Below are positions 1 to 64,000 of a stretch of DNA of 64,000 nucleotides, one piece after another. Both the position numbers and the translations under genes were made by a program. The notes beneath the pieces were generated by a model. That model did no database searches. It saw only the letters and a list, made by a program, of their open reading frames with translations, and was not told the DNA's origin. How positions within the stretch are numbered: position 1 is the stretch's first letter; every line of letters starts with the position of its first letter. Source of the DNA: Escherichia phage moskry; the sequence record MN850651.1, one strand, 5' to 3'.

Positions 1-927
1 ATGTCAGGTTATAATGCACAAAACCCTAAAGAATTAAAGGATGTAATATTACGTCGTTTAGGCGCTCCTATTGTAAATGTTGAATTAACTACAGACCAAA
101 TTTATGATTGTATTTCACGAGCGTTAGAACTTTATGGCGAATACCATTTTGACGGGTTGAATAAAGGTTTCCATGTATTTTTTGTTGATGACGAAGAAAA
201 ATACCGTCACGGCGTATTTGATATGCGTGGTTCTAACGTATTTGCTGTAACAAGAATTATAAGAACAAACGTTGGCTCTATTACTTCAATGGATGGTAAT
301 GCAACTTATCCATGGTTCACTGATTTCCTTTTAGGAATGGCAGGTGTTTCAGGTGGTATGGGTAGTAATTGTGGTAAATTCTACGGCCCGAACGCTTTTG
401 GCGCTGACCTCGGGTATTATTCTCAATTAGTATCTTATATGGGTATGCTTCAAGATATGATTGCTCCTCTTCCAGATTTTTGGTTTAACTCTGCAAACGA
501 GCAATTAAAAGTAATGGGTAACTTTAGACAGAAAGATGTCATTATCGTTGAATCGTACGTTCGCTCTTATATCGAGACCCATAAGATGGTAGGAAATACA
601 GTAGGGTACGGTCAGGTCGGTCCTCGTGATTCATGGTCTATTTCTGAACGTTATGATAATCCAGACCATAATTTGGTCGGACGTCGAGTTGGTGAAGATC
701 CTGCAACTAAACAAGGCGCATATAACAACCGCTGGGTTAAAGATTATGCAACTGCATTAGCTAAAGAGCTTAATGGACAAATTCTTGCTAAACATCAAGG
801 TATGATGTTACCGGGTGGCGTCACTGTTGATGGTGTTCGATTAATTGAAGAAGCTCGTTTAGAGAAAGAAGCTTTACGAGAAGAGTTATATTTACTGGAC
901 CCTCCTGCAGGTATTTTGGTAGGTTAA
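1..927 (+). CDS. 13: Neck protein gp13
   Basis: 308 aa ORF starting at window position 1; N-terminus [23 protein letters not shown] matches T4 gp13 (309 aa); synteny 13-14-15. Confidence 0.92.
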
Positions 928-928
928 T

Positions 929-1564
929 ATGGCAACATACTACAGATTGTATATTACAACATTTGAAACATCCACCGGTATAAAGATTTATGGTGGTAAA
1001 CACAAATCAGTTTACGAAGACCCTTCAAAAGACCCTTATACTGGGTCTGGTACCTTTATACGAAGGGCCAAAAGAAAATACGGTCCGTCTTGTATAAAAG
1101 AAATTATATGGTCTAAGCCATTTGAATCTAAAGCTCTAATGGATGAAGCTGAAGAGTTACTGGTAGATGAATTATCCATTTTAGAAAATTGCGCAAATCT
1201 TGTTAAAGGTGGTGCAGGCGGAAGGTCGTATATTAACCCAGAAGATAATCCATCTATAGGACAAAAACGTTCAGTCCAAACTAAAAAGAAAATGTCTGAC
1301 GCCGCAAAATCAAGAAAATGGACTGAAGAAGGGTTAAGAAAACGTAAAGAATCTACAGCAAGAATGTGGAAAGATTTCAAACATAGACATCCTGATTTTT
1401 CTGGTTCAAAAAATCCAGCAGCTCGAAAAGTTAGTGTAAATGGTAAAATATTTAACACCTGCAAAGAATGTGGTGAAGAATTTAATATCACATCAAGCGC
1501 GGTTATAGGCCGATGCAAAAACAACAAACCTAAATGGGCAGGATGGAATTATGTCGACGTATAA
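929..1564 (+). CDS. Free-standing homing endonuclease, GIY-YIG-like (seg-like) with NUMOD-like C-terminal DNA-binding repeats
   Basis: 211 aa ORF inserted between 13 and 14 (absent in T4); N-terminal YRLYIT...GIKIYGGKH resembles the GIY-(10-11)-YIG motif; basic C-terminus with NUMOD3-like [17 protein letters not shown] repeat; overlaps gene 14 start. Confidence 0.6.
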
Positions 1565-2315
1565 TTCAAATTTATTTGCAAAGTTAGAAAACCGAGAAGG
1601 CTATTCTAAAACTAATGAAACCGAGATTTTAAACAAATACGTGAACTTCAACAAATACGAAAATAGTCAGACATTAGCCGATGTTCTAGTGGCAGAAAGC
1701 ATACAGATGCGCGGTATTGAATGTTTTTATGTTCCACGTGAATATGTTGCCGTGGACCTTATCTTTGGTGAGGACCTTAAAAATAAATTTACTAAAGCAT
1801 GGAAATTTGCGGCATATCTGAACTCATTTGAAGGTTATGAAGGAGCGAAATCGTTCTTCAGCAACTTCGGAATGCAAGTTCAAGACGAAGTTACATTATC
1901 TATTAACCCGGGTCTTTTCAAACACCAGGTCAACAATCAGGAGCCCAAGGAAGGTGATTTAATATACTTCCCAATGGACAACAGTTTGTTTGAGATTAAC
2001 TGGGTTGAACCATATGACCCATTCTATCAAGTAGGTAAAAATGCGATTCGTAAAATTACTGCAGGCAAGTTTATTTACTCTGGCGAAGAAATCAATCCGG
2101 TGCTTCAGAAAAATGAAGGTATCAATATACCTGAATTTAGTGACTTGGAACTTAACCCTGTTAGAAATCTTGACGGTATCCATGACATTAATATCGATGA
2201 ATATTCTGAAGTTGAGCAAATCAATTCAGAGGCAAGTGAATACGTTGAGCCGTATGTAGTAGTTAACAACCGTGGTAGACAAAATTCACCATTTGACGAT
2301 GGGTTTATGAATTAA
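1551..2315 (+). CDS. 14: Neck protein gp14
   Basis: 254 aa; [20 protein letters not shown] matches T4 gp14 N-terminus; synteny. Confidence 0.9.
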
Positions 2316-2364
2316 TAAATAGATAAGATAAAGCAAACACCGGTCGAAAGGCCGGTTAGGAGAA

Positions 2365-3189
2365 ATGATGTTTGGTTATTTTTACAACTCGTCGTTCAGG
2401 CGATATATCACAATGATGGGCGATTTGTTTTCAAATATCCAAGTTAACCGTCAATTGTCTACAGGCAATAAATTAATTAGAGTTCCTATTACGTATGCAT
2501 CTAAAGAGCACTTTATGATGAAACTTAATAAATGGACCTCTATAAACTCACAAGAAGATGTGGCTAAAGTCGAAACTATTCTACCACGTATAAATCTCCA
2601 AATGGTAGATTTCGTTTATAACCCAACGTTTAAAACGAATATATTGAATAACTCTCTTTTGAGTAAATCGACTAAGGATATTGTAGACCAATACAACCCA
2701 TCACCAATTAAAATGATTTTTGAACTGAGCATCTTTACTCGTTATGAAGATGATATGTTCCAAATCGTTGAGCAAATTATTCCATATTTTCAGCCGCATT
2801 TTAATACGACTATGATTGAGCAATATGGGCAGGATATTCCATTTGAAAGGGATATTAAAGTCGTATGGATGGCAGCAGCAATGGATGAACAAATAGACGG
2901 TGATAATTTATCCCGTCGACGTTTAGAGTGGTCATTAACATTTGAAGTAAATGGATGGATGTATCCTCCGGTAGGCGCAGCTGAAGGCCTTATTAAAACG
3001 ACTTATCTTGATTTTCATGCTAATGAACGAGACCTTCAAACAGCCGCCAGTGTTTTTGAATCAGTTGATACAGAAATTAAACCGAGAGACGTTGAAGCAC
3101 AAGATTGGAATGGCGAAGTTGAACAAACTTATACTCATGATATTCCAATCCCGACTCCACCAACCCCTCCTGGTCCTAGAAAACAATAA
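2365..3189 (+). CDS. 15: Tail sheath stabilizer / tail completion protein gp15
   Basis: 274 aa; size and position match T4 gp15 (272 aa). Confidence 0.88.
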   Translation: MMFGYFYNSSFRRYITMMGDLFSNIQVNRQLSTGNKLIRVPITYASKEHFMMKLNKWTSINSQEDVAKVETILPRINLQMVDFVYNPTFKTNILNNSLLSKSTKDIVDQYNPSPIKMIFELSIFTRYEDDMFQIVEQIIPYFQPHFNTTMIEQYGQDIPFERDIKVVWMAAAMDEQIDGDNLSRRRLEWSLTFEVNGWMYPPVGAAEGLIKTTYLDFHANERDLQTAASVFESVDTEIKPRDVEAQDWNGEVEQTYTHDIPIPTPPTPPGPRKQ

Positions 3190-5515
<2,326 letters not shown>

Positions 5516-5542
5516 AAATAAAGCAAATTAAGAGGAATTAAA

Positions 5543-7525
5543 ATGGCACTTCTCTCTCCGGGCGTTGAGCTCAAAGAAACTACCGTACAGAGTACTGTAG
5601 TTAATAACTCCACTGGTACTGCTGCCCTGGCTGGAAAATTCCAATGGGGACCTGCATTCCAGATTAAACAAATCACTGATGAAGTTGCATTAGTTGATAT
5701 GTTTGGTACTCCTAATACGGATACAGCAGATTATTTCATGTCTGCTATGAACTTCCTTCAATATGGTAATGACCTTCGTGTTGTACGCGCAGTTGATCGT
5801 GATACTGCTAAGAACTCATCTCCTGTAGCAGGCAATATTGAATTCACAATCTCTGCTACTGGTAGTAACTATGCAGTTGGTGATAAAATTATCGTTAAGT
5901 ATTTGACCGAAACTGTTGAAGCAGATGGTTATGTCACTTCAGTTGATGTCGATGGTAAAATTCTTAACATTTATATCCCAACCGGTAAAATTATTGCTCG
6001 TGCAAAAGAAATTAATGAATATCCGGCATTGGGTTCTAACTGGACCGCCGAAGTTGCCAGTTCTTCTTCTGGTCTCTCTGGCGTTATTACAATTGGTTCT
6101 ATCGTAACCGATTCGGGTATTCTGTTAACTGAAGTTGAAACTTCTGAAGAAGCTATTACTTCTCTAACTTTCCAAGAATCTATTAAAAAATATGGTGTCC
6201 CAGGCGTAGTTGCTCTTTATCCTGGTGAACTTGGCGACCAGCTCGAAATTGAAATCGTATCTAAAGCAGACTATGACAAAGGTGCTTCAGCCCAGTTAAA
6301 AATTTATCCTGATGGTGGTACTCGTGCATCTACTGCTAAAGCAATCTTTGGGTATGGCCCACAAACTGATGACCAATATGCAATTATCGTTCGTCGTAAC
6401 GATGCTGTAGTTCAGAGCGTAGTTCTTTCTACTAAACGTGGTGAACGCGATATTTATGGTAGTAATATCTTTATTGATGATTTCTTTGCTAAAGGCGCAA
6501 GCAATTATATTTTCGCTACTGCACAAGGTTGGCCAAAAGGTTTCTCTGGCGTAATCAAACTGGGTGGTGGCTTATCATCTAATGAAACGGTTGACGCTGG
6601 TGATTTAATGGAAGCTTGGGATTTGTTTGCTGACCGTGAATCTGTTAATGCGCAGTTGTTTATTGCCGGTTCTTGTGCAGGTGAATCTTTAGAAGTTGCT
6701 TCTACAGTTCAGAAACATGTTGTAGCAATTGGTGATTCTCGCCAAGATTGCTTGGTTCTTTGCTCACCGCCACGTGCAACTATAGTCGGTATTCCTGTTA
6801 ATCGTGCAGTTGATAATCTGGTTGATTGGCGTACTGCGTCAGGAACTTACACCGATAATAACTTTAATGTAAGTTCTACTTATGCCGCTATTGACGGTAA
6901 CTATAAATATCAATATGACAAATATAATGATGTGAATCGTTGGGTTCCATTAGCCGCTGATATCGCTGGACTTTGTGCTCGTACAGACAATATTTCTCAG
7001 CCTTGGATGTCTCCAGCCGGTTATAACCGTGGACAAATTCTTAACGTTATTAAGCTTGCAATTGAAACTCGCCAAGCACAACGTGATCGTTTGTATCAGG
7101 AAGCTATTAACCCTGTTACTGGTACCGGTGGTGATGGATATGTTCTGTACGGTGATAAAACTGCCACTTCTGTTCCTTCGCCATTTGACCGTATTAACGT
7201 ACGTCGTTTGTTTAACATGGTTAAAACGAACATTGGTTCAGCATCTAAATATCGCCTGTTTGAATTGAACAACGCATTTACCCGTTCTTCTTTCCGTACA
7301 GAGACTTCTCAATATCTACAGGGTATTAAAGCTCTCGGTGGTGTATATAACTTTAAAGTTGTTTGTGATACTACCAATAACACTCCAGCAGTTATCGACC
7401 GTAATGAATTTGTAGCTACTTTCTACTTACAACCTGCCCGCTCGATAAATTATATTACGTTGAACTTTGTAGCAACAGCAACTGGTGCCGATTTCGACGA
7501 ACTAATTGGTGCTGTAGGTGGTTAA
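5543..7525 (+). CDS. 18: Tail sheath protein gp18
   Basis: 660 aa; MALLSPGVELKETTVQST... as in T4 gp18 (659 aa). Confidence 0.95.
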   Translation: MALLSPGVELKETTVQSTVVNNSTGTAALAGKFQWGPAFQIKQITDEVALVDMFGTPNTDTADYFMSAMNFLQYGNDLRVVRAVDRDTAKNSSPVAGNIEFTISATGSNYAVGDKIIVKYLTETVEADGYVTSVDVDGKILNIYIPTGKIIARAKEINEYPALGSNWTAEVASSSSGLSGVITIGSIVTDSGILLTEVETSEEAITSLTFQESIKKYGVPGVVALYPGELGDQLEIEIVSKADYDKGASAQLKIYPDGGTRASTAKAIFGYGPQTDDQYAIIVRRNDAVVQSVVLSTKRGERDIYGSNIFIDDFFAKGASNYIFATAQGWPKGFSGVIKLGGGLSSNETVDAGDLMEAWDLFADRESVNAQLFIAGSCAGESLEVASTVQKHVVAIGDSRQDCLVLCSPPRATIVGIPVNRAVDNLVDWRTASGTYTDNNFNVSSTYAAIDGNYKYQYDKYNDVNRWVPLAADIAGLCARTDNISQPWMSPAGYNRGQILNVIKLAIETRQAQRDRLYQEAINPVTGTGGDGYVLYGDKTATSVPSPFDRINVRRLFNMVKTNIGSASKYRLFELNNAFTRSSFRTETSQYLQGIKALGGVYNFKVVCDTTNNTPAVIDRNEFVATFYLQPARSINYITLNFVATATGADFDELIGAVGG

Positions 7526-7536
7526 TAAGACGCCTG

Positions 7537-7558
7537 ATGGGCTATTTCGGTAGCCCAT
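7537..7558 (+). terminator. Hairpin after gene 18 (terminator or RNA-stability element)
   Basis: ATGGGCTA-tttcgg-TAGCCCAT, 8-bp stem, immediately before the gene 19 late promoter. Confidence 0.5.
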
Positions 7559-7565
7559 ATAAATA
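7558..7565 (+). promoter_or_regulatory. Late promoter TATAAATA upstream of gene 19
   Basis: Exact TATAAATA in the 18-19 intergenic region, flanked by two hairpins. Confidence 0.65.
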
Positions 7566-7637
7566 TACTATATCGTTTAAAAATTAATTCTATGGGCATC
7601 CGGTTAATCCTAGGCCCATATTACTACAGAGGCTAAT

Positions 7638-8129
7638 ATGTTTGTAGATGACGTAACTCGTGCCTTCGAATCTGGTGATTTCGCTCGCCCTAACCTGTTC
7701 GAAGTAGAAATCTCTTATCTTGGGCAAAACTTTAGCTTCCAGTGTCGTGCTACGGCTCTTCCTGCTGCGATAGTTGAAAAGGTTCCTGTTTCTTATATGA
7801 ACCGTAAAATTAACGTGGCTGGTGATCGTACATTCGATGATTGGACTATTACAGTAATGAACGATGATGCTCATAGCATTCGTCAGAAATTTGTTGATTG
7901 GCAAGGTATTGCAGCAGGACAAGGTAATGAAATTACCGGTGGTAAACCTGCTGAATATAAAAAGTCTGCTATCGTTCGTCAATTTGCTCGTGATGCTAAA
8001 ACGGTCACTAAAGAAGTTGAAATTGTCGGCTTGTGGCCTACTAACGTTGGTGAAGTATCTCTTGATTGGGATTCTAATAACGAGATTGAAACGTTCGAAG
8101 TAACTCTTGCTCTTGATTGGTGGGAATAA
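7638..8129 (+). CDS. 19: Tail tube protein gp19
   Basis: 163 aa, same length as T4 gp19; MFVDDVTRAFESGDFARPNLFEVEI. Confidence 0.95.
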   Translation: MFVDDVTRAFESGDFARPNLFEVEISYLGQNFSFQCRATALPAAIVEKVPVSYMNRKINVAGDRTFDDWTITVMNDDAHSIRQKFVDWQGIAAGQGNEITGGKPAEYKKSAIVRQFARDAKTVTKEVEIVGLWPTNVGEVSLDWDSNNEIETFEVTLALDWWE

Positions 8130-8177
8130 TCTGGTTGGGGAGAAATCCCCAGCTTCCCGTGATGACGGAGAAGTCCA

Positions 8178-8185
8178 TATAAATA
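8178..8185 (+). promoter_or_regulatory. Late promoter TATAAATA upstream of gene 20
   Basis: Exact TATAAATA about 30 nt upstream of ATG. Confidence 0.7.
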
Positions 8186-8213
8186 TAACTATAATTCCCA
8201 TTCGGAGAATACA

Positions 8214-9785
8214 ATGAAATTTAATATCTTAAGTTTGTTTGCTCCATGGGCAAAAATGGACGAACGTGATTACAAAGACCAAGAAAAAGAAAATTTAGAA
8301 TCTATCACCACACCAAAATTAGACGACGGCGCTAAAGAATACGAAGTATCTGAAAATGAAGCACAGCAAACATATAATGCTATGTTTCAGAGAATGTTTG
8401 GTAGTCAAGAACCAGGGCTCAAATCAACCCGTGAATTAATCGATACGTATCGAAATTTGATGACGAACTATGAAGTGGATAACGCGGTCTCTGAAATAGT
8501 TTCTGATGCTATCGTGTATGAAGATGATACAGAAGTCGTTTCTATAAATTTAGACAACACAAAATTTAGTCCAAATATAAAATCAATGATGTTGGATGAA
8601 TTTAACGAAGTGTTGAATCATTTATCTTTCCAACGTAAAGGTTCAGACCATTTTAGGCGTTGGTATGTAGATTCTCGAATTTTCTTCCATAAAATTATTG
8701 ACCCTAAACGCCCTAAAGAAGGTATTAAAGAGCTTCGTCGTTTAGACCCACGTCAAGTTCAATATGTCCGTGAAGTTATTACAACCACTGAAGCCGGTGT
8801 TAAAATAGTCAAGGGTTATAAAGAATATTTCATTTATGACACATCACACGAATCTTATGCTTGTGATGGTCGCATATATGAAGCTGGCACAAAAATAAAA
8901 ATCCCTAAAGCCGCGATTGTTTACGCCCATTCTGGTTTAGTTGATTGTTGTGGTAAAAATATCATCGGTTATTTGCATCGGGCTATTAAGCCAGCGAACC
9001 AATTAAAACTTCTTGAAGATGCTGTCGTAATTTATCGTATTACTCGTGCTCCCGATCGTCGTGTATGGTACGTTGATACAGGTAATATGCCTTCAAGAAA
9101 AGCAGCAGAACATATGCAACATGTTATGAATACGATGAAAAACCGTATTGCATATGATGCTACTACAGGCAAGATTAAAAACCAGCAGCATATTATGTCG
9201 ATGACCGAAGATTATTGGTTACAACGACGTGATGGTAAAGCAGTAACAGAAGTTGATACATTACCAGGCGCAGATAATACCGGAAATATGGAAGATGTAC
9301 GTTGGTTCCGTAATGCGCTTTATATGGCTTTACGTATTCCTATTACCCGTATTCCAAGTGACCAAGGTGGTATACAGTTTGATGCTGGTACTTCTATTAC
9401 ACGAGATGAATTGTCATTTGGTAAATTTATTCGTGAGCTGCAACATAAATTTGAAGAGATATTCCTAGACCCGCTTAAAACCAATTTAATTCTTAAAGGA
9501 ATTATTACAGAAGATGAGTGGAATGATGAAATAAATAATATTAAGATAAAATTTCATCGGGATAGTTATTTCTCGGAATTAAAGGATGCTGAGATTCTGG
9601 AGCGTCGCATTAATATGCTTCAGATGGCCGAACCATTTATTGGTAAATATATTTCTCACAGAACAGCTATGAAAGATATTCTTCAGATGTCTGACGAGGA
9701 AATTGAACAAGAGGCTAAGCAAATTGAAGAAGAGTCGAAAGAGGCTCGTTTCCAAGACCCCGACCAAGAACAAGAGGATTTTTAA
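8214..9785 (+). CDS. 20: Portal vertex protein gp20
   Basis: 523 aa; T4 gp20 is 524 aa; synteny 19-20-67. Confidence 0.95.
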
Positions 9786-10021
9786 TGGACGATTTAATTC
9801 AAGCTATTAAATCAAACGACCTCGTTGCTACTCGAAAGTTTTTTGAAAGTGCAATGGCAGAAAAAACGGTTCGTTTGATTGAAGCACGCAAAGCAGAAAT
9901 CGCTTCTCAATTTTTGATTGAAGGCGAAGAACCTGAAGAAGAAAAGAAAGCTAAAGCTTCGGAAGACGACGCTGATGAAGGCGATGACGACGAAGACGAA
10001 GATGATGAGGACGATGAATAA
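9785..10021 (+). CDS. 67: Prohead core protein gp67
   Basis: 78 aa with acidic D/E-rich C-terminus; matches T4 gp67. Confidence 0.9.
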
Positions 10022-10446
10022 TGTATCTTATCCCTGAATCTTATGAATTGGTACTCGAAAATGTCGAAGCACTTATTCCTGAAGCACAGGGCCGAATCGA
10101 TGCATTGTCTTCTGCTCTCGATATTGACGATATAAATACTATTATCGAGAACATGCTTGAAACTGAAACGGATTTAGCTGTTGCAATGGCTTCCATTATT
10201 AATGAAGAACAGTTAAATGAGTTTATTGTTAAACATGTTTCTTCTCGTGGTGAAGTCACCCGCACTAAAGACCGTAAAACTCGTGAACGTAATGCGTTCC
10301 AAACCACTGGTCTTTCTAAAGCAAAACGTAGACAAATCGCTCGTAAGGTCGTTAAAGCTAAAAAAGCTAACCCTTCAGGCCAAGTTAAAGGCTTGCGTAA
10401 GCGTAAAAAGGCTCTTAAACGTCGTAAAGCATTAGGATTAAGCTAA
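10021..10446 (+). CDS. 68: Prohead core protein gp68
   Basis: 141 aa as in T4 gp68; basic C-terminal tail; synteny. Confidence 0.88.
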
Positions 10447-11087
10447 TGAATAAACCCGAGTTACTTATTGAAACTTGGGGTCAACCCGGTGAGATTATTG
10501 ATGGCGTTCCAATGTTGGAATCTCATGATGGAAAAGATTCTGGCTTAAAACCAGGGCTTTATATAGAAGGTATTTTTCTTCAGGCAGAGGTTGTTAACCG
10601 AAATAAACGTTTATATCCTAAACGCGTTTTGGAAAAAGCAGTAAGTGACTATATTAAAGAACAAGTCGCAACCAAACAAGCCCTTGGAGAATTAAACCAT
10701 CCACCTCGTGCAAATGTTGACCCTATGCAAGCCGCTATCATTATTGAAGATATGTGGTGGAAAGGAAACGATGTATATGGACGTGCTAGAATTATTGAAG
10801 GCGACCATGGTCCCGGCGATAAATTAGCTGCTAATATACGAGCTGGTTGGATTCCAGGTGTTTCCTCTCGTGGTCTTGGTTCTTTAACCGACACCAATAA
10901 AGGGTACCGTATCGTGAACGAAGGATTTAAATTAACCGTCGGCGTAGATGCCGTATGGGGACCTTCTGCTCCAGATGCTTGGGTTACTCCTAAACAAATA
11001 TCAGAATCAGAAAATTCGGTGGAAATCACCAAAAACAGTGCTGACGAAGCATTTAAAGCTCTCGCAGAGAGTTTAAAAGCATTATAA
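10446..11087 (+). CDS. 21: Prohead core scaffold protease gp21
   Basis: 213 aa; T4 gp21 is 212 aa; synteny. Confidence 0.93.
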   Translation: MNKPELLIETWGQPGEIIDGVPMLESHDGKDSGLKPGLYIEGIFLQAEVVNRNKRLYPKRVLEKAVSDYIKEQVATKQALGELNHPPRANVDPMQAAIIIEDMWWKGNDVYGRARIIEGDHGPGDKLAANIRAGWIPGVSSRGLGSLTDTNKGYRIVNEGFKLTVGVDAVWGPSAPDAWVTPKQISESENSVEITKNSADEAFKALAESLKAL

Positions 11088-11090
11088 ATA
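11083..11090 (+). promoter_or_regulatory. Late promoter TATAAATA upstream of gene 22
   Basis: Exact TATAAATA overlapping gene 21 stop. Confidence 0.7.
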
Positions 11091-11120
11091 ATAATGTAAT
11101 CTAAACCACAGGACACTAAA

Positions 11121-11933
11121 ATGATCAAAGAACAACTTTTGAAAGAAGCTCAGAACATCGAGACTTCAGTTGCTCTTAATAGTGTTTTCGAATCAGTAGA
11201 ACTGTCTCCGGACGTTAAAGCTAATTTCAGCACTGTATTCGAAGCCACCGTTAAGCAGGAAGCAGTCAAACTGGCTGAATCTCATATCAAAGCCATCGCC
11301 GAAAAGGCCGAAGAAGAAGTTGAAAAGGCTAAAGAAGATGCTGAAGAGAAAGCTGATAAAAAATTGGCTGAACAAGCTTCTAAATTCCTAGACCATCTTG
11401 CAAAAGAATGGCTCGCAGAAAACCAAATCGCAGTTGATAAAGGCATTAAAGCTGATTTGTTCGAATCCATGCTTGGTGGTCTGAAAGAACTGTTTGTTGA
11501 ACATAACGTTGTTGTTCCAGAAGAATCCGTAGATGTTGTAGCAGAAATGGAAGAAGAGCTGGCCGAACATAAAGAAGAAACCGCTCGTTTGTTCGAAGAA
11601 GTTACCAAACGTGATGCATATATCAATTACGTTCAGCGTGAAACCGCTATTAATGAAAGCGTAAAAGACCTGACTGAATCTCAGAAAGAAAAAGTTATTG
11701 GCCTGGTTGAAGGTATGGATTATTCTGACGCATTTGGTACTAAGTTAACTGCTATTGTAGAAATGGTTAAAGGTTCTACTAAAGAAGAAGCCGCTATTAC
11801 CGAAAGTATAAATACAGTTGACAATGACGCTGCCGGTCTTAATTTTGTTGCCGAAGCAGTTGACACTACCACAACTCAGGTAGAACAGAATTCTAATGTA
11901 AGTTTATATGCGAAAGTCGCATCTCGTTTCTAA
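11121..11933 (+). CDS. 22: Prohead scaffolding core protein gp22
   Basis: 270 aa, highly charged coiled-coil composition as in T4 gp22 (269 aa). Confidence 0.92.
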   Translation: MIKEQLLKEAQNIETSVALNSVFESVELSPDVKANFSTVFEATVKQEAVKLAESHIKAIAEKAEEEVEKAKEDAEEKADKKLAEQASKFLDHLAKEWLAENQIAVDKGIKADLFESMLGGLKELFVEHNVVVPEESVDVVAEMEEELAEHKEETARLFEEVTKRDAYINYVQRETAINESVKDLTESQKEKVIGLVEGMDYSDAFGTKLTAIVEMVKGSTKEEAAITESINTVDNDAAGLNFVAEAVDTTTTQVEQNSNVSLYAKVASRF

Positions 11934-11950
11934 TTTAAAGGTTAACACAA

Positions 11951-13519
11951 ATGACTACTATCAAAACTAAAGCTCAGCTCGTAGACAAATGGAAAGAACT
12001 GCTGGAAGGTGAAGGCCTGCCGGAAATCGCTAATAGCAAGCAGGCTATTATCGCTAAAATCTTCGAAAACCAGGAAAAAGATTTCGAAGTATCCCCTGAA
12101 TATAAAGACGAGAAAATCGCTCAGGCATTTGGTTCTTTCTTGACCGAAGCTGAAATTGGTGGTGACCATGGTTATAATGCTCAGAACATCGCAGCAGGTC
12201 AAACCTCTGGTGCAGTAACCCAAATTGGGCCGGCAGTTATGGGTATGGTTCGTCGTGCTATTCCTAATCTGATTGCTTTTGATATTTGTGGTGTTCAGCC
12301 TATGAACAGCCCGACCGGTCAGGTATTTGCTCTCCGTGCAGTATATGGTAAAGACCCTATCGCTGCTGGCGCTAAAGAAGCTTTCCATCCGATGTATGCC
12401 CCAGACGCGATGTTCTCTGGTCAGGGTGCTGCTAAGAAATTCCCAGCTCTGGCTGCTGACACTACTACTGTTGTAGGTGATATCTATACTCACTTCTTCC
12501 AAGAAACTGGTACCGTATATCTGCAAGCTTCTGCTATCGTAACACTTGATTCTAGTGCAACTGATGCAGCTAAATTAGATGCAGAAGTTAAGAAACAAAT
12601 GGAAGCTGGTGCACTGGTAGAAATCGCTGAAGGTATGGCTACTTCTATCGCTGAACTTCAGGAAGGTTTCAACGGTTCTACCGATAACCCATGGAATGAA
12701 ATGGGCTTCCGTATCGATAAACAAGTTATCGAAGCTAAATCTCGTCAGCTGAAAGCTGCTTACTCTATCGAATTAGCACAAGACCTCCGTGCAGTACACG
12801 GTATGGATGCTGATGCTGAACTGAGCGGTATTCTGGCTACAGAAATTATGCTAGAAATCAACCGTGAAGTTGTTGATTGGATTAACTACTCTGCACAGGT
12901 TGGTAAATCTGGTATGACCCTGACTCCGGGTTCTAAAGCTGGCGTATTTGACTTCCAGGACCCGATTGATATCCGTGGTGCTCGTTGGGCCGGTGAAAGC
13001 TTTAAATCTCTGTTGTTCCAGATTGATAAAGAAGCAGTTGAAATTGCTCGTCAAACCGGTCGTGGTGAAGGTAACTTCATTATCGCTTCCCGTAACGTAG
13101 TTAACGTACTGGCTTCAGTTGATACTGGTATTTCTTACGCTGCGCAGGGTCTGGCTTCTGGTTTTAATACCGACACTACTAAGTCTGTATTTGCCGGTGT
13201 ACTTGGTGGTAAATACCGCGTATACATCGACCAGTATGCTAAACAGGATTACTTCACCGTTGGTTACAAAGGCGCTAACGAAATGGATGCAGGTATTTAC
13301 TATGCTCCTTACGTTGCACTTACCCCGCTGCGTGGTTCCGATCCTAAGAACTTCCAGCCGGTAATGGGCTTCAAAACTCGTTACGGTATCGGTGTTAACC
13401 CGTTTGCTGAAAGTTCCCTGCAGGCTCCAGGTGCTCGCATCCAGTCCGGTATGCCGTCTATCCTGAACAGCCTTGGTAAGAACGCTTACTTCCGCCGTGT
13501 ATATGTAAAAGGCATCTAA
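11951..13519 (+). CDS. 23: Major capsid protein gp23
   Basis: 522 aa; MTTIKTKAQLVDKWKELLEGEG...; T4 gp23 is 521 aa. Confidence 0.97.
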   Translation: MTTIKTKAQLVDKWKELLEGEGLPEIANSKQAIIAKIFENQEKDFEVSPEYKDEKIAQAFGSFLTEAEIGGDHGYNAQNIAAGQTSGAVTQIGPAVMGMVRRAIPNLIAFDICGVQPMNSPTGQVFALRAVYGKDPIAAGAKEAFHPMYAPDAMFSGQGAAKKFPALAADTTTVVGDIYTHFFQETGTVYLQASAIVTLDSSATDAAKLDAEVKKQMEAGALVEIAEGMATSIAELQEGFNGSTDNPWNEMGFRIDKQVIEAKSRQLKAAYSIELAQDLRAVHGMDADAELSGILATEIMLEINREVVDWINYSAQVGKSGMTLTPGSKAGVFDFQDPIDIRGARWAGESFKSLLFQIDKEAVEIARQTGRGEGNFIIASRNVVNVLASVDTGISYAAQGLASGFNTDTTKSVFAGVLGGKYRVYIDQYAKQDYFTVGYKGANEMDAGIYYAPYVALTPLRGSDPKNFQPVMGFKTRYGIGVNPFAESSLQAPGARIQSGMPSILNSLGKNAYFRRVYVKGI

Positions 13520-13543
13520 TCTTAATTGATTAAATCTTATTTT

Positions 13544-13561
13544 GGGAGACTTCGGTCTCCC
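13544..13561 (+). terminator. Intrinsic terminator after gene 23
   Basis: GGGAGAC-TTCG-GTCTCCC followed by ATTTTTGGTTTT. Confidence 0.8.
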
Positions 13562-13571
13562 ATTTTTGGTT

Positions 13572-13841
13572 TTATTTCTGTGCAATTTTGATGTAAGTTT
13601 TCAAAATATTTTGCCAATTAGGCATACCTTCTTGGATATATGCTGGAGAACCGTCTTTGTTTTTGAATGATGCAAGTTTATCAGTGGCCCAATAACCTTT
13701 AGCTCGAGCTTCAGAATCAACTTTCATCCATACTTTGTTGAAGGCATTACCATTAACTTTTGCACCATATTTTTCTACTAACTTAACTGCTTCAGCTTCC
13801 AGAACTTTTAAAGTATCTCGTAAGAAACGTGCTTTAGTCAT
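13572..13841 (-). CDS. Hypothetical small early protein at the position of T4 segD
   Basis: 89 aa minus-strand ORF inside the plus-strand late block; ATG preceded by GAGGAG; own early-type promoter upstream and hairpin downstream; no recognisable motif. Confidence 0.7.
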   Translation of the reverse strand: MTKARFLRDTLKVLEAEAVKLVEKYGAKVNGNAFNKVWMKVDSEARAKGYWATDKLASFKNKDGSPAYIQEGMPNWQNILKTYIKIAQK

Positions 13842-13869
13842 TTTGTTTACTCCTCTGTAGTTGATAAGT

Positions 13870-13901
13870 CTATAGTATCATATACCAAATACGTTGTAAA
13901 C
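13870..13901 (-). promoter_or_regulatory. Early-type promoter (GTTTAC-N17/18-TACTATAG) for the small gene between 23 and 24
   Basis: Minus strand reads GTTTAC aacgtatttggtatatga TACTATAG; same architecture recurs at 8 other loci. Confidence 0.6.
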
Positions 13902-13907
13902 AATCTT

Positions 13908-13915
13908 TATAAATA
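13908..13915 (+). promoter_or_regulatory. Late promoter TATAAATA upstream of gene 24
   Basis: Exact TATAAATA about 28 nt upstream of ATG. Confidence 0.7.
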
Positions 13916-13942
13916 ATCTATATCACATAAGGAAAAAATGCA

Positions 13943-15226
13943 ATGAGTAAAATCCAAAAATTATTGCGTGAATCTACAACGTCTACTAGCAACTCAATTG
14001 GTCGCCCAAATCTCGTTGCTTTGACTCGCGCTACGACTAAATTAATATATTCTGACATTGTAGCAACACAAAGAACTAATCAACCTGTTGCTGCTTTTTA
14101 TGGTATCAAATATCTTAACCCAGATAACGAATTCACATTTAAAACTGGCGCTACTTATGCGGGTGAAGCTGGATACGTAGACCGAGAAAAAATTACTGAG
14201 CTCACAGAAGAATCAAAAGTCACACTAAATAAAGGCGATTTTTTCAAATATAATAATATCGTCTATAAAGTGTTAGAAGATACACCATTTGCAGATATTC
14301 AAGAAAGTGATCTAGAATTAGCTCTTCAGATTGCAGTCGTTCATTTAAAGGTACGGTTATTTTCAGATGCAGCGGTAACAAGCAAATTTGAAAGCTCTGA
14401 TAGCGAAATTTCTGATGCAAGATTCCAGATTAATAAATGGCAAACTTCAGTCAAATCTCGTAAACTTAAAACTGGTCTCACGGTTGAATTAGCGCAAGAT
14501 TTGGAAGCGAATGGATTTGATGCCCCTAACTTCTTAGAAGATTTGCTTGCTACTGAAATGGCAGATGAAATTAATAAAGATATTCTTCAGTCTTTAATTA
14601 CTGTATCGAAACGTTATAAAGTTACTGGAATTACTGACACTGGATTTATTGACTTGAGCTATGCGTCAGCTCCAGAAGCAGGTCGTTCATTATATCGAAT
14701 GGTGTGTGAAATGGTATCACACATTCAAAAAGAGACAACTTATACTGCAACGTTTTGTGTAGCCTCAGCTCGTGCAGCTGCTATTCTTGCTGCTTCTGGT
14801 TGGTTAAAACATAAGCCAGAAGATGACAAGTATCTTTCACAAAATGCTTATGGATTCTTGGCAAATGGATTACCTCTTTACTGCGATACCAACAGCCCGT
14901 TAGATTATGTTATTGTGGGTGTTGTAGAAAATCTCGGCGAAAAAGAAATTGTAGGGTCCATCTTTTATGCTCCATACACTGAAGGAGTAGATTTAGATGA
15001 CCCAGAACATGTCGGTGCTTTTAAAGTTGTAGTTGATCCAGAAAGCTTGCAACCGTCTATCGGATTATTGGTTAGATATGCTTTATCAGCAAATCCTTAC
15101 ACAGTAGCAAAAGACGAAAAAGAAGCGAGAATAATTGATGGTGGGGACATGGATAAAATGGCAGGACGTTCAGACTTGTCTGTTTTACTCGGTGTTAAAT
15201 TGCCTAAAATTATTATAGATGAATAA
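13943..15226 (+). CDS. 24: Capsid vertex protein gp24
   Basis: 427 aa, same length as T4 gp24; gp23-like fold region. Confidence 0.95.
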   Translation: MSKIQKLLRESTTSTSNSIGRPNLVALTRATTKLIYSDIVATQRTNQPVAAFYGIKYLNPDNEFTFKTGATYAGEAGYVDREKITELTEESKVTLNKGDFFKYNNIVYKVLEDTPFADIQESDLELALQIAVVHLKVRLFSDAAVTSKFESSDSEISDARFQINKWQTSVKSRKLKTGLTVELAQDLEANGFDAPNFLEDLLATEMADEINKDILQSLITVSKRYKVTGITDTGFIDLSYASAPEAGRSLYRMVCEMVSHIQKETTYTATFCVASARAAAILAASGWLKHKPEDDKYLSQNAYGFLANGLPLYCDTNSPLDYVIVGVVENLGEKEIVGSIFYAPYTEGVDLDDPEHVGAFKVVVDPESLQPSIGLLVRYALSANPYTVAKDEKEARIIDGGDMDKMAGRSDLSVLLGVKLPKIIIDE

Positions 15227-15238
15227 ACAAAAAAAAAA

Positions 15239-15254
15239 GGGACCTTACGGTCCC
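15239..15254. terminator. Bidirectional terminator between gene 24 (+) and rnlB (-)
   Basis: A10-GGGACC-ttac-GGTCCC-T5. Confidence 0.8.
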
Positions 15255-15261
15255 TTTTTCG

Positions 15262-16260
15262 TTATGATACTAATTCAATCCATGCAGGACGCAGAACATC
15301 TTGCACCATTCTGACTAATTCTTTCTTAACAAGATTCGGATTATCAGATGATGTTAATACAATACCTTCACGAGAAGTTTCTTCCAGAATATCTTGAACA
15401 GTCAATCCCATCACTTTGCCAAAATCTTTTGGCGTTACAGTCCCAATCTTAGAAATCACATTATTAATACGATTTAATGTAACATAACAAGCTAGAACAT
15501 CAAGCAAGTTTTTGTCAGTTTCGGTTAATGGAACCTGAGTTTTAATAGGCTTATCAGACTTTTTCTTTTCACTGAATTTAGAGTTCTTGCACTTAATAGC
15601 TACACGAGTACCGTTTGGCAGCCATTTAGGGAAACAGGGCTTCAGAACATAACCTTCTGCCGTATTATCGCCAATAACATTAGCATCAAATACGCAATTA
15701 TTTGCTTCGACAAGGTCTTCCGATGCCGTGGCGTTATAAGCGGCTAAGACGGAATCAAGGTCATTTGGAATCATGATAAGAGAATCAAATGTTCCACGTC
15801 CAAGCATTGGTGCCATTTTAAAACCGAATTCATTACAGAAATCTTGCATTTCGTAATCGGTCAAATACGTATTATCACCACTTTCTGTATTGATAAGGAT
15901 ATCGAACACGTAAAAATCTTTTTCACCGTAGTCAACACCTTTCTGGATTCCACCACCAGCGAATTCACCGAATACTTGATATGATACGGCTCGAGCTGTG
16001 TACATGAATTCCTGAACGGCTTTAATAGCTTTATCATACTTCTTGAGTATGATTTCATAACCATAAAAATCTTCTGCTGGAAGAATAGGGCCTGTGCGCT
16101 TGGCGCATGTGACGTTGTCACGTTCAATTATTAACGAGAAGTTAGTCCCATGGATTTTCTCACGTGCTACCCAAACACCAGTAGTCAAACCATTAGTGTA
16201 GAGTTTTTCAATAAACTTAGAGTTGTAGTGGTTTTCAAGACTGCTGTATTTCTTAAACAT
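15262..16260 (-). CDS. rnlB: RNA ligase 2 (Rnl2)
   Basis: 332 aa; [20 protein letters not shown] and KIHGTNFS ligase motif I; T4 RnlB 334 aa. Confidence 0.93.
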
Positions 16261-16379
16261 AAATCACCATTATAAATAATAATATCAAAATAATTAGCAG
16301 AGACTCTGTCTCCGACCAGATGTTTAATTTGAATGGATAGAACCTAGATTCATTATACCATCAAAAAATGTAAAGCATA

Positions 16380-16631
16380 TTAGAACTTGATTTCTATCCA
16401 ATGACCATCACGCTGGTCGTGATTAATTTTATACTGAAAGCCATTATCACGTAACCACTGCCCGACTTGCTCAGTGATAGTTAAATCATTCTTTGACGGA
16501 TAGTATGTAAATTGTGTCTGGCCTTTATCAGCGGCTTTCTCTGCCATCACAGAGAAGTTAGTAATAAAATCACTCAACAAATTAGCTTTAGTGGCCAGAG
16601 CCCTTTCTCTTAATTCCTGTGCAAAACTCAT
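16380..16631 (-). CDS. Hypothetical protein (T4 24.2/24.3 region)
   Basis: 83 aa ORF with ATG start, between rnlB and hoc as in T4. Confidence 0.7.
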   Translation of the reverse strand: MSFAQELRERALATKANLLSDFITNFSVMAEKAADKGQTQFTYYPSKNDLTITEQVGQWLRDNGFQYKINHDQRDGHWIEIKF

Positions 16632-16822
16632 TTCTTCACCTTTTTGTTAATCAAACGTTTACGGTATACAACTTTTTCTTTTGCTTTAAACTTTGACCGA
16701 GCTGTCTCGGCTTTAGTCCATAGTAATCCAACTTCTTTAGGTTGTAAACCGATTTTTTGAGCAATTTCTACGAATGAAAATCCCGCCTCATGTAATGTAT
16801 AAACTTCAACTTCAGCTCTCAT
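16628..16822 (-). CDS. Small putative HTH DNA-binding protein (T4 24.3 region)
   Basis: Track ORF begins with TTG at 16828; first ATG two codons in (16822); HTH-like EAGFSFVEIAQKIGL; basic C-terminus. Confidence 0.6.
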   Translation of the reverse strand: MRAEVEVYTLHEAGFSFVEIAQKIGLQPKEVGLLWTKAETARSKFKAKEKVVYRKRLINKKVKK

Positions 16823-16901
16823 AATCAATCCCGTATTATTTGGTTTGTGCCATTATATACATCAATCTCAAGATGTGTTTTGTATGCTTTAAAAACGAAG
16901 A

Positions 16902-16919
16902 AAGGGGCCGAAGCCCCTT
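16902..16919 (-). terminator. Terminator hairpin after hoc
   Basis: Minus sense AAGGGGC-UUCG-GCCCCUU followed by U-rich tract. Confidence 0.7.
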
Positions 16920-16921
16920 GA

Positions 16922-18340
16922 TTATGGATATGTATAGATGATACCAGTTTCCAAAGCAGTTTTATGGATGATGTATCCATTACGTGATTCTTGAACATCA
17001 ACTTCTGGATAATCTTTCATCATCTTCTGAAGAGTGTAACGATGCAGGTAGTATTTACTATCTGGATCTTCAGTTTTCCAATCTTTACCTTCTTCAGTCA
17101 TTTTTTGGATTTCATCCATAACCCACCATCCGCACCAGATGTAAGCTGAAGTACGATGTGGAAGAGGATGAACATAAGGTAATTCACCTTCTGGTTCTGG
17201 AGCAACTTTATCGGTTACCTGAACTTGACCTTCTGCTGTAATAGTTTTGCTATCGTAATCAGTTGCAGTAATAGTTGCAGTAACTTCAATAGTTTGACTT
17301 CCAATAGATGAGGTATCAACGGTATATACATTAGTTGACCCTTCTACAGGAGAAGAATCTTTCTTCCATGAATACTCAATTTGCGCTTCTTCTGGAGCAT
17401 CAGTGACATTAGCGGTAAATGTAGCCGAAGCATCTTGCTGAACGTTAATAGAAGGAGGAGTCAATGTAACCCGTGGATTCATTGTCTTCTTATTAACCGT
17501 TAATGATACTTCATTCGAAGTAACTTCCTTTGCATCATAATCTGTCGCGGTTACTTGGGCTACACATTTAATTCTTTTTACCCCGCTTGTAGTCGGAGTA
17601 TAGCTAAATGTAGAGTTAGTTTCTCCACCAACCTGTGAATCATCTACATACCACTGATACGTAGCAGACGCTCCAACCGGTTGAGAAGCTAAGGCAGCAG
17701 TAAATTGAACTGGGGTTCCAATTACTCCGGCTGAAGGACTATTGGGAGTTACTGCCAACGTAGTTGTCTGTGTCTTTTTATTAACAGTCAGTGACACTTC
17801 ATTAGAAGTAACGCTTAGTGCGTCATAATCTGTTGCGGTTACTTGAGCCACACACTTAATTCTTTTTACCCCGCTTTCGGCAGGAGTGTAATTGAACGTA
17901 GCGTTAGTTGCTTCACCAACAGGAGAATCATCTACATACCATTGATAAGTAGCGTTTGCGCCTGATGGCTGCGAAGCTAAAGCGGCAGTAAATTGAATAG
18001 CTGTTCCTATTACTCCAGCGTCAGGGCTATTAGGAGTTACAGCTAAGGTAGTCGTTTGTGTCTTGTTTTGAACTGTGATAGTTGTAGTAGCTTCTGCTGT
18101 TTCAGCTTCAGCTTCTGGAACTGTATTTGTTGCAACTACTTTAATAGTCTTTTGACCGGCAGGTCCTTTTAGTACATAACTAAAAGTTGCTTCAGCTCCA
18201 TCTTGTGGAACATCATCCACAGACCAAGCATATGTAATAGGTCCATCTCCAGTTTGACCACTGGGTGTAGCAGTAAACTGCTTAGTCTCATCTATAACTC
18301 CAGTAGGTGTTTTAGGAGTTATATCAACTGTAAAAGCCAT
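16922..18340 (-). CDS. hoc: Hoc highly immunogenic outer capsid protein, 4 Ig-like domains
   Basis: 472 aa; Ig-like repeat units; T4 Hoc is 376 aa (3 Ig domains + capsid-binding domain); here one extra 96-aa domain. Confidence 0.9.
   Translation of the reverse strand: MAFTVDITPKTPTGVIDETKQFTATPSGQTGDGPITYAWSVDDVPQDGAEATFSYVLKGPAGQKTIKVVATNTVPEAEAETAEATTTITVQNKTQTTTLAVTPNSPDAGVIGTAIQFTAALASQPSGANATYQWYVDDSPVGEATNATFNYTPAESGVKRIKCVAQVTATDYDALSVTSNEVSLTVNKKTQTTTLAVTPNSPSAGVIGTPVQFTAALASQPVGASATYQWYVDDSQVGGETNSTFSYTPTTSGVKRIKCVAQVTATDYDAKEVTSNEVSLTVNKKTMNPRVTLTPPSINVQQDASATFTANVTDAPEEAQIEYSWKKDSSPVEGSTNVYTVDTSSIGSQTIEVTATITATDYDSKTITAEGQVQVTDKVAPEPEGELPYVHPLPHRTSAYIWCGWWVMDEIQKMTEEGKDWKTEDPDSKYYLHRYTLQKMMKDYPEVDVQESRNGYIIHKTALETGIIYTYP
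17489..18064 (-). repeat. Tandem direct duplication (2 x approx. 288 bp) inside hoc, each encoding one Ig-like domain
   Basis: Protein residues approx. 93-188 and 189-284 are near-identical (KTQTTTLAVTPNSP...VSLTVNK); corresponding DNA segments clearly similar by eye. Confidence 0.85.
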
Positions 18341-18349
18341 AACTTATCC

Positions 18350-19018
18350 TTATTTTAATGTTACGAAAGAAGAATTACGAGTTTCACGAATTAGAACTGA
18401 TCCATCGCGATTAATATAATAAATTAAGCTAAATAATGTTTGGTGAGCAGAAGCATGCACAAAACTAGTTGGGCGAGATTTCCAATCTGGGGTTTCGGCT
18501 ATCCATTGATAAATCCACCAAGGAACAGTAACATATCCTGGGCCTTTGCCTAATTTAATGAGTGTAGGACTAAAATTTTCAGGCAGAACAAATTTTACTT
18601 CTTTATTTACCTCTGGTTCAGGCTCTTTTTCGGATTCAACAATCTGAGTAATTGCTTCTTCGAATTTATCATGGTCGAATTCTTTTTCTTGTTCGACAAC
18701 TTCTAATACTTCAACTTGTTCTGTTGGAGAATCAAACAACAGAATAGCTTCTTCTTTAACTTCTTCGTTGGTGAAATTAACACCGTCCACATCATCTGCG
18801 GCAGTAATTAAATCGGTGATAGATAATCCATCAGTTTCAGGTAATGGTTCATCAGCCAGTGCGTTAAGAGCTTCTTCGATATCAATAACAATATTATCGA
18901 ATGATTTTGTTTTCTTAACACTAATGCCAAATTGTTCCGCGTATTCAAACAGTTTAGCTTTGGCTTCCTTTTTATCAGAAAGAGCACGTAACTCTTCAAT
19001 ATAGTCTTTATCGATCAT
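18350..19018 (-). CDS. inh: Inh, inhibitor of prohead protease
   Basis: 222 aa; C-terminal FVHASAHQTLFSLIYYINRDGSVLIRETRNSSFVTLK; position upstream of hoc as in T4 (Inh 226 aa). Confidence 0.85.
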   Translation of the reverse strand: MIDKDYIEELRALSDKKEAKAKLFEYAEQFGISVKKTKSFDNIVIDIEEALNALADEPLPETDGLSITDLITAADDVDGVNFTNEEVKEEAILLFDSPTEQVEVLEVVEQEKEFDHDKFEEAITQIVESEKEPEPEVNKEVKFVLPENFSPTLIKLGKGPGYVTVPWWIYQWIAETPDWKSRPTSFVHASAHQTLFSLIYYINRDGSVLIRETRNSSFVTLK

Positions 19019-19031
19019 GGTATTTCCTCAT

Positions 19032-19039
19032 TATAAATA
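19032..19039 (+). promoter_or_regulatory. Late promoter TATAAATA upstream of uvsW
   Basis: Exact TATAAATA about 30 nt upstream of uvsW ATG in the divergent inh/uvsW intergenic region. Confidence 0.7.
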
Positions 19040-19068
19040 TAACTATATTTATTACATGGTAATTTGAC

Positions 19069-20583
19069 ATGACTGACATTAAAGTACATTTTCATGATTT
19101 TAGTCACGTGCGCATTGAATGCGACGAAAGTACGTTTTACGAACTTCGTGACTTTTTTAGCTTTGAAGCTGACGGGTATAAATTTAACCCAAAATATCGC
19201 TATGGGCAATGGGATGGTAGAATTCGACTTTTAGATTACAATCGTTTGTTACCATATGGACTTGTAGGTCAAATAAAAAAGTTCTGTAACAATATGAGTT
19301 ATTCTGTATGGATTGACCCTAAAATCTTTGAGACTGAAGACCTTACCAGGGAAGATTTTGACGCATGGCTTTCTAAACAAGAAATTTATTCTGGCAACGC
19401 CAAAATTGAACCACATTGGTATCAAAAAGATGCAGTATATGAAGGACTAGTTAATCGTCGTCGAATTTTAAACCTTCCAACATCAGCAGGTAAATCACTA
19501 ATCCAAGCACTTTTAGCTCGATATTATCTAGAGAACTATGAAGGTAAAATTCTCATTATCGTCCCTACAACGGCATTGACAACTCAGATGGCTAATGATT
19601 TTGTTGATTATCGCTTGTTTAGTCATTCGATGATTAAGAAAATTGGCGGTGGTGCTGATAAAGCGGACAGAGCTAAAAACGACGCTCCAATTATTGTTGG
19701 CACATGGCAAACGGTAGTTAAGCAGCCTAAAGAATGGTTCTCTCAGTTCGGTATGATGATGAACGATGAATGCCACTTAGCAACAGGCAAAAGTATTTCT
19801 TCAATCATCTCAGGATTAAATAATTGCATGTTTAAATTCGGTTTATCCGGCTCATTAAGAGACGGAAAAGCCAATGTAATGCAGTATGTAGGCATGTTCG
19901 GCGAAATCTTCCGTCCTGTTAGCACGTCTAAATTAATGGAAGATGGACAGGTAACTGAGCTTAAGATTAATAGTATTTTCCTTCGTTATCCAGATGAATT
20001 CGCCATTAAATTAAAAGGTAAAACATACCAAGAAGAAGTTAAAATTATTACCGGACTAAAACGTCGTACAAAGTGGATTGCTCAACTTTCAGTCAAATTG
20101 GCTAAGAAAGACGAGAACGCCTTTGTAATGTTTAAACACGTTACACACGGTAAAGAAATATTTGAAGCTATTAAAGAGCTTGGATACGAAAAAGTTTATT
20201 ACGTATCAGGTGAAGTTGATACTGAAACACGTAACGCGCTTAAAGTCATGGCAGAAAATGGTAAAGGCATTATTATTGTCGCATCATACGGAGTATTCTC
20301 TACTGGTATTTCAGTCAAGAATCTTCATCATGTTATTTTTGCTCATGGTGTTAAATCAAAAATTATCGTACTTCAAACCGTAGGTCGTGTGCTTCGTAAG
20401 CACGGTTCTAAAGCTGTTGCTACAGTTTGGGATCTCATAGATGACGCAGGTGTAAAACCTAAATCATTAAATACTAAAAAGAAGTATACTCATCTTAATT
20501 ACTTGTTAAAACACGGTATTGATCGTATCCAACGTTACGCTGATGAGAAATTTAACTATGTAATGAAAACAATTAATTTATAA
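19069..20583 (+). CDS. uvsW: UvsW RNA-DNA/DNA-DNA helicase
   Basis: 504 aa; SF2 helicase motifs (PTSAGKS, DECH); T4 UvsW 503 aa. Confidence 0.93.
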   Translation: MTDIKVHFHDFSHVRIECDESTFYELRDFFSFEADGYKFNPKYRYGQWDGRIRLLDYNRLLPYGLVGQIKKFCNNMSYSVWIDPKIFETEDLTREDFDAWLSKQEIYSGNAKIEPHWYQKDAVYEGLVNRRRILNLPTSAGKSLIQALLARYYLENYEGKILIIVPTTALTTQMANDFVDYRLFSHSMIKKIGGGADKADRAKNDAPIIVGTWQTVVKQPKEWFSQFGMMMNDECHLATGKSISSIISGLNNCMFKFGLSGSLRDGKANVMQYVGMFGEIFRPVSTSKLMEDGQVTELKINSIFLRYPDEFAIKLKGKTYQEEVKIITGLKRRTKWIAQLSVKLAKKDENAFVMFKHVTHGKEIFEAIKELGYEKVYYVSGEVDTETRNALKVMAENGKGIIIVASYGVFSTGISVKNLHHVIFAHGVKSKIIVLQTVGRVLRKHGSKAVATVWDLIDDAGVKPKSLNTKKKYTHLNYLLKHGIDRIQRYADEKFNYVMKTINL

Positions 20584-20597
20584 GGGCTTCGGCCCTT
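20582..20597 (+). terminator. Hairpin after uvsW (UUCG tetraloop), directly before the uvsW.1 RBS
   Basis: AAGGGC-TTCG-GCCCTT; no U-run, so more likely an RNA-stability or partial terminator element. Confidence 0.45.
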
Positions 20598-20608
20598 AGG
20601 AGATAAAA

Positions 20609-20839
20609 ATGGTACTTGAATTTAAACAATTTTTATACGAAGCATCTATTGACGAATTCATGGGTAAAATTGCTAGTTGTCATACCTTAGAAGGGCTTGA
20701 AGAATTGGAAGCTTATTATAAGAAACGTATAAAAGAAACGGAATTAAAAGATACAGATGATATTTCTGTCAGGGATGCCTTAGCAGGTAAGCGTGCCGAA
20801 CTTGAAGGCGATGATGAGGATGTGGAAGAAGACTTCTAA
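20609..20839 (+). CDS. uvsW.1: UvsW.1 helicase accessory protein
   Basis: 76 aa, same length as T4 UvsW.1; acidic C-terminus. Confidence 0.85.
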   Translation: MVLEFKQFLYEASIDEFMGKIASCHTLEGLEELEAYYKKRIKETELKDTDDISVRDALAGKRAELEGDDEDVEEDF

Positions 20840-20842
20840 TTA

Positions 20843-20876
20843 AAAAAAGGCCCGACCTTTTTGGAAGGGCCAAAAA
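20843..20876. terminator. Bidirectional terminator-like hairpin between uvsW.1 (+) and the uvsY.-2-like gene (-)
   Basis: A7-GGCCC...GGGCC-A5, flanked by A/T runs on both sides. Confidence 0.5.
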
Positions 20877-20897
20877 CCATAGGCAAAAAAGGTAACA

Positions 20898-21065
20898 CTA
20901 TAGTAAAAGTTGGGTTTCGTTCAATTGCTCTTCTGAACTTTCTGAAACCGGCAATTGTTGGACATAATTATAACAAGGACCAGGATGTGCTGGACCTTTG
21001 TCTGTTTCAACAACCAATGCAGAATCGATTGGAGTTTTACAGACAACACAAATCTTATCTGACAT
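20898..21065 (-). CDS. Small zinc-ribbon-like protein (uvsY.-2 position), 55 aa
   Basis: Not in ORF track (below 60 aa). ATG preceded by AGGAGG; MSDKICVVCKTPID...HPGPCYNY has CxxC...C pattern; opposite-strand track ORF 20861..21067 judged spurious. Confidence 0.7.
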   Translation of the reverse strand: MSDKICVVCKTPIDSALVVETDKGPAHPGPCYNYVQQLPVSESSEEQLNETQLLL

Positions 21066-21094
21066 GATTGCCTCCTAAGTTGAAATTACATATC

Positions 21095-21102
21095 TATTTA
21101 TA
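21095..21102 (-). promoter_or_regulatory. Late promoter (TATAAATA on minus strand) upstream of the small uvsY.-2-like gene
   Basis: Plus strand reads TATTTATA about 30 nt upstream (minus sense) of the AGGAGG-ATG. Confidence 0.55.
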
Positions 21103-21322
21103 CCACTCGCATGCACATATCGATACCCATATCTTTTGTATAAAAATACTCGTCGATGTACCCAGCAAACTTCCCTTTAATATAAAGGACGTCTTCGCCA
21201 CAAGGATGGTCTGCCAGGATACGAATATCCTGACGACGTAGACGATACTTTTCCATTAAGAATTTAATTTCAGTTTCAAATTCTTCATCATTATTAAAGG
21301 CATCTTCAATTGAATAACGCAT
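21098..21322 (-). CDS. Hypothetical protein (uvsY.-1 position)
   Basis: 74 aa ORF with ATG start, directly downstream of uvsY. Confidence 0.75.
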   Translation of the reverse strand: MRYSIEDAFNNDEEFETEIKFLMEKYRLRRQDIRILADHPCGEDVLYIKGKFAGYIDEYFYTKDMGIDMCMRVV

Positions 21323-21735
21323 TATTGCCCCGCTTCAAATTCTCGCATATCCTGGATATGTTTAAGTGCAAAACTACGAGATTTAACTGCGTCAAGTGCA
21401 CCACTACAGAACTCAAGTAAAATTCCCCAGTATTGTAAAGTAGTCTCTATTTTAAGCACATCTTTATCTGCAGCCAGGACAGTTTTCATTTCAGATTTCT
21501 CGTATCGGTCCATACTGAATTCATCACCATCACCTCGTCCCGAGTAGTAGTCTAATCTCGCTTTTAGAGCAGTTTTCTTCTGAGTCTCTATACGCAACAT
21601 TTCTTTACGAATAAATGAGTGCTTACGTAACCATTTGCTGTATAACTTAACATTATTCGCCGTCTCGTATTGCAACTTTGTCGTATCAATAACTAAGTCT
21701 GCGTCTAACTCTTCCTGTAAATCTTCCAGCTTCAT
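21322..21735 (-). CDS. uvsY: UvsY recombination mediator
   Basis: Track ORF is 164 aa; internal start MKLEDLQEEL gives 137 aa matching T4 UvsY length and N-terminus. Confidence 0.9.
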   Translation of the reverse strand: MKLEDLQEELDADLVIDTTKLQYETANNVKLYSKWLRKHSFIRKEMLRIETQKKTALKARLDYYSGRGDGDEFSMDRYEKSEMKTVLAADKDVLKIETTLQYWGILLEFCSGALDAVKSRSFALKHIQDMREFEAGQ

Positions 21736-21815
21736 AATATTCTCTCTTTTAACTAATAATCTCCCGGCTGTATCGGAAGGACCTAAAACCATTATACATA
21801 GGTTGCCTTGAAGCA

Positions 21816-22214
21816 TTACACTCTATTGCTTGATGCTAACTGAAGTTTGATTTGTTCGATATCATCAGGGTTATCTACGACCGAAAATCTAATCTCTACT
21901 ATAACTGTATAGTCATCATATACTGGCGTTACACTTACAGAAAGTTTGTCGATGCGCGGCTCATAGTTACGGACGGCTGCCTGGATATTACGCTCAATCG
22001 TATCGGCTGTAAGTGGTGACATGTTCTCGAAAAGTTCATCAACCAAATCGCATCCAAATTCAGGGTCGAAGGGGCGTGAGCCTTTTCTAGTTGTCACTAT
22101 GCCAAGAAGACTATTTTTAATAGAACGAAGTCCTACAGAACGAGCAACGTCCTTGTTCCAATCCATACGCATTTCTGGGTCGATATCTGAATAAAGTTTA
22201 TTGATATTAGACAT
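21816..22214 (-). CDS. 25: Baseplate wedge protein gp25
   Basis: 132 aa as in T4; MSNINKLYSDIDPEMRMDWNKDVARSVG. Confidence 0.95.
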   Translation of the reverse strand: MSNINKLYSDIDPEMRMDWNKDVARSVGLRSIKNSLLGIVTTRKGSRPFDPEFGCDLVDELFENMSPLTADTIERNIQAAVRNYEPRIDKLSVSVTPVYDDYTVIVEIRFSVVDNPDDIEQIKLQLASSNRV

Positions 22215-22840
22215 TATAGTAACTCAAAGAATTCTTTGAGGCCTCGTATTGTGTGAACGTGTGACGCCCCACATTTGGGACATTTAATAGGGGTTGCCAG
22301 ATAAATTGATGGCGACACCAAAAGATTTTTAATATTGATCATATCATCTTCTGTTATAAGGCCGTAAAGGTCGTTTATTTCTGCTTCAGTTAAATCTTCA
22401 ACAGCGATGGACTCTCCATTTACAAAAACGGCCTCAATACATGAAGCAATCATTAATGCGATATTTTTATCGTCAAATAATTTAGGTTGACGGAACTTAA
22501 TTTTAATACCACTAAACGAATACCAGGGATCGGCCTGTTCATCTAATTGAGTGTGCAATAAATTCATATAGACTTGAAATGAATGCCCACAGGAACAATT
22601 CCAGGTGTGTTCTTGATTCACTTCACCTAACGAATGTGCCCACAGATTTACCAACAATAACTCGGCTTCTTGTTTAGTCAAGTTTTTAGCGTTAGAGCAA
22701 TTAGTGATAATATTGTTCACTGCTGATTCAATAGTACCGGTAGCCCGCGCACCTATGAGTCCTAAATATTCTTTTAAAGTAAAGGCTCTACAATTCACTT
22801 CTTTATCGCCTAAACGTACGGTAAACGTATATTTGTACAT
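22214..22840 (-). CDS. 26: Baseplate hub protein gp26
   Basis: 208 aa as in T4 gp26; divergent from gene 51. Confidence 0.9.
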   Translation of the reverse strand: MYKYTFTVRLGDKEVNCRAFTLKEYLGLIGARATGTIESAVNNIITNCSNAKNLTKQEAELLLVNLWAHSLGEVNQEHTWNCSCGHSFQVYMNLLHTQLDEQADPWYSFSGIKIKFRQPKLFDDKNIALMIASCIEAVFVNGESIAVEDLTEAEINDLYGLITEDDMINIKNLLVSPSIYLATPIKCPKCGASHVHTIRGLKEFFELL

Positions 22841-22858
22841 GTTAACTCCTTTATTGTG

Positions 22859-22870
22859 TATTTATAAATA
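22859..22870. promoter_or_regulatory. Overlapping divergent late promoters between genes 26 and 51
   Basis: Palindrome TATTTATAAATA supplies TATAAATA on both strands, one toward gene 51 and one toward gene 26. Confidence 0.65.
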
Positions 22871-22887
22871 ATAGAAAAGGAGTAATT

Positions 22888-23640
22888 ATGGCTAATATAA
22901 TTCGTTGTAAATTACCGGATGGTGTTCATCGTTTTAAGCCGTTCACTGTGGCGGATTATAGAGACTTTTTACTAGTTAGAAATGATATCGAACATCGTTC
23001 GCCGCAAGAACAAAAAGAAATAATTGCTGATCTGATTGATGATTATTTTGGCGAGTACCCTAAAACATGGCAACCATTTATATTCCTGCAAGTTTTTGCA
23101 GGCTCTATAGGCAAAACAAAAGTTCCCGTTATTTTCACTTGCCCTAAATGCTCTAAAGAAAAAACTGCGCCATTTGAGATATATCAAAAAGAACTAGTCG
23201 AACCTGAACTTGATGTTGCTGGTATAAAAATACGGTTTTCTTTCCCTGAAAAGTTTTATGACAACAAGGCATTAATGATAAGTGAAAACATAAAAGAAAT
23301 ATACTATAATGATGAATGGTACCCATGGAATGATTTGACTGAAGAGAACCAAATCCAAGTAATAGAAGCAATAGACATTGACTCGCTCGAGAAGGTTATT
23401 GCTTCTATGAACCCTATTAATTTGACCCTTAGATTAGGTTGTTGTGAACGTCATGTTAAAACATATACCGATATCTTAGAGGTTTTTAAATTGTTAGTTA
23501 ACCCTGATGAGATTTTTACATTCTATCAGATAAACCATTCACTGGTAAAGAGTCAATACACATTGGATTCTATTATGCAAATGATTCCTGTTGAACGTGG
23601 TATTGCTTTAACATTAGTAGAAAAGGACCATAAAAAATGA
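22888..23640 (+). CDS. 51: Baseplate hub assembly catalyst gp51
   Basis: 250 aa; T4 gp51 249 aa; synteny 26/51/27. Confidence 0.9.
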
Positions 23641-24809
23641 CAGTATTCCAACGTCCAGGATATCCTAACTTAAGCGTTAAATTATACCAAGATTATTCGG
23701 CTTGGCAAGAAAATAGATACGTTGAACTCGCAGCAACAATAACAACTTTAACCATGCGAGATTCGTTATATGGAAGAAATGAAGGGATTCTTCAATTTTA
23801 TGACACTAAAAACATCCACACTAAAATGGACGGTAGACAGATAGTTCAAATCTCTGTTTCAAATTCAAACACACCTCTCCAAGTTAGAACTCGAATTTAT
23901 GGATGCAAACATTATTCTGTGTCTGTGGACTCAAAAGGTGACAATATTATTGCAATTGAGCTTGGAACAATACATTCTATAGAGAACCTTAAATTTGGGC
24001 GGCCATTCTTCCCGGACGCAGGAGAATCTATACGTGAAATGTTAGGTGTCATATACAAAGACCGTGCGTTAATTACTCCGCCAATAAACACTATTAATGC
24101 TTATGTTCCTGATATCCCTTGGACAAGCACATTTGATGATTATTTGGCATATGTCAGAGAATTAGGACTTGCTACAGCGAGTGATAAGTTCGTATTCGTA
24201 TGGCAAGATATTTTAGGCGTAAACATGATTGACTATGATACTCTTATTGGTCAGGAAGGCATTAAGATGATTGTAGGTGAGCCAAATACCGTAGGTCAGT
24301 ATATTCAAGAGCTTGAGTATCCATTAGTATGGGATTTCACCTGGATGACTAAAGCCAACCAATTTACAAGAGACCCTATTAAAAACGCCACAATATTCGC
24401 CCATTCATTTTTAGATACATCTATTCCGGTTATTGTTACAGGCGATGGTGATAATGCTATTGTTGTGTCAAGATCCGGTGGATATTCCGAAATGACCTAT
24501 CGTAATGGATTTGAAGAAGCAAGTCGTCTTCAGACAATGGCTCAATATGACGGATATGCTAAATGCACTACTACAGGTAATTTTAACATAACGCCTGCTA
24601 CTAAAATTATATTTGTTGACCAAAAGAACCAATTCAAATCCGAATTTTACGTAGATGAAGTTATTCATGAGTTATCAAATAACAACTCACAAACTCATCT
24701 GTACATGTTTACCAACTCAATGGTGTTAGAACCTGTTAACCCAGTTAAGGTTAAAAATGAACTTAAATCTGATTCTACCTCTAAAGAAAATAATTCTACC
24801 ACAGTCTAA
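23637..24809 (+). CDS. 27: Baseplate hub protein gp27
   Basis: 390 aa; T4 gp27 391 aa. Confidence 0.93.
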
Positions 24810-25290
24810 TAAAAATGTAATGATTCCCAAATTAGGGCTAAAACATTATAATCTTTTAAAGGACGTTAAAGGTCCTGATGAAAACATGAAAATCTTAGCT
24901 GATTCTATTTGTAAAAATATGAGTCCTGCAGATTTTGATTTTGCATGTCTACACATATTGGAATTTAATAACAAACTTAAGTCTGAAGTTGAAAAAGACG
25001 GATTCACGTATAAACTAGATGACGTCTATGTATGCCAACGAACAGAATTCCAATTCCAAGGCAATACTTTTTATTTTAGACCTCCAGGCAAATTTGAACA
25101 ATTCGCTACAATCAGTGAAATGCTATCAAATTGCTTAATAAAAGTTAATGACGAAGAGAAAGAAATTTCTTTCCTTGAGATGCCTGCTTTTGTAATCAAA
25201 TGGGCAGAAGACCTTTCGACAACTATTGCTATTCCAGGCCCTAATGGCCCTATTAAGGGTATAGCAGAAATTATTGGATTGCTTGAATGA
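24757..25290 (+). CDS. 28: Baseplate hub distal subunit gp28
   Basis: 177 aa as in T4 gp28; ATG start overlapping 3' end of gene 27. Confidence 0.85.
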
Positions 25291-27059
25291 AACCTGAAGA
25301 AATGAAATCCATGCGTAGAAATAAGGTCATTGCCGATAATAAACCACAAAAAGTAGCTGCAACAGCAGCTACCGATTCATTAGAAGCATTGAATGACATT
25401 TCAACAAAACTAGACGATGTCCAAGCCGCGTCTGAACTCACATCACAAAGTGTAGAAGATAAAGGCAATGGAATTATTGAATCAATTGGAGACTTAAAGA
25501 ATTCGACAGATAATACTGCTGAAGGCACAGAGCTTATCGCAGAAGTTATTGAAAAACAAACTGAAGTCACTAAAAGTATAAACGAAGTTTCTAGTGCAAT
25601 AAGCTCTAAGTTAGACCGATTAGCTACATTATTAGAGCAAAAATTACAAACATCTACCGCTATTCAAAATACAGGAGGCACCTCTCTTGAAGTAATTGAG
25701 AACGCAATACCTGTTAAAGTGGTTGAGAATGAAACTTCTGATGAGTTGTTTAAAGCATTACCTACACCTGAAAAGATTGATAATAAGCCAGACGAAGATT
25801 TCTTCCCAGCCCCGGTTCAAGAAAGTGCTAATTCTACTTCCGATTCTAAAGGCGGAATTAGCTTTAAATTGAGCGATAAAATTGCAATGCTCACCAAAAC
25901 AGTTCAAACCGGGTTTAATAAATCAATATCAATTTCAGACAGAATTGCTGGAATGCTTTTCAAATACACTATAACGGCTGCTATTGAAGCAGCAAAAATG
26001 GCCGCACTTATTCTTGGTATTGTTATCGGTATTGATTTATTGATAGTCCATTTCAAATATTGGACAGACAAGTTCACTTCTGCCTGGGATTTATTTGATG
26101 AAAACTTTACTAAATTCTCCGATGAAGCTAAAGAGTGGGGTAAATTCTTAAGTGATATATTCACTTCTATTGACTCGATAAAACAAATGTGGGAAGCTGG
26201 AGACTGGGGTGGTTTAACCGTTGCTATTGTCAAAGGTGTAGGAACAGCATTAATGAACTTAGGTGAACTAATTCAATTAGGAATGGCTAAACTCTCCGCG
26301 TCTATATTGCGTGCTATAGGTTTTGGTGATACCGCGGACGAAATAGAAGGACGTGCTTTGGAAGGATTCCAAGAAACTACTGGGAACAAATTAAAGAAAG
26401 AAGACCAAGAGAAAGTCGCTAAATATCAAATGAAGCGTGACGATGGGGAATTAGGAACCGTTTCTAAAGGTCTTGATATGTTACAACGCGGCAAAACATT
26501 CGTTACTAACTGGGTTCGTGGTAATGACAATAAAGAAGAGTTTAGTACAAGTGATGAGCGTGCTGCGGAATCAGCAAAATTAAAAGAGTTACCTGAAGAG
26601 GAGCGTAAAGAGGCGTATATAAAAGCTAATGAAACTCGTGCGGCACTGGTTAGATTTGAGGATTATATCGATAAAATCGATATGACTAATCCAGAAAATG
26701 CTAAAAACGTCGAGAAGTCTTATGCTGATTTAAGTAAACTTATTAAAGACCCTGAACTTAATAAAACTCCTGTTGTTAAAAAGGAAATAGATGCTAGATT
26801 TGAAAAGCTAAATAATAAAATGGCTGAAGCCAAAAAGGCTCAGACAACAGTTAAGCCTGAATCTTCGACTAAATCTCCGGAAGCAAAACAAGTTCAGTCA
26901 ATAGAGAAAGGACGTGCTTCTGAATCTAAACAACAGCAACCGGTAACGGCGATTAGTAACACAAATAATGTCGTCAAAAAGAATACCGTAGTCCAGAATA
27001 TGACCCCTGTAACAAGTACAACGGCTCCTGGAATTTTCCATGCCACCGGTGTTAATTAA
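25287..27059 (+). CDS. 29: Tail tube length tape-measure / baseplate hub protein gp29
   Basis: 590 aa, same length as T4 gp29; internal hydrophobic segment. Confidence 0.92.
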   Translation: MKPEEMKSMRRNKVIADNKPQKVAATAATDSLEALNDISTKLDDVQAASELTSQSVEDKGNGIIESIGDLKNSTDNTAEGTELIAEVIEKQTEVTKSINEVSSAISSKLDRLATLLEQKLQTSTAIQNTGGTSLEVIENAIPVKVVENETSDELFKALPTPEKIDNKPDEDFFPAPVQESANSTSDSKGGISFKLSDKIAMLTKTVQTGFNKSISISDRIAGMLFKYTITAAIEAAKMAALILGIVIGIDLLIVHFKYWTDKFTSAWDLFDENFTKFSDEAKEWGKFLSDIFTSIDSIKQMWEAGDWGGLTVAIVKGVGTALMNLGELIQLGMAKLSASILRAIGFGDTADEIEGRALEGFQETTGNKLKKEDQEKVAKYQMKRDDGELGTVSKGLDMLQRGKTFVTNWVRGNDNKEEFSTSDERAAESAKLKELPEEERKEAYIKANETRAALVRFEDYIDKIDMTNPENAKNVEKSYADLSKLIKDPELNKTPVVKKEIDARFEKLNNKMAEAKKAQTTVKPESSTKSPEAKQVQSIEKGRASESKQQQPVTAISNTNNVVKKNTVVQNMTPVTSTTAPGIFHATGVN

Positions 27060-27067
27060 GGATTATT

Positions 27068-28177
27068 ATGATTAGTGTAAAAGAAATAGTAGTAGATGCA
27101 AAGGATTTAAATAAAGCAATCCCAGTCTCAGAAAGTGCTGGGCAAAGCACTAAAACCGAAACAACTACTAAAACTTATGTTGCTCAATTTCCTACAGGAA
27201 GAGCAGCCGGAAATGACTCCACAGGAGACTTCCAGGTAACAGACCTTTATAAGAACGGATTATTATTTACCGCGTACAATATGTCTGCACGCGATTCAGG
27301 ATCCCTCAGGAATTTACGTCCGGCGTATGCCGGAACTTCATCTAATGGTATCATATCAGATTTAACTGATAATGTGAAAGATGCAGTGACTAAATTCTCT
27401 AATGGGTTGCTTCCTGCCGGAGCTAATAAATCTACTATAAATAAAACTCCTGTTGCTAATATACTTTTGCCACGTTCCAAATCTGACGTTGATACAACTT
27501 CACATCGTTTTAATGATATCGGTGATAGCCTTATTACTAAAGGTGGAGGTACTGCTACAGGTGTTTTAAGTAACATTGCTTCTACTGCAGTCTTTGGTGC
27601 ATTAGATTCTATTACTCAAGGGCTTATGGCTGATAACAACGAACAGATTTATACGACTTCTCGTAGTATGTATGGCGGTGCTGAGAACCGTACTAAAGTC
27701 TTTACATGGGATTTAACTCCACGTTCGACTGAAGACCTTATGGCTATTATAAACATTTACCAGTATTTTAACTATTTCTCATATGGCGAGACCGGTAAAT
27801 CACAGTACGCCCAAGAGATTAAAAGTTATTTAGACGAATGGTACCGTTCAACGTTTATTGAGCCTATGACGCCAGATGATGCAGTAAAAAATAAGACATT
27901 GTTTGAAAAGATTACTGCGTCATTAACAAACGTATTAGTTGTAAGCAACCCTACAATTTGGATGGTTAAAAACTTTGGTTATACATCTAAATTTGATGGA
28001 TTAACTGACGTATTTGGCCCATGTCAAATTCAAAGCGTACGTTTTGATAAAACTCCAAATGGACAATTTAATGGTCTCGCTGTTGCTCCTAACTTACCAT
28101 CAACATTTACGTTAGAGATAACAATGCGAGAAATTATTACATTAAACCGTTCTTCACTTTATGCGGGGACTTTCTAA
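27068..28177 (+). CDS. 48: Baseplate tail tube cap gp48
   Basis: 369 aa; T4 gp48 364 aa; synteny. Confidence 0.9.
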   Translation: MISVKEIVVDAKDLNKAIPVSESAGQSTKTETTTKTYVAQFPTGRAAGNDSTGDFQVTDLYKNGLLFTAYNMSARDSGSLRNLRPAYAGTSSNGIISDLTDNVKDAVTKFSNGLLPAGANKSTINKTPVANILLPRSKSDVDTTSHRFNDIGDSLITKGGGTATGVLSNIASTAVFGALDSITQGLMADNNEQIYTTSRSMYGGAENRTKVFTWDLTPRSTEDLMAIINIYQYFNYFSYGETGKSQYAQEIKSYLDEWYRSTFIEPMTPDDAVKNKTLFEKITASLTNVLVVSNPTIWMVKNFGYTSKFDGLTDVFGPCQIQSVRFDKTPNGQFNGLAVAPNLPSTFTLEITMREIITLNRSSLYAGTF

Positions 28178-29139
28178 TGTACTCTTTAGAAGAATTTAAT
28201 AACCACGCTATAAATGCGGATTTCCAACGAAACAATATGTTTAGTTGTGTATTTGCTACTACCCCATCGACTAAATCATCTTCACTAATTTCGTCAATTG
28301 GTAGTTTTGCTTATAATAACTTAGGGTTGGATTCAGATTGGCTAGGATTGTCTCAAGGTGATATCAATCAGGGCGTAACAACCCTGATTACAGCAGGAAC
28401 ACAGAAATTAATTCGAAAATCGGGTGCAAGTAAATATCTGATTGGAGCAATGAGTCAACGTACGGTACAAAGCTTGTTAGGTGAGTTCACAGTAGGAACT
28501 TATCTGATAGACTTCTTCAATATGGCATATAATAATACAGGTTTAATGATTTATTCTGTAAAAATGCCTGAGAACCGATTATCTTATGAAACGGATTTCA
28601 ACTATAACTCCCCGAACATCCGAATTACCGGTCGTGAAATGGACCCGTTAGTAATAAGCTTTAGAATGGATTCCGAAGCATCTAACTTTAGAGCAATGCA
28701 AGACTGGGTAAACTCAGTCCAAGACCCTGTAACAGGTCTTCGTGCTTTACCACAAGACGTCGAAGCAGATATTCAGGTTAATTTACACGCACGAAATGGT
28801 TTACCACATACCGCTGTCATGTTCACAGGATGTATTCCTGTTAGTGTCTCTTCTCCTGAGTTAACGTATGATGGTGATAATCAGATAACAGTTTTTGATG
28901 TAACATTTGCTTATCGCGTTATGCAATCAGGTGCTGTAAATAGACAGGCTGCTTTAGAATGGCTGGAATCAGGACTTATTAGTAGTGTTTCAGGAATGTT
29001 TGGAAATAATCAGAATGATTCTGGACTAGGAAGTGTAGTATCAAGACTTTCTAGATTAGGTGGGACTGCTGGTGGTGTGTCTAATATAAACACATTGACA
29101 GGTGTGGTGAATTCTGCGTCAAGAGTTTTAGGACTATAA
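28177..29139 (+). CDS. 54: Baseplate tail tube initiator gp54
   Basis: 320 aa as in T4 gp54. Confidence 0.92.
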   Translation: MYSLEEFNNHAINADFQRNNMFSCVFATTPSTKSSSLISSIGSFAYNNLGLDSDWLGLSQGDINQGVTTLITAGTQKLIRKSGASKYLIGAMSQRTVQSLLGEFTVGTYLIDFFNMAYNNTGLMIYSVKMPENRLSYETDFNYNSPNIRITGREMDPLVISFRMDSEASNFRAMQDWVNSVQDPVTGLRALPQDVEADIQVNLHARNGLPHTAVMFTGCIPVSVSSPELTYDGDNQITVFDVTFAYRVMQSGAVNRQAALEWLESGLISSVSGMFGNNQNDSGLGSVVSRLSRLGGTAGGVSNINTLTGVVNSASRVLGL

Positions 29140-29145
29140 GAAAAA

Positions 29146-29163
29146 GGGAGACAACGTCTCCCT
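29146..29163. terminator. Bidirectional terminator between gene 54 (+) and the alt-region genes (-)
   Basis: AAAAA-GGGAGAC-aacg-GTCTCCC-TTTA. Confidence 0.7.
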
Positions 29164-29171
29164 TTATGGGT

Positions 29172-29465
29172 TTATTTACGGAATGAAAGGAATGCTGGTG
29201 CTCGGAATGGAGTATCATCTTTAGAGTATTTAACTAATACGACCATTGGTACCTCTGTTTCTAAATGACCTGTCACTACACCGATAAAAATTTGATCAGT
29301 GTGCTCAGGGTCACGAAAGTTTTTAAGAGGTTCCATAGCAATATGGAATGCACCTGGGAATACTCGATTCAATTCGTCAATCACAGCTTCGTTAAAAGCA
29401 TCATCCGCTGGGATAGCATCTTCAACTACTAGTTCTTGACCATTAAAGCGAAGCATAGATTTCAT
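29172..29465 (-). CDS. Hypothetical early protein (alt.-1 region)
   Basis: Track ORF starts with TTG at 29537 overlapping alt; in-frame ATG at 29465 has GAGGAAAA SD and lies just downstream of an early-type promoter; about 97 aa. Confidence 0.65.
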   Translation of the reverse strand: MKSMLRFNGQELVVEDAIPADDAFNEAVIDELNRVFPGAFHIAMEPLKNFRDPEHTDQIFIGVVTGHLETEVPMVVLVKYSKDDTPFRAPAFLSFRK

Positions 29466-29492
29466 AACGTTTTCCTCATGTTGTTGATGGGA

Positions 29493-29524
29493 TGATAGTA
29501 TCACACATCCATGTGTTTGTAAAC
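29493..29524 (-). promoter_or_regulatory. Early-type promoter upstream of the alt.-1-like gene
   Basis: GTTTAC-N18-TACTATC on minus strand, overlapping the 3' end of alt. Confidence 0.55.
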
Positions 29525-31611
29525 TATCCTTGGACAAATTTAAACGGAACTGATTCTAAATCCATTAAAGATGCTAACAATTTCAATCCTTTAGGTGCAC
29601 TAGTTTTTTCTACAAATGAAGAGAACGATACCGGCTCATCCGATTCGATTTCACCCGTCATAGCAACCACCTCGCCTGTTTCCATGAGAACATCACCATC
29701 ATAAATGACAGCTTCGTCCAACTGGTCCGAGGACATGACTTCAGCTTGAATAAATTTAAGGTTGGATTCTAAACCTGCACCAGTGTCAGATGACGCATCT
29801 GTAATTTTATTTATTTGCAAGAGAATGCCTCTAGGCAAAATAATTTCTTGCTCATTAGGGTGATTACTCAACTGTCCTGGATAAATCACGTTAACTTTAT
29901 GAGCGCCATCAATAGCCCATCCAACGTTAACACGGATTTGTTCTGGCGCATGCATAGCTGTTCTTACTTGACTAGGAGAAATAGTAACACCTTCATCATT
30001 ATTGTCAATGTTAAGCTCTTTGCGAACTTCTTCAGGAGCAAGTCCAAGGGCAACGTTCTCTTTAAACCCACCGAAAATAATAGGAGCTAGTGAAGTGGAA
30101 ACATAGTTTCTGAAGTAGAATACCTTATTTTTAACCATTGCTTCGTAAATAGGCATTCTGATAGACTGAGCTCTATATAACGTTAGTCCTTCAGGTAAAC
30201 GGTCTCCATTTAAAAACGCTGAATCAAGACCATCGATAGCGCGTTTAACTTCATCTTCATCTGCAACATCGTAAAAATCTGGTTTATAACGACCTAACAA
30301 CATATTATTGATATCGGTATACGCAGAAGAGGCATATTCGCGAATAGCTCGTTTTTCAGCAACAGAGTATTGTTTAGGGTCCCGATTCATTGTTATATTA
30401 AAGGTGCCTCTAGCCGATTCTCGTGCATAAGTATACATCACATTAGACAAGAACGCTGATTTACGTTGTTTCCAAGTTTTTTCAGATACTTCAGCTAAAA
30501 CGTCGTCAGCCAGTTGGAAATTATCTCGTCTAAAATCTTCAAACCATTCGTCTTTAATAGAGTCTGCAATTTCATTTGCAGCTTCAACAAAAGCAGCTAA
30601 TGCTTTAACAGATGTTGTTTTTTCAGTTTTAATTTTCTTAGCAAACTTTTCTAAAGTTGGCTTAATAACACTACCATAAGAAACTTCATCGGCAAATCTA
30701 AAGGATTCATCAATACGATTATAAATCTTATTTTCGATATCAGCAACTAAAGTGCCTTTTGCTGTGGACGATGCTTGGGCTAGTACGATTTCATATGCTT
30801 CAGGAAGTAATTCGGCTGTAGCTGGGCCACTAACTTCTTTAGCAGAATTTTCGTATTTCTGGAATAACTCGCCTTCTTGGCGGTCAGCTTCTAAAGATTG
30901 ACTTGCTGCAATAGCACGACGAGAAATTTTGGTGCGAGCAATAACCGGCTTATCTTTACGTTTTTCTTCTACCGCGGCAATAGAACCAGCGATAGCCGTT
31001 TCTTTGGTGACCTTTTCACCGGTCTTTTTACTCACATAAACTTCGCCAACATCAGAATCTACTTTCGTGTACAACTCTGTGTTAATGTTAGGGATGCCTT
31101 TAATATCCTCAATGTTGGCATTTTTACGAACCATCATCACATAGGTGTGTTTACCTGTGAATTGATACATTGCCGACAATACTTTAAAACGACCACCGGT
31201 TTTAGTAGAAACTAAACGAGCAAGAAGAGTTTGAAGTTGTTGTCCGCGTCCTTTCAATTTCTTGGTAGGGAATCGGAACAGAACTGCATCCATACGAAGA
31301 GCTTTAACCTGTTCATATACTGTATTGAAAATGGTGTTGATTGCATCAATAGGAGCAGGACCAAGGCCGTTTTTCAATTCAGCGAGATTACCCTTTTCAG
31401 ACAGACTCATAATAACAACATGAGCGTATTTGTCGCCAAGTTTAACTTGTTTTACAGCGTCGCCTTCGGAAAGGTAAGAGAATAAACGAACTACAATATT
31501 TGTATCAACATCACCAATTTTCCAGACTTGTGGAACTTTAGCTTTAGGGTTCAAATTGACGACAGGAAGACTGCCTTCAGATTCAAACACTTCATTTAAT
31601 TGTTCAGACAT
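29524..31611 (-). CDS. alt: Alt ADP-ribosyltransferase (packaged, modifies host RNA polymerase)
   Basis: 695 aa; T4 Alt 682 aa; position between 54 and 30 on minus strand. Confidence 0.9.
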   Translation of the reverse strand: MSEQLNEVFESEGSLPVVNLNPKAKVPQVWKIGDVDTNIVVRLFSYLSEGDAVKQVKLGDKYAHVVIMSLSEKGNLAELKNGLGPAPIDAINTIFNTVYEQVKALRMDAVLFRFPTKKLKGRGQQLQTLLARLVSTKTGGRFKVLSAMYQFTGKHTYVMMVRKNANIEDIKGIPNINTELYTKVDSDVGEVYVSKKTGEKVTKETAIAGSIAAVEEKRKDKPVIARTKISRRAIAASQSLEADRQEGELFQKYENSAKEVSGPATAELLPEAYEIVLAQASSTAKGTLVADIENKIYNRIDESFRFADEVSYGSVIKPTLEKFAKKIKTEKTTSVKALAAFVEAANEIADSIKDEWFEDFRRDNFQLADDVLAEVSEKTWKQRKSAFLSNVMYTYARESARGTFNITMNRDPKQYSVAEKRAIREYASSAYTDINNMLLGRYKPDFYDVADEDEVKRAIDGLDSAFLNGDRLPEGLTLYRAQSIRMPIYEAMVKNKVFYFRNYVSTSLAPIIFGGFKENVALGLAPEEVRKELNIDNNDEGVTISPSQVRTAMHAPEQIRVNVGWAIDGAHKVNVIYPGQLSNHPNEQEIILPRGILLQINKITDASSDTGAGLESNLKFIQAEVMSSDQLDEAVIYDGDVLMETGEVVAMTGEIESDEPVSFSSFVEKTSAPKGLKLLASLMDLESVPFKFVQG

Positions 31612-31650
31612 AGAGTTTTCCTTTTAGTAATAATTTATATTTATGCCAAA

Positions 31651-31668
31651 AAGAGCCCGAAGGCTCTT
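31651..31668 (-). terminator. Terminator hairpin overlapping the alt.1 stop
   Basis: Minus sense AAGAGCC-UUCG-GGCUCUU followed by UUUUGGC. Confidence 0.65.
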
Positions 31669-31876
31669 AATCCACAATCGGGAGCAAAGTACGATAAACT
31701 TCAAAATTAGGGCCTTTTTCGTACGTATCAAAATTGTCCATAAAAATATTATAGGAATCGTTATTAGGAAAATCTAATATAATCTGAGAGCAAGAGGTGG
31801 AAACATCACCACCGTCTTTATTAGCGACAACTACTGTTTCTAAATAAGCTTTCATTATAAACCTGTCTGGGACCAC
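31667..31876 (-). CDS. Hypothetical protein (alt.1 position)
   Basis: 69 aa ORF between ligase and alt; start codon appears to be GTG. Confidence 0.6.
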   Translation of the reverse strand: MVPDRFIMKAYLETVVVANKDGGDVSTSCSQIILDFPNNDSYNIFMDNFDTYEKGPNFEVYRTLLPIVD

Positions 31877-33348
31877 GGTCCAAATACGTCTTCAAATGAA
31901 TCCGCTTCTGTTTTATCAAAACGGAACCCTTTAATAATTGGAAGGAAAATACCTACAGTACCTTCACGGCCTTTAGAATGAACCCAACCGTTACATTCAC
32001 AATCAGCGATACGTCCAATTAATTTACCTTCACGAGCTTCGGTCATTAATCGTTCACGGTCTAAATCATGACGCTCGTCTAAAGGAATAAGAACCTTTAC
32101 ACCGTCAACTGTTTTATGAGTTGTATCTTTAAAACCTGAACCACAATCGGTTGTAATACGACGACAACGTGATACGAGTTCGACACCACCTAATTTGTTA
32201 GGGTCTTTAGAGTGTTCATAGTATCCTACAACTTCTAAAGCGATATCAATAACTTCTTTAAATTTAATTAGGTTCTTAGAGCGTTTGTTTTCCCAATATG
32301 AATCACGGTTTTTAAGGATAATACCTTCAAGACCTTGGTCAACATATTTTTTATAAACCACTTTAGCTTCGTCAAGATTACGAACTAACTGATTTTCAAT
32401 TGGCTCAATTCGCTTAAAGCCTTCAGCCATATTTTCAAGAGCAGCAAAACGAACATCGTATTTCTGACCTTTAATTTTGCCATCAGAATAGACTTCATCT
32501 AAAGGAACATAGTCCCAGGCTTGAAGAACCATACCTTCCGCTTCTTTAGGAGAAATAGTCCCTTGAAGAGATTTATTTGCTAAACCATTTGAAGTGCTAC
32601 GGTCTGCAACCTGTACTTCTTCGGATTCTTCATTATCACCAAATAAGAACGACAGGTCATTTCCTGAGCTCACGGCCTTTTTAATATCAAATGAATGATA
32701 AACTAATTCACCGTCGATTAAAACCCCATTAGGGTGTCTTTCACGAGCTTCTTTAGTCATTTCCATTAGTTCATCCGCTAATAGAGTAAGACCATGGTAT
32801 TCATTACCAGCACGAGAAAAGAATTGAACACCATCATCGCGAACTTCAGCGAAACAACGAGCACCATCGGCTTTTAATTGAGCAAATGCAGGCCATTTAA
32901 TATTTTTAGTAATCAATTTCTCATCATATGCAGATGCTAACATCTGTGGTTGCAATTGAATAAGACCAGGCCATACCTTATTCGCGATAGACACTGAAGC
33001 ACCTACTTCAAGGTCTCGCATCATTACACGGCGTAGTACTTCAACATCATCAGGTTTACCGTCGGCGATATAACCCATGAGCTCTTTAATTGCTGCATTA
33101 CCAGTGAGTTTACGAGTGGCCAATGTGAACTCAATAAAATCCAACATGTCATCTAATTCAAGAAGGCCATACGCTTGAGACCTTTCACCTGGCCCAGGCC
33201 ATTTCTTAATATAATACTGAATGCCACGTGCATACGTTAAACGATATACACGTTCAAGTAATTTGTTGTCCTTATTTTTCTTAAGGATTTCCTGTTTTGT
33301 TTTAGTAGAACCGATCGCAGCTATTTGGTTTAAAATATCTAAAATCAT
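31855..33348 (-). CDS. 30: ATP-dependent DNA ligase gp30
   Basis: 497 aa; adenylation motif KADGARC; T4 ligase 487 aa. Confidence 0.96.
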   Translation of the reverse strand: MILDILNQIAAIGSTKTKQEILKKNKDNKLLERVYRLTYARGIQYYIKKWPGPGERSQAYGLLELDDMLDFIEFTLATRKLTGNAAIKELMGYIADGKPDDVEVLRRVMMRDLEVGASVSIANKVWPGLIQLQPQMLASAYDEKLITKNIKWPAFAQLKADGARCFAEVRDDGVQFFSRAGNEYHGLTLLADELMEMTKEARERHPNGVLIDGELVYHSFDIKKAVSSGNDLSFLFGDNEESEEVQVADRSTSNGLANKSLQGTISPKEAEGMVLQAWDYVPLDEVYSDGKIKGQKYDVRFAALENMAEGFKRIEPIENQLVRNLDEAKVVYKKYVDQGLEGIILKNRDSYWENKRSKNLIKFKEVIDIALEVVGYYEHSKDPNKLGGVELVSRCRRITTDCGSGFKDTTHKTVDGVKVLIPLDERHDLDRERLMTEAREGKLIGRIADCECNGWVHSKGREGTVGIFLPIIKGFRFDKTEADSFEDVFGPWSQTGL

Positions 33349-33614
33349 TTGATATCCTCGATTTTGGTTACGGTTCTATTATAAGCCACTTCATCTAGAA
33401 GCGATTTCAGCGTTTTCTGATAAGTGGTAATCCATTTACCGAGTCCTTCAACATAATATTCTGAAATGTAGATGAACCCTTGTTCAACACACTCTTTAAA
33501 TATTTCTGCGTCTTTTACTGAACGAAACACCGGCCAGTCTCGAAAGAACATGTTAACATGACCGTAGTCACGCGTTGTGTTTTTGCCATCTGTAATATCA
33601 TGAACTACAAACAT
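33345..33614 (-). CDS. Hypothetical protein (30.1 position)
   Basis: 89 aa ORF, start overlaps upstream gene stop. Confidence 0.7.
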   Translation of the reverse strand: MFVVHDITDGKNTTRDYGHVNMFFRDWPVFRSVKDAEIFKECVEQGFIYISEYYVEGLGKWITTYQKTLKSLLDEVAYNRTVTKIEDIK

Positions 33615-33623
33615 AATTAGCCC

Positions 33624-34439
33624 TTAACAATTTATAGACCAAGTCCATTTAGACGAATCTAAAGGAAAGTTTTGAATCGTCCACCATGGCTGCATATCGG
33701 TTGGTCCTGGGGTTCGCCAGGTATACGGATTCGACGGAGCGCCGATTTGATTAGGCCATGCGCCTGGACTTGTTGCACCAGATTCTTTAAGCAAATCTGC
33801 CAATCGTTTTAAAAGGTCTTCACGATCTGAATCTGAATTATGCTCTGGCGGAACCAATCGAGATTCAATATCATCCCACGTGTGTACACGTTGTGCAGTA
33901 CGAGGAATGGCATCACGTTCACCACGAGCCAACCAATAAATTGGTACATTAAGAATTTCTGCTGCATGGTCACAGTGATGAGCTAAATCGTCAACGTAAC
34001 AAATCACGTTATATTTTGTTTTAGCTAGTTCAAATAATTGTTCCTTTGAAGAATCATGACCACACATCATTACTTCAGAGAAAGCGCCTGGGAACAAAGC
34101 ATTCAAATTAAATTGTCTATTCAATCTAGCATCAATTGAATCACCTAGCGCCGTCACGGCTACAAAATTATAGTCTTCTTTTAGTTTATTGATAACTCGA
34201 AGAGCATCCGAATAAGGCGCTAAGTAACGAATAAAATCAGAGCTATTATATTTTTCTATTAATTGTTTACCAAGGTTATCGTCGGTATTGAACAGTTTAC
34301 CAGGAGAAATAAATTTTTCGTCCTGAATCATTTTTAAAATATGTTCTAATGGAAGATTATATTTTTGGGCAAAATAAGGAAGTCCAGATTGCCAGCTTAA
34401 ACATACACCATCAATATCAGTCAAAATAGTAGGCTTCAT
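33624..34439 (-). CDS. HAD-superfamily hydrolase-like protein (30.2 position)
   Basis: 271 aa; N-terminal DIDGV matches HAD motif I (DxDG[TV]); Trp-rich C-terminal tail; stop overlaps gene 30. Confidence 0.7.
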   Translation of the reverse strand: MKPTILTDIDGVCLSWQSGLPYFAQKYNLPLEHILKMIQDEKFISPGKLFNTDDNLGKQLIEKYNSSDFIRYLAPYSDALRVINKLKEDYNFVAVTALGDSIDARLNRQFNLNALFPGAFSEVMMCGHDSSKEQLFELAKTKYNVICYVDDLAHHCDHAAEILNVPIYWLARGERDAIPRTAQRVHTWDDIESRLVPPEHNSDSDREDLLKRLADLLKESGATSPGAWPNQIGAPSNPYTWRTPGPTDMQPWWTIQNFPLDSSKWTWSINC

Positions 34440-34903
34440 AAAGAGTCTCTTAATAGGTTTAACACATCAATAAATTCAGCTTCGGTTAATATTGTATCAT
34501 CTTTTGTTAGGTGGCTGGCCATGCTGTGCTTCAAAATTTTTCCTTTCGAAGCCTGTAATGCATCACGAAAGCCTTTGTTTTGGATCGCGGCTTCAAAATA
34601 TGCATTTGTGTATAATTCTTTCCACGCTTCAGAGTATCTTGAAAATGGAACTCCTAACCAGAAGAGAGTCCCATGGTCCTGAGCTCTTGCATAAGACCTT
34701 CCGGCTTGCTGTGCGGCCAGTCCTGACAGCCCAAATATACGTCTTTGTTGTTCAACATTTTTCACCTTACATCCTTGGAGAAATCCTTCAAGACCTCCGA
34801 ATTGAATACCATCCATAACGAAAGGCCACTGGGCAAAATTACTTAATGCACATGACGGCCATCTAAAATTGCTTCTAATCTCTAACTCAGACATCTTTAA
34901 CAC
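34436..34903 (-). CDS. NADAR / YbiA-like domain protein (30.3 position)
   Basis: 155 aa; LSNFAQWPFVMDGIQF...LEGFLQGCK parallels E. coli YbiA FSNFAAWPIKVDGKTW...SEHYFQAQK; ATGA overlap with the HAD gene. Confidence 0.75.
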   Translation of the reverse strand: MLKMSELEIRSNFRWPSCALSNFAQWPFVMDGIQFGGLEGFLQGCKVKNVEQQRRIFGLSGLAAQQAGRSYARAQDHGTLFWLGVPFSRYSEAWKELYTNAYFEAAIQNKGFRDALQASKGKILKHSMASHLTKDDTILTEAEFIDVLNLLRDSL

Positions 34904-35099
34904 TTATAATTTCAACATCAGCCCAATGTCCATAAGCCGGTAGACGGTCTTTGATAGATAATCCACCGTCATATTTCAGCATTTTAATTGTTTTAGTATA
35001 TGGTTCAACTTTTCGGGCCCATGGGCTTACATCAGTCACACGATACGTAACTTCAATCATTTCCATACCAAACAATTTCTGGATTAATTTATTCAACAT
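34887..35099 (-). CDS. Hypothetical early protein
   Basis: 70 aa ORF in compact minus-strand array. Confidence 0.6.
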   Translation of the reverse strand: MLNKLIQKLFGMEMIEVTYRVTDVSPWARKVEPYTKTIKMLKYDGGLSIKDRLPAYGHWADVEIISVKDV

Positions 35100-35286
35100 G
35101 TTTCAACCCTTTAATAGGAGATAACTCTTTACCCATACGTATGTCAGAAGTCCAATCAACCCATTGAACAGCATACGCTTCATTGATAATTCCAGCGGCG
35201 GTTTTAAATTCAGGGAGAACTTTAAAAATCACCCCAGGAATTCCAACACCTTTTAATTGGACTGTTTGTGCTATTAAAAATTTCAT
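35089..35286 (-). CDS. Hypothetical early protein
   Basis: 65 aa ORF in compact minus-strand array. Confidence 0.6.
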   Translation of the reverse strand: MKFLIAQTVQLKGVGIPGVIFKVLPEFKTAAGIINEAYAVQWVDWTSDIRMGKELSPIKGLKHVE

Positions 35287-35340
35287 ATTTTTCCACTTAC
35301 TAAAGAAATCGTTATACTCTAATCCGTTCTTGGATGTAAA

Positions 35341-35955
35341 CTACTTAACGAAATTAATTTCTACCGGATGAACAACAGGTTGAGCAGTGATATATTGAGT
35401 AATTGCTTTCATGACTAGAGCTTCAGAACCAGGATTTTTCTCAACGAATTCACGTGCTTGGTTATGGGCTTCAAGTTCACTTAGTAAACCGGAACGTTGG
35501 CATCCACGGTCTTGAGTACCCTGTTCAGATAAAAAGACGACTATGTATTTTTCATCGTCATACGGTTTAGACGGTTGAGCAAATGTTCCTTTACTTCCAA
35601 AAGGAGAGTTATGACGCCACATCACGCCGTGAGGAGTTTCAACCTTCGTATATTCGTGCGGGCCATTTTTCTTAGTTTCTTGATGTGGAACTTCGTGGAC
35701 CTTAGGGTTAGGACATTCAATAAAATGCTCATCTAAATCGGTCGAGAATATTAAAGTAAAACAATTACTAAATTTACCAACACCTGCCTGATAAATTTTA
35801 CCTTCAGAAGTTCTAATTTCACAAACTGAGCCAGCATCAGTAACTTCTAAAACTTCAAAAGGCTCGATAAGGTCATATGAGAACATGTTTTTAAGGCGTG
35901 GAGTAATATCCCCATTTTTAAAATTCATTTTATAAAAAGTATTAACTTTAAACAT
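35341..35955 (-). CDS. Hypothetical early protein, 204 aa
   Basis: Long ORF with ATG start; hairpin upstream; no recognised motif. Confidence 0.75.
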   Translation of the reverse strand: MFKVNTFYKMNFKNGDITPRLKNMFSYDLIEPFEVLEVTDAGSVCEIRTSEGKIYQAGVGKFSNCFTLIFSTDLDEHFIECPNPKVHEVPHQETKKNGPHEYTKVETPHGVMWRHNSPFGSKGTFAQPSKPYDDEKYIVVFLSEQGTQDRGCQRSGLLSELEAHNQAREFVEKNPGSEALVMKAITQYITAQPVVHPVEINFVK

Positions 35956-35966
35956 AATTTCCTCAA

Positions 35967-35984
35967 TGGGAGCCGAAGCTCCCA
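35967..35984 (-). terminator. Intergenic hairpin (UUCG tetraloop) between two hypothetical early genes
   Basis: TGGGAGC-cgaa-GCTCCCA on plus strand; terminator or RNA processing/stability element. Confidence 0.5.
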
Positions 35985-35990
35985 GTTAAA

Positions 35991-36356
35991 TTAGATATCA
36001 AATTCGTTAAGAACTACATCAAAGATTGCTTCGAGATGTTCAGGTTTAGCTCGGTTACTCAGGATATGACGAATCCAAGTTTTAACCAGAAGTTTACGAT
36101 TAACACCATTCCAGCAAGGATGAGTACCTAAATCACGTTGACGGAAATCATCATCTAATGCAATTTTGAAGTTGGAACCTTCCATTGTGATTGAAACCGT
36201 GATGCCATTTTCAAATCGCATATAAACATAATTAGGAGTCATATACTGCTCAATTTCACATACTGAACCATTTTTATGCTTCCACAAACAAACCATATCG
36301 ATAGAACCAGCGATACCGTTAGAAACATATTTGCGTTCGAAGTTGGTGTAGTTCAT
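35991..36356 (-). CDS. Hypothetical early protein, 121 aa
   Basis: ORF with its own early-type promoter (about 36396-36426). Confidence 0.75.
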   Translation of the reverse strand: MNYTNFERKYVSNGIAGSIDMVCLWKHKNGSVCEIEQYMTPNYVYMRFENGITVSITMEGSNFKIALDDDFRQRDLGTHPCWNGVNRKLLVKTWIRHILSNRAKPEHLEAIFDVVLNEFDI

Positions 36357-36395
36357 TTTATTCTCCAGATGTTTAAGTTGTTTGTTGGTACAGGT

Positions 36396-36426
36396 CTATA
36401 ATAACATAACCTGTACCAAAGTAAAC
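36396..36426 (-). promoter_or_regulatory. Early-type promoter upstream of the 121-aa hypothetical gene
   Basis: GTTTAC-N17-TATTATAG on minus strand. Confidence 0.55.
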
Positions 36427-36430
36427 TGTT

Positions 36431-36799
36431 TTATGCAACTTTAATCCAATTGTCTAAATTTAAAACACCTTTGGCTTTCATTTTTTCGATCAGGTTATCT
36501 GCTGTAATGCGTCCATTTTGATACCATGTAACATCTTCAGAGTAACCAGTTTCTTCGTCAACATATGTTTCTGAACGAATTTTACCGGTAATAATAGTTT
36601 TTAATTCGTATGTGTCGCCTGTGAAAAAGTTTGCTAACACAATTTTCCAAGAGAAATCATCAGAAGGACCTTCAGGGGTCATACAACCTACGAACTCAAA
36701 TTGCTCTTTGTATAACATCCACTGGAATTCTTTAATTTCGATAGCTTTATAACCGTCATGGTCTTTACATTTGATGTATGAGTTCAGATTGATTTTCAT
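36431..36799 (-). CDS. Hypothetical early protein, 122 aa
   Basis: ORF with its own early-type promoter (about 36838-36869). Confidence 0.75.
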   Translation of the reverse strand: MKINLNSYIKCKDHDGYKAIEIKEFQWMLYKEQFEFVGCMTPEGPSDDFSWKIVLANFFTGDTYELKTIITGKIRSETYVDEETGYSEDVTWYQNGRITADNLIEKMKAKGVLNLDNWIKVA

Positions 36800-36837
36800 T
36801 TTATTCTCCGATTGTTTTATTGATTAGGTGGTACAAG

Positions 36838-36869
36838 TCTATAGTAACACCATCCTACAGGATAGTAAA
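36838..36869 (-). promoter_or_regulatory. Early-type promoter upstream of the 122-aa hypothetical gene
   Basis: GTTTAC-N18-TACTATAG on minus strand. Confidence 0.6.
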
Positions 36870-36907
36870 CATCTTTTTTAAACTTTTTCTGCCCTAAACG
36901 CACAAAA

Positions 36908-36925
36908 GGGAGACCGAAGTCTCCC
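36908..36925 (-). terminator. Intrinsic terminator after the 59-aa basic ORF
   Basis: Minus sense GGGAGAC-UUCG-GUCUCCC followed by UUUUGUG. Confidence 0.75.
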
Positions 36926-36930
36926 TAAAA

Positions 36931-37110
36931 TTATGCAACAACCTTTCCAAAACGAGAAGCATCATCTCGAAGAACTGCACGTGCTCTGCGCATGATCTTC
37001 TCAACTGTTTGATTAATACGAGAGTTCGACCCACGCTTGTATCCAGCGCGTTTAGAGGTACCATCAACTTTCTTTTCAACTGCTTTCTTTGCTTTAGCTT
37101 GTTTTGCCAT
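36931..37110 (-). CDS. Small highly basic protein, 59 aa (not in ORF track)
   Basis: Translated by hand: MAKQAKAKKAVEKKVDGTSKRAGYKRGSNSRINQTVEKIMRRARAVLRDDASRFGKVVA; followed by GGGAGAC-UUCG-GUCUCCC terminator hairpin; overlapping track ORFs 36894..37079(-) and 37009..37242(+) judged spurious; coordinates +/-2 nt. Confidence 0.6.
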   Translation of the reverse strand: MAKQAKAKKAVEKKVDGTSKRAGYKRGSNSRINQTVEKIMRRARAVLRDDASRFGKVVA

Positions 37111-37406
37111 TATAAATTCTCTTTAAATGAAAATGCAGGACTTATTGACATTGCCTGCGCAAGCCCTCAAGGGGAACATAGGTTTTGGATATTTAACGAC
37201 AGGATAACCATAAACCTCGTCATCATACCAACCACGACTTAGACAGATAACCTTTTTCTGACGCGTGATAGTATAAAATACATTCAAGAGGTACACCGTA
37301 AAACTGCCGGGGTCTTAAAACTATAATGATTCGCAAATCATTAATCAGACAGTTCGACGGCTCCTCGATTTTCTAGCCGCACTTAAGGTAGCGAATCACC
37401 TAAAAC

Positions 37407-37655
37407 TTATTTAAGGGTGATAACAAAATGACGTACTGCTTTACGAGCTGCAGAAGCCAAAGGCTTAGCATATTTCAGTTCATCTTTTGCTTCCAGTTCA
37501 GAAGCCAAAGCTGCCTGTACCGGGTTCAGATGTTTGAAATATCGCAGGATTTCAAGAGCTTCGGCTTCAACATCAATAGATGCGCCATAGTTTTCGTGGC
37601 CGTTATTCCATGCGTTTCGTTGCAGTTCAAGAGCGTGTTGTAATTGTTTAATCAT
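37407..37655 (-). CDS. rIII: rIII lysis inhibition accessory protein
   Basis: 82 aa, same length as T4 RIII; MIKQLQHALELQRNAWNNGHENYGASIDVEAEALEILRYFKHL. Confidence 0.95.
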   Translation of the reverse strand: MIKQLQHALELQRNAWNNGHENYGASIDVEAEALEILRYFKHLNPVQAALASELEAKDELKYAKPLASAARKAVRHFVITLK

Positions 37656-37771
37656 TTTAAATTCTCAATTCGAGATAATATTTAGTAGCCACGTTCGTCT
37701 GAATTTCACTTCCTTTCGACAAGTCTCTCAGTTGTAGGCTACCGCTTAGAAGAGTGTTCTCTTCATATAGT

Positions 37772-37779
37772 TATTTATA
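37772..37779 (-). promoter_or_regulatory. Late promoter (TATAAATA on minus strand) between 31 and rIII
   Basis: Plus strand TATTTATA immediately downstream of gene 31 stop. Confidence 0.5.
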
Positions 37780-38112
37780 TCACTTATAAAGACACGGAAT
37801 AGCTTTATAGTGGCATGTTACGAATTTCTGTTTAATTTCTTTAGGATGTTTAAGTCCCAAAGCCACAAATGGATGTGGAACATTTCGAATTTGTCCAACT
37901 GGTAGTGGAGTCAAATCACCGACTTCAACAAAACCTTTAGGAACATCAGGACCTACAGAATGAACTACACATAGTTCAGGAACTTCACCTTGAACACGTT
38001 TACCAATCACAAGTCCTGATTCGGTAACTTCTTCATCACCTGCTTGAGCGGGTTCAGAAACCAGAATAACATATTCACCAACAGCACGAATTGGGAGTTG
38101 TACTTCAGACAT
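37780..38112 (-). CDS. 31: Co-chaperonin gp31 (GroES analogue for capsid folding)
   Basis: 110 aa; [29 protein letters not shown] matches T4 gp31 (111 aa). Confidence 0.95.
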
Positions 38113-38140
38113 CTTATTTCCTTGTTGTTTGACGATAGAT

Positions 38141-38169
38141 TAATAATACCATACTATTCGTAAAGCATA
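38141..38169 (-). promoter_or_regulatory. Candidate MotA-dependent middle promoter upstream of gene 31
   Basis: Minus strand has ATGCTTTA (MotA-box-like) followed about 12 nt later by TATTAT. Confidence 0.4.
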
Positions 38170-38466
38170 TTACATAAGAAGCAAACGTTCTACTGGAGTA
38201 CCATCAACCGAAATTACTTTATCAAGGCGGAAAGAACGCCACTGACCTAACTCGGTATCGAATGCTCGAACTGATTCACGAGGTTCAGAACGAACTTCTG
38301 TTGATGGGTTACTATTTTCATATTTGACTTCAAGTTCATCGCGGGAGGCAAACATCGTACGAACATCACCGTTAGCCTTTTCAAATACAACACAATGAAC
38401 GCCTACAGACAGAATAGTTTTAATACGTTCACGAAGAACCATAGTTTCTCGTTCAGTTAAAATCAT
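38170..38466 (-). CDS. Hypothetical protein downstream of cd
   Basis: Track start 38478 is GTG overlapping cd; in-frame ATG at 38466 just after cd stop; about 98 aa. Confidence 0.65.
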   Translation of the reverse strand: MILTERETMVLRERIKTILSVGVHCVVFEKANGDVRTMFASRDELEVKYENSNPSTEVRSEPRESVRAFDTELGQWRSFRLDKVISVDGTPVERLLLM

Positions 38467-38467
38467 A

Positions 38468-39049
38468 TTATTCACCACAAAAGTTTCGGATTTGTTCCCA
38501 ATTCAGAGAACGAAGATTATTACGAGAGTACTGAATTACTTCAATACCGGCTTGTTTTAGAATGTCGGCCCAATTTTCAGGAGATCTGTCATATAATTCC
38601 GCGTATACAACCTTTTTAATACCTGACTGCGTAATAGCTTTAGTGCAATCAGGACACGGAGAAAGCGTAGTATATAACGTAGCACCTTCAATAGAATTAC
38701 CTTTACGAGCTGCAAACAAAATTGCGTTCAGTTCCGCATGGATTTCGTTATTAGCAGACCATGCACTATGAGCGGCCCGATGTTCTTTAGCCAAAACAAA
38801 ATTATCCACCCGTCCAAATGCTGTAGTGCCTTCTTTATGCCCAGCAACGATGACCGGGCTTGGTTTATTCTTCAACCAACCGTTTTCGGATGCATGTTCA
38901 CAACAGTTAACACCACCGGCCGGGCTACCGTTATACCCAGTAGAAATAATGCGCCCATCTTTTTCAATGACGGCACCAACTTTCCATGAACAACATTTTG
39001 ATTCTTGAGAAATCAGATATGCAATCTGAAGGTATGTGCTAGCTTTCAT
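38468..39049 (-). CDS. cd: dCMP deaminase
   Basis: 193 aa as in T4 Cd; MKASTYLQIAYLISQESKCCSWKVGAVIEK; zinc-binding HAE...PCxxC deaminase motifs. Confidence 0.95.
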   Translation of the reverse strand: MKASTYLQIAYLISQESKCCSWKVGAVIEKDGRIISTGYNGSPAGGVNCCEHASENGWLKNKPSPVIVAGHKEGTTAFGRVDNFVLAKEHRAAHSAWSANNEIHAELNAILFAARKGNSIEGATLYTTLSPCPDCTKAITQSGIKKVVYAELYDRSPENWADILKQAGIEVIQYSRNNLRSLNWEQIRNFCGE

Positions 39050-40041
39050 TATTGAACCTTATTAATATAAGTTAACAGCTCTTTAGTTTGTTCCCAACTG
39101 ATGCACGCATCGGTAACGGAAACGCCATAGGACATATTATCAGAAATTTTTTGATTTCCTTCATGTAGGAATGATTCTATCATAATTCCTTTGACCAAAT
39201 CATTAGCTGCTAAATTTTTACCAATACCAATTTGATTGCTATAATGCCCATCAGCGTTTGCATGGCTACAGTCAACCATTACATAATGATTCAGACCTAC
39301 TGCACTTGCTTTGTTAGAAGCTTCTTGAATATCAGAAGAATGATAGTTCGGGCCGTTGGTCCCGCCACGCAATACGATATGCGTATTCTGATTACCTTCA
39401 GCTTCAACAATGCCTACAGTACCATCGACGTCCATACCCATATACCGATGAGGCCAGGCGGCACTATACATCGCGTCTGTAGCTACTTTAATAGAACCAT
39501 TGGTTGCGTTCTTGAAGCCTACGCACATCGGTAGACCTGAAGCAATTTCACGATGTGTCTGACTTTCAGTCGTACGGGCGCCAATAGCAACCCATGAGAA
39601 AATACCAGAAAGATACTTAATCGTGAATGGGTCTAATACTTCAGTTGCTAATGGAAGTCCCATACGTAGAAGTTTACGACACAATGTTCGTGCAACTATA
39701 AGACCGTGGTTCATATCAAAACTTCCGTCAAGATATGGATCATTTACAAGACCTTTCCAACCTACGGTAGTTCGAGGCTTTTCAAAATAAACGCGCATCA
39801 CTAACAGAACATTAGGAAGACGAGTTTGAAGTTCAGCCAAACGTTTGCCGTATTCAACAGCAGCAATAGGGTCATGAATTGAACAAGGACCTACAACAAT
39901 AAGTTTGCGTGGGTCTTCACCGTTCATAATCGAATTAACTTGTTCGCGATGAGAAGCCACTTGTGATGCGTAAGCTTCCGACAAAGGAATAATCTCAGCC
40001 AGTTCTTTTGGAGAAATAAGTTTTCCGACGACAGGTAACAT
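39049..40041 (-). CDS. 3-deoxy-D-arabino-heptulosonate-7-phosphate (DAHP) synthase, class I (AroG/AroF/AroH family)
   Basis: 330 aa; near-identical blocks to E. coli AroG: LIVVGPCSIHDP, MRVYFEKPRTTVGWKGL, AIGARTTESQ, VGFKN, HIVLRGG, DCSHAN, MIESFLHEGNQ, SVTDACI; metal-binding Cys/His/Glu/Asp all present; AAGGA SD before ATG; not present in T4. Confidence 0.88.
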   Translation of the reverse strand: MLPVVGKLISPKELAEIIPLSEAYASQVASHREQVNSIMNGEDPRKLIVVGPCSIHDPIAAVEYGKRLAELQTRLPNVLLVMRVYFEKPRTTVGWKGLVNDPYLDGSFDMNHGLIVARTLCRKLLRMGLPLATEVLDPFTIKYLSGIFSWVAIGARTTESQTHREIASGLPMCVGFKNATNGSIKVATDAMYSAAWPHRYMGMDVDGTVGIVEAEGNQNTHIVLRGGTNGPNYHSSDIQEASNKASAVGLNHYVMVDCSHANADGHYSNQIGIGKNLAANDLVKGIMIESFLHEGNQKISDNMSYGVSVTDACISWEQTKELLTYINKVQ

Positions 40042-40161
40042 AACAATCCTTAGGAGATATAAACAGATTCTGATTCAACAATACCTTTAACCGGATTAGA
40101 CAGGCTAAGTTGGTAGTGCTCAGATTTATGACCATTCTCGATAGTAATGAGATAGCTCTCA

Positions 40162-40398
40162 TTATAGTGTTCCATATACTCGAGTTGCTTCAACAAGACC
40201 ATCACTGCCTAATTTAAGATTAGTAATTTGGTCGCCATCTTTAGGATTTACAATTATGAGAAAAGAACGTGGAGATTCTTGAATAACTCGTAATGTTGCA
40301 TCCTGGAAACGTTCAGACACTTTATTTATGAGTGCTTGAGCAAATTCTTTTACTTTAATCTGAAATTCGTGCACTGTAATTGGGTTTTCACTTAGCAT
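40162..40398 (-). CDS. Hypothetical early protein (cd.x-like)
   Basis: 78 aa ORF with early-type promoter upstream (about 40426-40457). Confidence 0.65.
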   Translation of the reverse strand: MLSENPITVHEFQIKVKEFAQALINKVSERFQDATLRVIQESPRSFLIIVNPKDGDQITNLKLGSDGLVEATRVYGTL

Positions 40399-40425
40399 TC
40401 TGTTTTCCTCATTGTGTTGGTAGAG

Positions 40426-40457
40426 TTATAGTATCACAACTCTACCATGTTGTAAAC
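40426..40457 (-). promoter_or_regulatory. Early-type promoter upstream of the 78-aa cd.x-like gene
   Basis: GTTTAC-N18-TACTATAA on minus strand. Confidence 0.55.
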
Positions 40458-40459
40458 CA

Positions 40460-40735
40460 TTAAATTGCTTTGCATTCAATTTTTTGTGTACCGAAATTGA
40501 TATCACATTGGATAACTAAATCGCCGTCAAGATCAAATACCACGATGACGTGTGCAGACCCAGGGAGAAGAGTAATAGCAATAGAATCTACTTGGTTTGG
40601 GAGCAAAGCATTGAGTACATGAGTTACTTGAGCATGAACTCTGAGTTCGGCTGCATTATCAAGCACTTCAAACATATTATTAGCAATAATCTGACTGAAG
40701 ACTACCTTTACAATTTCAGAATAAGTTGGGAACAT
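40460..40735 (-). CDS. Hypothetical early protein (cd.x-like)
   Basis: 91 aa ORF in compact array between pseT and cd. Confidence 0.65.
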   Translation of the reverse strand: MFPTYSEIVKVVFSQIIANNMFEVLDNAAELRVHAQVTHVLNALLPNQVDSIAITLLPGSAHVIVVFDLDGDLVIQCDINFGTQKIECKAI

Positions 40736-40742
40736 AATTACC

Positions 40743-40967
40743 TCAGTGCACAGTATTTACTTTAACTCGAACAACAAATCGCTCGGTTGGTTCACCTACA
40801 GGAACAAACTCTACATGATATTCGCCTTTGTAACGAGTATTCAGATCATTACGAATTCCTGCGAGTTTGTTGATTAATGTAGGACTCATATTAAGTCCCA
40901 CTAGTTTACGAAGCATTTTGTATGCTTCATCTTCGATTTCATGATGTTTATCGTACATAGTTTTCAT
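40743..40967 (-). CDS. Hypothetical early protein (cd.x-like)
   Basis: 74 aa ORF in compact array. Confidence 0.65.
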   Translation of the reverse strand: MKTMYDKHHEIEDEAYKMLRKLVGLNMSPTLINKLAGIRNDLNTRYKGEYHVEFVPVGEPTERFVVRVKVNTVH

Positions 40968-41138
40968 TTAACCATTCAATTGCCTGGTCGACGTTATCAA
41001 ATATACCACCGTCCAACCATTCTTCATGTTCATAGTCCAGCACATCAATACCGAACCGTCCATTTACTAAAGGCCATACTACAAACAAATATTCTTTATG
41101 CTGTTCGATGACCTCAATCACTTCATATAATCGTTTCA

Positions 41139-41139
<1 letters not shown>
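40948..41139 (-). CDS. Hypothetical early protein (cd.x-like)
   Basis: 63 aa ORF immediately downstream of pseT. Confidence 0.6.
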
Positions 41140-42225
<1,086 letters not shown>

Positions 42226-42226
<1 letters not shown>

Positions 42227-42525
42227 TATTTGATTCCTAAGAAAGCTTCAAGAATACGAATGTTGAGTTCGCGCCGGTCTTTATTAATTTCAGCAACGTT
42301 TTTATTAATTGACGTACTTCTAACGTTTGAAGAAATAAATTTAATCATATGACTTTTGAGTTGTTGCAAATCCAACCCTTTTTCTTTAGCAGCTTTACGA
42401 AGAGCTTTACCTGCTTCATCTAGTGCTTTTGCCGCATCTTTATCATAATTGCCAAGTGACATTCCGCGGCAGATATCAATATACTCATCAGACCGTTTGA
42501 TGTAATTCTCTAGTAATGTTTTCAT
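42226..42525 (-). CDS. Hypothetical protein
   Basis: 99 aa ORF. Confidence 0.65.
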
Positions 42526-42582
42526 TTAGATTTCCTCAATTATCCATAGGAGCATTATACTCTGCTCCCGAGAGTTTGTAAA

Positions 42583-42807
42583 CTATTTTACTAAAGATTC
42601 AATATACTCATGAAGAGCTTTAGTCGCTACTGCCCACTTATTCTGATATTCATTTTTCAGATTAGCACGAGACTGAACTAACAAGCGGTCATTAGTCGGA
42701 GGCAAAGATTCTAATCGTTGAATCTGGCGTCCATAAATCATAGCCGCCATTTCAGATTCATAGATAAGCCCTTTAATGTATTCATGCTGTTCTTTAGTCA
42801 TTGGCAT
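42583..42807 (-). CDS. Hypothetical protein
   Basis: 74 aa ORF. Confidence 0.65.
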   Translation of the reverse strand: MPMTKEQHEYIKGLIYESEMAAMIYGRQIQRLESLPPTNDRLLVQSRANLKNEYQNKWAVATKALHEYIESLVK

Positions 42808-43088
42808 TTTTCCTCTTTTAAACCACTACGATAATAACATAACATAGTCTTCTGGTCATGTATATATCTTTTTACGTCGTTTAACCAGATACGAAATTCT
42901 TGAGAGTCTTCAAATGGCATTCCAACCCACGGATTACCATCAATAACCTTTACTTGCCATTTCTGGTTGTATTCGGAAATAGGCGTAGGCCATGAAGGAT
43001 GTAAAGTTTCTTTAGGGCTTACTGGCACATCCTGAGTACATCCAACTAGGAGACCAATAGATAATACAGCCACAGTTAATTTAATCAT
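42798..43088 (-). CDS. Outer-membrane spanin subunit (o-spanin lipoprotein)
   Basis: 96 aa; signal peptide with lipobox LLVGC; C-terminal Cys; immediately downstream of and overlapping the i-spanin gene. Confidence 0.8.
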   Translation of the reverse strand: MIKLTVAVLSIGLLVGCTQDVPVSPKETLHPSWPTPISEYNQKWQVKVIDGNPWVGMPFEDSQEFRIWLNDVKRYIHDQKTMLCYYRSGLKEEKCQ

Positions 43089-43441
43089 TCTGAGAGCTTC
43101 CTGAGGTCTTCTGCAAAGGAATCGAAGGACCTGTTGATTTGTTTTTCGACCAATCCTGGCTTACTTGCCACCACGTTCTTCTTCTTCGAATCCTTACGGA
43201 GCTTTTCATTTTCAGCCTTAAGTTGGTCAACTAAAACACGGTTCTTATAAGTCATTTCTTCGATTGACTGATATTGAATCTTGAAGTCGTCTAATACTTT
43301 AGCATTGTTTTTAGCAGTCTCTTTAACAGAAGCCAATTCAGTATTCAGCGAATCGACTTTATGGTTCAGAAATGCTATTGTTACAGTAGCAACAACTGCA
43401 AAAGCTGCCACTACAATATATGATGCATTTACTTTAAGCAT
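43085..43441 (-). CDS. Inner-membrane spanin subunit (i-spanin)
   Basis: 118 aa; N-terminal transmembrane helix YIVVAAFAVVATVTIAFL then coiled-coil-like periplasmic domain; two-component spanin architecture. Confidence 0.8.
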   Translation of the reverse strand: MLKVNASYIVVAAFAVVATVTIAFLNHKVDSLNTELASVKETAKNNAKVLDDFKIQYQSIEEMTYKNRVLVDQLKAENEKLRKDSKKKNVVASKPGLVEKQINRSFDSFAEDLRKLSE

Positions 43442-43929
43442 GTTTGAATAATCTCAATGATTTCGTCTCGGGATAATCCATTGATAAGAACTGTTTTAGG
43501 CCCGTCAGTTTGGATTTTGTATGATTCAAACAATACACACAACTCTTCTGCTGTATGATATGGGCTTGAGATTCCGAGACGGTTGAATTTGTCGGTAAGA
43601 GGGTCGCAAATAATATAGAATTTGATACCTGCGATATGTACGTTTGGTTGACTAATATTAATGAACACATTAGCGTCATATTTAGTCAAATTGTTTTGAA
43701 GAAATTCTACCATAGCATTAACTGCTTCTGGCATCGCTTCGCGTTTCTCTTCAGCGTATCGGGTTGAATACTCTTTTTGTTTTACTTTCTTTTTAAGATT
43801 TTTGGCCAGTGTAACACGTAGGTCAGTAAGATAACCAACTGGACGTCCTTTCTTAAAGACCCGGATTCCGTCAGTTGTGTCTCCAAAAGCGTTTACGACC
43901 ATATCGTTAGTAATCAATTGCATATTCAT
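43429..43929 (-). CDS. alc: Alc, inhibitor of host transcription on dC-containing DNA
   Basis: Track ORF 180 aa; internal start MNMQLITNDMVVNAFGDTTDGIR with GAGGAG SD; early promoter lies downstream of the track start, supporting the shorter form (about 166 aa; T4 Alc 167 aa). Confidence 0.85.
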   Translation of the reverse strand: MNMQLITNDMVVNAFGDTTDGIRVFKKGRPVGYLTDLRVTLAKNLKKKVKQKEYSTRYAEEKREAMPEAVNAMVEFLQNNLTKYDANVFINISQPNVHIAGIKFYIICDPLTDKFNRLGISSPYHTAEELCVLFESYKIQTDGPKTVLINGLSRDEIIEIIQTCLK

Positions 43930-43956
43930 AATTTTCTCCTCGTGTTGTTGATAAAC

Positions 43957-43988
43957 CCATAGTATCACCATCCTTGGTGTTTGTAAAC
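43957..43988 (-). promoter_or_regulatory. Early-type promoter upstream of alc
   Basis: GTTTAC-N18-TACTATGG on minus strand between rnlA and alc. Confidence 0.6.
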
Positions 43989-43990
43989 CG

Positions 43991-45124
<1,134 letters not shown>

Positions 45125-45141
45125 TCAGTTAGTTTTTTTAA

Positions 45142-45171
45142 ATTGTACCACAATCCTTGTGGTATGTAAAC
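45142..45171 (-). promoter_or_regulatory. Early-type promoter upstream of rnlA with a hairpin in the spacer
   Basis: GTTTAC-N18-TACAAT on minus strand; spacer contains inverted repeat TACCACA...TGTGGTA. Confidence 0.55.
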
Positions 45172-45581
45172 TACTTTTTCTTATGTTGGATATTCCAAGG
45201 CGGGTTGAACTTTTTGATAAAAAGTGGTTCTTCAAGGTCCATTGTTGCGATGGTCATTGAACCAAGTTCGTTGGTGACTGAAAGGTCAAAACATTGGCGG
45301 GCCCAGAATTCAACCTTTTTGCCTTGCATTAAGGCATCCAAAATCATAAGTGATTTTCTTGAATCTGAAGTCTGGTCTTTTCGATTTATGGCTGTTCGAT
45401 AATAGTTAATGCGTTTCTTTAAATTCTTGGTTTTACCAATATACACAAGTTCGTCATCTATAGCAATAGCGTATATGACATTTTTCTTATTAGGGACATC
45501 AACTGTTTTAATTGTTGCATCTTCTAATAGCTCCAATTCTGTATATTTAATAAAGGAATATTCGGCGGCAATATCTTTCAT
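45171..45581 (-). CDS. denA: Endonuclease II
   Basis: 136 aa as in T4 DenA; YAIAIDDELVYIGKTKNLKKRINYYRT...FNPPWNIQHKKK. Confidence 0.95.
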   Translation of the reverse strand: MKDIAAEYSFIKYTELELLEDATIKTVDVPNKKNVIYAIAIDDELVYIGKTKNLKKRINYYRTAINRKDQTSDSRKSLMILDALMQGKKVEFWARQCFDLSVTNELGSMTIATMDLEEPLFIKKFNPPWNIQHKKK

Positions 45582-45587
45582 AATAAA

Positions 45588-45603
45588 GTGGGACCGAAGT
45601 CCC
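45588..45603 (-). terminator. Hairpin between nrdB and denA (UUCG tetraloop)
   Basis: GGGAC-cgaa-GTCCC on plus strand; short stem. Confidence 0.45.
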
Positions 45604-45607
45604 GTCC

Positions 45608-46786
45608 TTAGAAATATTTTTTGTATGAATTGATTACATTTTGGTCTACATCATTATCAATTTGTGCGACAAGATAAGAACTGATTTCAACTTCCTGAGG
45701 AGCTGCTTGAACTAAATCAGAGTTCAGATATTCACGAATCCAAGGATACGGATGCTTGGTCGGAGCATCAGTGATTGGGCATGGCAAACCACACTGTTTC
45801 ATACGAGACACAGTCAAGTAATCAACAAAAGCACACATACTCTGCGTATTGATACCTGGACATGTACCATCTTTAAAGAGGTGTGCAGCCCATTCCTTCT
45901 CTTGACTATTTACTTCCATAAAAATGTCAACTGCTTCTTGTTCACATTCTTTAGCAATTTGAACCCACTCATCACCGTCAGTACCAGATTGAAGTTGACG
46001 GATAATGTACTGAGTACCCTTGAGATGGAGTTGTTCGTCACGAGCAATGAACTTCATAATCTTTGCATTGCCTTCCATAATTTCCATATTTTTATGGAAG
46101 TTGAAAGTACATGCAAATGATACATAAAAACGAATAGCTTCTAAGGCGTTGATAACATGCAAACAGAGATAAAGAGACTTCATTAGGTCATGTTTACATT
46201 CTTCCATGTGCATAAGACTATTTGAATACGCATCTAAATCATATTCATTTTCGGAAAAACATTTAAAAATTTCTTTAGCATTTTCCCATTCACGGGTTTT
46301 AATCAGAACGTCATCATAATAACGTCCAATGGATTCAGCTCGTTTCATAATAGCTTCATCTAATACAATTTCATCAAATACCTTCGATGGATCGGTATAA
46401 AGATTTCGCATAATATGAGTATACGAACGAGAGTGAATAGTTTCACTGAATGTCCATGTTGCGACCCATGTATCTAATGAAGGGTCAGAAATCAGTGCCA
46501 TAAGTACCGCAGATGGGGCCCTGCCTTGGATAGAATCTAATAATGATTGATACTTAAGATTGTTTGTAAAGATGTCCTGTTGGAACTGAGGAAGCTTATT
46601 GAACTGTGCAGAGTCCAACATCAAGTTTACCTCTTCTGGGCGCCAGAAAAATGACAAGGATTTTTCTATAAGTTCTTCGAAAACTTTATGACGCTGAATA
46701 TCATACCGTGCGAGGCCAAGACCAGAACCAAAGAACATCGGTTCATTCAAAACATCGACTTGTTGCGTGTTAAAAACTGTACTCAT
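45608..46786 (-). CDS. nrdB: Aerobic ribonucleotide reductase beta subunit
   Basis: 392 aa uninterrupted ORF (no group I intron, unlike T4 nrdB); di-iron/tyrosyl radical protein family. Confidence 0.93.
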   Translation of the reverse strand: MSTVFNTQQVDVLNEPMFFGSGLGLARYDIQRHKVFEELIEKSLSFFWRPEEVNLMLDSAQFNKLPQFQQDIFTNNLKYQSLLDSIQGRAPSAVLMALISDPSLDTWVATWTFSETIHSRSYTHIMRNLYTDPSKVFDEIVLDEAIMKRAESIGRYYDDVLIKTREWENAKEIFKCFSENEYDLDAYSNSLMHMEECKHDLMKSLYLCLHVINALEAIRFYVSFACTFNFHKNMEIMEGNAKIMKFIARDEQLHLKGTQYIIRQLQSGTDGDEWVQIAKECEQEAVDIFMEVNSQEKEWAAHLFKDGTCPGINTQSMCAFVDYLTVSRMKQCGLPCPITDAPTKHPYPWIREYLNSDLVQAAPQEVEISSYLVAQIDNDVDQNVINSYKKYF

Positions 46787-46841
46787 TATATTTTCTCACT
46801 TAGTTATTAACTCATCCATGAGTAAATTATAATCAAAAGTC

Positions 46842-49097
46842 TTAAAGCTTACAAGCAGAACAATCTTCAGCTTTAGGTGTTTCTAATTCATAGTCATCTG
46901 TACCTGACCCATCACGAGTGTTATGATAGTAGAGGTTTTTTCCGCCAAAGTACCAGAAGTAAAGCAGATCGTCAAGCATTACAGACATTGGCACTTTGCC
47001 TTTCTCAAAGACTGAAGGGTCGTAGTATGTATTAGCAGAAGCAGATTGGCACACCCATTTTAACATGATAACAACTTGTGTCAGATAAGGCTTATTACCT
47101 TTCTTAGCGAGTTTCCACGCATAGTCATAAAGACCCATGTTGTGTTCAATATTAGGAACTACTTGACGGAAATTACCTTCTTTAGATTCTTTAATACTTA
47201 CTGGGCCACGAGGTGGTTCAATACCATTTGTGCTATTTGAGACCTGGCTGCTTGATTCGCATGGCATGAGAGCACTGAGTGTACTGTTACGAATCCCGTG
47301 TTCTTTAAGTTCGGCTCGTAGTTCTTCCCAATCACATACATAGTTTGGGGCTGCGATTTGGTCAATTTTTTTATTGTACCAGTCGATAGGTAATTCGCCT
47401 CGAGACCATTTAGTGTCTGAATAATACTCGCAACGTCCTTTTTCTTTGGCGAGTTTGATTGATGCTTTGATAAGGCCATATTGCAATCTCTCAAACAATT
47501 CATGAGTCAAATCGTTAGCGTCTTCATATGAAGCGAAGTTAGAAGCTAACCATGCAGCATAGTTCGTAACACCAACACCAAGATTACGACGCTTTTTGGC
47601 TTTTAAAGCTTCTGGAACCGGATAATCTTGATAGTCTAACAGGTTATCAAGTGCACGTACTTGTACTTCGGCAAGTTCATTAATTTTATCTTGGTCTTGC
47701 CAATCAAATTTATCTAACACGAATGCAGATAATGTGCATAAACCAATTTCAGCATCAGGACCATTCACATCATTAGTTGGAATAGCGATTTCACAACATA
47801 AGTTACTCTGACGAATTGGAGCTTTTTCACGAATAAACGGAGTGTAGTTATTCGTGTTATCAACAAACTGTGGATAAATTCGAGCAGTACCAGAGCGTTC
47901 AGTCATGAACAATTCAAAGAGTTCTAGTGCTTTGATTCTTTTCTTTCTGATTGTTGGGTCTTTTTCAGCTTTCTCATAAAGCTCACGGAATTTATCTTGA
48001 TCTTCAAAGAACGAGTAATATAGTTCGCCTGACATTTCGTGAGGGCTAAATAAAGTAATATAATCATTTTTGCCAAGGCGTTCCATCATAAGGTCATTAA
48101 TCTGAATTCCGTAGTCCATATGACGAATACGGTTTTCATCCACACCTTTGTTATTTTTCAGAACTAATAGGTTCTCTACTTCTAAGTGCCACATCGGATA
48201 ATACGCTGTAGCAGCACCACCACGAATACCACCTTGAGAACAAGATTTTACTGCAGTTTGGAAATGTTTCCAGAATGGAATAACACCCGTATGTCGAACT
48301 TCACCCATACCGATCTTAGAACCTTCTGCACGAAGCATACCAACGTTGATACCAATACCAGCTCGTTTAGAAATATATTCAATAATCGATGCTGAAGTTT
48401 TGTTAATAGATTTTAACGAATCACCGGCTTCAATAACTACACAACTAGAGAACTGGCGAGTTGGAGTACGAGCACCTGCCATAATTGGGGTTGGCAATGA
48501 AACTTGATGAGTAGAAACGGCATCATAAAAACGAATAATATGTTTCAAACGGTCATGAGTTTCGTTTTGGTGTAAGGCCATGCCAATAGCCATGATAGCA
48601 AACTGGGGAGTTTCATAAATCTTCCCAGTTGTTTTATCTTTAACTAGATATTTTTCTTTAAGCTGCATAGCACCAGCATAAGTCAGGTCAAAGTCTCGTT
48701 CATGTTTAATCTGTGAATCGAGATAAATGATTTCTTCTGCTGAATATTGAGACAACAGCTCAGGGTCATATTTGCCTTCATTAACACAATAAGAAATATG
48801 GTCGATAAAAGCAGGCGGTTCAAACTGCCCATATACATCTTTACGAAGTGCAAACATTAGCCCTTTGGCGGCGACATACTGATAATCAGGTTCTTCGACA
48901 GAAATCGAGTTAGCTGCAACTTTAATACAAATCTTCTGGATATCTTTGGTGCTCATCCCGTCGACAAGATGGGTCTTAATTTCTTCGTACAATTCATATG
49001 GGTCAATTTGTGTTCCTTCACATTGCCAGGTCAGAACTTGGATAATTTTCTGTGCATCAAAATTTTGGGATACGCCACTGCTCTTAGTTACTTGCAT
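46842..49097 (-). CDS. nrdA: Aerobic ribonucleotide reductase alpha subunit
   Basis: 751 aa; T4 NrdA 754 aa; C-terminal CxxC; adjacent to nrdB with no mobE in between. Confidence 0.95.
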   Translation of the reverse strand: MQVTKSSGVSQNFDAQKIIQVLTWQCEGTQIDPYELYEEIKTHLVDGMSTKDIQKICIKVAANSISVEEPDYQYVAAKGLMFALRKDVYGQFEPPAFIDHISYCVNEGKYDPELLSQYSAEEIIYLDSQIKHERDFDLTYAGAMQLKEKYLVKDKTTGKIYETPQFAIMAIGMALHQNETHDRLKHIIRFYDAVSTHQVSLPTPIMAGARTPTRQFSSCVVIEAGDSLKSINKTSASIIEYISKRAGIGINVGMLRAEGSKIGMGEVRHTGVIPFWKHFQTAVKSCSQGGIRGGAATAYYPMWHLEVENLLVLKNNKGVDENRIRHMDYGIQINDLMMERLGKNDYITLFSPHEMSGELYYSFFEDQDKFRELYEKAEKDPTIRKKRIKALELFELFMTERSGTARIYPQFVDNTNNYTPFIREKAPIRQSNLCCEIAIPTNDVNGPDAEIGLCTLSAFVLDKFDWQDQDKINELAEVQVRALDNLLDYQDYPVPEALKAKKRRNLGVGVTNYAAWLASNFASYEDANDLTHELFERLQYGLIKASIKLAKEKGRCEYYSDTKWSRGELPIDWYNKKIDQIAAPNYVCDWEELRAELKEHGIRNSTLSALMPCESSSQVSNSTNGIEPPRGPVSIKESKEGNFRQVVPNIEHNMGLYDYAWKLAKKGNKPYLTQVVIMLKWVCQSASANTYYDPSVFEKGKVPMSVMLDDLLYFWYFGGKNLYYHNTRDGSGTDDYELETPKAEDCSACKL

Positions 49098-49393
49098 ATG
49101 TCCTCTATATTAAATTCGTCTTTAAAAAGTTTATTAACCACTAGAGCTATTATATCACCATGACAGGCTTTTGGTTTACATGTGCATCCCAGACGCATAC
49201 CACGTAAAGGTTCTAGATGAGCTTTTGTGATTTCTCCACACTTAATTCTCTTAATAAAATCCTTTTTGAAAAGCTCAATAGCTTCTTCTCGGGAAGAGGC
49301 ATCCTTGCCTACATAATTTCCCCAGAATGTGCCACGATGAATATTAACATCAAAATCGGATTTATATTTATTCACAACGCGGCACATTTTCAT
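49088..49393 (-). CDS. Hypothetical protein (nrdA.1 position)
   Basis: 101 aa ORF, Cys-rich (CGE...CTCKPKACHGD). Confidence 0.7.
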   Translation of the reverse strand: MKMCRVVNKYKSDFDVNIHRGTFWGNYVGKDASSREEAIELFKKDFIKRIKCGEITKAHLEPLRGMRLGCTCKPKACHGDIIALVVNKLFKDEFNIEDICK

Positions 49394-49647
49394 TACATGT
49401 CCTCTGCAATAATTTCTTCGTATTCTTTAGGAGTCAAGACCGTGATATTAAAATAAACCAACGGTTCTTTTTCTATACCGAATCCACCACAGAATTCACG
49501 ATATTCATAAATTCGTTCATGTGAATAACAAATGAATCGTTCACCTTTAACTGTGATTTCACTATTTGGTGAAGGGATATCCAGTTCACTTGGATTTTTC
49601 ATTTCAAAAATTGTGGTGCCATATGAATTAATAAAACGTAAAATCAT
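49393..49647 (-). CDS. Hypothetical protein (nrdA.2 position)
   Basis: 84 aa ORF between td and nrdA.1. Confidence 0.7.
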   Translation of the reverse strand: MILRFINSYGTTIFEMKNPSELDIPSPNSEITVKGERFICYSHERIYEYREFCGGFGIEKEPLVYFNITVLTPKEYEEIIAEDM

Positions 49648-49648
49648 T

Positions 49649-50509
49649 TTATACCGCCATTTTAGCTTTGATAGCTGGATGAGATTCGTAATTTTTAAGA
49701 ACGAAATCAGAATGTGTCATCGTTCCAGTAACCCAGTCCATTTGGATTTTTGTAGGCCAATTCTCAAAATTACTAGGCCAATTAATTTCAAGAGAACATA
49801 ACTCTTTAGGTTCACGACGAAGAACTTCTTTGCATTGTTCTACATGATTGCTGTAGATATGCGTGTTGCCGCCTGAGAACACTAAATCACCTGGGATAAG
49901 GTTACACATCTTCGCTACAATATGCGTCAAGGCAGCGTACGAGGCAATGTTGAACGGCAGGCCCAAGAAAACATCTACACTGCGTTGATACCATTGTAAA
50001 TCAAGATGCCCATTACGCACATTAAATTGATAGAACATATGACAAGGAGGAAGAGCCATTTGGTCAATTTCGGCAGGGTTCCATGCAGAAACTATTTGAC
50101 GACGATCATTAGGAAGAGCTTTAATACGGTCGATAGTTTTGACCAATTGGTCTACACCACCAAAATCACGCCATTGCTTACCATAAATAGGACCAAGTTC
50201 GCCGCTATGATATCCAAGGTCTTTTGCCTGATTTTCATAGTTGTCGTCCCAAATAGTTTTACCTTGAATAAGACTACCATGAGTACGAATACGCAAATCA
50301 TTAACATTGGTAGAACCAGACATGAACCACAGTAACTCGGCAATACAAGCTTTCCATGCAAGCTTCTTGGTTGTTACTGCAGGAAATCCTTTAGTAAGGT
50401 CCCAACGCAATTTAGTTCCGAATAGAGCAATTGTTCCTGTGCCTGTTCGGTCGTCTGTTTCGTAGCCATTTTCTAAGATATCTTTAATCAGGTATTGGTA
50501 TTGTTTCAT
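49649..50509 (-). CDS. td: Thymidylate synthase (intron-less)
   Basis: 286 aa continuous ORF, same length as spliced T4 TS; motifs LPPCH and DRRQIVSAWNP; no intron or I-TevI. Confidence 0.96.
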   Translation of the reverse strand: MKQYQYLIKDILENGYETDDRTGTGTIALFGTKLRWDLTKGFPAVTTKKLAWKACIAELLWFMSGSTNVNDLRIRTHGSLIQGKTIWDDNYENQAKDLGYHSGELGPIYGKQWRDFGGVDQLVKTIDRIKALPNDRRQIVSAWNPAEIDQMALPPCHMFYQFNVRNGHLDLQWYQRSVDVFLGLPFNIASYAALTHIVAKMCNLIPGDLVFSGGNTHIYSNHVEQCKEVLRREPKELCSLEINWPSNFENWPTKIQMDWVTGTMTHSDFVLKNYESHPAIKAKMAV

Positions 50510-51093
50510 TTATAAACGCTCTCAGTAATTTCGGTGAGTTCATCGATTCTGTAGTAATGAGATTCTACCATAGAACGTTGAAGCATAATATCTTGGATGA
50601 AATCTTTATCAAGTTGAACGTCTGAATTAACACGAGATTTCTTAATGATTTTAGTCATCACGATTTCATCGGCATAAGGCAGTGCTTGTTTCAACAGAGC
50701 TGGACCGCCAATAACCGAGACATCAACATGTTCAGTAGAAAGTTTAAACGGTACGTCAGTTGCAGGGCTAAACAGGTTAATTTCACCACCTGTTACCAAG
50801 GTAATAAATTCAGATTGGGTGATATAGAACCGTGCAAGTTCATCAGTTTTAGTCCTAGGCAGTTTTCTGGCCATATCAGTGACAACCACATGAGTACGAT
50901 CTGGGAGTAGACGAGGTAATGATGCAAAAGTCTTAGCACCCATAACCATTACAGTGTTTTTAGTGCGAGCAACAAAGTTACTCATATCTTGTTTGATATG
51001 CTTCCATGGAAGTCCATCACCTAATCCAAAAGCATATTCCAGTTTATCATCAACTGTTTTAGACGGTGCGCATGCGAATACTAATTTAAGCAT
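50506..51093 (-). CDS. frd: Dihydrofolate reductase
   Basis: 195 aa; T4 Frd 193 aa; td-frd overlap as in T4. Confidence 0.93.
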   Translation of the reverse strand: MLKLVFACAPSKTVDDKLEYAFGLGDGLPWKHIKQDMSNFVARTKNTVMVMGAKTFASLPRLLPDRTHVVVTDMARKLPRTKTDELARFYITQSEFITLVTGGEINLFSPATDVPFKLSTEHVDVSVIGGPALLKQALPYADEIVMTKIIKKSRVNSDVQLDKDFIQDIMLQRSMVESHYYRIDELTEITESVYK

Positions 51094-51095
51094 TT

Positions 51096-51344
51096 TTATT
51101 TCCTCAGATTTTTCTTAACAACTTTCCAATCAGCTTTAAATGATTCAACATCAGAGTGGTGAATCCAGAATCCTGCGCTTTCACCATCTTCGTAGAGTGG
51201 ACATCCATCACATTCTTCGTTCCAACCCATTTCACGTAAAGCTTCTTCAGCTTGTTCAAGGAGTTCAGCGTCTTTACCGACGATGTTGAAGTACCATTTA
51301 CCTCTAACTTCTGAATCTTTGATGCTCTGGCGTTGCAATCTCAT
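51096..51344 (-). CDS. Hypothetical protein (frd.1 position)
   Basis: 82 aa ORF. Confidence 0.7.
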   Translation of the reverse strand: MRLQRQSIKDSEVRGKWYFNIVGKDAELLEQAEEALREMGWNEECDGCPLYEDGESAGFWIHHSDVESFKADWKVVKKNLRK

Positions 51345-51407
51345 TTTATTCTCCTCTTCACTTTTATTTTATAGGGCTACTATAACATAGCCCTATCTTG
51401 TTATAAA

Positions 51408-51800
51408 CTACTTTTTAAAAGTTTTTTGCAAAAGTTTGATGATTTCGTCGACGTTAGTTTCATCCACGATACAATGGATTTTTGTTACACCTAAAGTTAT
51501 ACCTTCGTTAGTAGGTTGAGGCTTTACTAAATCTACCTCAGTAAAGTATTTGAACTCGTCAGGATAAATCTCAAAATAAGTTTCAATTTCACCACCGGCA
51601 GAACATACAGTACCATCTTCCATAGTTACACTTACTACGTTTGACGTATCGCTATCATAATCAGGTTCCATTCCGTTTACAACAAAACTAGGCCCGTGGA
51701 GTTCAATCAATTTTAACATCTTAGCGTTATTGTGTGGTGCTTCTTGAACAAAGTCGTCTTTAAATAAAGGGTTAATGATATAAGATTTTCCGATTTCCAT
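51408..51800 (-). CDS. Hypothetical protein (frd.2 position)
   Basis: Track ORF 163 aa overlaps upstream gene; internal ATG (MEIGKSYII...) preceded by GAGGAAA and following the upstream stop gives about 130 aa. Confidence 0.65.
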   Translation of the reverse strand: MEIGKSYIINPLFKDDFVQEAPHNNAKMLKLIELHGPSFVVNGMEPDYDSDTSNVVSVTMEDGTVCSAGGEIETYFEIYPDEFKYFTEVDLVKPQPTNEGITLGVTKIHCIVDETNVDEIIKLLQKTFKK

Positions 51801-51810
51801 TTTGATTTCC

Positions 51811-52062
51811 TCATTTGTTGATGTGTTGTAATAAAGATTCTGCAAACGTCTCATATGATTCCAGGTGTTCTTCTTTAATGCGAACTGCATGATTATCACC
51901 CGAAGAATAGAACATCTGTACGATAAGAGCTTCGTAATCAGACGAAATACATGCTACGTTTTCCGACTTCAGGCATTCATTGTATGTCGCAACTGGGTCA
52001 GTGAAAGCTGCAACGTTTTTGCTACCGCAGTAATCCATACTTCTTTGAATAATAAAAATCAT
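51811..52062 (-). CDS. Hypothetical protein (frd.3 position)
   Basis: 83 aa ORF, first gene after an early-type promoter below gene 32. Confidence 0.7.
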   Translation of the reverse strand: MIFIIQRSMDYCGSKNVAAFTDPVATYNECLKSENVACISSDYEALIVQMFYSSGDNHAVRIKEEHLESYETFAESLLQHINK

Positions 52063-52090
52063 TTTATTTTCCTCTCATTTGTCGATAAGT

Positions 52091-52121
52091 CTATAGTATC
52101 ATGTTTAAAGGAAAAGTAAAC
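52091..52121 (-). promoter_or_regulatory. Early-type promoter downstream of gene 32, driving the frd.3-frd-td operon
   Basis: GTTTAC-N17-TACTATAG on minus strand. Confidence 0.6.
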
Positions 52122-52152
52122 AACTTTTTCGGCAATTTACAGATACTCAAAA

Positions 52153-52170
52153 GGGAGACCGAAGTCTCCC
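52153..52170 (-). terminator. Intrinsic terminator after gene 32
   Basis: Minus sense GGGAGAC-UUCG-GUCUCCC followed by UUUUGAG. Confidence 0.8.
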
Positions 52171-52176
52171 AATTTA

Positions 52177-53076
52177 TTATAGACCAGCTAACAGGTCATC
52201 GAGGTCGCCATCGTCAGAAGACGAGGAACTCATGAAGTCATCTTCAGTTTTTGCAGAACCAAAGGCTTCCATGTCTTTATCAAAATCATCAAGGTCAGAA
52301 GCAACTTTATCTGCAACAGAAGCTGCTGCGGCTGCTGCACCACCAAGAGCGGCAGTACCAAGAACTTGATTAAATTTAGTATTCAATTCTTCAAACGATT
52401 TGAACTTATCTTTAGAAGTCATTTCAGAAAGGTCGACCATTTGTTCGAACAATTCTTTTTGGAAAGATTCATCATCAATGTTTGGAATCGCAGATTGATT
52501 CAGGAATTTAGATTCATCGTAGTTACTGAAACCAGAAACCTGTTTAACTTTCAGCACAAAGTTAGCACCTTCCCATGGGCAAGTTACATCAACAGGAGTT
52601 TCACCCATTTCAGTATCGACTGCAATCATTGCATTGATTTTGTCCCAAATCTTTTTACCGAAACGATATTTGAATACTTTACCTTCATTATCTGGAGCTT
52701 GTGGGTCTTTAACAACCAGAATATTAGCCCAATAAGAAGTTTTACGTTTCAGTTGAGAATATTCAGTTTTGTTGGTATTGTACAGGTCATTTTTACTAAT
52801 GTACTGACATACAGGACAAGAGTCATAATCGCCGTGTGTAGATGAACAGGTTTCAATATACCATTTACCATTTTTCTTGAACCCGTGGTTAACAAGAATT
52901 GTAAACGGAAGTGCGTCATCTGTTTTTGCCGGCAGGAAACGAATTACCGCTTGACCATTACCGGATGCATCGAGTTTCAGCTTCCATTCACCTTTATCTT
53001 CTGAAGAGAAACCTTTGTTACCATTCAGTTTAGCCATCTGAGCTGCGAGGTCTGCGGTACTTTTACGTTTAAACAT
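52177..53076 (-). CDS. 32: Single-stranded DNA-binding protein gp32
   Basis: 299 aa; [36 protein letters not shown]; acidic C-terminus; T4 gp32 301 aa. Confidence 0.97.
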
Positions 53077-53146
53077 TTTATTTGCCTTTATTTAGATTAT
53101 TAATTAAATTTTACAGTTGGTTGCTACGACACTTATACCTCGTAGC
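53077..53146 (-). promoter_or_regulatory. Gene 32 leader: A/U-rich unstructured segment plus upstream hairpin (candidate autogenous translational operator)
   Basis: mRNA sense ...GCUACGA-loop-UCGUAGC...AAAAUUUAAUUAAUAAUCUAAAUAAAGGCAAAUAAA-AUG; resembles the T4 gene 32 operator. Confidence 0.55.
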
Positions 53147-53193
53147 TGGTATGTTTTATTTATATGGTAATTCTAACACAGATAAAATAAAGC

Positions 53194-53847
53194 TTAATAC
53201 TTACATGATTTTATTGTTTCTATGAACAATTTCTTAGCAGCATTTACATCGATTTGAAGTATTTTTCGATATGCCTTTAATTTGGTAGAATAATTTTGCC
53301 AGACTAAATTGTCAGTGAGTTCGTCGTGCTTATCTATAATATTCAAAAATGAGTCCAACAATAAGAAAGTCTCAAATGAAATTATATTGCTTTGTAGCAA
53401 TTTGAATATGTAGCTCGACTGAACGTTGTTATTATAATCAAATATCTCTTGAAGCGCACTAACTTCAACTTTCTTACTGAAATAGTAGATGTTACGTACG
53501 TCTTCAGCAAACGTCTCTTTAGCTTGTTTGAGACGTCCAATATATTCCCTATAGAAAACTAATGCATCAGCGTCTGATATCTCACCAATCCATGCGTCTT
53601 GGTTAGCAACTAAGTTGCTTATGAATATCAAGGTGAGTTCCTTCAATTTATATTTCTCTGCTAGTTTTTCAAAGAAATATTTATCTCGGCGTTTTTGATA
53701 CGCATTATCCGAAACACGCATGCACCAGTTATATTTGATTACGTCATACCGACCATTAAAATGTTGTTTGCACATCAAGTATAGTTTGTATACCGATTTT
53801 CCGTTAATATAACGTTCTCCATCAGGAGGCATGCGTATTTTAATCAT
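53194..53847 (-). CDS. 59: Helicase loader gp59
   Basis: 217 aa as in T4 gp59; MIKIRMPPDGERYINGKSVYKLYLM; no segG between 32 and 59. Confidence 0.93.
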   Translation of the reverse strand: MIKIRMPPDGERYINGKSVYKLYLMCKQHFNGRYDVIKYNWCMRVSDNAYQKRRDKYFFEKLAEKYKLKELTLIFISNLVANQDAWIGEISDADALVFYREYIGRLKQAKETFAEDVRNIYYFSKKVEVSALQEIFDYNNNVQSSYIFKLLQSNIISFETFLLLDSFLNIIDKHDELTDNLVWQNYSTKLKAYRKILQIDVNAAKKLFIETIKSCKY

Positions 53848-54182
53848 AATAAGAAATCTAACGTATTAGTTTTTTCACCACGAGCAACTGACGGGCGAAG
53901 CATGTTTTCGTCAATTGCTTCGCTTGTAATTTTTTCAACAATTCCTGTAGGAATAAATTTAGCAAATTGTGTTTCTGGAATAGAATTTTCTTCCAAGAAA
54001 GCAGTTGTTGCTTCTAAATAAGACATACCAAATTGTTCAACCATAGATTCGATAATGAATCCGTTTTCTTGACGGTCAAGCAATTTAGCGATATCATCTT
54101 TATCATGTTTTACTGCTAATTCTTGTTCAGATAAACCGGCCTCATCAACCGGTTTAATATCACTTAGTGAAAACTGTGTCAT
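53844..54182 (-). CDS. 33: Late transcription co-activator gp33
   Basis: 112 aa as in T4 gp33; synteny 59-33-dsbA. Confidence 0.9.
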   Translation of the reverse strand: MTQFSLSDIKPVDEAGLSEQELAVKHDKDDIAKLLDRQENGFIIESMVEQFGMSYLEATTAFLEENSIPETQFAKFIPTGIVEKITSEAIDENMLRPSVARGEKTNTLDFLL

Positions 54183-54429
54183 AAAGCTCGACTACCTCTT
54201 CATTTTCAGCTTCAAATTGGTCACGAGCGTCTTTATGATAAAGAGCTAACAAACGATTAAACATTTTTCCATCAACGCCAAGCTCTTCTTTAGCACGAGT
54301 ACGAATGTCTTTAATCAGTTCATTATAACCAGAAATTTTAAGTTTGTTATCGGAAGCTTCCTTGACTAGTTTAGCCAGTTCTTCACCATGCACATCTTGA
54401 TTAAATTCAACTGCTTCTTTCTTAGCCAT
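54160..54429 (-). CDS. dsbA: DsbA double-stranded DNA-binding protein (late transcription enhancer)
   Basis: Track ORF 95 aa; start at MAKKEAVEF gives 89 aa as in T4 DsbA, has GAGG SD and avoids overlap with rnh. Confidence 0.88.
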   Translation of the reverse strand: MAKKEAVEFNQDVHGEELAKLVKEASDNKLKISGYNELIKDIRTRAKEELGVDGKMFNRLLALYHKDARDQFEAENEEVVELYDTVFTK

Positions 54430-54436
54430 GTTTACC

Positions 54437-55354
54437 TCAGAATTCATTAATTACACTTGTTAATTTAGAAAGACCAGATTTTACAAAGTATGAATAAATC
54501 TTGCCTTTAGGTTGTTGTTTATATGAGTTATAATACTCTATAATGGTTGAAGCAATATTATCAGGGATATAATCAAAATCAATGAGAACCAAATTTTCTT
54601 GATACCGTTTATATTCTTCTGCACTTAATAATACTTCAGCTTGAGAACGGTCATTAGCAATTGCTTCAATAATTGATGTTTTCATGCTTGGAGTTCGTTC
54701 ACCTTCAACTCGAGTAAACCAGAAGTCACCACGAACTCGAACAGATGCAACACCATCCTTACGGTCGCCTTTAAGAATTTTAGTCATGCAATCAATTTCA
54801 GCAGAACCATTCTTAATTTTAACCCATTTTTTCTGTGGTGGCGACCACTGTTTAACGTTAGGATATTTGTGTAATTGTGTAAAGTCACCATCTGATGCAA
54901 CAATACATACTTTATGTCCAGCTAATGACAAATATTTAGTTAATACACCGATATGGTCGTCCGCTTCATACTTGTCAATATCCATTACAACGTATGGCAT
55001 GTATTTCTTAATCTCATCAACAACTTGATGGAGTGCAGTAAAATATCCTTCCCAATCCCACTTTGAAGCTTCACGATCGGTTTTACGATTTTTCTTGTAA
55101 TAGTAAGCAAAGTCACGACGCCAATAACCTGAAGTAGCATTATCCATACACAATACAAATTTTGTATAGCCTTGCTTACGGAACATCACTACGTTTTTAC
55201 GAATTGAATTCAAGATTACATGTCGAACCATTGGAACAGTAATTTTATCACCGTCTTCAAAGTTGTTTAATGCGGCTGCCAACGCAATGTTACTAAAGTC
55301 GGCAAGTGCAATACCTTCTTTGTAATCTTCATCCAACATCATTTCTAAATCCAT
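54437..55354 (-). CDS. rnh: RNase H / 5'-3' exonuclease (FEN family)
   Basis: 305 aa as in T4 Rnh. Confidence 0.93.
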   Translation of the reverse strand: MDLEMMLDEDYKEGIALADFSNIALAAALNNFEDGDKITVPMVRHVILNSIRKNVVMFRKQGYTKFVLCMDNATSGYWRRDFAYYYKKNRKTDREASKWDWEGYFTALHQVVDEIKKYMPYVVMDIDKYEADDHIGVLTKYLSLAGHKVCIVASDGDFTQLHKYPNVKQWSPPQKKWVKIKNGSAEIDCMTKILKGDRKDGVASVRVRGDFWFTRVEGERTPSMKTSIIEAIANDRSQAEVLLSAEEYKRYQENLVLIDFDYIPDNIASTIIEYYNSYKQQPKGKIYSYFVKSGLSKLTSVINEF

Positions 55355-55384
55355 ATGAACCTCTTGTTCAGTTAGTCAACTTGT

Positions 55385-55416
55385 CTATAGTAACACACTC
55401 ATTTGAAAGCGTAAAC
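55385..55416 (-). promoter_or_regulatory. Early-type promoter upstream of rnh
   Basis: GTTTAC-N18-TACTATAG on minus strand in the rnh/34 divergent intergenic region. Confidence 0.6.
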
Positions 55417-55419
55417 TGG

Positions 55420-55427
55420 TATAAATA
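55420..55427 (+). promoter_or_regulatory. Late promoter TATAAATA upstream of gene 34
   Basis: Exact TATAAATA about 30 nt upstream of gene 34 ATG. Confidence 0.7.
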
Positions 55428-55457
55428 AGTATTATTGAAACAATAAAGGAAAAACGA

Positions 55458-58400
55458 ATGGCCGACATCAAACGTAAGTTCAGAGCCGAAGACGGTCTGG
55501 ACGCCGGTGGCGACAAGATTGTTAACGTAGCATTAGCCGACCGTACAGTAGGTACTGATGGCGTAAACGTTGACTTCCTGGTACAAGAAAACACCGTTCA
55601 AGTATATGATTCTACGCGTGGATATAACAAAGGATTTGTTGTTCTTTATGACAACCGTTTATATCAAGCAATAAATGATATCGTGTCTCCTTCCGGGGCA
55701 TTTAACCTTTTACAATGGCGTGCAGTTCGTACCGATGCACAATGGATAACTGTAGCTTCTGGGACTTATCAACTTTCTTCAGGTGAATCGATTTCGGTTA
55801 ACACCGGTGCCGGCAATGATATGGTTTTCACGTTGCCAAATGCGCCGGTTGATGGTGACACTATTGTTTTGGCTGATATTGGTGGAAGAACCGGGGCAGT
55901 TAAAGTACAGATTAACGCGTCTGTGCAGAGTATTTTAAACTTTAGAGGCGAACAAGTTCGTACAGTTTTAATGACGCGTCCGCGTTCACAACTAGTGTTT
56001 GTGTTTAGTAATCGTTTGTGGCAGATGTATATCATTGATTACGGTAAAGAATCAATCACTGTTACACCTGCTACACCATATCAAGCGCAAGCAAACGATT
56101 TTATTGTTCTTCGTTTTACTAGTGCAGCACCAATCAACATTACACTTCCACGTAATGCTAACAATGGTGATATAATCAGCCTAGTTGATTTAGATAAATT
56201 AAACCCACTGTATCATACGATTATTAAAACATTTGATGATACAACGTCTATTGGCGAAGTCGGGACTCATATCGTCGAAGGCAGAACTTCTTCTGACGCG
56301 TTTTTTGTTTTTGATGCTGCAAATAGTTTATGGCGTATATGGGAAGGCGACCAGAAATCACGTCTTCGTATTATCCGTACAGATTCAAATATTCGCCCAA
56401 ATGAAGAAGTTCTTATTTTTGGTACAAATAACGCTACAGCAGAAACTATTAACCTTACGCTTCCTACAGGAATTTTGACCGGTGACACTGTTAAAATTTC
56501 AATGAACTACATGCGTAAAGGCCAAACAGTAAAAATTAAAGCTGCCGAAGGTGATACAATTGCTTCTTCTGTCGCATTACTTCAGTTCCCTAAACGTTCT
56601 GAATATCCACCTGATGCTCAATGGGTCTCTGTTACTGAACTAGAATTCAATGGCACTACTTCATATGTTCCTGTATTAGAATTAGCGTATATCGAAGACA
56701 CCGATTCTGACACTCATTATTGGGTTGTGCAACAGAATGTCCCTACGGTAGAACGTGTTGATGCTGGAACTGATGCTACACGAGCTCGTTTAGGTGTTAT
56801 TGCTCTTGCTACTCAAGCGCAAGCAAATGTTGATTTAGAGAATACTCCAGCTAAAGAAGTGGCTATTACTCCTGAAACGTTGGCAAATCGTACAGCAACT
56901 GAAGCTCGACGTGGTATCGCTAAAATTGCTACAACAGCACAAGTTAACCAGAATTCCACAGCATCATTTGTGGACGATACCGTTGTTACGCCTAAAAAAC
57001 TAAATGAGCGTACAGCAACTGAAACTCGTCGTGGTCTTGCTGAAATTGCTACTCAGGCTGAAACTGATGCCGGTCTTGATGACACAACAATTATTACACC
57101 TAAGAAATTGCAGGCACGTCAGGGTTCTGAAACACTATCTGGTATAGTTAAATATGTATCAACTACTTCTGCTACACCTGCCGCGACTCGTGGAGCTGCA
57201 GGCACTAATGTTTATAATAAAGACACAACCACGTTAACTATTTCTCCTAAAGCCCTTGACCAATATAAAGCAACTTATGCTCAACAAGGTGCAGTAATTT
57301 TAGCTGTCGATAGTGAAGTAATTGCTGGACAATCTCAAGCAGGTTATTCTCATGCTGTAGTAACTCCTGAAACACTACATAAGAAAACTTCTACTGATGG
57401 ACGTATTGGTTTAATTGAAATTGCTACGCAAGCAGAAACTAATGCTGGGACTGATTATACGCGGGCAGTAACGCCTAAGACGTTAAATGATAGGAAAGCT
57501 ACGGAAGGATTATCCGGCATAGCCGAACTTGCTACGCAAGTTGAATTTGATACTGGAACTGATGATACTCGTATCTCGACTCCACTGAAAATTAAAACTC
57601 ATTTTGATTCTTCTGACCGTACCAGTGTTAATTCTGATTCCGGACTTATTGAAGAAGGAACCTTGTGGAACCATTATACTCTTGATATTTCTAAAGCAAA
57701 TGAAACACAACGTGGTACACTTCGCGTAGCGACTCAGGCAGAATCTAATGCAGGAACTTTAGATGATGTTCTTATTACTCCTAAAAAGCTTTTAGGGACT
57801 AAGTCCACTGAAACGTCTGAAGGTGTAATTAAGGTTGCTACTCGGGCTGAAACTGTAACAGGAACTTCTGCTAATACTGCTGTATCGCCTAAGAATTTAA
57901 AATGGATTGTCCAGAATGAACCAACATGGGCTGCTACTACGGCAATTCGTGGATTCGTTAAAACTTCATCCGGTTCTATTACATTCGTTGGTAATGATAC
58001 AGTTGGTTCAACACAACCTTTAGAATCATATGAAAAAAATAGCTATGCTATATCTCCATATGAATTAAACCGTGTACTTGCTAACTATTTGCCATTAAAA
58101 GCAAAAGCTGCTGACGCAAATTTATTAGATGGCATAGATTCATCTCAGTTCATTCGTAGGGATATTGCACAGACGGTTAATGGTTCACTAACCTTAACGA
58201 AACAAACTAATCTGAGTGCCCCTCTTGTATCATCTAGTACTGCTACGTTTGGTGGGTCAGTTTCGGCAAATAGTACATTAACTATTTCTAATACTGGAAC
58301 GGCAACTCGTCTGATTTTTGAGAAAGGACCTCAAACTGGAACTAATCCAGCACAGACGATGACTATCAGAGTTTGGGGAAATCAGTTTGGTGGCGGATCA

Positions 58401-59333
58401 GATACAACACGTTCCACTGTATTTGAAGTTGGTGATGAAACGTCTAATCATTTTTATTCTCAACGTAATAAAGATGGGAATATAGCGTTTAGCATTAATG
58501 GTACTGTGATGCCAATAAACATTAATGCTTCCGGTTTGATGAATGTTAATGGCGTTGCAACATTCGGTCGTTCAGTTACTGCTAATGGCGAATTCATTAG
58601 TAAGTCTGCAAATGCTTTCAGAGCAATTAGTGGTGATTACGGATTCTTTATTCGTAATGACGCTGCTAATACCTATTTTATGCTCACTGCATCAGGCGAT
58701 CAGACTGGCGGATTTAATGGATTACGTCCTTTAGCTATTAATAATGCATCCGGCCAAGTAACGATTGGTGAAGGCTTAATCATTGCCAAAGGTGCTACTA
58801 TAAATTCAGATGGTTTGACTGTTAACTCTAGAATTCGTTCTCAGGGTACTAAAACATCTGACTTATATACTCGTGCGCCAACATCCGATACTGTAGGATT
58901 CTGGTCAATTGATATTAATGATTCAGCCACTTATAACCAGTTCCCTGGTTATTTTAAAATGGTTGAAAAAACTAATGAAGTGTCTGGACTTCCATACTTA
59001 GAACGTGGTGAAGAAGTTAAATCTCCTGGTACTTTGACTCAATTTGGCAATACTCTTGATTCACTTTACCAAGATTGGATTACTTATCCAACAACTCCAG
59101 ACGCACGTACCACTCGCTGGACACGTACATGGCAGAAAACTAAAAATTCTTGGTCAAGTTTTGTTCAAGTATTTGATGGCGGAAACCCTCCTCAACCTTC
59201 TGATATTGGTGCTTTACCTTCTGATAATGCAACAATCGGAAACTTGACAATACGGGATTTCTTAAGGATTGGTAATGTCCGCGTTATTCCAGACCCTGTG
59301 AATAAATCTGTTAAATTCGAGTGGATTGAATAA
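55458..59333 (+). CDS. 34: Long tail fibre proximal subunit gp34
   Basis: 1291 aa; T4 gp34 1289 aa; late promoter upstream. Confidence 0.95.
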   Translation: MADIKRKFRAEDGLDAGGDKIVNVALADRTVGTDGVNVDFLVQENTVQVYDSTRGYNKGFVVLYDNRLYQAINDIVSPSGAFNLLQWRAVRTDAQWITVASGTYQLSSGESISVNTGAGNDMVFTLPNAPVDGDTIVLADIGGRTGAVKVQINASVQSILNFRGEQVRTVLMTRPRSQLVFVFSNRLWQMYIIDYGKESITVTPATPYQAQANDFIVLRFTSAAPINITLPRNANNGDIISLVDLDKLNPLYHTIIKTFDDTTSIGEVGTHIVEGRTSSDAFFVFDAANSLWRIWEGDQKSRLRIIRTDSNIRPNEEVLIFGTNNATAETINLTLPTGILTGDTVKISMNYMRKGQTVKIKAAEGDTIASSVALLQFPKRSEYPPDAQWVSVTELEFNGTTSYVPVLELAYIEDTDSDTHYWVVQQNVPTVERVDAGTDATRARLGVIALATQAQANVDLENTPAKEVAITPETLANRTATEARRGIAKIATTAQVNQNSTASFVDDTVVTPKKLNERTATETRRGLAEIATQAETDAGLDDTTIITPKKLQARQGSETLSGIVKYVSTTSATPAATRGAAGTNVYNKDTTTLTISPKALDQYKATYAQQGAVILAVDSEVIAGQSQAGYSHAVVTPETLHKKTSTDGRIGLIEIATQAETNAGTDYTRAVTPKTLNDRKATEGLSGIAELATQVEFDTGTDDTRISTPLKIKTHFDSSDRTSVNSDSGLIEEGTLWNHYTLDISKANETQRGTLRVATQAESNAGTLDDVLITPKKLLGTKSTETSEGVIKVATRAETVTGTSANTAVSPKNLKWIVQNEPTWAATTAIRGFVKTSSGSITFVGNDTVGSTQPLESYEKNSYAISPYELNRVLANYLPLKAKAADANLLDGIDSSQFIRRDIAQTVNGSLTLTKQTNLSAPLVSSSTATFGGSVSANSTLTISNTGTATRLIFEKGPQTGTNPAQTMTIRVWGNQFGGGSDTTRSTVFEVGDETSNHFYSQRNKDGNIAFSINGTVMPININASGLMNVNGVATFGRSVTANGEFISKSANAFRAISGDYGFFIRNDAANTYFMLTASGDQTGGFNGLRPLAINNASGQVTIGEGLIIAKGATINSDGLTVNSRIRSQGTKTSDLYTRAPTSDTVGFWSIDINDSATYNQFPGYFKMVEKTNEVSGLPYLERGEEVKSPGTLTQFGNTLDSLYQDWITYPTTPDARTTRWTRTWQKTKNSWSSFVQVFDGGNPPQPSDIGALPSDNATIGNLTIRDFLRIGNVRVIPDPVNKSVKFEWIE

Positions 59334-59341
59334 GAGGTATT

Positions 59342-60469
59342 ATGGAAAAATTTATGGCTAAGTTTGGACAAGGATACGTCCAAACGCCATTTTTATCGGA
59401 AAGCAATTCGGTACGATTTAAATTAAGCATAGCGGGCTCTTGTCCGCTATCAACATCTCCTGCTTATATTAAGTTCCAAGATAATCCACTTGGGTCCCAG
59501 GTTTTTTCTGTTGGATTAAACGTTCGTGTAATAAATCCTACAACAGGTGCAGTAGTTGAATCTAAGTCATATAATTTCTCTACTGAAAACGACGCCACGT
59601 CAAGTGCATTTGTTACTTTCATGGACGCATATGCTTCAAATTTTATATTTGCTCTTGTTACTAACGCTAAAACAAACTTTCCACCCGAAGTTCTTACATG
59701 GTTTAATAAAGCCGGAAGTTCTGCTATTCCATTAGCTCAACAAGTTTTAAATATAGTGGACATTTCTTATTCTGCGTTTTATATTTCTGGTAAGAATGCT
59801 ATAGCACTAGAACATATTAAGTATAGTAATAAGAAAACTTCAACCGACTATAGTACACCACTTGATGTTGTGTACGACACGATCGATGATATTGGTGCTA
59901 CCGGCTTCCCTAGACGTACGTACGAATCGACAGACACATTTTTATCTGCTGTTGGAGGTGCTAATAATGAAATTAAAAGGATGCCTACAACGTCCGTTAT
60001 TACACCTCTCACTGGGTATAAATTGAAGCCTGGAGATTTCCTTTATATGAAATTCCAACTAATGGCCGATGCCGATTTGTTAGCACAAGGGACGACGCGA
60101 CTTTCTATTCGTTTCTTTAAATCTCCTTCTACTTCACCTATTTCATCTAAGGATATAAACTTTGATGGGGCCGCAGGTGAATGGAAGATATATGAAGACT
60201 ACATAGAAATTCCTGCTGGTGCTGACGGGTTCACGATTTATTGTTATCGTACAGCTCCAGTCGGGCAAGGTGGATTAAGAAACGTTATATTCACTGAAGT
60301 ATCATGTAATGGAAGCGTTTCAAAACCTGCCGAGTTTGGTATAAATGGTATTCGTGTAAATTATGTTTCAGAATCTTTAAGTGCCCCAGACATAATGACA
60401 TTACCTACTCAATCTTCAACTGATACTGGTAAGGTATTTGGACAAGAATTTAAAGAAGCATCAGAATAA
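59342..60469 (+). CDS. 35: Long tail fibre hinge protein gp35
   Basis: 375 aa; T4 gp35 372 aa. Confidence 0.92.
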   Translation: MEKFMAKFGQGYVQTPFLSESNSVRFKLSIAGSCPLSTSPAYIKFQDNPLGSQVFSVGLNVRVINPTTGAVVESKSYNFSTENDATSSAFVTFMDAYASNFIFALVTNAKTNFPPEVLTWFNKAGSSAIPLAQQVLNIVDISYSAFYISGKNAIALEHIKYSNKKTSTDYSTPLDVVYDTIDDIGATGFPRRTYESTDTFLSAVGGANNEIKRMPTTSVITPLTGYKLKPGDFLYMKFQLMADADLLAQGTTRLSIRFFKSPSTSPISSKDINFDGAAGEWKIYEDYIEIPAGADGFTIYCYRTAPVGQGGLRNVIFTEVSCNGSVSKPAEFGINGIRVNYVSESLSAPDIMTLPTQSSTDTGKVFGQEFKEASE

Positions 60470-60474
60470 ATTTA

Positions 60475-60492
60475 GGGAGACTTCGGTCTCCC
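60475..60492 (+). terminator. Intrinsic terminator after gene 35
   Basis: GGGAGAC-TTCG-GTCTCCC followed by ATTTTTG. Confidence 0.8.
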
Positions 60493-60499
60493 ATTTTTG

Positions 60500-60507
60500 T
60501 ATAAATA
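60500..60507 (+). promoter_or_regulatory. Late promoter TATAAATA upstream of gene 36
   Basis: Exact TATAAATA directly after the gene 35 terminator hairpin. Confidence 0.7.
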
Positions 60508-60531
60508 TGGTATACATATAAGGAGACAACT

Positions 60532-61197
60532 ATGGCCGATTTAAAAGCTGGTAGTACAACTGGCGGTGCTGTCATATGGCATCAAGGTAATTTCCCTTTA
60601 ATGCCAGCAGGTGATGACGTCCTGTATAAAACGTTTAAACTCTATTCAGAATATAATAAACCACAAGCGGCTGATAACGATTTCGTTTCTAAAGCAAATG
60701 GTGGTACGTATGCCGCTCGAGTAACATTTAATAATGGTGTGCAAGTACCTTATGCCGTAAATAACACAAATCAAAGTGGTATTTATCCTGGCAATGGCGA
60801 TGCTGCTACTTTTGATACAGCAAATATTGATATTGTTTCATGGTATGGCATTGGTTTTAAATCATCACAAGGATCTGCAGGTAGAACTGTTGTTGTTAAC
60901 ACTCGTACTGGTGATATCAGCACTAAAGGTGGTATTTATGCAACTGGTCCTGTCCGTTCTAACGCTACTGCTCCGGTTGCAGCAAATGATCTCACAAGAA
61001 AAGATTATGTTGATGGACGAATAAATATTGTTACGGATAACGCAAATTCCCGTGTATTGCGTAAAGGCGATACCATGACTGGTACTTTAACAGCACCAAA
61101 CTTTTTCTCACAGAATCCGGCGTCTGAGGCTAATCATGTTCCTCGTTTCGACCAGATTGTAATTAAAGATTCTGTTCAAGATTTCGGCTATTATTAA
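60532..61197 (+). CDS. 36: Long tail fibre distal connector gp36
   Basis: 221 aa as in T4 gp36; [21 protein letters not shown]. Confidence 0.93.
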
Positions 61198-61205
61198 GAG
61201 GACTT

Positions 61206-64000
61206 ATGGCTACATTAAAACAGATACAATTTAAAAGAAGCAAAGTAGCAGGAGTTAATCCTACTGCAGCACAATTAGCCGAAGGCGAATTAGCGATAAA
61301 CTTAAAAGATCGAACTCTTTTTACTAAAGATGACCTCGGTAATATTATTAGCCTAGGCTTTGCTAAGGGTGGGGATATTAACGGTAATGTAACTCAAACT
61401 GGCGATTATTTACAAAACGGCACGTATAATCTCAATGGAAATCAGTTTGTTTATGCAGGAAAATACATTGAATTTTTACCTAAAACCACTGGAAATGGCG
61501 CTTGGGCTAACCAACATTCGAATAAAGCCCCTATCTTTACAGATTTAAGTTCAACTACTTCTGTTTCAGAATACCATCCACTGATTAAACAACGCTATAA
61601 AGATGGAACTTTTTCTGCTGGTACATTAGTAAACGAAGGTAGTTTTAAATTCCATTATATTGATGAAACCGGGACTTCAAAATACTGGACTTTTAATCGA
61701 AACGGTAATTTTCAAGTTGATTCTGGAAGTTTATTAGTATCTAATGGATATTTAGTTACTCAAAGTAATATTGAAACTAAAGCTGGTTCTTTAATTGGTC
61801 CTAAAGTTATTACCAAAAATATCAATGTGAGCACTAAATCTTGGGACACTAATATTGATACTGCATATGATTTAGTTTCATTACCGACTTGGCAGTATAC
61901 TCCAACCGAAACGGATTTGGATACTAACGGTATAAACTACCTTCGTAAATTCCGCGGACATGTTTCTTCTGCTATTTTCCATGAAGTTGCTGATGCTCGT
62001 TCAGGTAAACCACAGAATATTTCGTATTGGACGGGACGTAATGCTGAAGTTTATCAATGGTCTTATACCACAGATGGGCGTATGTCCGTTGCTAATTCGA
62101 TAGGTATAGGTCTTGCTGATGTTGGTGACCAAGGACGTTATCCATTGGTTTCGTTTGGTAAAGGTATTGCAATTGGTGACAATGATACTGGTATTAAATG
62201 GGTTCGTGACGGGGTTATCGATTTAGTTGCGAATGGTATTTCTGCCGGCACTATTCTTAATAACGGTATTAACAGCACTAAGAAATTGATGGTCGGTTAT
62301 AGTCGAGATTCTGGTTCTACTTGGGATTACCCAAATAACAACCAAGCAATGTTTACTGCGCGTACCGATGTTGATGGTAATAATAACGGTGACGGTCAGA
62401 CTCATATTGGTTATAGTAGCAATGCCAAGATGTATCACTATTTCCGTGGCACTGGTCGTATGTCCGTTAGTATGGGTGATGGGCTTCTTGTTGAGCCTGG
62501 CATTTTAGATATTAAAACCAGTTCAAATAGGGTTGCTATTAGAGCAGATGGTACATTTGACTCAACCCAACGTATTTCAATGCGTACTGGGTTATTTTTA
62601 TCAGGTGATGACAATACCAATGCTTTGACATTTAAAGCGCCTACAGGCGTTGACGGGACAAAAACCATTAACTGGGATGCAGGTACTCGTAATGGACAGA
62701 ATAAAAATACTGTAACCATTAAAGCATGGGGTAACTCATTTAACGCTGAAAAGGGTAATAGAGAAACTGTATTTGAAGTATCAGATTCACAAGGTTATTA
62801 TTTTTATGCTCAACGTACCAACCCGGCTTCTGGTGAAACAGTAGGTCCGGTTAACTTTAAATTTAACGGAACTGTCGAAACAGGCCATATCATAGGCCTT
62901 GGTAATATAAGTGCCTCCGGTACAGGTTCTTTTGGTGGCAATGTTACCATGACTAATGGCCTGTTTGTCCAAGGTGGTTCTTCTATTACCGGTCAAGTTA
63001 AAATCGGCGGAACAGCTGATGCATTAAGAATTTGGAATGCTGAATACGGGGCTATTTTCCGTCGTTCTGAAGATAAGCTTTATATTATTCCAACTCCACA
63101 GAATGCTGGTGAATCAGGTGGTATTTCTAATTTACGTCCGTTCTATATTACATTAAGTAATGGTAAAGTTTCCATGGATCATGATGTAGATATCGGTGGA
63201 GGTAGATTTAAAGTAGAAGTGGCTGGAACTACTGCTAGTCAACGCATAACAGTAAATATGGCATCAGATGCTATTAGAATAAATGCTCCAACACAAGAGT
63301 CTTCTAACTTCATCCAAGGACGTAAAGCAGATGTTCCGAAATGGTATTTAGGTATTGGCGATGGCGGAAACGTCGTTCGTATGCATAGTTACACCTATTC
63401 CCATGGTATTGCATTAAACTCTGATACGGTTGATATAGCTAAACCTCTTAGAATAGGTTCAACCCAGATTGGTACTGACGGTAACATCACAGGTGGTTCT
63501 GGTAATTTTGCTAACTTGAATACCACAATAAATAACCTTAAGACAGATATTGTCTCAAGTTATCCTATTGGTGCTCCGATTCCTTGGCCTACTGATACAC
63601 CTCCTGAAGGTTATGCCATAATGGAAGGTCAAACATTTGATGTTGACTTGTATCCTAAGTTAGCTGAGGTGTATCCTTCCGGTGCTCTGCCTGATATGCG
63701 TGGTCAAACTATCAAGGGTAAACCATCTGGGCGTGCTGTATTAAGTACAGAAGAAGATGGTGTTAAGTCACATAGCCATAGTGCAAGTGCATCAAGCACA
63801 GATTTGGGTACTAAGACCACTTCTAGTTTTGATTACGGTAGCAAAACGACTTCAAGCTTTGATTATGGTACTAAGACCAGTAATACCACTGGTAACCATA
63901 ACCATACAGTGAGTGGTAATACTAGTGCCGCTGGTAACCACCAGCACTCACAGACAGGCCCAAGAGGACCTAGTAACCAACCGACCGGGATATTTCCTAA
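61206..64000 (+). CDS. 37: Long tail fibre distal subunit gp37, 3'-truncated by window end
   Basis: Open frame from ATG (AAGAGG SD) to window end, about 931 codons; [43 protein letters not shown] matches T4 gp37; C-terminal part has His-x-His boxes as in the T4-type tip. Confidence 0.93.

Follow-up and report, generated by a model that had tools for sequence, protein, structure and literature searches.

The open reading frame (ORF) at positions 929..1564 (+ strand) of the window, the 64,000-nt stretch of DNA from Escherichia phage moskry (MN850651.1) that was analysed, is, judging from its sequence, a free-standing gene of the Seg family of GIY-YIG endonucleases. Its product is, with a probability of roughly 0.8, a Seg-type GIY-YIG homing endonuclease composed of an I-TevI-like catalytic domain, a NUMOD3 linker and a helix-turn-helix (HTH) domain, encoded by a cassette that has captured the start codon of the next gene, that would home by cutting at the junction between genes 13 and 14, and that would be protected from its own enzyme by a patch of altered sequence.

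The ORF listing contains a real ORF of 211 codons starting with ATG, located between gene 13 (1..927, + strand, stop TAA at 925-927), which codes for the neck protein or head-tail adaptor (PHROG 211, 2.2e-43), and gene 14 (1551..2315, + strand), which codes for the neck or head closure protein (Pfam PF11649 T4_neck-protein, 2e-127). It has its own stop codon, gene 14 has its own ATG, and both genes overlap by 14 nt (1551-1564). In T4 the gene 13 ORF ends 1 nt before the gene 14 ATG, so that there is no T4 gene at this place, as an earlier note on this DNA had stated. The same note had described a 211-aa ORF that filled a gap between genes 13 and 14 and overlapped the latter; the ORF, with the N-terminus quoted there, and the overlap stand, but the gap does not, because the insertion sits within the opening codons of gene 14. 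A chance ORF was ruled out by the match to PHROG 314 ('homing endonuclease', residues 1-210, 1.3e-37) together with the intact copies present in related phages: the ORF is intact in the eight relatives compared, with 2-4 nt differences from the window copy, and the nine copies are full length and at least 99.4% identical. No paralogue of the endonuclease was found in the 64-kb window. No Rfam family (neither a group I intron nor any other RNA) matched positions 1-3000 at E ≤ 1 and, therefore, the gene is free-standing, as had been proposed, and not intron-encoded; moreover, the net insert of 622 nt, compared with an ORF of 636 nt, leaves no space for a ribozyme. The allele without the gene, previously termed 'intron-less', is properly called the endonuclease-less allele.

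Searches with the single protein sequence were weak or misleading. Neither GIY-YIG (PF01541) nor SegE_GIY-YIG (PF19835) matched the window protein even at E ≤ 1 in a single-sequence Pfam search, in which one NUMOD3 unit (residues 105-123, 6.7e-4, 20.0 bits with a cut-off of 20.4 bits) and the I-TevI_DNA-bd family (residues 159-204, 9.7e-5, 22.6 bits with a cut-off of 27) remained just under or below threshold. The NCBIfam model TIGR01453 ('group I intron endonuclease') matched residues 95-208 below its cut-off (1.2e-6), and phmmer against the PDB with the single sequence returned spurious matches to interferon-gamma and Rad50, and 1i3j at an E-value of 0.11 only. A family profile was therefore needed, for which an alignment of 46 homologues was used. 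This profile matched chain residues 5-93 of the catalytic domain of I-TevI (1ln0, E 5.6e-10; 1mk0, E 1.7e-8), which bears out the GIY-YIG-like N-terminus of the earlier description, and the I-TevI DNA-binding domain (1i3j, E 3.4e-13). Of the basic C-terminal half with NUMOD-like repeats that had also been described, the I-TevI-type DNA-binding region is thus real, but the repeats are reduced to one NUMOD3 unit. A search with the GIY-YIG and NUMOD profiles, suggested earlier as a check, fails with PF01541 for the protein itself but succeeds for 19 of its 46 homologues; 18 of the 46 match SegE_GIY-YIG (PF19835) and 25 match NUMOD3. The AlphaFold2 model (pLDDT 90.6) contains the GIY-YIG alpha/beta fold, and Foldseek found the same two I-TevI chains, with weak E-values.

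The GIY-YIG catalytic domain comprises residues ~4-97 (938..1219, + strand) and contains Y8 (in a GIY-like RLY), Y21-G22-G23 (YIG-like), H25, Y37, G39-S40-G41, K50-Y51-G52, E75 and N90, all of which, H25 apart, are conserved in the family. Y8, Y21, E75 and N90 are invariant or nearly so across it, and the position of the I-TevI R27 falls in an 8-residue alignment gap; K24, H25 and K26 are candidates for its equivalent, the helix that bears Arg27 being shortened. The window protein has K24-H25-K26 (K-H-K-S) where homologues of 52-63% identity have K-R-H-S. The idea that this change of R25 to H is inactivating was not kept, because T4 SegC has the same G-x-H-K (as G-V-H-K-T) and is listed as active (PMC2988022, Table 1). 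The catalytic domain is followed by a basic linker (1241..1369, + strand) with one NUMOD3-like unit (residues 105-123) and a helical segment that extends to residue ~147 (helices 116-127 and 133-149 of the model). The C-terminal part (residues 159-208; 1403..1552, + strand) is an I-TevI-type HTH DNA-binding domain without a zinc-finger cysteine quartet. Two residues inside the NUMOD3-like unit vary between close copies: residue 116 is V in the window (position 1275) and in mogra, and A in the other seven of the eight relatives compared, and residue 118 is T in the window (position 1280) and S in all eight.

The window belongs to a Mosigvirus (RB69-like), being 99.6% identical to phage S143_2. 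Among 242 matching phage records, 12 (a number that includes the GenBank/RefSeq duplicate of phage F2) carry the ORF with full coverage and 98.3-99.6% identity, and about 140 close Mosigvirus records (95-99% identity) are without it, so carriers make up about 8% of the close relatives and phages without the gene about 92%. The comparison of the 13-14 junction in related phages, which had been put forward as a check, therefore revealed a polymorphism, and universal presence is refuted. The non-carriers, among the matches listed, gave two-piece alignments covering 73-74% of the query, which corresponds to the absence of 622 nt, and carriers and non-carriers are 97-99% identical. Gaprivervirus is also polymorphic (9 records with the endonuclease and about 24 without it). 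Homologues of 55-60% identity are found between genes 13 and 14 in Gaprivervirus RZ, VR26 and SP18 (where the gene is called 'segC'), Slopekvirus KpF2 and Dhakavirus vB_EcoM_005; three metagenome contigs, corresponding to two further homologues, also have the endonuclease there, and Krischvirus Phi1 has at this site a 29% identical homologue, again called 'segC', which is among the genes absent from RB49 (Arbiol et al. 2010, PMC2839356).

The public records of the carriers label the gene as 'GIY-YIG endonuclease', 'homing endonuclease' or 'putative endonuclease', and in the literature searched a homing endonuclease at 13/14 is not described beyond annotation-level mentions. Some records deserve a comment. 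In PV204681.1 (phage JQD51), the product names in 3001-8400 are off by one CDS, so that gene 13 is named 'endonuclease', the endonuclease 'head closure protein' and gene 14 'tail sheath stabilization protein'. Phage F2 (MN864145.1 / NC_054913.1) is filed under Tequatrovirus ('Tequatrovirus efftwo'), its region from gene 13 to gene 14 with the endonuclease is 99.1% identical to the window, and on either side of that region it shares 97-99% identity with Mosigvirus phages; this filing is probably a taxonomic mislabel. A 99%-identical protein (cluster P0001) appears in NCBI as the Shigella flexneri 'hypothetical protein' ABH225_001158, on a 90-kb contig, which is most likely phage DNA within a bacterial assembly. 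In vB_EcoM_005 (MK295203.1, 189-2823), the annotation breaks genes 13 and 14, on both sides of the homologous endonuclease, into several short pieces, suggesting sequencing frameshifts or a real disruption of the neck genes.

In endonuclease-less phages, the TAA of gene 13 is followed by 1 base and the ATG of gene 14, and gp14 begins with MATYD (ATGGCNACTTATGAY) in Mosigvirus, T4, Kanagawavirus PEi20 and Gaprivervirus VR20. The junction (TAA, 1 nt, ATGGCNACTTATGAT) is the same in Mosigvirus, T4 and Kanagawavirus, with 27 of 28 nt identical, and Gaprivervirus differs only in the overlap of the stop codon and the ATG. In the window, the captured start of gene 14 is ATG GCA ACA TAC (MATY; 929..940, + strand), compared with ATG GCA ACT TAT in the endonuclease-less allele, and the insertion point lies after nt 940. 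The carriers of both Mosigvirus and Gaprivervirus start with MATY-YRLY, each genus having kept its own GCA or GCT codon. That MATY could be the endonuclease's own N-terminus was rejected, since other members of the family begin with MFY, MQFY or MHY and since endonuclease-less gp14 begins with MATYD in four genera.

The cassette can accordingly be delimited as a promoter-less element of ~660 nt (window ~937-1601), placed in frame after codon 4 of gene 14. Owing to this in-frame position, the endonuclease uses the original ATG and ribosome-binding site of gene 14, and it is translated from this start on the late wac-13-14 message. A Shine-Dalgarno-like AGG (921-923) in the last codons of gene 13, formerly that of gene 14, now serves the endonuclease, and the stretch at the end of gene 13 that contains it is identical in carrying and endonuclease-less alleles. 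The 3' end of the cassette provides gene 14 with another ribosome-binding site, another ATG and 17 initial codons of divergent sequence. The substitute Shine-Dalgarno sequence is AGGA (1540..1543, + strand), 7 nt before the new ATG at 1551, and its counterpart in homologous cassettes is AAGGAG or AAGGAA; it lies within the K-W-x-x-W codons, and the conserved C-terminal K-W-x-x-W-x-Y codons of the endonuclease thus hold both the new Shine-Dalgarno sequence and the new gene 14 start. No late promoter (TATAAATA) was found in 1-5500, and for this reason the cassette is considered promoter-less; sigma-70-like and terminator-like sites were at or below shuffle expectation. RNA structure that could occlude either translation start was not significant (z-scores of +0.9, 0.0 and +0.5). 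Further downstream (window 2339-2356), the spacer between genes 14 and 15 contains a G+C-rich hairpin, ACCGGTCGAAAGGCCGGT, directly 5' of the gene 15 ribosome-binding site, which was scored as a minus-strand terminator-like site only.

The replacement 5' end of gene 14 (1551..1601, + strand), a candidate self-immunity patch, differs from the endonuclease-less allele in 16 of its 51 nt, whereas the rest of gene 14 shows only 4-10 differences in 714 nt with respect to the nearest endonuclease-less haplotypes and 25 in 714 with respect to JK36 (Fisher p from 4e-10 to 5e-17). Twelve codons of the patch differ, eight of them synonymously and four nonsynonymously, the resulting changes at the N-terminus of gp14 being A2S, D5N, K6S and G16E relative to endonuclease-less phages. 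When nine carriers were compared with eight non-carriers, from 1.5 kb upstream to ~3-4 kb downstream, fixed differences between both groups were found only at 937-945 and 1572-1598, the rest of the 1551-1601 patch being visible only by explicit pairing of both gene 14 starts; outside these two stretches there were no long fixed co-conversion tracts in this set, only tracts particular to each genome. The patch resembles the gene 14 start of Kanagawavirus PEi20 (85% over 41 nt; 39 of 51 nt ungapped), and the same MSTYN start of gp14 accompanies a 63%-identical cassette on the metagenome contig L023. The patch, with its likeness to the gene 14 starts of other genera, looks like donor DNA that came along with the endonuclease. 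The N-termini of gp14 differ between carrier lineages (MSTYN, MRNSYD, MYNTTYN and MRDWD).

The DNA around the cassette is mosaic. NicPhage is 99.5% identical upstream and 99.4% identical downstream to the endonuclease-less JK36, but its gene 14 is only 95.8% identical to that of JK36 and 99.7% identical to that of the carrier F2. Followed along its informative sites, NicPhage is of the mar007P3/JK36 type until at least 678-813, is of the carrier type at 45 sites in a row (937 to 1913) and is JK36-like again from 1946, which places the left border of the tract at ~678-937 and the right one at 1913-1946; the downstream flank that moved with the cassette is thus 1602..1913 (+ strand). Tracts analogous to that of NicPhage are present in mogra and SQ17, and the gp12/wac region of the latter is 68% identical to that of other carriers and 94% identical to that of the endonuclease-less Shf125875. 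Near-identical copies in differing backgrounds, together with these tracts, appear to be the expected trace of homing with co-conversion, and the endonuclease appears to have spread among Mosigvirus phages along with short flanking DNA. The carried downstream haplotype is also present in the endonuclease-less F27, KAW3E185 and TH58, so that ordinary recombination could contribute to the mosaic.

Two further peculiarities were observed in these genomes. SQ17 and Shf125875 share in 1-3000 a gp12 (short tail fibre) and wac (fibritin) module with only ~68% identity to its counterpart in the other Mosigviruses, and their genes 13-17 are 96-99% identical to those of other Mosigviruses; a host-range or whisker module seems to have been exchanged. 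In NicPhage (OY726582.1, 5368-6316), the annotation gives gene 15 as two CDS that overlap, in a locus ~127 nt longer than in all its relatives (the small terminase starts at 6326 vs 6199); an insertion, duplication or frameshift in gene 15 could account for this.

In the mechanism proposed for the spread of the cassette, the enzyme would, during a mixed infection, bind the endonuclease-less 13/14 junction of a co-infecting relative (TTGGTAGGTTAATATGGCNACTTAT followed directly by GAT) and make a double-strand break at or near it. Recombinational repair, with the carrying genome as template, would then copy the cassette together with a few hundred nt of gene 14. The carrying genome would be immune, since the insertion interrupts its site and the neighbouring 51 nt have another sequence. 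A wider proposal, to which somewhat less than even odds are given, is that a single Seg lineage has specialised on one highly conserved target (the stop codon of gene 13 with the codons that open gene 14) and has entered it across at least five genera of Straboviridae by 'start-codon capture', the replacement 5' end both restoring gene 14 and giving immunity, with a cut next to the insertion point, as intron-encoded enzymes do. If so, T4 itself would be a predicted substrate.

The main rival to cutting at the junction is an active Seg-type enzyme that cuts a distant site, hundreds of bp away or more, like SegF and SegG, in which case the 51-nt patch would be passenger DNA of the donor without any role in immunity. 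This has a real though clearly minor share of the probability. Those free-standing Seg enzymes that have been characterised usually cut at a distance of hundreds of bp from their own gene, and the cuts of free-standing endonucleases in general lie hundreds to thousands of bp away (PMC2988022), so that a target at the junction would be atypical; the likeness of the patch to the gene 14 start of PEi20 and the occurrence of the MSTYN start with the L023 cassette would also fit hitch-hiking. Against it, carriers show no further fixed difference in the compared range, and at a distant site inside this range carriers would have the same sequence as non-carriers and would then cut themselves; in addition, the tract in NicPhage is short, with the cassette at its centre.

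Inactive homing endonuclease genes are common in phages, and the window gene could likewise be a decaying or inactive remnant that does not cut DNA and is moved only by the general homologous recombination of T4-like genomes, although this is less likely than distant cutting and, on the whole, improbable. The uncertain equivalent of Arg27, the His in place of the R25 of close homologues and the rarity of the gene among close relatives would agree with decay; on the other hand, all nine copies have kept a full-length ORF with few differences, the residues Y8, Y21, E75 and N90 are retained, the G-x-H-K motif is that of a SegC listed as active, near-identical copies in diverged backgrounds indicate a recent spread, and in several genera this site holds a member of the family in some phages and not in others.

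The two remaining alternatives are both very unlikely. Although its presence at the same position in at least five genera would suit a gene that is ancestral to T4-like phages and that most lineages have lost, as opposed to one gained by a few of them, the junction common to Mosigvirus, T4 and Kanagawavirus would have had to be recreated by precise deletions again and again, the differing N-termini of carrier gp14 are derived, and carriers are a minority in each genus. A non-nuclease DNA-binding regulator of late or neck gene expression, sharing with I-TevI its DNA-binding domain only, would agree with the DNA-binding modules being the only above-noise Pfam matches of the single sequence and with I-TevI doubling as a repressor, but not with an N-terminal GIY-YIG fold in which E75 and N90 are conserved, nor with a gene that is dispensable in most close relatives.

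The earlier reading of this region is therefore supported in substance, although it rated the novelty too high: other GenBank records also annotate this gene, and its homologues at the site are named segC in Phi1 and SP18. Gene and site can both already be found in public annotation, and the type belongs to textbook knowledge, free-standing GIY-YIG homing endonucleases being a well-known feature of T4-like phages, so that the finding has little weight beyond a correct annotation. It is nevertheless a tidy natural example, with a precisely defined insertion point in an essential late gene, a 51-nt candidate immunity patch and natural co-conversion tracts, which could be used for testing whether a Seg enzyme can work close to its insertion and how such cassettes pass from one genus to another. 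In phage-therapy genomics, it accounts for a 622-nt indel that recurs and for an N-terminal variant of gp14.

The closest T4 protein is SegC (the ORF adjoining gene 5), which is 33% identical over nearly its full length (E 2e-15); tblastn also found the N-terminus of SegF (37%) and RB3 SegH (32.5%). SegC shares with the window endonuclease the PHROG 314 family, the domain order and the Y-x-G-x-H-K ... Y-x-GSG ... KYG motifs, and both are promoter-less cassettes that overlap an adjacent gene and depend for their transcription on a late or polycistronic message already present (PMC2988022). SegC, however, overlaps its upstream ORF by 20 bp, whereas the window endonuclease takes the start codon of the downstream gene. 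The segC locus lies between genes 5.1 and 5.3, next to genes 5 and 5.4, and the junction between 13 and 14 is absent from the T4 sites of the same table, in agreement with the earlier claim of a location distinct from the known T4 seg and mob genes (PMC2988022, Table 1). A different locus points to a different target, and as the gene at the window site is not an orthologue of segC, the 'segC' label in Phi1 and SP18 reflects similarity only.

I-TevI, encoded in the td intron of T4 (PDB 1ln0/1mk0 and 1i3j/1t2t), has the same two domains, both matched by the family profile, with E75 and N90 at the same residue numbers and a C-terminal HTH that ends in a W-x-(F/W)-Y strand. Unlike I-TevI, the window endonuclease has neither an intron (there is no Rfam match) nor the zinc-finger cysteine quartet, and its segment from the YIG to the equivalent of H40 is 8 residues shorter, so that the I-TevI helix alpha1 with Arg27 and His31 is not conserved. 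The other cassettes between genes 13 and 14 in Straboviridae (SP18, RZ, VR26, KpF2, vB_EcoM_005 and Phi1) occupy the same site in the same orientation, and in them, too, the C-terminal W-x-Y codons overlap the gene 14 ATG; they show the same presence/absence polymorphism, and those of Gaprivervirus have the same MATYY fusion to the gene 14 start. They are, however, only 55-60% identical (29% for Phi1), their replacement N-termini of gene 14 differ, and KpF2 and Phi1 have their own intergenic ribosome-binding site and no captured start. Finally, the 'intronless homing' of SegF and SegG, with marker exclusion between T4 and T2, is similar in involving free-standing GIY-YIG enzymes and co-conversion of flanking DNA (PMC2988022). 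SegF and SegG cut hundreds of bp away, whereas the only carrier-specific differences of the window cassette abut its insertion point, which suggests that the target of the window endonuclease may be intron-like and proximal to the insertion.

Follow-up and report, generated by a model that had tools for sequence, protein, structure and literature searches.

A putative early-type accessory cassette on the opposite strand between capsid genes 23 and 24 of an RB69-like phage

Introduction

Morons and other early accessory genes of T-even phages encode small early proteins that are not essential and serve to modify the host or to overcome its defences. In the phage genome studied here, a small open reading frame (ORF) lies on the minus strand between two late genes of the plus strand, those of the major capsid protein (gene 23) and the capsid vertex protein (gene 24). 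Such a location raises three questions: whether the ORF is a real gene, whether it has transcription signals of its own, and what its product could do for the phage. An earlier note on this DNA had proposed a moron-like independent transcription unit in a context typical of host-takeover or anti-defence functions. Here, we analyse the signals, conservation, distribution and predicted structure of this unit and weigh possible explanations for its presence in the capsid block.

Results

Gene layout of the locus

The window (the whole stretch of 64,000 nucleotides under analysis) aligns as a Mosigvirus genome, RB69-like and of the T4 type; its region 13400–14100 matched more than 100 genomes of Mosigvirus (RB69-like Tevenvirinae) at an identity of at least 99%. 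The minus-strand ORF of 89 codons that the earlier note placed between genes 23 and 24 is indeed present, with an ATG at 13841–13839 and a stop codon after codon 89 (Table 1). Public records show the same order, that is, gene 23, a 270-nt hypothetical gene on the opposite strand, gene 24 and rnlB. The statement that T4 carries segD in the same gap was also confirmed; segD is encoded there on the minus strand.

Two observations concern the neighbouring head genes. Gene 24 is present in one copy in the window, whereas the JS98-type phages have two; in JS98 (L003) and in the contigs L017, L018 and L021 these tandem copies (24a and 24b, 426–427 aa) adjoin the small ORF. A Hoc-like head decoration gene is located at 16922–18340 on the minus strand; it encodes 472 aa with internally repeated segments and is longer than the T4 hoc gene (1131 nt in the T4 record L020).

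Table 1. Features of the region between genes 23 and 24 and its flanks. Positions are those of the window.
Feature	Position	Strand	Basis or details
Gene 23 (major capsid protein), left flank	11951–13519	+	ORF listing and public annotation
GC-rich hairpin GGGAGAC-ttcg-GTCTCCC	13544–13561	both	Folding energy, terminator scan, conservation
Small 89-aa ORF	13572–13841	-	ATG at 13841–13839; 89 aa plus stop
ORF family: homologue of RB69ORF188c, phrog_6003	13572–13841	-	Profile match E 2.6e-45, dN/dS about 0.1
Shine-Dalgarno GAGGAG	13850–13855	-	8 nt upstream of ATG
T4-type early promoter	13872–13901	-	-35 GTTTACA, 17-nt spacer, TGn, -10 TACTAT
A/T-rich stretch at UP-element position	13902–13925	-	Upstream of -35; overlaps gene 24 late promoter
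Gene 24 late promoter TATAAATA	13908–13915	+	Back to back with early promoter; annotated in OL960576
Gene 24 (capsid vertex protein), right flank	13943–15226	+	ORF listing and public annotation
rnlB	15262–16260	-	ORF listing

Conservation of the ORF

The ORF product matches the profile of the phrog_6003 family over its entire length (residues 1–89 against positions 1–90 of the 90-position profile); all 21 aligned family members also hit phrog_6003. The ORF was found by tblastn in 240 phage records, in 238 of which at least 80% of its length is covered. These records comprise about 120 copies in Mosigvirus at 95–100% identity and about 120 copies in Dhakavirus (JS98-like phages) at 33–37% identity. 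In JS98 and related contigs the ORF again lies on the opposite strand between genes 23 and 24. Pairwise dN/dS ratios, taken from pairs in which dS is not saturated, range from 0.08 to 0.16, and the protein length is conserved at 83–93 aa. The conserved core of the alignments includes K3, F6, N30-G31-N32, N35 and Q70, all of which occur in the window protein; K3, F6, G31, N32, N35 and Q70 are invariant in the family. These alignments show that the ORF truly encodes a protein and that purifying selection acts on it.

The earlier note had named frameshifts in close relatives as an outcome that would speak against the gene. Only two of the records contain them. The copy of phage mogra (L005, 601–869) has a 1-nt deletion in a run of five A residues, and that of phage 310Ecol104PP (P0028) is frameshifted and would yield a truncated product. 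Each of these frameshifts may be genuine or may stem from an error in sequencing a homopolymer; the two copies are evidence, at the most, that loss of the gene is possible.

The family is small and confined to phages: a phmmer search over 1.84 billion representatives, together with word-indexed sequence and profile searches, yielded about 23 clusters among 5.8 billion proteins. Three further candidates were rejected, namely a 2191-aa adhesin-like repeat protein (P0009) and a protein with cytochrome b5 repeats (P0011), the scores of which are sums over repeats, and a protein from a chimeric contig (P0030). One 90-aa family member (P0006; ena:ERZ27245996:k123_278436) bears the JGI name "NADPH-dependent curcumin reductase CurA", an evident misannotation.

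Early promoter and ribosome-binding site

The promoter was originally described as GTTTAC followed after 18 nt by a second sequence element. On the minus strand, GTTTAC is found at 13901–13896 and, 18 nt downstream, TACTATAG at 13877–13870. In the sigma-70 reading the same site consists of TTTACA (13900–13895), a 17-nt spacer that ends in TGa (13880–13878), and TACTAT (13877–13872); a generic promoter scan also detected it, with 9 of 12 matches and the TG. T4-type early promoters are composed of an UP element, a -35 element, TGn and a -10 element (PMC1524935, PMC2988021). The site shows all of these parts, with GTTTAC at -35, a spacer of about 17 nt, TGn, a TAnnAT hexamer, an upstream A/T-rich region and a position on the early strand. 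The A/T-rich stretch, which could function as an UP element, is supplied by the gene 24 late promoter, which lies 7 bp from the -35 element. The late-promoter motif itself occurs at 18 sites in the window versus 7.4 expected. Transcription from the early promoter would start near 13865, upstream of the GAGGAG ribosome-binding site, which is present at 13855–13850 as proposed.

The motif GTTTAC-N17-19-TAYWAT occurs at 11 sites in the 64 kb, all of them on the minus strand, versus 0.27 expected and a maximum of two in any of 100 shuffled sequences. Given this enrichment, which is 40-fold and restricted to the minus strand, the ORF promoter is a regular member of the early-promoter class of this phage. 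Other sites of the class are nearly identical to it, for example GTTTACAAACACATGGATGTGTGATACTAT. The ten other sites are located at 16720–16749, 29495–29524, 36398–36426, 36841–36870, 40428–40457, 42554–42583, 43959–43988, 45142–45171, 52093–52121 and 55387–55416, and, taken together, the eleven mark the predicted starts of early transcription along the window. The match at 16720–16749 falls within a 66-aa ORF (16628–16828).

The promoter is also conserved between genera. Upstream of the JS98 ORF we found tatttataaaagttGTTTACA, a 17-nt spacer ending in TGt, TACTAT and then, before the ATG, a GAGGAG identical to that of the window. In L017, L019, L007 and L015 the -35 element (with one base different in L017) and the -10 hexamer are kept and the spacer differs; the TG before the -10 hexamer is kept in L017, L019 and L015 but not in L007. 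Hexamers retained across genera around a diverged spacer are the footprint of a working promoter. The proposed early-type promoter thus stands on both its membership in an enriched motif class and the retention of its hexamers, and the ORF is probably expressed early. A literature search found no Mosigvirus transcriptome.

The hairpin downstream of the ORF

The hairpin between gene 23 and the ORF has a predicted free energy of -13.5 kcal/mol on the minus strand and -16.8 kcal/mol on the plus strand (z about -4.6; none of 200 shuffled sequences folds as well). It had been taken for a terminator shared by the two convergent units. This is only partly borne out. The hairpin is stable on both strands, but the stem is followed by a U-tract, TTTTTGGTTTT, only on the plus strand, in the direction of gene 23; on the ORF strand the tail reads AAAAUAAGAUUU and contains no U-tract. 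Both our own scan and TransTerm (Nolan et al. 2006) called a terminator on the plus strand only, so that the features of a Rho-independent terminator are present for gene 23 and not for the ORF transcript. The element can be read as the intrinsic terminator of gene 23 and, for the ORF transcript, as a 3' stem-loop without a U-tract, which makes the 3' end of the ORF unit uncertain. The hairpin is retained in JS98, where the same hairpin follows the ORF stop codon, in L017 and L019, and in T4-like phages, even where the gap is empty. Rfam contained no family matching 13300–14100.

Distribution and exchange of the cassette

About 450 Tequatrovirus records align to T4 at 95–99% identity but lack about 730 nt at the gap between genes 23 and 24, whereas segD is found in only 53 records and thus represents a minority state. 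The empty Tequatrovirus gap is about 80 nt long; in Yersinia phage fPS-90 (L024, 313–395), the late promoter and the hairpin are its sole contents, and a GTTTACA promoter is absent. Since the early promoter is missing from the empty-gap phages, it comes and goes with the cargo, and the notion that it belongs permanently to the capsid block as a cis element was rejected. Nor does the T4-type life cycle depend on the cargo, which most Tequatroviruses do without.

Between JS98 and the metagenomic phage L017, gp23 is 92% and gp24 94% identical, whereas the small ORFs are 29.5% identical; the L017 ORF is 61% identical to that of the window, with 83% (gp23) and 71% (gp24) in the flanks. At the nucleotide level, the identity of JS98 and L017 falls from 80–98% to 44–60% between the -35 element and the hairpin. 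This contrast among JS98, L017 and the window indicates that the cassette, promoter included, has been exchanged between lineages.

Outside the T4-like context, homologues were found in long co-directional arrays of small genes in large myophages (ABPH49, L006 and L022). In a siphophage-like contig (L023, 5001–5255), an 84-aa member is directly preceded by a gpJ-type tail-tip gene and followed by replication genes of the opposite orientation; by gene order, this is a classic moron position far from any T4-like context. In another unrelated phage (L010), the homologue follows its own consensus promoter, TTGACA-N17-TATAAT.

The unit therefore combines the features by which morons are recognized: its own promoter, a 3' structure, a location between conserved genes, and presence or absence in relatives. 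The earlier reading as a moron-like unit is supported by its absence, together with the promoter, from most Tequatroviruses, by its exchange between lineages, and by its occurrence in accessory arrays of unrelated phages. It is very probable that the ORF and its signals constitute a real, early-type, dispensable accessory cassette.

segD in T4 and Dhakaviruses

Insertions have recurred in the gap between genes 23 and 24, for which four states were found: empty, with the ORF, with segD, or with both genes in tandem. The ORF occurs without any segD in all of the roughly 120 Mosigvirus records and in most Dhakavirus records. In IME08-type Dhakaviruses (L012, 4001–4942; also L015), a SegD orthologue of 223 aa, 56% identical to T4 SegD, begins 3 nt after the ORF stop codon and ends before the same hairpin; this tandem form was found in about 38 records. 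The position of segD between the ORF stop and the hairpin implies that the two genes can share one unit, and their tandem occurrence in some Dhakaviruses implies that they are not alternatives by descent.

In T4, segD is preceded by tatttataaagttaTTTACA-N17-(TGa)TATTAT directly after the gene 24 late promoter and is followed by the hairpin GGGAACC-cgaa-GGTTCCC. The T4 site, TTTACA-N17-TGaTATTAT, lies within 7233–7300 of L020 (NC_000866) on the minus strand, at a position homologous to that of the window promoter. A 2010 review stated that no segD-specific promoter was found in T4 and expected very low expression, whereas in a 2022 T4 omics study segD is classed as early RNA and middle protein, and the protein was detected (PMC9697503, supplements). 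Our comparison suggests that T4 segD has its own sigma-70-type promoter. By analogy, the early RNA class of T4 segD gives indirect support to the notion that promoters at this position fire early; since the review reported no segD promoter, this analogy rests on our reading of the sequence and on the omics class.

Properties and predicted fold of the protein

The window protein is basic (pI 9.8) and contains no cysteine. Cysteine is missing from the family as a whole, 21 of 22 members have a pI of 9.2–9.9, and about 11% of the residues are aromatic. The AlphaFold2 model of the window protein (pLDDT 94.4, pTM 0.80) predicts an alpha-alpha-beta-hairpin-alpha fold, with helices at 3–25 and 31–48, a beta-hairpin at 52–70 and a helix at 76–88. 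A JS98-type member that is 35% identical has the same predicted topology (pLDDT 93.6). In the model, the conserved N30-G31-N32 would be placed in the loop that joins helices 1 and 2, N35 near the start of helix 2, and Q70 at the end of the hairpin.

According to the earlier note, the protein is not an endonuclease by motif and has no recognizable domain. Both statements are borne out: Pfam, NCBIfam and PADLOC gave no significant domain in the ORF, and a GIY-YIG motif or domain is absent as judged from Pfam, NCBIfam and inspection of the sequence. A match to Pfam DUF4859 (17.4 bits, E 0.0043) was rejected, as it is below the gathering threshold of 22.6 bits and was seen in only three of 21 members, which are near-identical to each other. 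The remote-homology and structure-prediction check that the note had recommended produced a confident model, with no fold match in the PDB and a match only to the same family in BFVD. In the Foldseek search of the PDB nothing was found at E <= 0.001 (best E 0.39), and the PDB sequence profile search gave nothing below E 0.66; the sole BFVD match is an 88-aa protein of the same family that is 32% identical. No likeness in sequence or fold to known anti-defence or host-takeover proteins was detected in PADLOC, the PDB and BFVD.

Discussion

Possible function of the cassette

We propose that the locus carries a self-contained early cassette, or moron, inserted on the minus (early) strand between the late genes 23 and 24. 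The host sigma-70 RNA polymerase would start at the UP/-35/TGn/-10 promoter (13872–13901) right after infection, and translation from a leader of about 25 nt with GAGGAG would yield a soluble, basic alpha/beta protein of 89 residues. The transcript could be capped or partly terminated by the hairpin at 13544–13561. Early in infection, the protein would then bind a macromolecule of the host or of its defences and act in a stoichiometric manner. The early-type promoter, the small size and solubility of the protein, the purifying selection within each allele, the exchange of divergent alleles and the patchy, accessory-gene distribution point to a non-essential early effector, and the conserved positive charge makes an acidic partner plausible, either a nucleic acid or an acidic protein. 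We consider the chances of the explanation as a whole, cassette and host- or defence-binding effector together, to be about even. Stoichiometric binding of a host or host-defence macromolecule is tentatively the most likely mode of action, though at somewhat less than even odds, and the host-takeover or anti-defence role suggested earlier is an inference from context. A further-reaching and rather doubtful speculation is that phrog_6003 represents an unrecognized fold family of early effectors, such as inhibitors or sponges directed against an E. coli defence system, with the cassette and its promoter traded among unrelated coliphages and with the two alleles of otherwise near-identical Dhakaviruses, about 30% identical, as a trace of an arms race against different host targets.

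One alternative concerns the nature of the partner. Instead of an inhibitor that binds another protein, the product could be a small basic nucleic-acid-binding protein that acts early on the host nucleoid, on transcripts or on phage DNA. Its positive charge has been kept (pI 9.2–9.9 in 21 of 22 members) though the family has diverged to about 30% identity, and the protein is rich in aromatic residues and has conserved polar positions at N30-G31-N32, N35 and Q70. On the other hand, the fold searches linked the model to no winged-helix, HhH, RHH or other nucleic-acid-binding domain, Pfam gave no match, and charge alone is weak evidence; we regard this possibility as rather unlikely. The ORF could instead persist as a neighbour of a homing gene, resident beside the insertion or target site of SegD and spread by SegD-driven gene conversion and not for its own benefit. 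The SegD orthologue directly behind the ORF and before the same hairpin in IME08-type phages, the presence of segD alone behind a similar promoter in T4, and the sharp mosaic boundaries, such as co-conversion would produce, all agree with this. It is nevertheless improbable: the ORF is under purifying selection, about 120 Mosigvirus and most Dhakavirus records keep it without segD, and the homologues of other phages have no seg gene in their vicinity.

A role within the phage, in which the protein or early antisense read-through modulates the expression or assembly of the products of genes 23 and 24, seems more improbable still. The position between these genes is kept in two genera, and the minus strand, having no U-tract, could allow read-through antisense to gene 23. 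Yet most Tequatroviruses, whose capsid genes are closely related, have neither the cargo nor the early promoter; the homologues of other phages are nowhere near capsid genes, and early timing does not suit a capsid assembly factor. Least probable, and hardly credible, is a spurious or decaying ORF that yields no functional protein. The frameshifted copies of mogra and 310Ecol104PP and the tiny size of the family, with its roughly 23 clusters among 5.8 billion proteins, could be cited in its favour; against it are a dN/dS of about 0.1, a length held at 83–93 aa, intact copies in 238 of 240 records, a confidently predicted and conserved fold, and a strong ribosome-binding site and promoter.

Prior annotation and significance

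For RB69, Nolan et al. (2006) already listed an early promoter on the minus strand (Pe:109605), a late promoter on the plus strand (Pl:109573) and a plus-strand terminator designated "23-><-RB69ORF188c". The early promoter, late promoter and terminators of the gap are likewise annotated in GenBank OL960576, and in the PhAPEC2 record the small gene is labelled a homologue of RB69ORF188c. As the RB69 promoter and terminator were predicted in 2006, the unit is not new. The literature search found no papers on RB69ORF188c or NP_861878, and no transcript, proteome or phenotype for the gene in any phage.

The ORF is a clean, well-delimited candidate for functional accessory-gene screens, as it is small and dispensable, has a confidently predicted orphan fold and an early-type promoter, and exists as two divergent alleles. 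The one screen of Mosigvirus early proteins that we found, a toxicity screen in phage AV110, covered 45 early proteins chosen by homology to T4 early proteins; the ORF, having no T4 homologue, would be left out by such a selection and should not be among the 45. The gap itself is useful for studying the movement of cassettes and homing endonucleases among T-even phages, and its comparison between phages suggests a sigma-70-type segD promoter in T4, where the review found none.

Comparison with known systems

The cassette resembles the morons and early accessory genes of T-even phages in having its own promoter, in lying between conserved genes, in being absent from close relatives, and in that the ORF is small, fast-evolving and horizontally exchanged; it differs in that its product has no sequence or fold similarity to any characterized member. 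With the T4 segD unit it shares the gap, the strand, a sigma-70-type promoter after the late promoter, and a GC-rich hairpin with a cgaa or ttcg loop. In contrast, the T4 cargo is the 223-aa GIY-YIG protein SegD, and here it is an unrelated 89-aa protein without a nuclease motif. The closest known counterpart is RB69ORF188c of the phrog_6003 family (orf173 in JS98, PhAPEC2_170, SA79RD_184), which is the same gene at the same position with the same predicted promoter and terminator; nothing of substance sets the window copy apart from it, and phage EP32B carries the gene in a form 100% identical to the window copy. Annotated since 2006, the gene conforms to what is known of accessory genes in T-even phages and does not constitute a new kind of system.

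Follow-up and report, generated by a model that had tools for sequence, protein, structure and literature searches.

Why should one hairpin stem recur after several genes of a single phage genome, and what do the repeated hairpins do there? The window, i.e., the whole 64,000-nt stretch of Escherichia phage moskry DNA that we analyzed, is a segment of a Mosigvirus (RB69-like, T4-type) genome, for which a sequence-only reading had proposed that an identical 18-nt UUCG hairpin occupies five loci. A pattern search of the window for GGGAGAC-N4-GTCTCCC returned four exact matches versus 0.00 expected from 100 dinucleotide-preserving shuffles, placing the element far above what composition predicts. 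Two of these 18-mers carry TTCG on the plus strand (positions 13544-13561 and 60475-60492), and two carry CGAA (36908-36925 and 52153-52170), with UUCG on the minus strand, which is the coding strand there. The fifth copy, at 29146, is a 17-nt variant, GGGAGAC-AAC-GTCTCCC (loop GUU on the minus strand), such that the proposed identity holds for four copies but not for this triloop version. The heptamer GGGAGAC occurs 10 times on the two strands (2.75 expected), each time within one of the five hairpins. No additional copy of the 18-mer was found in the AV110 genome, our proxy for the remaining genome (99.4% identity to the window over the 3.4 kb compared). Scanned in full against Rfam at gathering thresholds, the window matched zero families, as expected because terminators are not curated there, and Pfam scans of small ORFs nearby yielded nothing informative.

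Location of the five hairpins

The hairpins lie 5 to 24 nt past stop codons in sense orientation, and all five copies are kept across the Mosigvirus records examined; within-genus variation was judged from RB69 and LR027383. The predicted gene 23 terminator (13543..13570, plus strand), whose hairpin lies 24 nt past the stop of gene 23 (11951..13519, plus strand), reads U-GGGAGAC-UUCG-GUCUCCC-A, an 8-bp stem followed by UUUUUGG. The same hairpin is found in RB69 and LR027383, and the stem at this site is GGGAGAC in JS98 and at least five further lineages, too. Between the convergent genes 54 (plus strand) and alt.-3 (minus strand), a predicted bidirectional terminator (29143..29165) has a 10-bp stem and a triloop, AAAGGGAGAC-AAC/GUU-GUCUCCCUUU, with the better U-run on the minus strand (UUUUUCUU); orthologues of this site in other genera have GGGAGAGC, GGAGAGC, or GGGAGCC stems, and their loops differ.

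On the minus strand, gene 30.9 (59 aa; 36931..37110) is followed by A-GGGAGAC-UUCG-GUCUCCC-U and then UUUG (36904..36926). The sequence of this hairpin is present in 150 Mosigvirus records, and an identical sequence in the PhAPEC2 record is labeled "terminator" (ARNold); this copy was missed by a simple terminator scan. Gene 32 (52177..53076, minus strand) is likewise followed by GGGAGAC-UUCG-GUCUCCC and UUUUG (52149..52170, minus strand), and the RB69 gene 32 hairpin is the same with one additional base pair. Downstream of gene 35 (59342..60469, plus strand), a predicted terminator is combined with a late promoter (60475..60507, plus strand): GGGAGAC-UUCG-GUCUCCC and AUUUUUG are followed by TATAAATA (60500-60507), the late promoter for gene 36, which adjoins the hairpin. 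In the SA35RD record, the identical gene 35 sequence is labeled "rho-independent terminator" and "T4-late promoter".

Predicted function as intrinsic terminators

It is very likely, judging from sequence features, that the five elements are Rho-independent (intrinsic) terminators of a T4-type phage, which also protect 3' ends. The earlier designation as terminator hairpins is backed by anatomy, orientation, orthology to T4 terminators, and existing public annotation, the last being computational and in relatives. The stems comprise 7 to 10 bp with five G-C pairs and enclose loops of 4 or 3 nt, as in intrinsic terminators; each copy is followed by a U-tract (UUUUUGG, UUUUG, UUUUG, AUUUUUG, and UUUUUCUU, all short) and stands in sense position downstream of a gene end. 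The cUUCGg tetraloop with its C-G closing pair is found at 13544, 36908, 52153, and 60475 but not at 29146. In context, the 18-mer hairpin is the minimum-free-energy structure (-12.0 kcal/mol). In all nine G/C-rich UUCG hairpins of the window, the loop reads UUCG on the coding strand of the immediately preceding gene, and among the IMG/VR matches listed, 96 of 111 distinct occurrences of the 18-mer have at least five T in the next 8 nt, read in the UUCG orientation.

By the intrinsic-terminator mechanism (reviewed in PMC2988021), once host RNA polymerase has moved beyond the stop codon, the nascent RNA would fold into the 7- to 10-bp G-rich stem, capped in four cases by the exceptionally stable, fast-folding cUUCGg tetraloop, and the weak rU:dA hybrid at the short U-run directly 3' of the stem would be released. 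Transcripts ending at the hairpin, or trimmed back to it, would resist 3'->5' exonucleases. The 29146 copy would serve two convergent transcription units, and the gene 35 copy would abut the gene 36 late promoter. Our hairpins resemble the Rho-independent terminators of E. coli and its phages in their G/C-rich stem, purine-rich 5' arm, U-run, and location a few nucleotides past the stop codon, as well as in the bidirectional version between convergent genes, but their U-runs are short (4 to 5 U). Termination is therefore probably partial, and read-through may be substantial at U-runs that are both short and interrupted (UUUUG, AUUUUUG).

This class of element is already known, in T4 since 1988, and the hairpins are already annotated as terminators in public Mosigvirus records. 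T4 intergenic regions are rich in CUUCGG hairpins (Tuerk et al. 1988, PNAS 85:1364, as cited in PMC8948821; PMC4371310). The T4 C(UUCG)G hairpins share with ours the G/C stem, C-G closing pair, UUCG loop, and intergenic position after genes, and in T4, too, the sites orthologous to those of genes 23, 30.9, and 35 are occupied by UUCG hairpins. In contrast, T4 stems differ in sequence, include zero GGGAGAC copies, and are repeated in pairs only, whereas here one stem stands at four sites. The sole unusual feature is one stem sequence at several sites of one genome. In having the same short palindrome at many 3' ends per genome, bacterial repeat terminators (e.g., inverted uptake-signal sequences and REP-type palindromes) are similar; however, there are only 4 to 5 copies here, with no known sequence-specific machinery, and each is orthologous to a hairpin of other sequence in relatives.

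Promoter cassettes and homology breakpoints

In practice, the hairpins confirm Mosigvirus gene boundaries and transcription-unit structure, and they flag two terminator-plus-early-promoter cassettes in addition to the terminator-plus-late-promoter composite after gene 35. Judging from sequence arrangement, the hairpins after genes 30.9 and 32 each form the upstream half of a PeSL-like cassette. The gene 30.9 hairpin is separated by 38 nt from a downstream T4-type early promoter match, TTTACT-N17-TACTAT (36841..36869, minus strand), after which come the Shine-Dalgarno sequence and start ATG of gene 30.8 (GGAGAATAAAATG). For gene 32, the spacing from the hairpin to the downstream match, TTTACT-N16-TACTAT (52093..52120, minus strand), is 32 nt, and this cassette ends with the Shine-Dalgarno sequence and start codon of an 83-aa ORF (GAGAGGAAAATAAAATG). 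The two cassettes have GAAAAAGTT, GTTTACT, and TACTATAGACTT in common. Matches to the T4-type early consensus TTTACW-N15-18-TAYWAT number 11 in the window (1.26 expected); a generic sigma70 scan found no promoters after the gene 30.9 or gene 32 hairpins, whereas this T4-specific consensus did match.

Both cassettes fit the PST/T4 PeSL consensus of stem-loop, A-rich stretch, TTTACT-N16/17-TACTAT, Shine-Dalgarno sequence, and ATG (PMC2839356; Comeau et al. 2014, PMC4122927), and PeSL stem-loops terminated in lacZ fusions (Arbiol et al. 2010, PMC2839356). A further likeness is that the gene 30.7 hairpin here marks a module junction. In contrast, the gene 23, 35, and 54 copies, which belong to the late region or separate convergent genes, have no early promoter, and our sites stand beside conserved core genes, whereas PeSLs occur in dense hyperplastic regions.

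PeSL recombination is documented in T4-like phages (PMC2839356), which lends precedent to the earlier suggestion that the copies are substrates for illegitimate recombination; yet, our breakpoint comparison with RB69 and T4 revealed no rearrangement between GGGAGAC copies. Breakpoints relative to RB69 coincide with none of the copies. Homology to T4 runs 6 nt past the gene 23 hairpin before it stops, and it also disappears around the 3' end of gene 32; 18 nt downstream from the gene 30.7 hairpin, there is a breakpoint common to the comparisons with RB69 and T4.

Stem turnover at orthologous sites

In T4, genes 23, 30.9, 32, 35, and 54 are each followed, at the matching position, by a hairpin-plus-U-run terminator with a different stem. 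Across about 30 T4-like lineages, flanks are alignable site by site, and stems (GGGACUC, GGACUCC, GGGAACC, and others) differ by double, pairing-preserving changes, with changes on both sides of the stem in 5 of 8 pairs; the percentage of paired positions in the stem alignment is circular, because that alignment was built from perfect hairpins. Predicted energies are -12.0 kcal/mol for GGGAGAC, GGGACUC, GGACUCC, and GGAGGAC alike and -14.1 kcal/mol for GGGAGCC. GGGAGAC is hence no thermodynamic optimum, being tied with three stems and weaker than a fourth, and given equal-energy stems at orthologous sites, thermodynamics does not explain the identity seen here. Strong selection for a stable structure, one of two causes offered by the sequence-only reading, accounts for the hairpin being kept at each site, in line with the compensatory stem differences between genera, but leaves the identity unexplained.

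Serratia phage CHI14 and Escherichia phage EcS1 have GGGAGAC at the same four sites (23, 30.9, 32, and 35). In a gp18+gp20+gp23 neighbor-joining tree (three proteins, unbootstrapped), they are not sister to Mosigvirus; T4 is the sister of the window and is without GGGAGAC. Recent horizontal transfer of cassettes from a CHI14-like phage was rejected, as the window's flanks are not CHI14-like at any site. The contigs L129, L147, L172, and L205-208 were considered as close Mosigvirus relatives and discarded, as k-mer clustering joins them to T4. Distant environmental T4-like loci (689 kb) contain 18 UUCG hairpins and zero GGGAGAC, giving no support to a universal preference. Counts in IMG/VR likewise do not show that the 18-mer is specially favored across viruses: GGGAGAC and the control GGGACUC each reach at least 120. 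The wider interest is evolutionary only: orthologous terminators change their stems but not their place or fold, and the same stem stands at the same four sites in two separate lineages.

Origin of the repeated stem

Most likely, the stems are identical as a side effect of the way in which these hairpins evolve. The hairpins would be drawn from a limited set of G-rich stems with common outer GGGA/UCCC arms, compensatory change would keep pairing perfect, and the inner base pairs would have been homogenized in this lineage, probably by short-tract copying between terminators. The excess identity and its recurrence in a non-sister lineage hint at such homogenization, and short-tract gene conversion or template switching, seeded by the GGGA...UCCC arms and the U-run, is a possible way in which the gene 23-type stem was copied to other sites. 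Identical pairs within the same genome number 26 versus 7.6 in site-wise shuffles, and with the window taken by itself, p is about 0.007 for a genome that has at least four identical sites. Only at the gene 23 site is GGGAGAC widespread and its presence probably ancestral; the gene 30.9 site is GGGACUC(C) in most lineages. GGGAGAC fills the four sites in CHI14 and EcS1 and none in the sister T4. Selection for stability does not force identity because equal-energy stems exist, and T4 recombination, with PeSL recombination on record (PMC2839356), needs just short homology. On the other hand, no conversion tract can be delimited, and flanks vary between copies. The whole excess comes from two lineages, minus which the count is 4 versus 1.7 (p = 0.09); the shuffle null is blind to finer phylogenetic structure, the supporting tree is the unbootstrapped one, and only perfect stems are detectable. 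Spread by recombination, the second cause offered earlier, is plausible solely as very short-tract homogenization: at every site, the flanking sequence has its orthologue in other genera, and the copies share no more than about 25 to 38 low-complexity nt with one another. Copying of this kind addresses stem identity, not hairpin function.

The broader proposition, that T4-like terminators are in concerted evolution and that homology-seeded copying homogenized the 23, 30.9, 32, and 35 stems to GGGAGAC-UUCG independently in Mosigvirus and Winklervirus/EcS1, is possible but doubtful. If copying is true, phage regulatory hairpins would form a small family, present in several copies, with sequence passing between members inside one genome, and the PeSL idea would apply to the regulatory elements as well as to gene shuffling.

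It is possible, if rather unlikely, that chance in a small sequence space acted together with purifying selection, i.e., that sites coincided in one of few G-rich stem forms and were then conserved. About eight core stems cover most sites in 32 lineages, 5' arms are purine-rich (an arm-flipped equal-energy control is rarer, at 47 IMG/VR stretches versus at least 120), T4 repeats stems, too, albeit only in pairs (soc = 30.9; 23 nearly = 35), and the conservation of the five copies within Mosigvirus agrees with this explanation. However, site-wise shuffles that keep the stem repertoire seldom yield at least four identical sites (null mean, 0.007-0.08 genomes), and another lineage shows the same coincidence at these very sites.

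That a phage or host factor (RNA-binding protein, nuclease, or recombination protein) recognizes GGGAGAC-UUCG, making the exact sequence and not only the fold matter, appears improbable. The exact 18-mer does occur in at least 120 unrelated viral contigs and at non-orthologous sites in other genera, e.g., after wac in Klebsiella phage F48, and the stem contains GGAG, the RegB cleavage motif, which counts in favor of such recognition. Nevertheless, the alternative 18-mer GGGACUC-UUCG is equally widespread (at least 120), and close relatives are functional with different stems at these positions. Also counting against recognition, no binding protein is known for cUUCGg loops (PMC4371310).

Insertion of a miniature palindromic repeat at five places, with the hairpins as remnants or target sites, is very improbable: copies share 29 of 30 to 34 of 38 nt, flanks included, and homology breakpoints adjoin the gene 23 (versus T4) and gene 30.7 (versus RB69 and T4) hairpins, but what the flanks share is stop codon plus A/T, U-run, and promoter, sequence of low complexity under functional constraint; target-site duplications and copies elsewhere in the genome are absent; and at every copy's position, an orthologous hairpin with flanks that can be aligned exists in other genera, which points to stem replacement, not insertion.

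Related hairpins with other stems

The sequence-only reading had also listed G/C-stem UUCG hairpins after hoc, alt.1, uvsW, and gene 24, and the first three were recovered as such. The hoc hairpin (16902..16919, minus strand; AAGGGGC-UUCG-GCCCCUU) has an identical counterpart in T4; the alt.1 hairpin (31651..31668, minus strand) is AAGAGCC-UUCG-GGCUCUU followed by UUUGG; and the uvsW hairpin (20581..20598, plus strand; UAAGGGC-UUCG-GCCCUUA) overlaps the uvsW stop codon and has no U-run, GGAG and the uvsW.1 ATG coming next. The gene 24 element is instead a predicted bidirectional terminator between gene 24 and rnlB (15234..15259, A5-GGGACC-GUAA/UUAC-GGUCCC-U5), whose loop is UUAC in the gene 24 sense and GUAA in the rnlB sense. 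Two UUCG hairpins were absent from that list: one after 30.7 (35967..35984, minus strand; UGGGAGC-UUCG-GCUCCCA), which has a weak U-run and a stem equal to GGGAGAC less one base pair (GGGAGC), and a short one after nrdB (45590..45603, minus strand; GGGAC-UUCG-GUCCC), the CHI14 orthologue of which is GGGAGAC.

Copies of the hairpin in the window

Around gene 23, a 3.4-kb piece of the window matches many genomes of Mosigvirus (RB69-like, Tevenvirinae) at 98-99.4% identity, that of Escherichia phage AV110 most closely; gene names are those of LR027383.1 and RB69, which are annotated in T4 style. The pattern search proposed in the sequence-only reading, run here on the window, placed the element above shuffle expectation, as GGGAGAC-N4-GTCTCCC matched four times in the window versus zero times in 100 dinucleotide-preserving shuffles. 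These copies follow gene 23 (major capsid protein; 13544), gene 30.9 (that reading's 59-aa basic ORF; 36908), gene 32 (ssDNA-binding protein; 52153), and gene 35 (tail-fibre connector; 60475), with TTCG on the + strand at 13544 and 60475, and CGAA on the + strand, hence UUCG on the - (coding) strand, at 36908 and 52153. The fifth element (29146), between gene 54 and the convergent alt.-3, has the same arms around a 3-nt loop (AAC; GUU on the - strand), flanking A3/U3 lengthening its stem to 10 bp, and is therefore not a UUCG tetraloop. Thus, the earlier claim of one hairpin at five loci is exact for four of them. The arms of these five hairpins account for all 10 GGGAGAC heptamers present on the two strands (2.75 expected). 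Related UUCG hairpins had been described after hoc, alt.1, uvsW, and gene 24; the first three are present, but gene 24 has a UUAC/GUAA loop, and those after 30.7 and nrdB had been overlooked. Using AV110 as a proxy for the rest of the genome, we found no GGGAGAC hairpin beyond the known copies in its other 110 kb, so all copies are confined to 47 kb.

The hairpins as intrinsic terminators

At each locus, the hairpin starts 5-24 nt past the stop codon, constitutes the predicted local minimum-free-energy structure (bare 18-mer, predicted -12.0 kcal/mol), and is directly followed by a short U-run. The window has nine G/C-rich UUCG hairpins, and every one of them reads UUCG on the coding strand of the gene just upstream. 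A hairpin plus U-run is the textbook intrinsic termination mechanism (PMC2988021), and exceptionally stable CUUCGG hairpins are abundant in T4 intergenic regions (Tuerk et al. 1988, summarised in PMC8948821 and PMC4371310). The PhAPEC2 record (Mosigvirus) labels an identical sequence "putative terminator determined with ARNold," and the SA35RD record (Mosigvirus) labels another "rho-independent terminator," followed by "T4-late promoter." The hairpins matched no Rfam family. Orientation, U-run, T4 hairpins at orthologous sites, and public annotation together uphold the proposed terminator function, and we have high confidence that these elements are intrinsic terminators or hairpins that stabilise 3' ends, a kind described long ago; records of close relatives already label the very same sequences as terminators. 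Their short U-runs suggest partial read-through at these predicted terminators.

The uvsW UUCG hairpin (20581-20598) lacks a U-run and overlaps the uvsW stop codon, with GGAG and the uvsW.1 start codon (ATG, 20609) directly after it. This hairpin is an improbable terminator; translational coupling, RNA processing, and stability are candidate roles.

Promoter partners

The T4-type early-promoter pattern TTTACW-N17-TAYWAT, taken from Comeau et al., matched 11 times in the window (1.26 expected), 10 of these on the - strand. Matches lie 38 nt (gene 30.9) and 32 nt (gene 32) downstream of the hairpins, and a Shine-Dalgarno sequence and ATG follow in both cassettes, so these two copies fit the published architecture of PeSL (promoter-early stem-loop) cassettes; they have the patches GAAAAAGTT, GTTTACT, and TACTATAGACTT in common. 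The gene 35 hairpin is followed by AUUUUUG and then by the late promoter TATAAATA (60500-60507), and the 29146 element has a U-run on each strand, the better one on the - strand.

The same terminator and late-promoter layout as after gene 35 occurs after gene 18 (7537-7565), where hairpin ATGGGCTA-TTTCGG-TAGCCCAT directly adjoins TATAAATA (7558-7565). Early-promoter matches on the - strand (e.g., 29523-29495, 40456-40428, and 43987-43959) also have a common extended -10 block, GTGATACTAT or GTGTTACTAT, which reaches well past the searched consensus and is a tightly conserved Mosigvirus form of the early promoter.

Module junctions

The copies had also been suggested as substrates for illegitimate recombination. 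In the alignment of the window with RB69, no GGGAGAC copy coincides with a breakpoint. The UUCG hairpin after gene 30.7 does have one nearby, 18 nt downstream in the - sense, and since the RB69 and T4 alignments both resume there (35949), a module junction sits right at this terminator. The segment 35103-35948, absent from RB69 and T4, encodes a 204-aa ORF (35341..35955, - strand) with no Pfam match. T4 homology stops 6 nt past the gene 23 hairpin, where T4 has the homing-endonuclease gene segD and the window (13568-13893) an 89-aa ORF (13572..13841, - strand), for which a separate early-promoter match lies at 13900-13872; T4 homology is also lost around the gene 32 3' end. This pattern fits the published picture in T4-like phages, in which terminator/promoter cassettes bound exchangeable modules, and is equally as expected of any intergenic junction. 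Neither the RB69 nor the T4 alignment revealed a rearrangement between GGGAGAC copies.

The RB69 alignment also breaks within hoc (17197-18000), an outer-capsid decoration gene that is mosaic within the genus (472 aa in the window versus 376 aa annotated in LR027383.1).

Stems at orthologous sites

RB69 and LR027383 carry the same hairpins as the window, except at gene 35 of RB69 (GGAGAC, in a tail-fibre region only 77% identical); the gene 30.9 cassette occurs in 150 records and that of gene 35 in about 108. T4 has hairpin and U-run elements at all five orthologous positions, namely, GGGAACC-UUCG (gene 23), GGACUCC-UUCG (gene 30.9), GGGGACC-CUAGA (gene 32), GGGACCC-UUCG-GGUUCCC (gene 35), and GGGGACC-GAAA-GGUCCAU (gene 54). 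For wider comparison, we took ±10 kb around gp23, gp30, and gp32 homologues in IMG/VR, called perfect stems on both strands, assigned sites by blastx of the sequence upstream of each hairpin against the window's ORFs, and clustered the genomes by shared k-mers into 32 lineages. Flanks are alignable across genera at each site (e.g., gene 30.9, ...GCATAAGTTAT[hairpin]ATTTTTGT), and the stems come in a limited set of G-rich forms (GGGAGAC, GGGACUC, GGACUCC, GGGAACC, GGGACC, GGAGCC, GGGAGCC, and GGGAGAGC) around loops that are mostly UUCG and sometimes UACG, GCAA, GAAA, or CUAGU. In a gap-free alignment of 21 hairpins, five of the eight pairs had two-sided changes; the 97.6% pairing there is circular, because members were detected as perfect repeats. 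What is informative is that the stems at orthologous sites differ yet are fully paired.

In T4 (contigs L125-L128), stem reuse is pairwise: soc and 30.9 are both followed by GGACUCC-UUCG, and gene 23 by GGGAACC-UUCG, which recurs with one mismatch behind gene 35 (15303-15324 and 130340-130359; 106536-106555 and about 155813-155830). In Klebsiella phage vB_Kpn_F48 (Marfavirus; contig L582, 608-640), a GGGAGAC-UUCG hairpin with ATTTTTG and TATAAATA (43 nt, 95% identity) follows wac (fibritin); this site belongs to another genus and is not orthologous, and the cluster with contig 2974546015 has the same hairpin and late-promoter composite after wac.

Stem identity against a shuffle null

Against site-wise shuffles that preserve each site's stem repertoire and treat lineages as independent, same-genome identical pairs were in excess across the 32 lineages (26 observed, 7.6 under the null; p = 1-2e-4), as were lineages with at least four identical sites (3 versus 0.08; p = 1e-4). 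Three genomes supply 22 of the 26 pairs: the window (genes 23, 30.9, 32, and 35), Serratia phage CHI14 (the same four plus nrdB), and Escherichia phage EcS1 (the same four plus one further, unassigned site). As CHI14 and EcS1 are related, the independent lineages number two. Without these two phages, the window's four-fold identity still stood out (1 genome versus 0.007; p about 0.007); without all three, four pairs remained (1.7 expected; p = 0.09). An unbootstrapped neighbour-joining tree (gp18+gp20+gp23) makes T4 the window's sister and places CHI14 in another clade with JS98. Since T4 has no GGGAGAC hairpin at all, and GGGAGAC is widespread at the gene 23 site only, with GGGACUC(C) at gene 30.9 in most lineages, the four-site pattern implies either two acquisitions or many losses. 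Recent transfer from a CHI14-like phage is argued against by the window's flanks, which are not CHI14-like. What is modestly new is the use of a single stem at four or five sites, more than the constrained null predicts, together with the recurrence of this use in a second lineage; this hints at concerted evolution of terminators.

Possible causes of identity

Selection for a stable structure had been offered as one of two causes; predicted stability does not single out GGGAGAC, its energy equalling that of GGGACUC, GGACUCC, and GGAGGAC, and GGGAGCC being more stable. At least 120 unrelated contigs in IMG/VR (GC 30 to 63%) have the exact 18-mer, with a T-run after it in the UUCG orientation in 86% of distinct contexts among the matches listed. 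The GGGACUC 18-mer likewise reaches at least 120, and the arm-flipped hairpin of the same energy 47 stretches, so a family with a purine-rich 5' arm appears to be favoured, not GGGAGAC itself.

The window copies have 25-38 nt in common at about 90-100% identity, the common flanks (stop codon plus A/T, U-run, and promoter) all being functionally constrained. We tentatively rank first, though as less likely than not, short-tract homogenisation between terminators already alike in their outer GGGA/UCCC arms and U-run: T4-type recombination works with little homology, and template switching at quasipalindromes, which Ripley and co-workers reportedly described in T4, yields compensatory changes in one step. 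A close second is chance agreement within a small sequence space that was afterwards conserved, and whatever likelihood is left falls to retention from an ancestor or to selection on this exact sequence.

Follow-up and report, generated by a model that had tools for sequence, protein, structure and literature searches.

The motif repeated along this stretch of the Escherichia phage moskry genome (the window, 64,000 nucleotides of record MN850651.1) is the early promoter typical of T4-type phages and not a new lineage-specific variant, because T4, too, uses the TACTAT box more often than any other. The motif was already known, as it is catalogued at these positions in RB69 in the form of predictions. 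Judging from the sequence, we put the probability at about 0.9 that the copies serve a T4-type (RB69-like) phage as sigma-70-dependent early promoters, combining an A-rich UP region, a TTTACA -35 element, a TGn extended -10 element and a TAYWAT -10 element. The window DNA comes from an RB69-like coliphage (Mosigvirus) and is 99.6% identical to phage vB_EQ1.

Motif copies are enriched and restricted to the minus strand

An earlier note on this DNA had described at least nine copies of GTTTAC-N17/18-TA(C/T)TAT(A/G)G on the minus strand, and all nine were recovered. The consensus itself is exact at six of them (13870-13901, 36396-36426, 36839-36870, 43957-43988, 52091-52121 and 55385-55416); the remaining three have a different hexamer or different final bases (29493-29524, TACTATCA; 40426-40457, TACTATAA; 45142-45171, TACAATTT). 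Searching the window for GTTTAC-N16-19-TAYTATRG gave seven exact matches, all on the minus strand, the seventh (16718-16749) being absent from the original list. The expected number was 0.00 in 100 dinucleotide-preserving shuffles, which excludes chance.

An nhmmer profile trained on 45 RB69 early-promoter predictions, all located outside the homologous region, returned 13 window sites at E<0.01, with the next match at E=0.12. All 13 lie on the minus strand (binomial p = 2e-4). The profile added four sites to the nine, at 16718, 35311, 42554 and 51379; the last two carry TATAAT (42554-42583) and GTTTAT...TATAGT (51379-51408), and the weak site 35311-35341 carries TATAAC after a 19-nt gap. Scanning the region for a generic sigma-70 consensus revealed no enrichment (74 matches found versus 66 +/- 7 expected), and the evidence for promoters therefore depends on the motif in its T4-specific form.

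Sites share a four-element promoter architecture upstream of early genes

The -35 element (-36 to -31) is GTTTAC at 12 of the 13 sites and GTTTAT at the other. A TAYWAT-type -10 element containing T-12, A-11 and T-7, spaced 17 +/- 1 bp from TTTACW, was found at every site except the weak 35311-35341 (12/13). Within the 12 strong sites, the hexamer is TACTAT eight times and TATTAT, TATAAT, TACAAT and TATAGT once each, GTTTAC is followed by a gap of 18 nt (10 sites) or 17 nt (2 sites), T-12, A-11 and T-7 are invariant, and an A occupies +1 at nine. The extended -10 element TGn (-15 to -13) has T-15 and G-14 at 10/12 sites each and is absent at 16749 and 42583. The 23 nt upstream of -37 contain 75% A+T and 43% A, against a strand background of 62% and 31%. 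Describing the -10 region as consistently TACTATAG was an overstatement, since TACTAT is present at 8/13 sites and G at -5 at 8/12.

A start codon follows 20-40 nt downstream at 11 of the 12 strong promoters. The genes behind the sites are co-oriented with them and include alt.-3, 30.7, 30.8, cd.2, alc, rnlA, frd.1 and rnh as well as small ORFs (Table 1). With the full T4 early architecture found ahead of orthologues of T4 early genes, the earlier assignment to T4-type early promoters holds. Just past gene 32, a terminator-like hairpin directly precedes the 52121 promoter, so that the order is terminator, then promoter; a conserved terminator downstream of gene 32 has been described (Nolan et al. 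2006).

Table 1. Predicted early promoters and an associated terminator-like hairpin in the window. The range 13865..13901 runs from the -35 G to the predicted +1.
Position (strand)	Feature	Location	Motif	Repeats and hairpins	Basis
13865..13901 (-)	Early promoter	Ahead of 89-aa ORF 13572-13841, between genes 23 and 24	GTTTAC-N18-TACTAT-AGACTT-A, TGA extended -10	Family D9	Exact pattern; nhmmer E=4e-4; RB69 Pe:109605 orthologue, 96% identity
16713..16749 (-)	Early promoter	Within 24.3 ORF (coding), 82 nt upstream of 24.2 start codon	GTTTAC-N18-TACTAT-GG, without TGn		Exact pattern; nhmmer E=1e-3; RB69 Pe:112451, 100% identity
29488..29524 (-)	Early promoter	Ahead of alt.-3; alt stop codon TAG overlaps G of GTTTAC	GTTTAC-N18-TACTAT-CA	Spacer repeat ACACAT-GG-ATGTGT; GGATG/CATCC flank -10 on both sides; family D2	nhmmer E=7e-4; RB69 Pe:125323
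35311..35341 (-)	Weak candidate early promoter	Ahead of 65-aa ORF 35089-35286	GTTTAC, 19-nt gap, TATAAC		nhmmer E=4e-3
36391..36426 (-)	Early promoter	Ahead of 30.7	GTTTAC-N17-TATTAT-AG	-10 enclosed by 11-bp perfect hairpin, TTGGTACAGGT / ACCTGTACCAA, 36385-36419; fold -17.9 kcal/mol, z=-4.4; family D5	Exact pattern; nhmmer E=1e-5; RB69 Pe:131670
36834..36870 (-)	Early promoter	Ahead of 30.8	GTTTAC-N18-TACTAT-AG	Spacer repeat ATCCT-GT-AGGAT; family D5, with 30.7 cassette	Exact pattern; nhmmer E=3e-5; RB69 Pe:132117
40421..40457 (-)	Early promoter	Ahead of cd.2	GTTTAC-N18-TACTAT-AA	-10 enclosed by 10-bp hairpin, TGGTAGAGTT / AACTCTACCA, 40418-40447; fold z=-5.4	nhmmer E=2e-5; RB69 Pe:134561
42547..42583 (-)	Early promoter	Ahead of ORF 42226-42525	Canonical TATAAT, without TGn	GGAGCA/TGCTCC flank -10 on both sides; fold z=-2.5	Best nhmmer match of all, E=2.5e-6; RB69 Pe:136687
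43952..43988 (-)	Early promoter	Ahead of alc	GTTTAC-N18-TACTAT-GG	Spacer repeat CACCA-AGGA-TGGTG; family D2	Exact pattern; nhmmer E=2e-4; RB69 Pe:138093
45135..45171 (-)	Early promoter	Ahead of rnlA; denA stop codon overlaps -35	GTTTAC-N18-TACAAT	8-bp hairpin TACCACAA-GGA-TTGTGGTA, 45146-45164, in spacer, extending into -10; z=-2.4	nhmmer E=4e-5; RB69 Pe:139277
51372..51408 (-)	Early promoter	Ahead of frd.1	GTTTAT-N18-TATAGT	-10 enclosed by 9-bp hairpin, ATAGGGCTA / TAGCCCTAT, 51371-51396; z=-5.4; stem-loop detected in a second analysis as well	nhmmer E=6e-5; RB69 Pe:145300
52086..52121 (-)	Early promoter	Ahead of ORF 51811-52062, ~30 nt downstream of gene 32 terminator	GTTTAC-N17-TACTAT-AG	Family D9, with 13901 cassette	Exact pattern; nhmmer E=2e-4; RB69 Pe:146013
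52153..52170 (-)	Intrinsic-terminator-like hairpin	Just past gene 32	GGGAGACTTCGGTCTCCC, then TTTT		
55380..55416 (-)	Early promoter	Ahead of rnh	GTTTAC-N18-TACTAT-AG; GCTT (MotA-box core) at -30 to -27, alongside GTTTAC		Exact pattern; nhmmer E=3e-3; RB69 Pe:149309

Promoters correspond to RB69 predictions and in part to T4 early promoters

The early promoters of RB69 are computational predictions (Nolan, Petrov, Bertrand, Krisch and Karam 2006, Virol J 3:30, Additional file 3), and all 13 of those belonging to this region map to the window with 86-100% identity. One of them, Pe:136969 (score 10.8), maps to the window yet reaches only E=0.45 there. Eight window sites have positional counterparts with the same motif in T4; that of the cd.2 promoter is the promoter annotated between cd.2 and cd.3 in the T4 record. 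In the 30.7 promoter, the core together with its spacer hardly varies across T4 and 14/15 viral contigs.

Transcript starts have been assigned to map units 150,727 and 41,225 for the T4 promoters Pe148.6 (by primer extension) and Pe40.4. Their hexamers lie at 150,734 and 41,232, placing both mapped starts exactly 7 nt past the hexamer. Pe148.6, located upstream of rnh, is the positional counterpart of the window site 55385-55416; it already shows activity 1 min after infection and is counted among the early promoters.

Hairpins and repeated cassettes surround the promoters

The earlier note had pointed to an inverted repeat inside the spacer of the rnlA promoter; it is present (Table 1) and turned out to be an instance of a general feature, with about 40% of the promoters displaying a hairpin within or around the -10 element. 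Fold z-scores below -2 were obtained for 5/12 promoters in the window, 26/57 in RB69 and 10/23 in T4, and 7/12 window promoters have no strong stem. In each of the three phages, within-promoter inverted repeats bracketing the -10 element were longer than between-promoter ones (permutation p ~2e-4 each). No T-run follows the promoter hairpins, only the separate gene 32 terminator having one, and a terminator role for these stems is therefore hypothetical. In RB49/phi1, the stem-loops of PeSLs (promoter-early stem-loops) lie between -35 and -10 or overlap the -10 element, and one RB49 PeSL stem-loop terminated transcription in a lacZ reporter assay.

Direct-repeat families extend from the start codon to the promoter or the -35 element (D2, 3 copies of 64 nt; D5, 2 copies of 55 nt; D9, 2 copies of 44 nt). 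The whole unit, UP region through start codon, recurs as a cassette with the published PeSL design. It is conceivable, if rather doubtful, that these units are chiefly recombination cassettes kept alike by exchange, with promoter activity being secondary or variable. Repeat families spanning -35 to ATG are consistent with this proposal, as is PeSL-mediated shuffling, documented in RB49/phi1, PST/T4 and nt-1/KVP40. The alt.-3 and alc cassettes share 98% identity within T4 and 67% within the window versus 45-52% between phages, which suggests within-genome exchange, and the weak candidate 35311-35341 sits in a segment (35102-35949) that is replaced relative to RB69 and has no RB69 counterpart. 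However, the signal of concerted evolution comes from a single cassette pair, and most indel breakpoints between the window and RB69 do not abut promoters: the replaced segment is the only one to hold a promoter, a weak one, and ~280 bp separate the end of the DAHP synthase insertion from the nearest promoter. Since PeSLs by definition contain active early promoters, recombination would complement the early-promoter reading without replacing it.

We also entertain, tentatively, the idea that the -10/spacer hairpins are selected as RNA structures and that the cassettes undergo concerted evolution within a genome. Because the 3' arm stops near +3 relative to the local start, the hairpins would form only in read-through transcripts coming from upstream promoters. 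If they are selected as RNA, each early cassette would be insulated and the 3' ends of upstream mRNAs marked, and the PeSL idea would extend to T-even and Mosigvirus promoters in which the stem encloses the -10 element itself. Concerted evolution of the cassettes, if true, would explain why T4 and RB69-like phages differ in their post-hexamer preferences, among them the higher frequency in the RB69 lineage of G at -5, where sigma region 1.2 makes contact.

The -10 hexamer is used alike in T4 and RB69

An unbiased scan of T4 and RB69 for GT[TG]TAC-N17-19-TANNNT identified TACTAT as the plurality hexamer in both phages (15/41 in T4, where TATAAT accounts for 8, and 15/48 in RB69; Fisher p = 0.66). 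TAYTAT usage was also indistinguishable (22/48 in RB69 vs 20/41 in T4, p=0.83), and the published T4/PST early-promoter consensus, TTTACW-N17-TAYWAT, already accommodates these boxes. The suggestion that the -10 element is a lineage-specific variant is thus not borne out. T4 and RB69 promoters differ only in the bases past the hexamer, the commonest being AGTCCTA or AGACCTA in RB69, AGACTTA in the window and ACAACTA in T4.

It is very improbable that RB69-like phages acquired a -10 box of their own (TACTATAG, the T4 form being TACTATAC) with a changed mode of recognition. Among eight positionally matched promoters TACTAT occurs at six in the window and two in T4, but the genome-wide counts above do not follow this trend. 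The excess of G at -5 in RB69 (18/43 vs 9/40 in T4) is statistically weak (p = 0.07) and swollen by paralogous copies (AGTCCTA seven times in RB69, ACAACTA seven times in T4).

Even less credible is the proposal that the sites are MotA/AsiA-dependent middle promoters: the rnh site has its GCTT, its RB69 orthologue appears as both an early prediction and an overlapping middle prediction (Pm:149298), and T4 Pe148.6 at the same position shows an unexplained MotA dependence, but Pe148.6 has early timing, the other 12/13 sites have a sigma-70 type -35 without GCTT at -30 to -27, and the RB69 orthologues of those 12 are all absent from the middle-promoter list. Because of this MotA-box core, the rnh promoter may be an early and a middle promoter at once.

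Proposed mode of action

As sigma-70-dependent early promoters, the sites would be recognised by unmodified E. coli RNA polymerase straight after infection, the early timing being presumed for this phage. From sigma-70 biology, the alpha C-terminal domains are expected on the A-rich DNA that precedes -37, sigma region 4 on TTTACA (the last five bases of GTTTAC and the next base), sigma regions 2.4/3 on the TGn element and sigma region 2 on TAYWAT, in which the critical T-12, A-11 and T-7 are kept. The G ending the 8-mer of the earlier note would correspond to the non-template -5 base, able to contact sigma region 1.2. Transcription would start at the A seven bases past the hexamer, so that the leader would measure 20-40 nt and contain a GAGGA ribosome-binding site. 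T4 early promoters belong to the UP/-35/TGn/-10 class; TGn makes up for weak -10 elements, and a -5 G contacts sigma region 1.2. Having C or T at -10/-9 would be usual for the T-even box, and the strength of the other three promoter elements would make it tolerable. As proposed for the PeSL design, the hairpins might attenuate or end read-through from upstream and provide a recombination point.

Comparison with known systems

Like published PeSL cassettes (Arbiol et al. 2010; Comeau et al. 2014), the window units recur in intergenic gaps and consist of a sigma-70-like early promoter with an A/T-rich region, a stem-loop placed in the spacer or across the -10 element, and a Shine-Dalgarno sequence plus start codon. 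Their stems are A/T-richer than the polyG/polyC stems of RB49, a strong stem exists in only ~40% of the copies, and the link to indels is not clearly seen between the window and RB69.

The 12 strong sites are direct orthologues of predicted RB69 promoters (86-100% identity over 96-171 nt). The window phage is nevertheless a separate isolate, with a few substitutions in the spacers and at -6/-5, and the weak site 35311-35341 is an extra one, in a segment that RB69 does not have. T4 early promoters (Pe) share the GTTTAC -35 element, 17-nt sigma-70 spacing, TGn, TAYWAT with TACTAT as the commonest form, A at +1 followed by TCAAC, strand and gene neighbourhoods, and eight sites are positional counterparts. 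They differ in the commonest forms past the hexamer (ACAACTA or TACCCTA, vs AGAC(C/T)TA or AGTCCTA in the window and RB69), and the TAYWAT variant at a given orthologous position varies between phages. Compared with the E. coli sigma-70 consensus (TTGACA-N17-TATAAT), element positions, spacing and T-12/A-11/T-7 are the same, whereas the window sites replace G by T at the third -35 position, carry C/T and T/A at -10/-9, and show a near-universal TGn and UP region, which makes them four-element promoters.

T4-type early promoters in the window

The sites carrying the minus-strand motif are known T4-type early promoters, set in cassettes of the PeSL (promoter-early stem-loop) style and already listed for RB69. 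The earlier note described at least nine such sites sharing a GTTTAC-N17/18-TAYTATRG module and proposed their -10 box as a lineage-specific variant; its promoter interpretation was right and its claim of novelty wrong. The pattern GTTTAC-N16-19-TAYTATRG matched the window exactly at 7 places, each of them on the minus strand, and had no match in any of 100 dinucleotide-preserving shuffles used as a control. Six of the seven were among the nine reported sites, and the seventh, absent from that list, lay at 16718-16749. All nine sites exist on the minus strand, but the shared consensus is exact at only six; the remaining three are real and deviate from it (29493-29524, ending TACTATCA; 40426-40457, ending TACTATAA; 45142-45171, with the hexamer TACAAT).

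Nolan et al. (2006) predicted 58 early promoters in RB69 (coordinates in their Additional file 3). An independent nhmmer profile, built from only the 45 predictions that do not fall in the window-homologous region, detected 13 sites at E<0.01, none of them on the plus strand and all nine reported ones among them; the next match had E=0.12. The RB69 predictions from the homologous region all mapped back to the window (13/13, 86-100% identity). Collectively, the shuffle control, the independent profile matches and the mapped RB69 predictions indicated that the observation is real and far beyond chance, and a chance origin of the sites is excluded. The promoter positions are not new, since RB69, the type phage of the genus, had them catalogued in 2006. 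A generic sigma-70 promoter/terminator scan of 35001-55000 gave no enrichment (74 observed, 66 +/- 7 expected) and is unusable as evidence: a TTGACA/TATAAT scan fails to single out these sites, whereas a T4-specific model does.

As a discovery this carries little weight, because in T-even phages the motif is the textbook early promoter. The gain is in annotation, with 12 strong early promoters and a weak one placed in the window, together with predicted start points. For the strong promoters these predicted starts are 13865, 16713, 29488, 36391, 36834, 40421, 42547, 43952, 45135, 51372, 52086 and 55380, each +/- 1.

Promoter anatomy and mechanism

The elements of the hexamer-aligned sites are listed in the table. 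Given the position of GTTTAC, TTTACA serves as the -35 hexamer for sigma-70 and the spacer is 17 nt long; the 8-mer TAYTATRG comprises the -10 hexamer plus the bases at -6 and -5. At three sites, named by their upstream ends (29524, 42583 and 45171), the TAG stop codon of the upstream gene overlaps the G of GTTTAC, and site 16718-16749 is located within the reading frame of 24.3.

Promoter elements (signed positions) and window coordinates of promoter-associated features
Feature	Position	Strand	Observation
A-rich upstream region	23 nt upstream of -37		75% A+T, 43% A (strand 62%, 31%)
-35 element	-36 to -31		GTTTAC
Extended -10 (TGn)	-15/-14		TG in 10/12
-10 hexamer	-12 to -7		T-12, A-11, T-7 in 12/12; C-10 in 9; T-9 in 9
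Post-hexamer bases	-6/-5		A-6 in 7; G-5 in 8
Start	+1, +2		A+1 in 9; T+2 in 9; CAAC often next
Leader	downstream of start		GAGGA-type ribosome site; ATG 20-40 nt past +1
Site beyond the nine (nhmmer)	16718-16749	minus	
Site beyond the nine (nhmmer)	42554-42583	minus	TATAAT
Site beyond the nine (nhmmer)	51379-51408	minus	GTTTAT...TATAGT
Site beyond the nine (nhmmer)	35311-35341	minus	weak
D2 cassettes	29461-29524; 40394-40457; 43925-43988		repeat search
D5 cassettes	36352-36406; 36795-36849		repeat search
D9 cassettes	13838-13881; 52059-52102		repeat search
alt.-3/alc promoter cassettes	29461-29524 and 43925-43988		in T4 (NC_000866): 123064-123093 and 136307-136336
Perfect 9-11 bp stems	36385-36419; 40418-40447; 51371-51396		enclose -10
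6-bp stem	42549-42568		encloses -10
Shorter repeats	sites 29524, 36870, 43988		in spacers

T4 early promoters are called "uber" UP/-35/TGn/-10 promoters in reviews from the Hinton laboratory; they outcompete host promoters for the unmodified sigma-70 holoenzyme and resist AsiA. Imperfect -10 hexamers are compensated by TGn, and a G at -5 on the non-template strand makes contact with sigma region 1.2 and prolongs the life of the open complex (Hinton laboratory reviews). The window sites match the RB69-trained profile and contain all four elements, which supports their assignment as early promoters of the T4 type; given these elements, it is straightforward to infer that they would work by the same mechanism. 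In T4, transcripts from Pe148.6, active at 1 min, and Pe40.4 start at map units 150,727 and 41,225 (Patterson-West et al. 2018). In our scan the corresponding hexamers end at 150,734 and 41,232, exactly 7 nt upstream of these starts. As a proxy from T4, this distance falls within the 6-8 nt named in the earlier note.

The commonest early -10 box in T4 is TACTAT

The T4 RefSeq record has no annotated promoter features, bar one note that places an early promoter in the cd.2-cd.3 interval, and T4 sites were therefore defined by an unbiased pattern scan. The pattern, GT[TG]TAC-N17-19-TANNNT, leaves hexamer positions 3-5 unconstrained and was applied to the window, the whole of RB69 and all but 3 kb of T4. 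Matches on the minus and plus strands numbered 14 and 0 in the window, 48 and 8 in RB69, and 41 and 3 in T4, a bias indicating that nearly all minus-strand matches are genuine. TACTAT was the most frequent hexamer in T4 (TACTAT 15, TATAAT 8, TATAGT 5, TATTAT 5), and RB69 gave a similar distribution (TACTAT 15, TATAGT 8, TATTAT 7, TATAAT 7). Neither the TACTAT share (p=0.66) nor the TAYTAT share (p=0.83) differed between RB69 and T4. The proposal of a lineage-specific -10 variant is thus contradicted by T4 itself: TACTAT, as the commonest early -10 box of that phage, is no departure from it. From its map position, the T4 site 8189-8218 (TACTAT) would be P8.1. Published consensus sequences are TTTACW-N17-TAYWAT for PST/T4 early promoters and a near-perfect TTGACA-N17-TATAAT for RB49/phi1 (Comeau, Arbiol and Krisch 2014).

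The excess of TACTAT in the window (8/13) was not significant against T4 (p=0.20), and this richness reflects which variant happens to occupy each position. Hexamers were freely interchanged at eight positionally matched window and T4 promoters; the rnh promoter has TATAAT in T4 and TACTAT in the window, and the frd.1 promoter TACTAT in T4 and TATAGT in the window. The only visible difference concerned the bases after the hexamer, with AGTCCTA/AGACCTA favoured in RB69 (AGACTTA in the window) and ACAACTA/TACCCTA in T4. In matched unbiased sets, G at -5 was present in 18/43 RB69 and 9/40 T4 sites (p=0.07), a weak difference driven by multi-copy cassette families. The -5 G was rejected as a lineage marker, p=0.011 being reached only with a biased site set.

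A candidate dual promoter upstream of rnh

Reading the sites as middle promoters fails for 12 of the 13, which lack GCTT at -30 to -27. The rnh promoter (55380-55416, minus strand; site 55385-55416) combines the early -35 GTTTAC with GCTT, the MotA-box core, at -30 to -27, and its RB69 orthologue was predicted twice, as early (Pe:149309) and middle (Pm:149298). Its positional counterpart in T4 is Pe148.6, upstream of rnh, which shows an unexplained MotA dependence. Both elements and the double RB69 prediction fit this dependence. The rnh promoter may serve the early and middle programmes both. Late promoters were rejected: TATAAATA occurs in none of the sites, and every site is on the early strand ahead of early genes.

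Genomic context

In a Megablast of window positions 36000-46000, Escherichia phage vB_EQ1 matched at 99.6% identity and many Mosigvirus (RB69-like) phages at 96-99%. From the vB_EQ1 and RB69 annotation, the window spans gene 13 to gene 37 and follows the T4 gene order: 23, 24, rnlB, hoc, inh, uvsW, uvsY, 25-54, alt, 30, 30.x, rIII, 31, cd, pseT, alc, rnlA, denA, nrdB, nrdA, td, frd, 32, 59, 33, dsbA, rnh and 34-37.

Several segments differ from RB69. Between genes 13 and 14, a segment of about 610 bp without RB69 counterpart (939-1550) houses a 211-aa ORF (929-1564, plus strand) with sub-threshold Pfam matches to NUMOD3 and the I-TevI DNA-binding domain; it is probably a homing endonuclease of the seg-like kind, inserted in the late-gene block. 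An insertion of about 1.1 kb between cd and cd.2 (39049-40147, minus strand) codes for a small ORF and a 330-aa DAHP synthase (Pfam DAHP_synth_1, E=7e-75), a host-like enzyme of the aromatic amino acid pathway inside the early-gene cluster that is also annotated in several close relatives. Segment 35102-35949 is replaced (847 bp in the window, 283 bp in RB69) and contains 204-aa and 65-aa ORFs, neither with a match in a Pfam search, with the weak early-promoter-like site between them. Within hoc, a 288-nt tandem direct repeat (17483-18058, 78% identity) probably reflects the repeated Ig-like domains; this part has diverged from RB69, with no alignment over 17197-18000. Directly after gene 32, a bidirectional GC-rich hairpin with a T-run (GGGAGACTTCGGTCTCCC, 52153-52170) is separated by about 30 nt from the 52121 early promoter that follows, forming a classic terminator-then-promoter junction.

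Promoter hairpins and cassettes

The inverted repeat noticed upstream of rnlA is real (TACCACAA-GGA-TTGTGGTA, 45146-45164) and is one instance of a general feature. The left arm (-30 to -11) of each promoter was compared with two kinds of right arm (-10 to +12): its own, and those of other promoters. Own-arm stems were longer than cross-promoter stems in the window (5.83 versus 4.16), RB69 (5.47 versus 4.41) and T4 (5.39 versus 4.27), with permutation p of about 2e-4 in each. Fold z-scores over -31 to +12 fell below -2 for 5/12 promoters in the window, 26/57 in RB69 and 10/23 in T4.

Viral contigs supplied 15 loci for relatives of gp30.7 and 2 for relatives of cd.2. In the 30.7 promoter, the core together with its spacer was near-invariant in T4, Mosigvirus and 14/15 viral contigs, with diverging flanks. 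Stems in the gp30.7 and cd.2 relatives hardly varied, with one G-U change and the hairpin lost in the single distant relative, which left too little variation to test for covariation.

A repeat search independently recovered the cassette families, from start codon to -35. In T4, the alt.-3 and alc cassettes are near-identical paralogues (98%), and in the window they are similar (67%), versus 45-52% between phages; this greater likeness inside each phage hints that promoter cassettes are exchanged within genomes. The predicted association of PeSL cassettes with indels was not clearly visible between the window and RB69. As promoter-plus-hairpin units, those of the window match the PeSL cassette described by Arbiol et al. 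(2010).

Follow-up and report, generated by a model that had tools for sequence, protein, structure and literature searches.

Hoc of Escherichia phage moskry is longer than Hoc of T4 (472 versus 376 aa), and the locus raises the question of where the additional residues came from and how long ago they arose. The window analysed here is a 64,000-nt stretch of the moskry genome. A first-pass annotation had identified hoc in it, assigned the protein four Ig-like domains compared with three in T4, and attributed the fourth to a recent tandem duplication. The gene and its domain count are confirmed by alignment to T4 Hoc, Pfam, AlphaFold2 (AF2) and Foldseek, and the coordinates given for the open reading frame and for the two repeat copies are exact (Table 1). 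With regard to origin, we consider it likely that moskry carries an intact T4-type hoc whose two central modules are old paralogues from an array of variable unit number, that this number shifts by unequal crossover, and that genes of T4 length are mostly secondary.

Table 1. Features of the hoc locus of moskry. Positions are those of the window and residues those of moskry Hoc; unit nucleotides are counted from the 5' end of the 288-nt unit.
Feature	Position	Strand	Description and basis
inh CDS	18350-19018	minus	ORF list
Shine-Dalgarno AAGGA for hoc	18347-18351	minus	overlaps inh stop codon; read from upstream sequence
hoc ORF	16922-18340	minus	472 aa; ORF list, T4 Hoc match, Pfam PKD/Ig matches
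Ig-like domain 1	18065-18340	minus	aa 1-92; aligns to T4 Hoc aa 1-92; AF2 all-beta aa 1-91
Unit A (first-position Ig module, extra relative to T4)	17777-18064	minus	aa 93-188; type-A clade; AF2 domain aa 93-187, pLDDT above 90
Crossover interval for an AV110-like deletion	18022-18026 (unit A) paired with 17734-17738 (unit B)	minus	after unit nt 39-42 (interval 39-43)
Unit B (second-position Ig module)	17489-17776	minus	aa 189-284; orthologous to most of T4 domain 2; type-B clade
Ig-like domain 3 (T4 numbering)	17213-17488	minus	aa 285-376; AF2; Pfam Ig_3/I-set at 289-373
Linker and C-terminal capsid-binding domain	16925-17212	minus	aa 377-472 = T4 aa 281-376; near-identical to T4 C-terminus
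Intrinsic terminator hairpin	16902-16919	minus	directly 3' of hoc stop codon; terminator scan

The moskry protein is deposited as QHR76646.1 (MN850651, Mosigvirus), and clustering at 90% identity puts it in a group of 167 proteins, RB30 Hoc among them. It matches T4 Hoc (PDB 5vf3_Z, 376 aa) with an E-value of 7.9e-222 in phmmer, and its computed pI (4.52, compared with 4.74 for T4 Hoc) falls in the range of about 4-5 reported for this acidic protein (Fokine et al. 2023, PMC10385173). The gene lies in the head-gene region, downstream of inh and upstream of 24.3, 24.2 and rnlB, which is also the annotated order in vB_EQ1, RB18, RB27, JS09 and teqskov, and its flanks are 98-99% identical to those of JS09-like Mosigvirus genomes. 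The T4 late-promoter motif TATAAATA does not occur in the 300 nt upstream of hoc (18341-18640, minus strand), and a sigma-70 scan returned fewer matches than shuffled sequence. Only 9 nt separate inh from hoc, and the two genes are probably cotranscribed. The terminator hairpin that follows hoc is also annotated in WFbE185, R5505 and G4507.

Moskry Hoc aligns to T4 Hoc in two pieces, residues 1-109 with T4 1-109 and, with few differences, residues 189-472 with T4 93-376, so that unit A is the segment left without a T4 partner. The alignment skips this unit only, and the difference in length is exactly one 96-aa unit, as had been proposed. The extra Ig domain is thus a tandem paralogue of T4 domain 2. 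The Pfam PKD model (PF00801) scores 39.5 bits against a gathering cut-off of 23.5 in two stretches, one per unit, and Ig models (Ig_2, Ig_3) match both units and the next domain. An AlphaFold2 model built with 45 homologues (mean pLDDT 83.8) contains four all-beta, beta-sandwich domains at residues 1-91, 93-187, 189-283 and 285-376, where pLDDT mostly exceeds 90. The C-terminal domain (CTD) that comes after them is alpha/beta and predicted at low confidence. The best PDB matches of this model in Foldseek are strings of four Ig domains (Dscam1 Ig1-4, Sidekick-2 Ig1-4 and ICAM-5 D1-D4, E about 1e-12). D342 in domain 3 corresponds to T4 D246.

Tandem Repeats Finder reports a direct repeat within hoc at 17483-18064 (period 288, 2.0 copies, 79% matches, score 726), and a second repeat search of the gene places the copies at 17483-17770 and 17771-18058 with 78% identity. 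The 96-aa offset is the sole strong internal register of the protein. This repeat is far beyond chance, yet it is diverged: units A and B agree at 224 of 288 nucleotides (77.8%) and at 82 of 96 residues (85%), values too low for the near-identity that had been ascribed to the modules. Of their 64 differences, 43 are at third codon positions, 11 at first and 10 at second, and exact matches in register reach 21 nt at most. The description of the repeat as a recombination hotspot holds on evolutionary time scales, on which unequal crossovers have occurred. It probably does not extend to a single phage stock, where identity of 78% with exact matches of at most 21 nt should make the repeat a poor substrate for instability and where we would expect its copy number to stay constant. 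A separate 12-nt micro-repeat (2.3 copies, 17255-17283) lies inside domain 3, in its 'VTATITATDYD' region. This 28-nt spot is the only repeat_region annotated in the hoc gene of mobillu, and that annotation does not refer to the 288-bp repeat.

The synonymous divergence between the units argues for an old split. In moskry, dS between units A and B is 1.15 and dN is 0.109 (dN/dS 0.095, Nei-Gojobori), and within single genes of nine arrays (moskry and eight others) the A-B dS ranges from 0.84 to 1.27. The non-repeat parts of hoc (D1, D3 and CTD) have dS values of 0.05-0.31 between moskry and 11 other T-even alleles, T4 included. Across different arrays, orthologous A units differ by dS of 0.50-0.78 and orthologous B units by 0.33-0.49; for the flanking genes uvsW, inh and rnlB, dS between moskry and a Tequatrovirus is 1.5-2.6. 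By these distances, the A/B split is several times as old as the divergence among the sampled hoc alleles. Synonymous sites are nearly saturated while the protein is conserved, so both units have been kept by purifying selection.

A recent tandem duplication of a T4-like domain 2 in the moskry lineage would explain an in-frame repeat of exactly one domain, and it would fit the 376-aa Hoc of the close relatives AV110 and JS09. We nevertheless regard it as highly improbable. The units differ far more at synonymous sites than the orthologous parts of hoc do (1.15 compared with at most 0.31), they fall in position-specific A and B clades that span two genera, and dozens of genomes have the A-B allele, with the moskry protein itself already deposited. 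Moreover, single-unit relatives such as AV110 contain no source for unit A, and the AV110 unit is itself an A/B chimera, which makes AV110 a derived form and not the parent. The timing given in the first-pass annotation is therefore refuted, both by dS between the units and by an A-B arrangement that is common to Tequatrovirus and Mosigvirus genomes. Units A and B are ancient paralogues, and moskry hoc is an ordinary, known allele.

Tandem repeats are also prone to mis-assembly in general, a concern with nothing specific to hoc, and an assembly artefact could in principle have created or expanded the second unit. The probability of this is negligible: with differences at 64 of 288 sites reads place unambiguously, the reading frame is intact, and independent assemblies carry a 1419-bp hoc with 93-98.6% identity to the moskry gene.

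The old paralogues are widely distributed. Matches to hoc occur in 662 phage records, with 1419-bp and 1131-bp forms both represented in Tequatrovirus and in Mosigvirus, and a comparison of hoc length across relatives, which had been suggested as a check, finds both the 376-aa and the 472-aa protein. Each unit used as a query finds 616 records and about 890 places. An evenly spread sample of 60 records has two places in 21 and four places in 1; extrapolated from this sample, roughly 35-40% of the 616 T-even records would contain two or more units. Protein clusters include Hoc lengths of 376, 472 and 568-570 aa, and 664 aa in FJ1, corresponding to one to four units. The FJ1 protein (MZ170040, hoc at 156-2150) has four 96-aa modules and six Ig domains in total, and UGKSEcP2 (hoc at 234-1946, 570 aa) has three 96-aa modules. 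Length can differ between genomes whose flanks are about 99% identical to those of moskry, with hoc being 1419 bp in vB_EQ1 and 1131 bp in AV110.

Several records depart from an intact gene. Those of T2 (MH751506), T6 (MH550421), ACG-C40 and ECML-134 either lack a hoc annotation or divide the gene between two CDSs, and in T2, T6 and ACG-C40 there are 1-nt indels inside the unit. These broken genes may be either sequencing errors or genuine pseudogenes; hoc is non-essential.

An unrooted neighbour-joining tree of 38 units from 23 hoc genes has two deep clades. The type A clade holds every first-position unit. Second units make up the type B clade, and the terminal units of three- and four-unit genes form a type C subclade; in FJ1 and in UGKSEcP2-type arrays the type C unit is always last. 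A and B can be told apart at 18 diagnostic sites, which lie between unit nt 96 and 219 except for one at nt 288, and short conversion patches are visible in units of AR1, phiD1, F31 and FJ1. Among the best 120 protein clusters the unit orders are A-B, A-C, B-C, A-B-C and A-B-B, and none has a reversed order such as B-A. Single-unit alleles nest inside clade A or clade B and do not constitute a separate outgroup.

The single-unit alleles carry the evidence on the direction of change. Of the 64 sites that distinguish A from B in moskry, AV110 matches A at the initial seven, which span nt 9-39 and are all synonymous, and B at the other 57, and JS09 changes from A to B after the fifth site. By the same sites, RB18, R5505 and ECML-134 switch from A to B between about nt 219 and about nt 231. 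We determined polarity by scoring 20 single-unit DNA alleles against all first-position and non-first units. About 10 of the 20 are clean A-to-B chimeras with a single switch, at points that range from nt ~20 to beyond nt 260, and the 20 include no clean B-to-A chimera. IMGVR_L004 is the one pure-A allele, RB3 and LH2 are the two pure-B alleles, and HY01 is near pure A with an ambiguous 5' end. Another six are complex mosaics: T4 and T2 (both A-B-A), PNJ-6 (B-A-B), RB18, R5505 and Shfl2. Scored in this way, RB18 and R5505 are B-like for the first ~36 nt, then A, then B. At the protein level only residues 48, 51 and 52 are diagnostic among 82 single-unit clusters, and DNA alleles were used for this reason.

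A one-sided polarity, A at the 5' end and B at the 3' end, is the product expected from deletion in an A-B tandem, and it favours the array as the ancestral state. Both polarities would be expected if single-unit A and B alleles had exchanged segments by equal crossover. The case draws on about 20 alleles that are partly non-independent, and gene conversion and allelic recombination blur their history. AV110 provides the clearest example. Its hoc (376 aa) is moskry hoc minus 288 nt, and when all unequal crossovers within moskry hoc are simulated, the best product corresponds to AV110 hoc with 17 mismatches in 1128 nt, from a crossover in the interval given in Table 1. It is very likely that AV110 hoc is a deletion derivative of an A-B allele. 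JS09 and AV110 may go back to one common deletion event: A units, including that of vB_EQ1, are polymorphic at the sites that discriminate between the two breakpoints, and for this reason we downgrade the idea of two independent deletions.

A tree of the non-repeat parts of hoc intersperses one-unit and multi-unit alleles, with groupings such as AV110/vB_EQ1, IMGVR_L002/PP01, T4/RB27, and 101112UKE3/G4507 with FJ1, which indicates that unit number has changed many times. As a general rule, it is probable that alleles of T4 length are secondary products of an array.

The units could alternatively have come together in the opposite direction, with A and B beginning as divergent single-unit alleles that were joined once by out-of-register recombination during co-infection, such that arrays are derived yet old. 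Pure-A and pure-B single-unit alleles do exist, and their ancestry may never have included a duplication. Among the 80-82 single-unit protein clusters, A and B cores are both frequent (33 A and 47 B by nearest neighbour, 44 A and 30 B by the three residues; mosaicism accounts for the difference between the counts, and we claim no precise ratio). Hoc is also clearly swapped between co-circulating phages, and such a join could have been mediated by NK(K)T, a short motif that the domain boundaries share. However, all arrays have one junction and one order, with no B-A array in the 120 clusters, and the orthologous A units of different arrays are already separated by dS of 0.5-0.78. Single-unit chimeras have one polarity only, and four of five A-type single units match B at the final nucleotide of the unit. 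A single fusion of alleles is unlikely on this evidence, and an array that is ancestral for all sampled hoc alleles is the reading that we infer.

Taken together, the following scheme is likely. The conserved CTD would sit on the centre of the major-capsid hexamer while the N-terminal string of Ig domains projects outward. T4 'domain 2' is represented in moskry by two tandem 96-aa paralogues, A then B. Arrays of one to four such units, always ordered A, B, (B'), C, occur in both Tequatrovirus and JS09-like Mosigvirus phages, and moskry has the common A-B form. Copy number would change when adjacent units undergo unequal homologous crossover, and alleles of T4 length would mostly be A-5'/B-3' fusion products, with AV110 as the clearest case. 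Finally, the whole gene moves between the genera as a cassette. We lean slightly toward the broadest statement of this scheme, in which the three-Ig Hoc of T4 is a secondary fusion product and not the ground state, and hoc is an old, maintained array of one to four units that is reset by crossover and traded between genera. If true, it would suggest balancing or niche-dependent selection on the length or valency of the capsid fibre.

Exchange of the gene between genera is apparent when moskry is compared with the Tequatrovirus teqskov (NC_054934). In 300-nt windows, hoc (compared region 16892-18389) is 0.94-0.98 identical between the two phages, whereas the flanks (uvsW, inh, 24.3, 24.2 and rnlB) are 0.57-0.82 identical, and the edges of high identity are sharp and coincide with the gene ends. 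Because hoc is so much more alike than its surroundings and the edges fall at the ends of the gene, this pattern points to cassette exchange between Mosigvirus and Tequatrovirus. The annotation of the JS09 record gives RB32 as closest for hoc and RB69 as closest for all neighbouring genes.

T4 Hoc is a monomeric fibre of 180 Å, present at 155 copies per capsid, whose CTD (residues 281-376) binds the centre of gp23* hexamers and whose Ig domains 2 and 3 are reported to attach to E. coli surfaces (PMC10385173). The CTD of moskry is almost invariant with respect to that of T4, which suggests that capsid binding is identical and that moskry Hoc would attach as T4 Hoc does. One more Ig domain would make its fibre about 45 Å longer than the 180 Å of T4 and, judging from the sequence, may supply a second copy of the domain-2 face that binds glycans or the cell surface. 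In the PNJ-9 variant Hoc, which has two Ig domains, S183, L184 and T185 of domain 2 bind fucose of MUC2 and are required for binding (PMC11853027). Moskry has an SLT motif at residues 183-185 in unit A and again at residues 279-281 in unit B, which is a sequence correlate only of the PNJ-9 site.

The moskry and T4 genes have in common their identity, their position at the inh/24.3 locus and the acidic Ig string (T4 Hoc: PDB 5vf3, 8t1x, 8t9r). They differ in that T4 has one domain-2 unit and moskry has two. Unit B is 91% identical to the T4 unit at the DNA level, and the T4 unit is itself a mosaic, A-like at its 5' end and B-type in its body, with a stretch of A sequence at unit nt 247-261. The Hoc proteins of RB30, RB27, PP01, AR1, phiD1, teqskov, vB_EQ1 and F31 (472-474 aa) share the A-B architecture and junction of moskry, and their genes (88-98.6% DNA identity over the whole gene) differ from it by substitutions and small conversion patches only. 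UGKSEcP1/2 (568-570 aa, A-B-C) and FJ1 (four units) draw on the same module family and obey its order rule, but have one or two more units, including a type C unit that is absent from moskry.

That Hoc proteins differ in their number of Ig domains has already been published, with a range from one to ten and the maximum in Serratia phage Muldoon (PMC10385173), and the 472-aa allele is common, deposited and annotated. In PNJ-9 and Muldoon the number of Ig domains varies too, but different domains have been lost or gained. A literature search for the A/B/C unit array or for a derived status of the T4 three-Ig form found no paper, only general statements on Ig number, and these two aspects constitute a modest evolutionary point. 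Of more practical use are the natural near-isogenic pairs, such as AV110, with three Ig domains, and moskry or vB_EQ1, with four, whose flanks are about 99% identical. They are suited to asking if Hoc length or domain-2 valency alters adherence to mucus and cell surfaces or phage clearance. For T4 Hoc as a display and vaccine scaffold, these arrays indicate that nature tolerates two to six Ig domains on one type of capsid-binding domain.

Some Hoc proteins have arrangements of other kinds. P0111 (378 aa, from a Logan contig) retains units A and B and lacks most of domain 3. Its unit B runs into the end of domain 3 at VTATDYD, a motif that the two have in common, through an out-of-register deletion between Ig domains that are not neighbours. 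P0038 (472 aa) and P0118 (567 aa) have unit A followed by far more divergent Ig modules, which unit detection with its threshold of 60% identity does not pick up; types A, B and C consequently do not cover the whole module family. The rnlB gene for RNA ligase 2 (15262-16260, minus strand) is an intact 332-aa reading frame in moskry and two CDSs in the JS09 RefSeq record.

An IMG/VR scan recovered 21 related loci, five of them close relatives (L001-L004 and L013), and was used for outgroup clades only. L005 and L006 (471-472 aa, about 47-49% identical to moskry Hoc) represent a distant Hoc clade with an independent tandem duplication. As in moskry, one Ig module of L006 (471 aa) is repeated in tandem and in frame, and the relatives of L006 are 373-377 or 282 aa long. 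The duplicated module of L006 is D3-like, however, with copies that are 81% identical in protein sequence at a 94-aa offset, in a protein with ~47% identity to moskry Hoc. The module copies in L005 are 53% identical.
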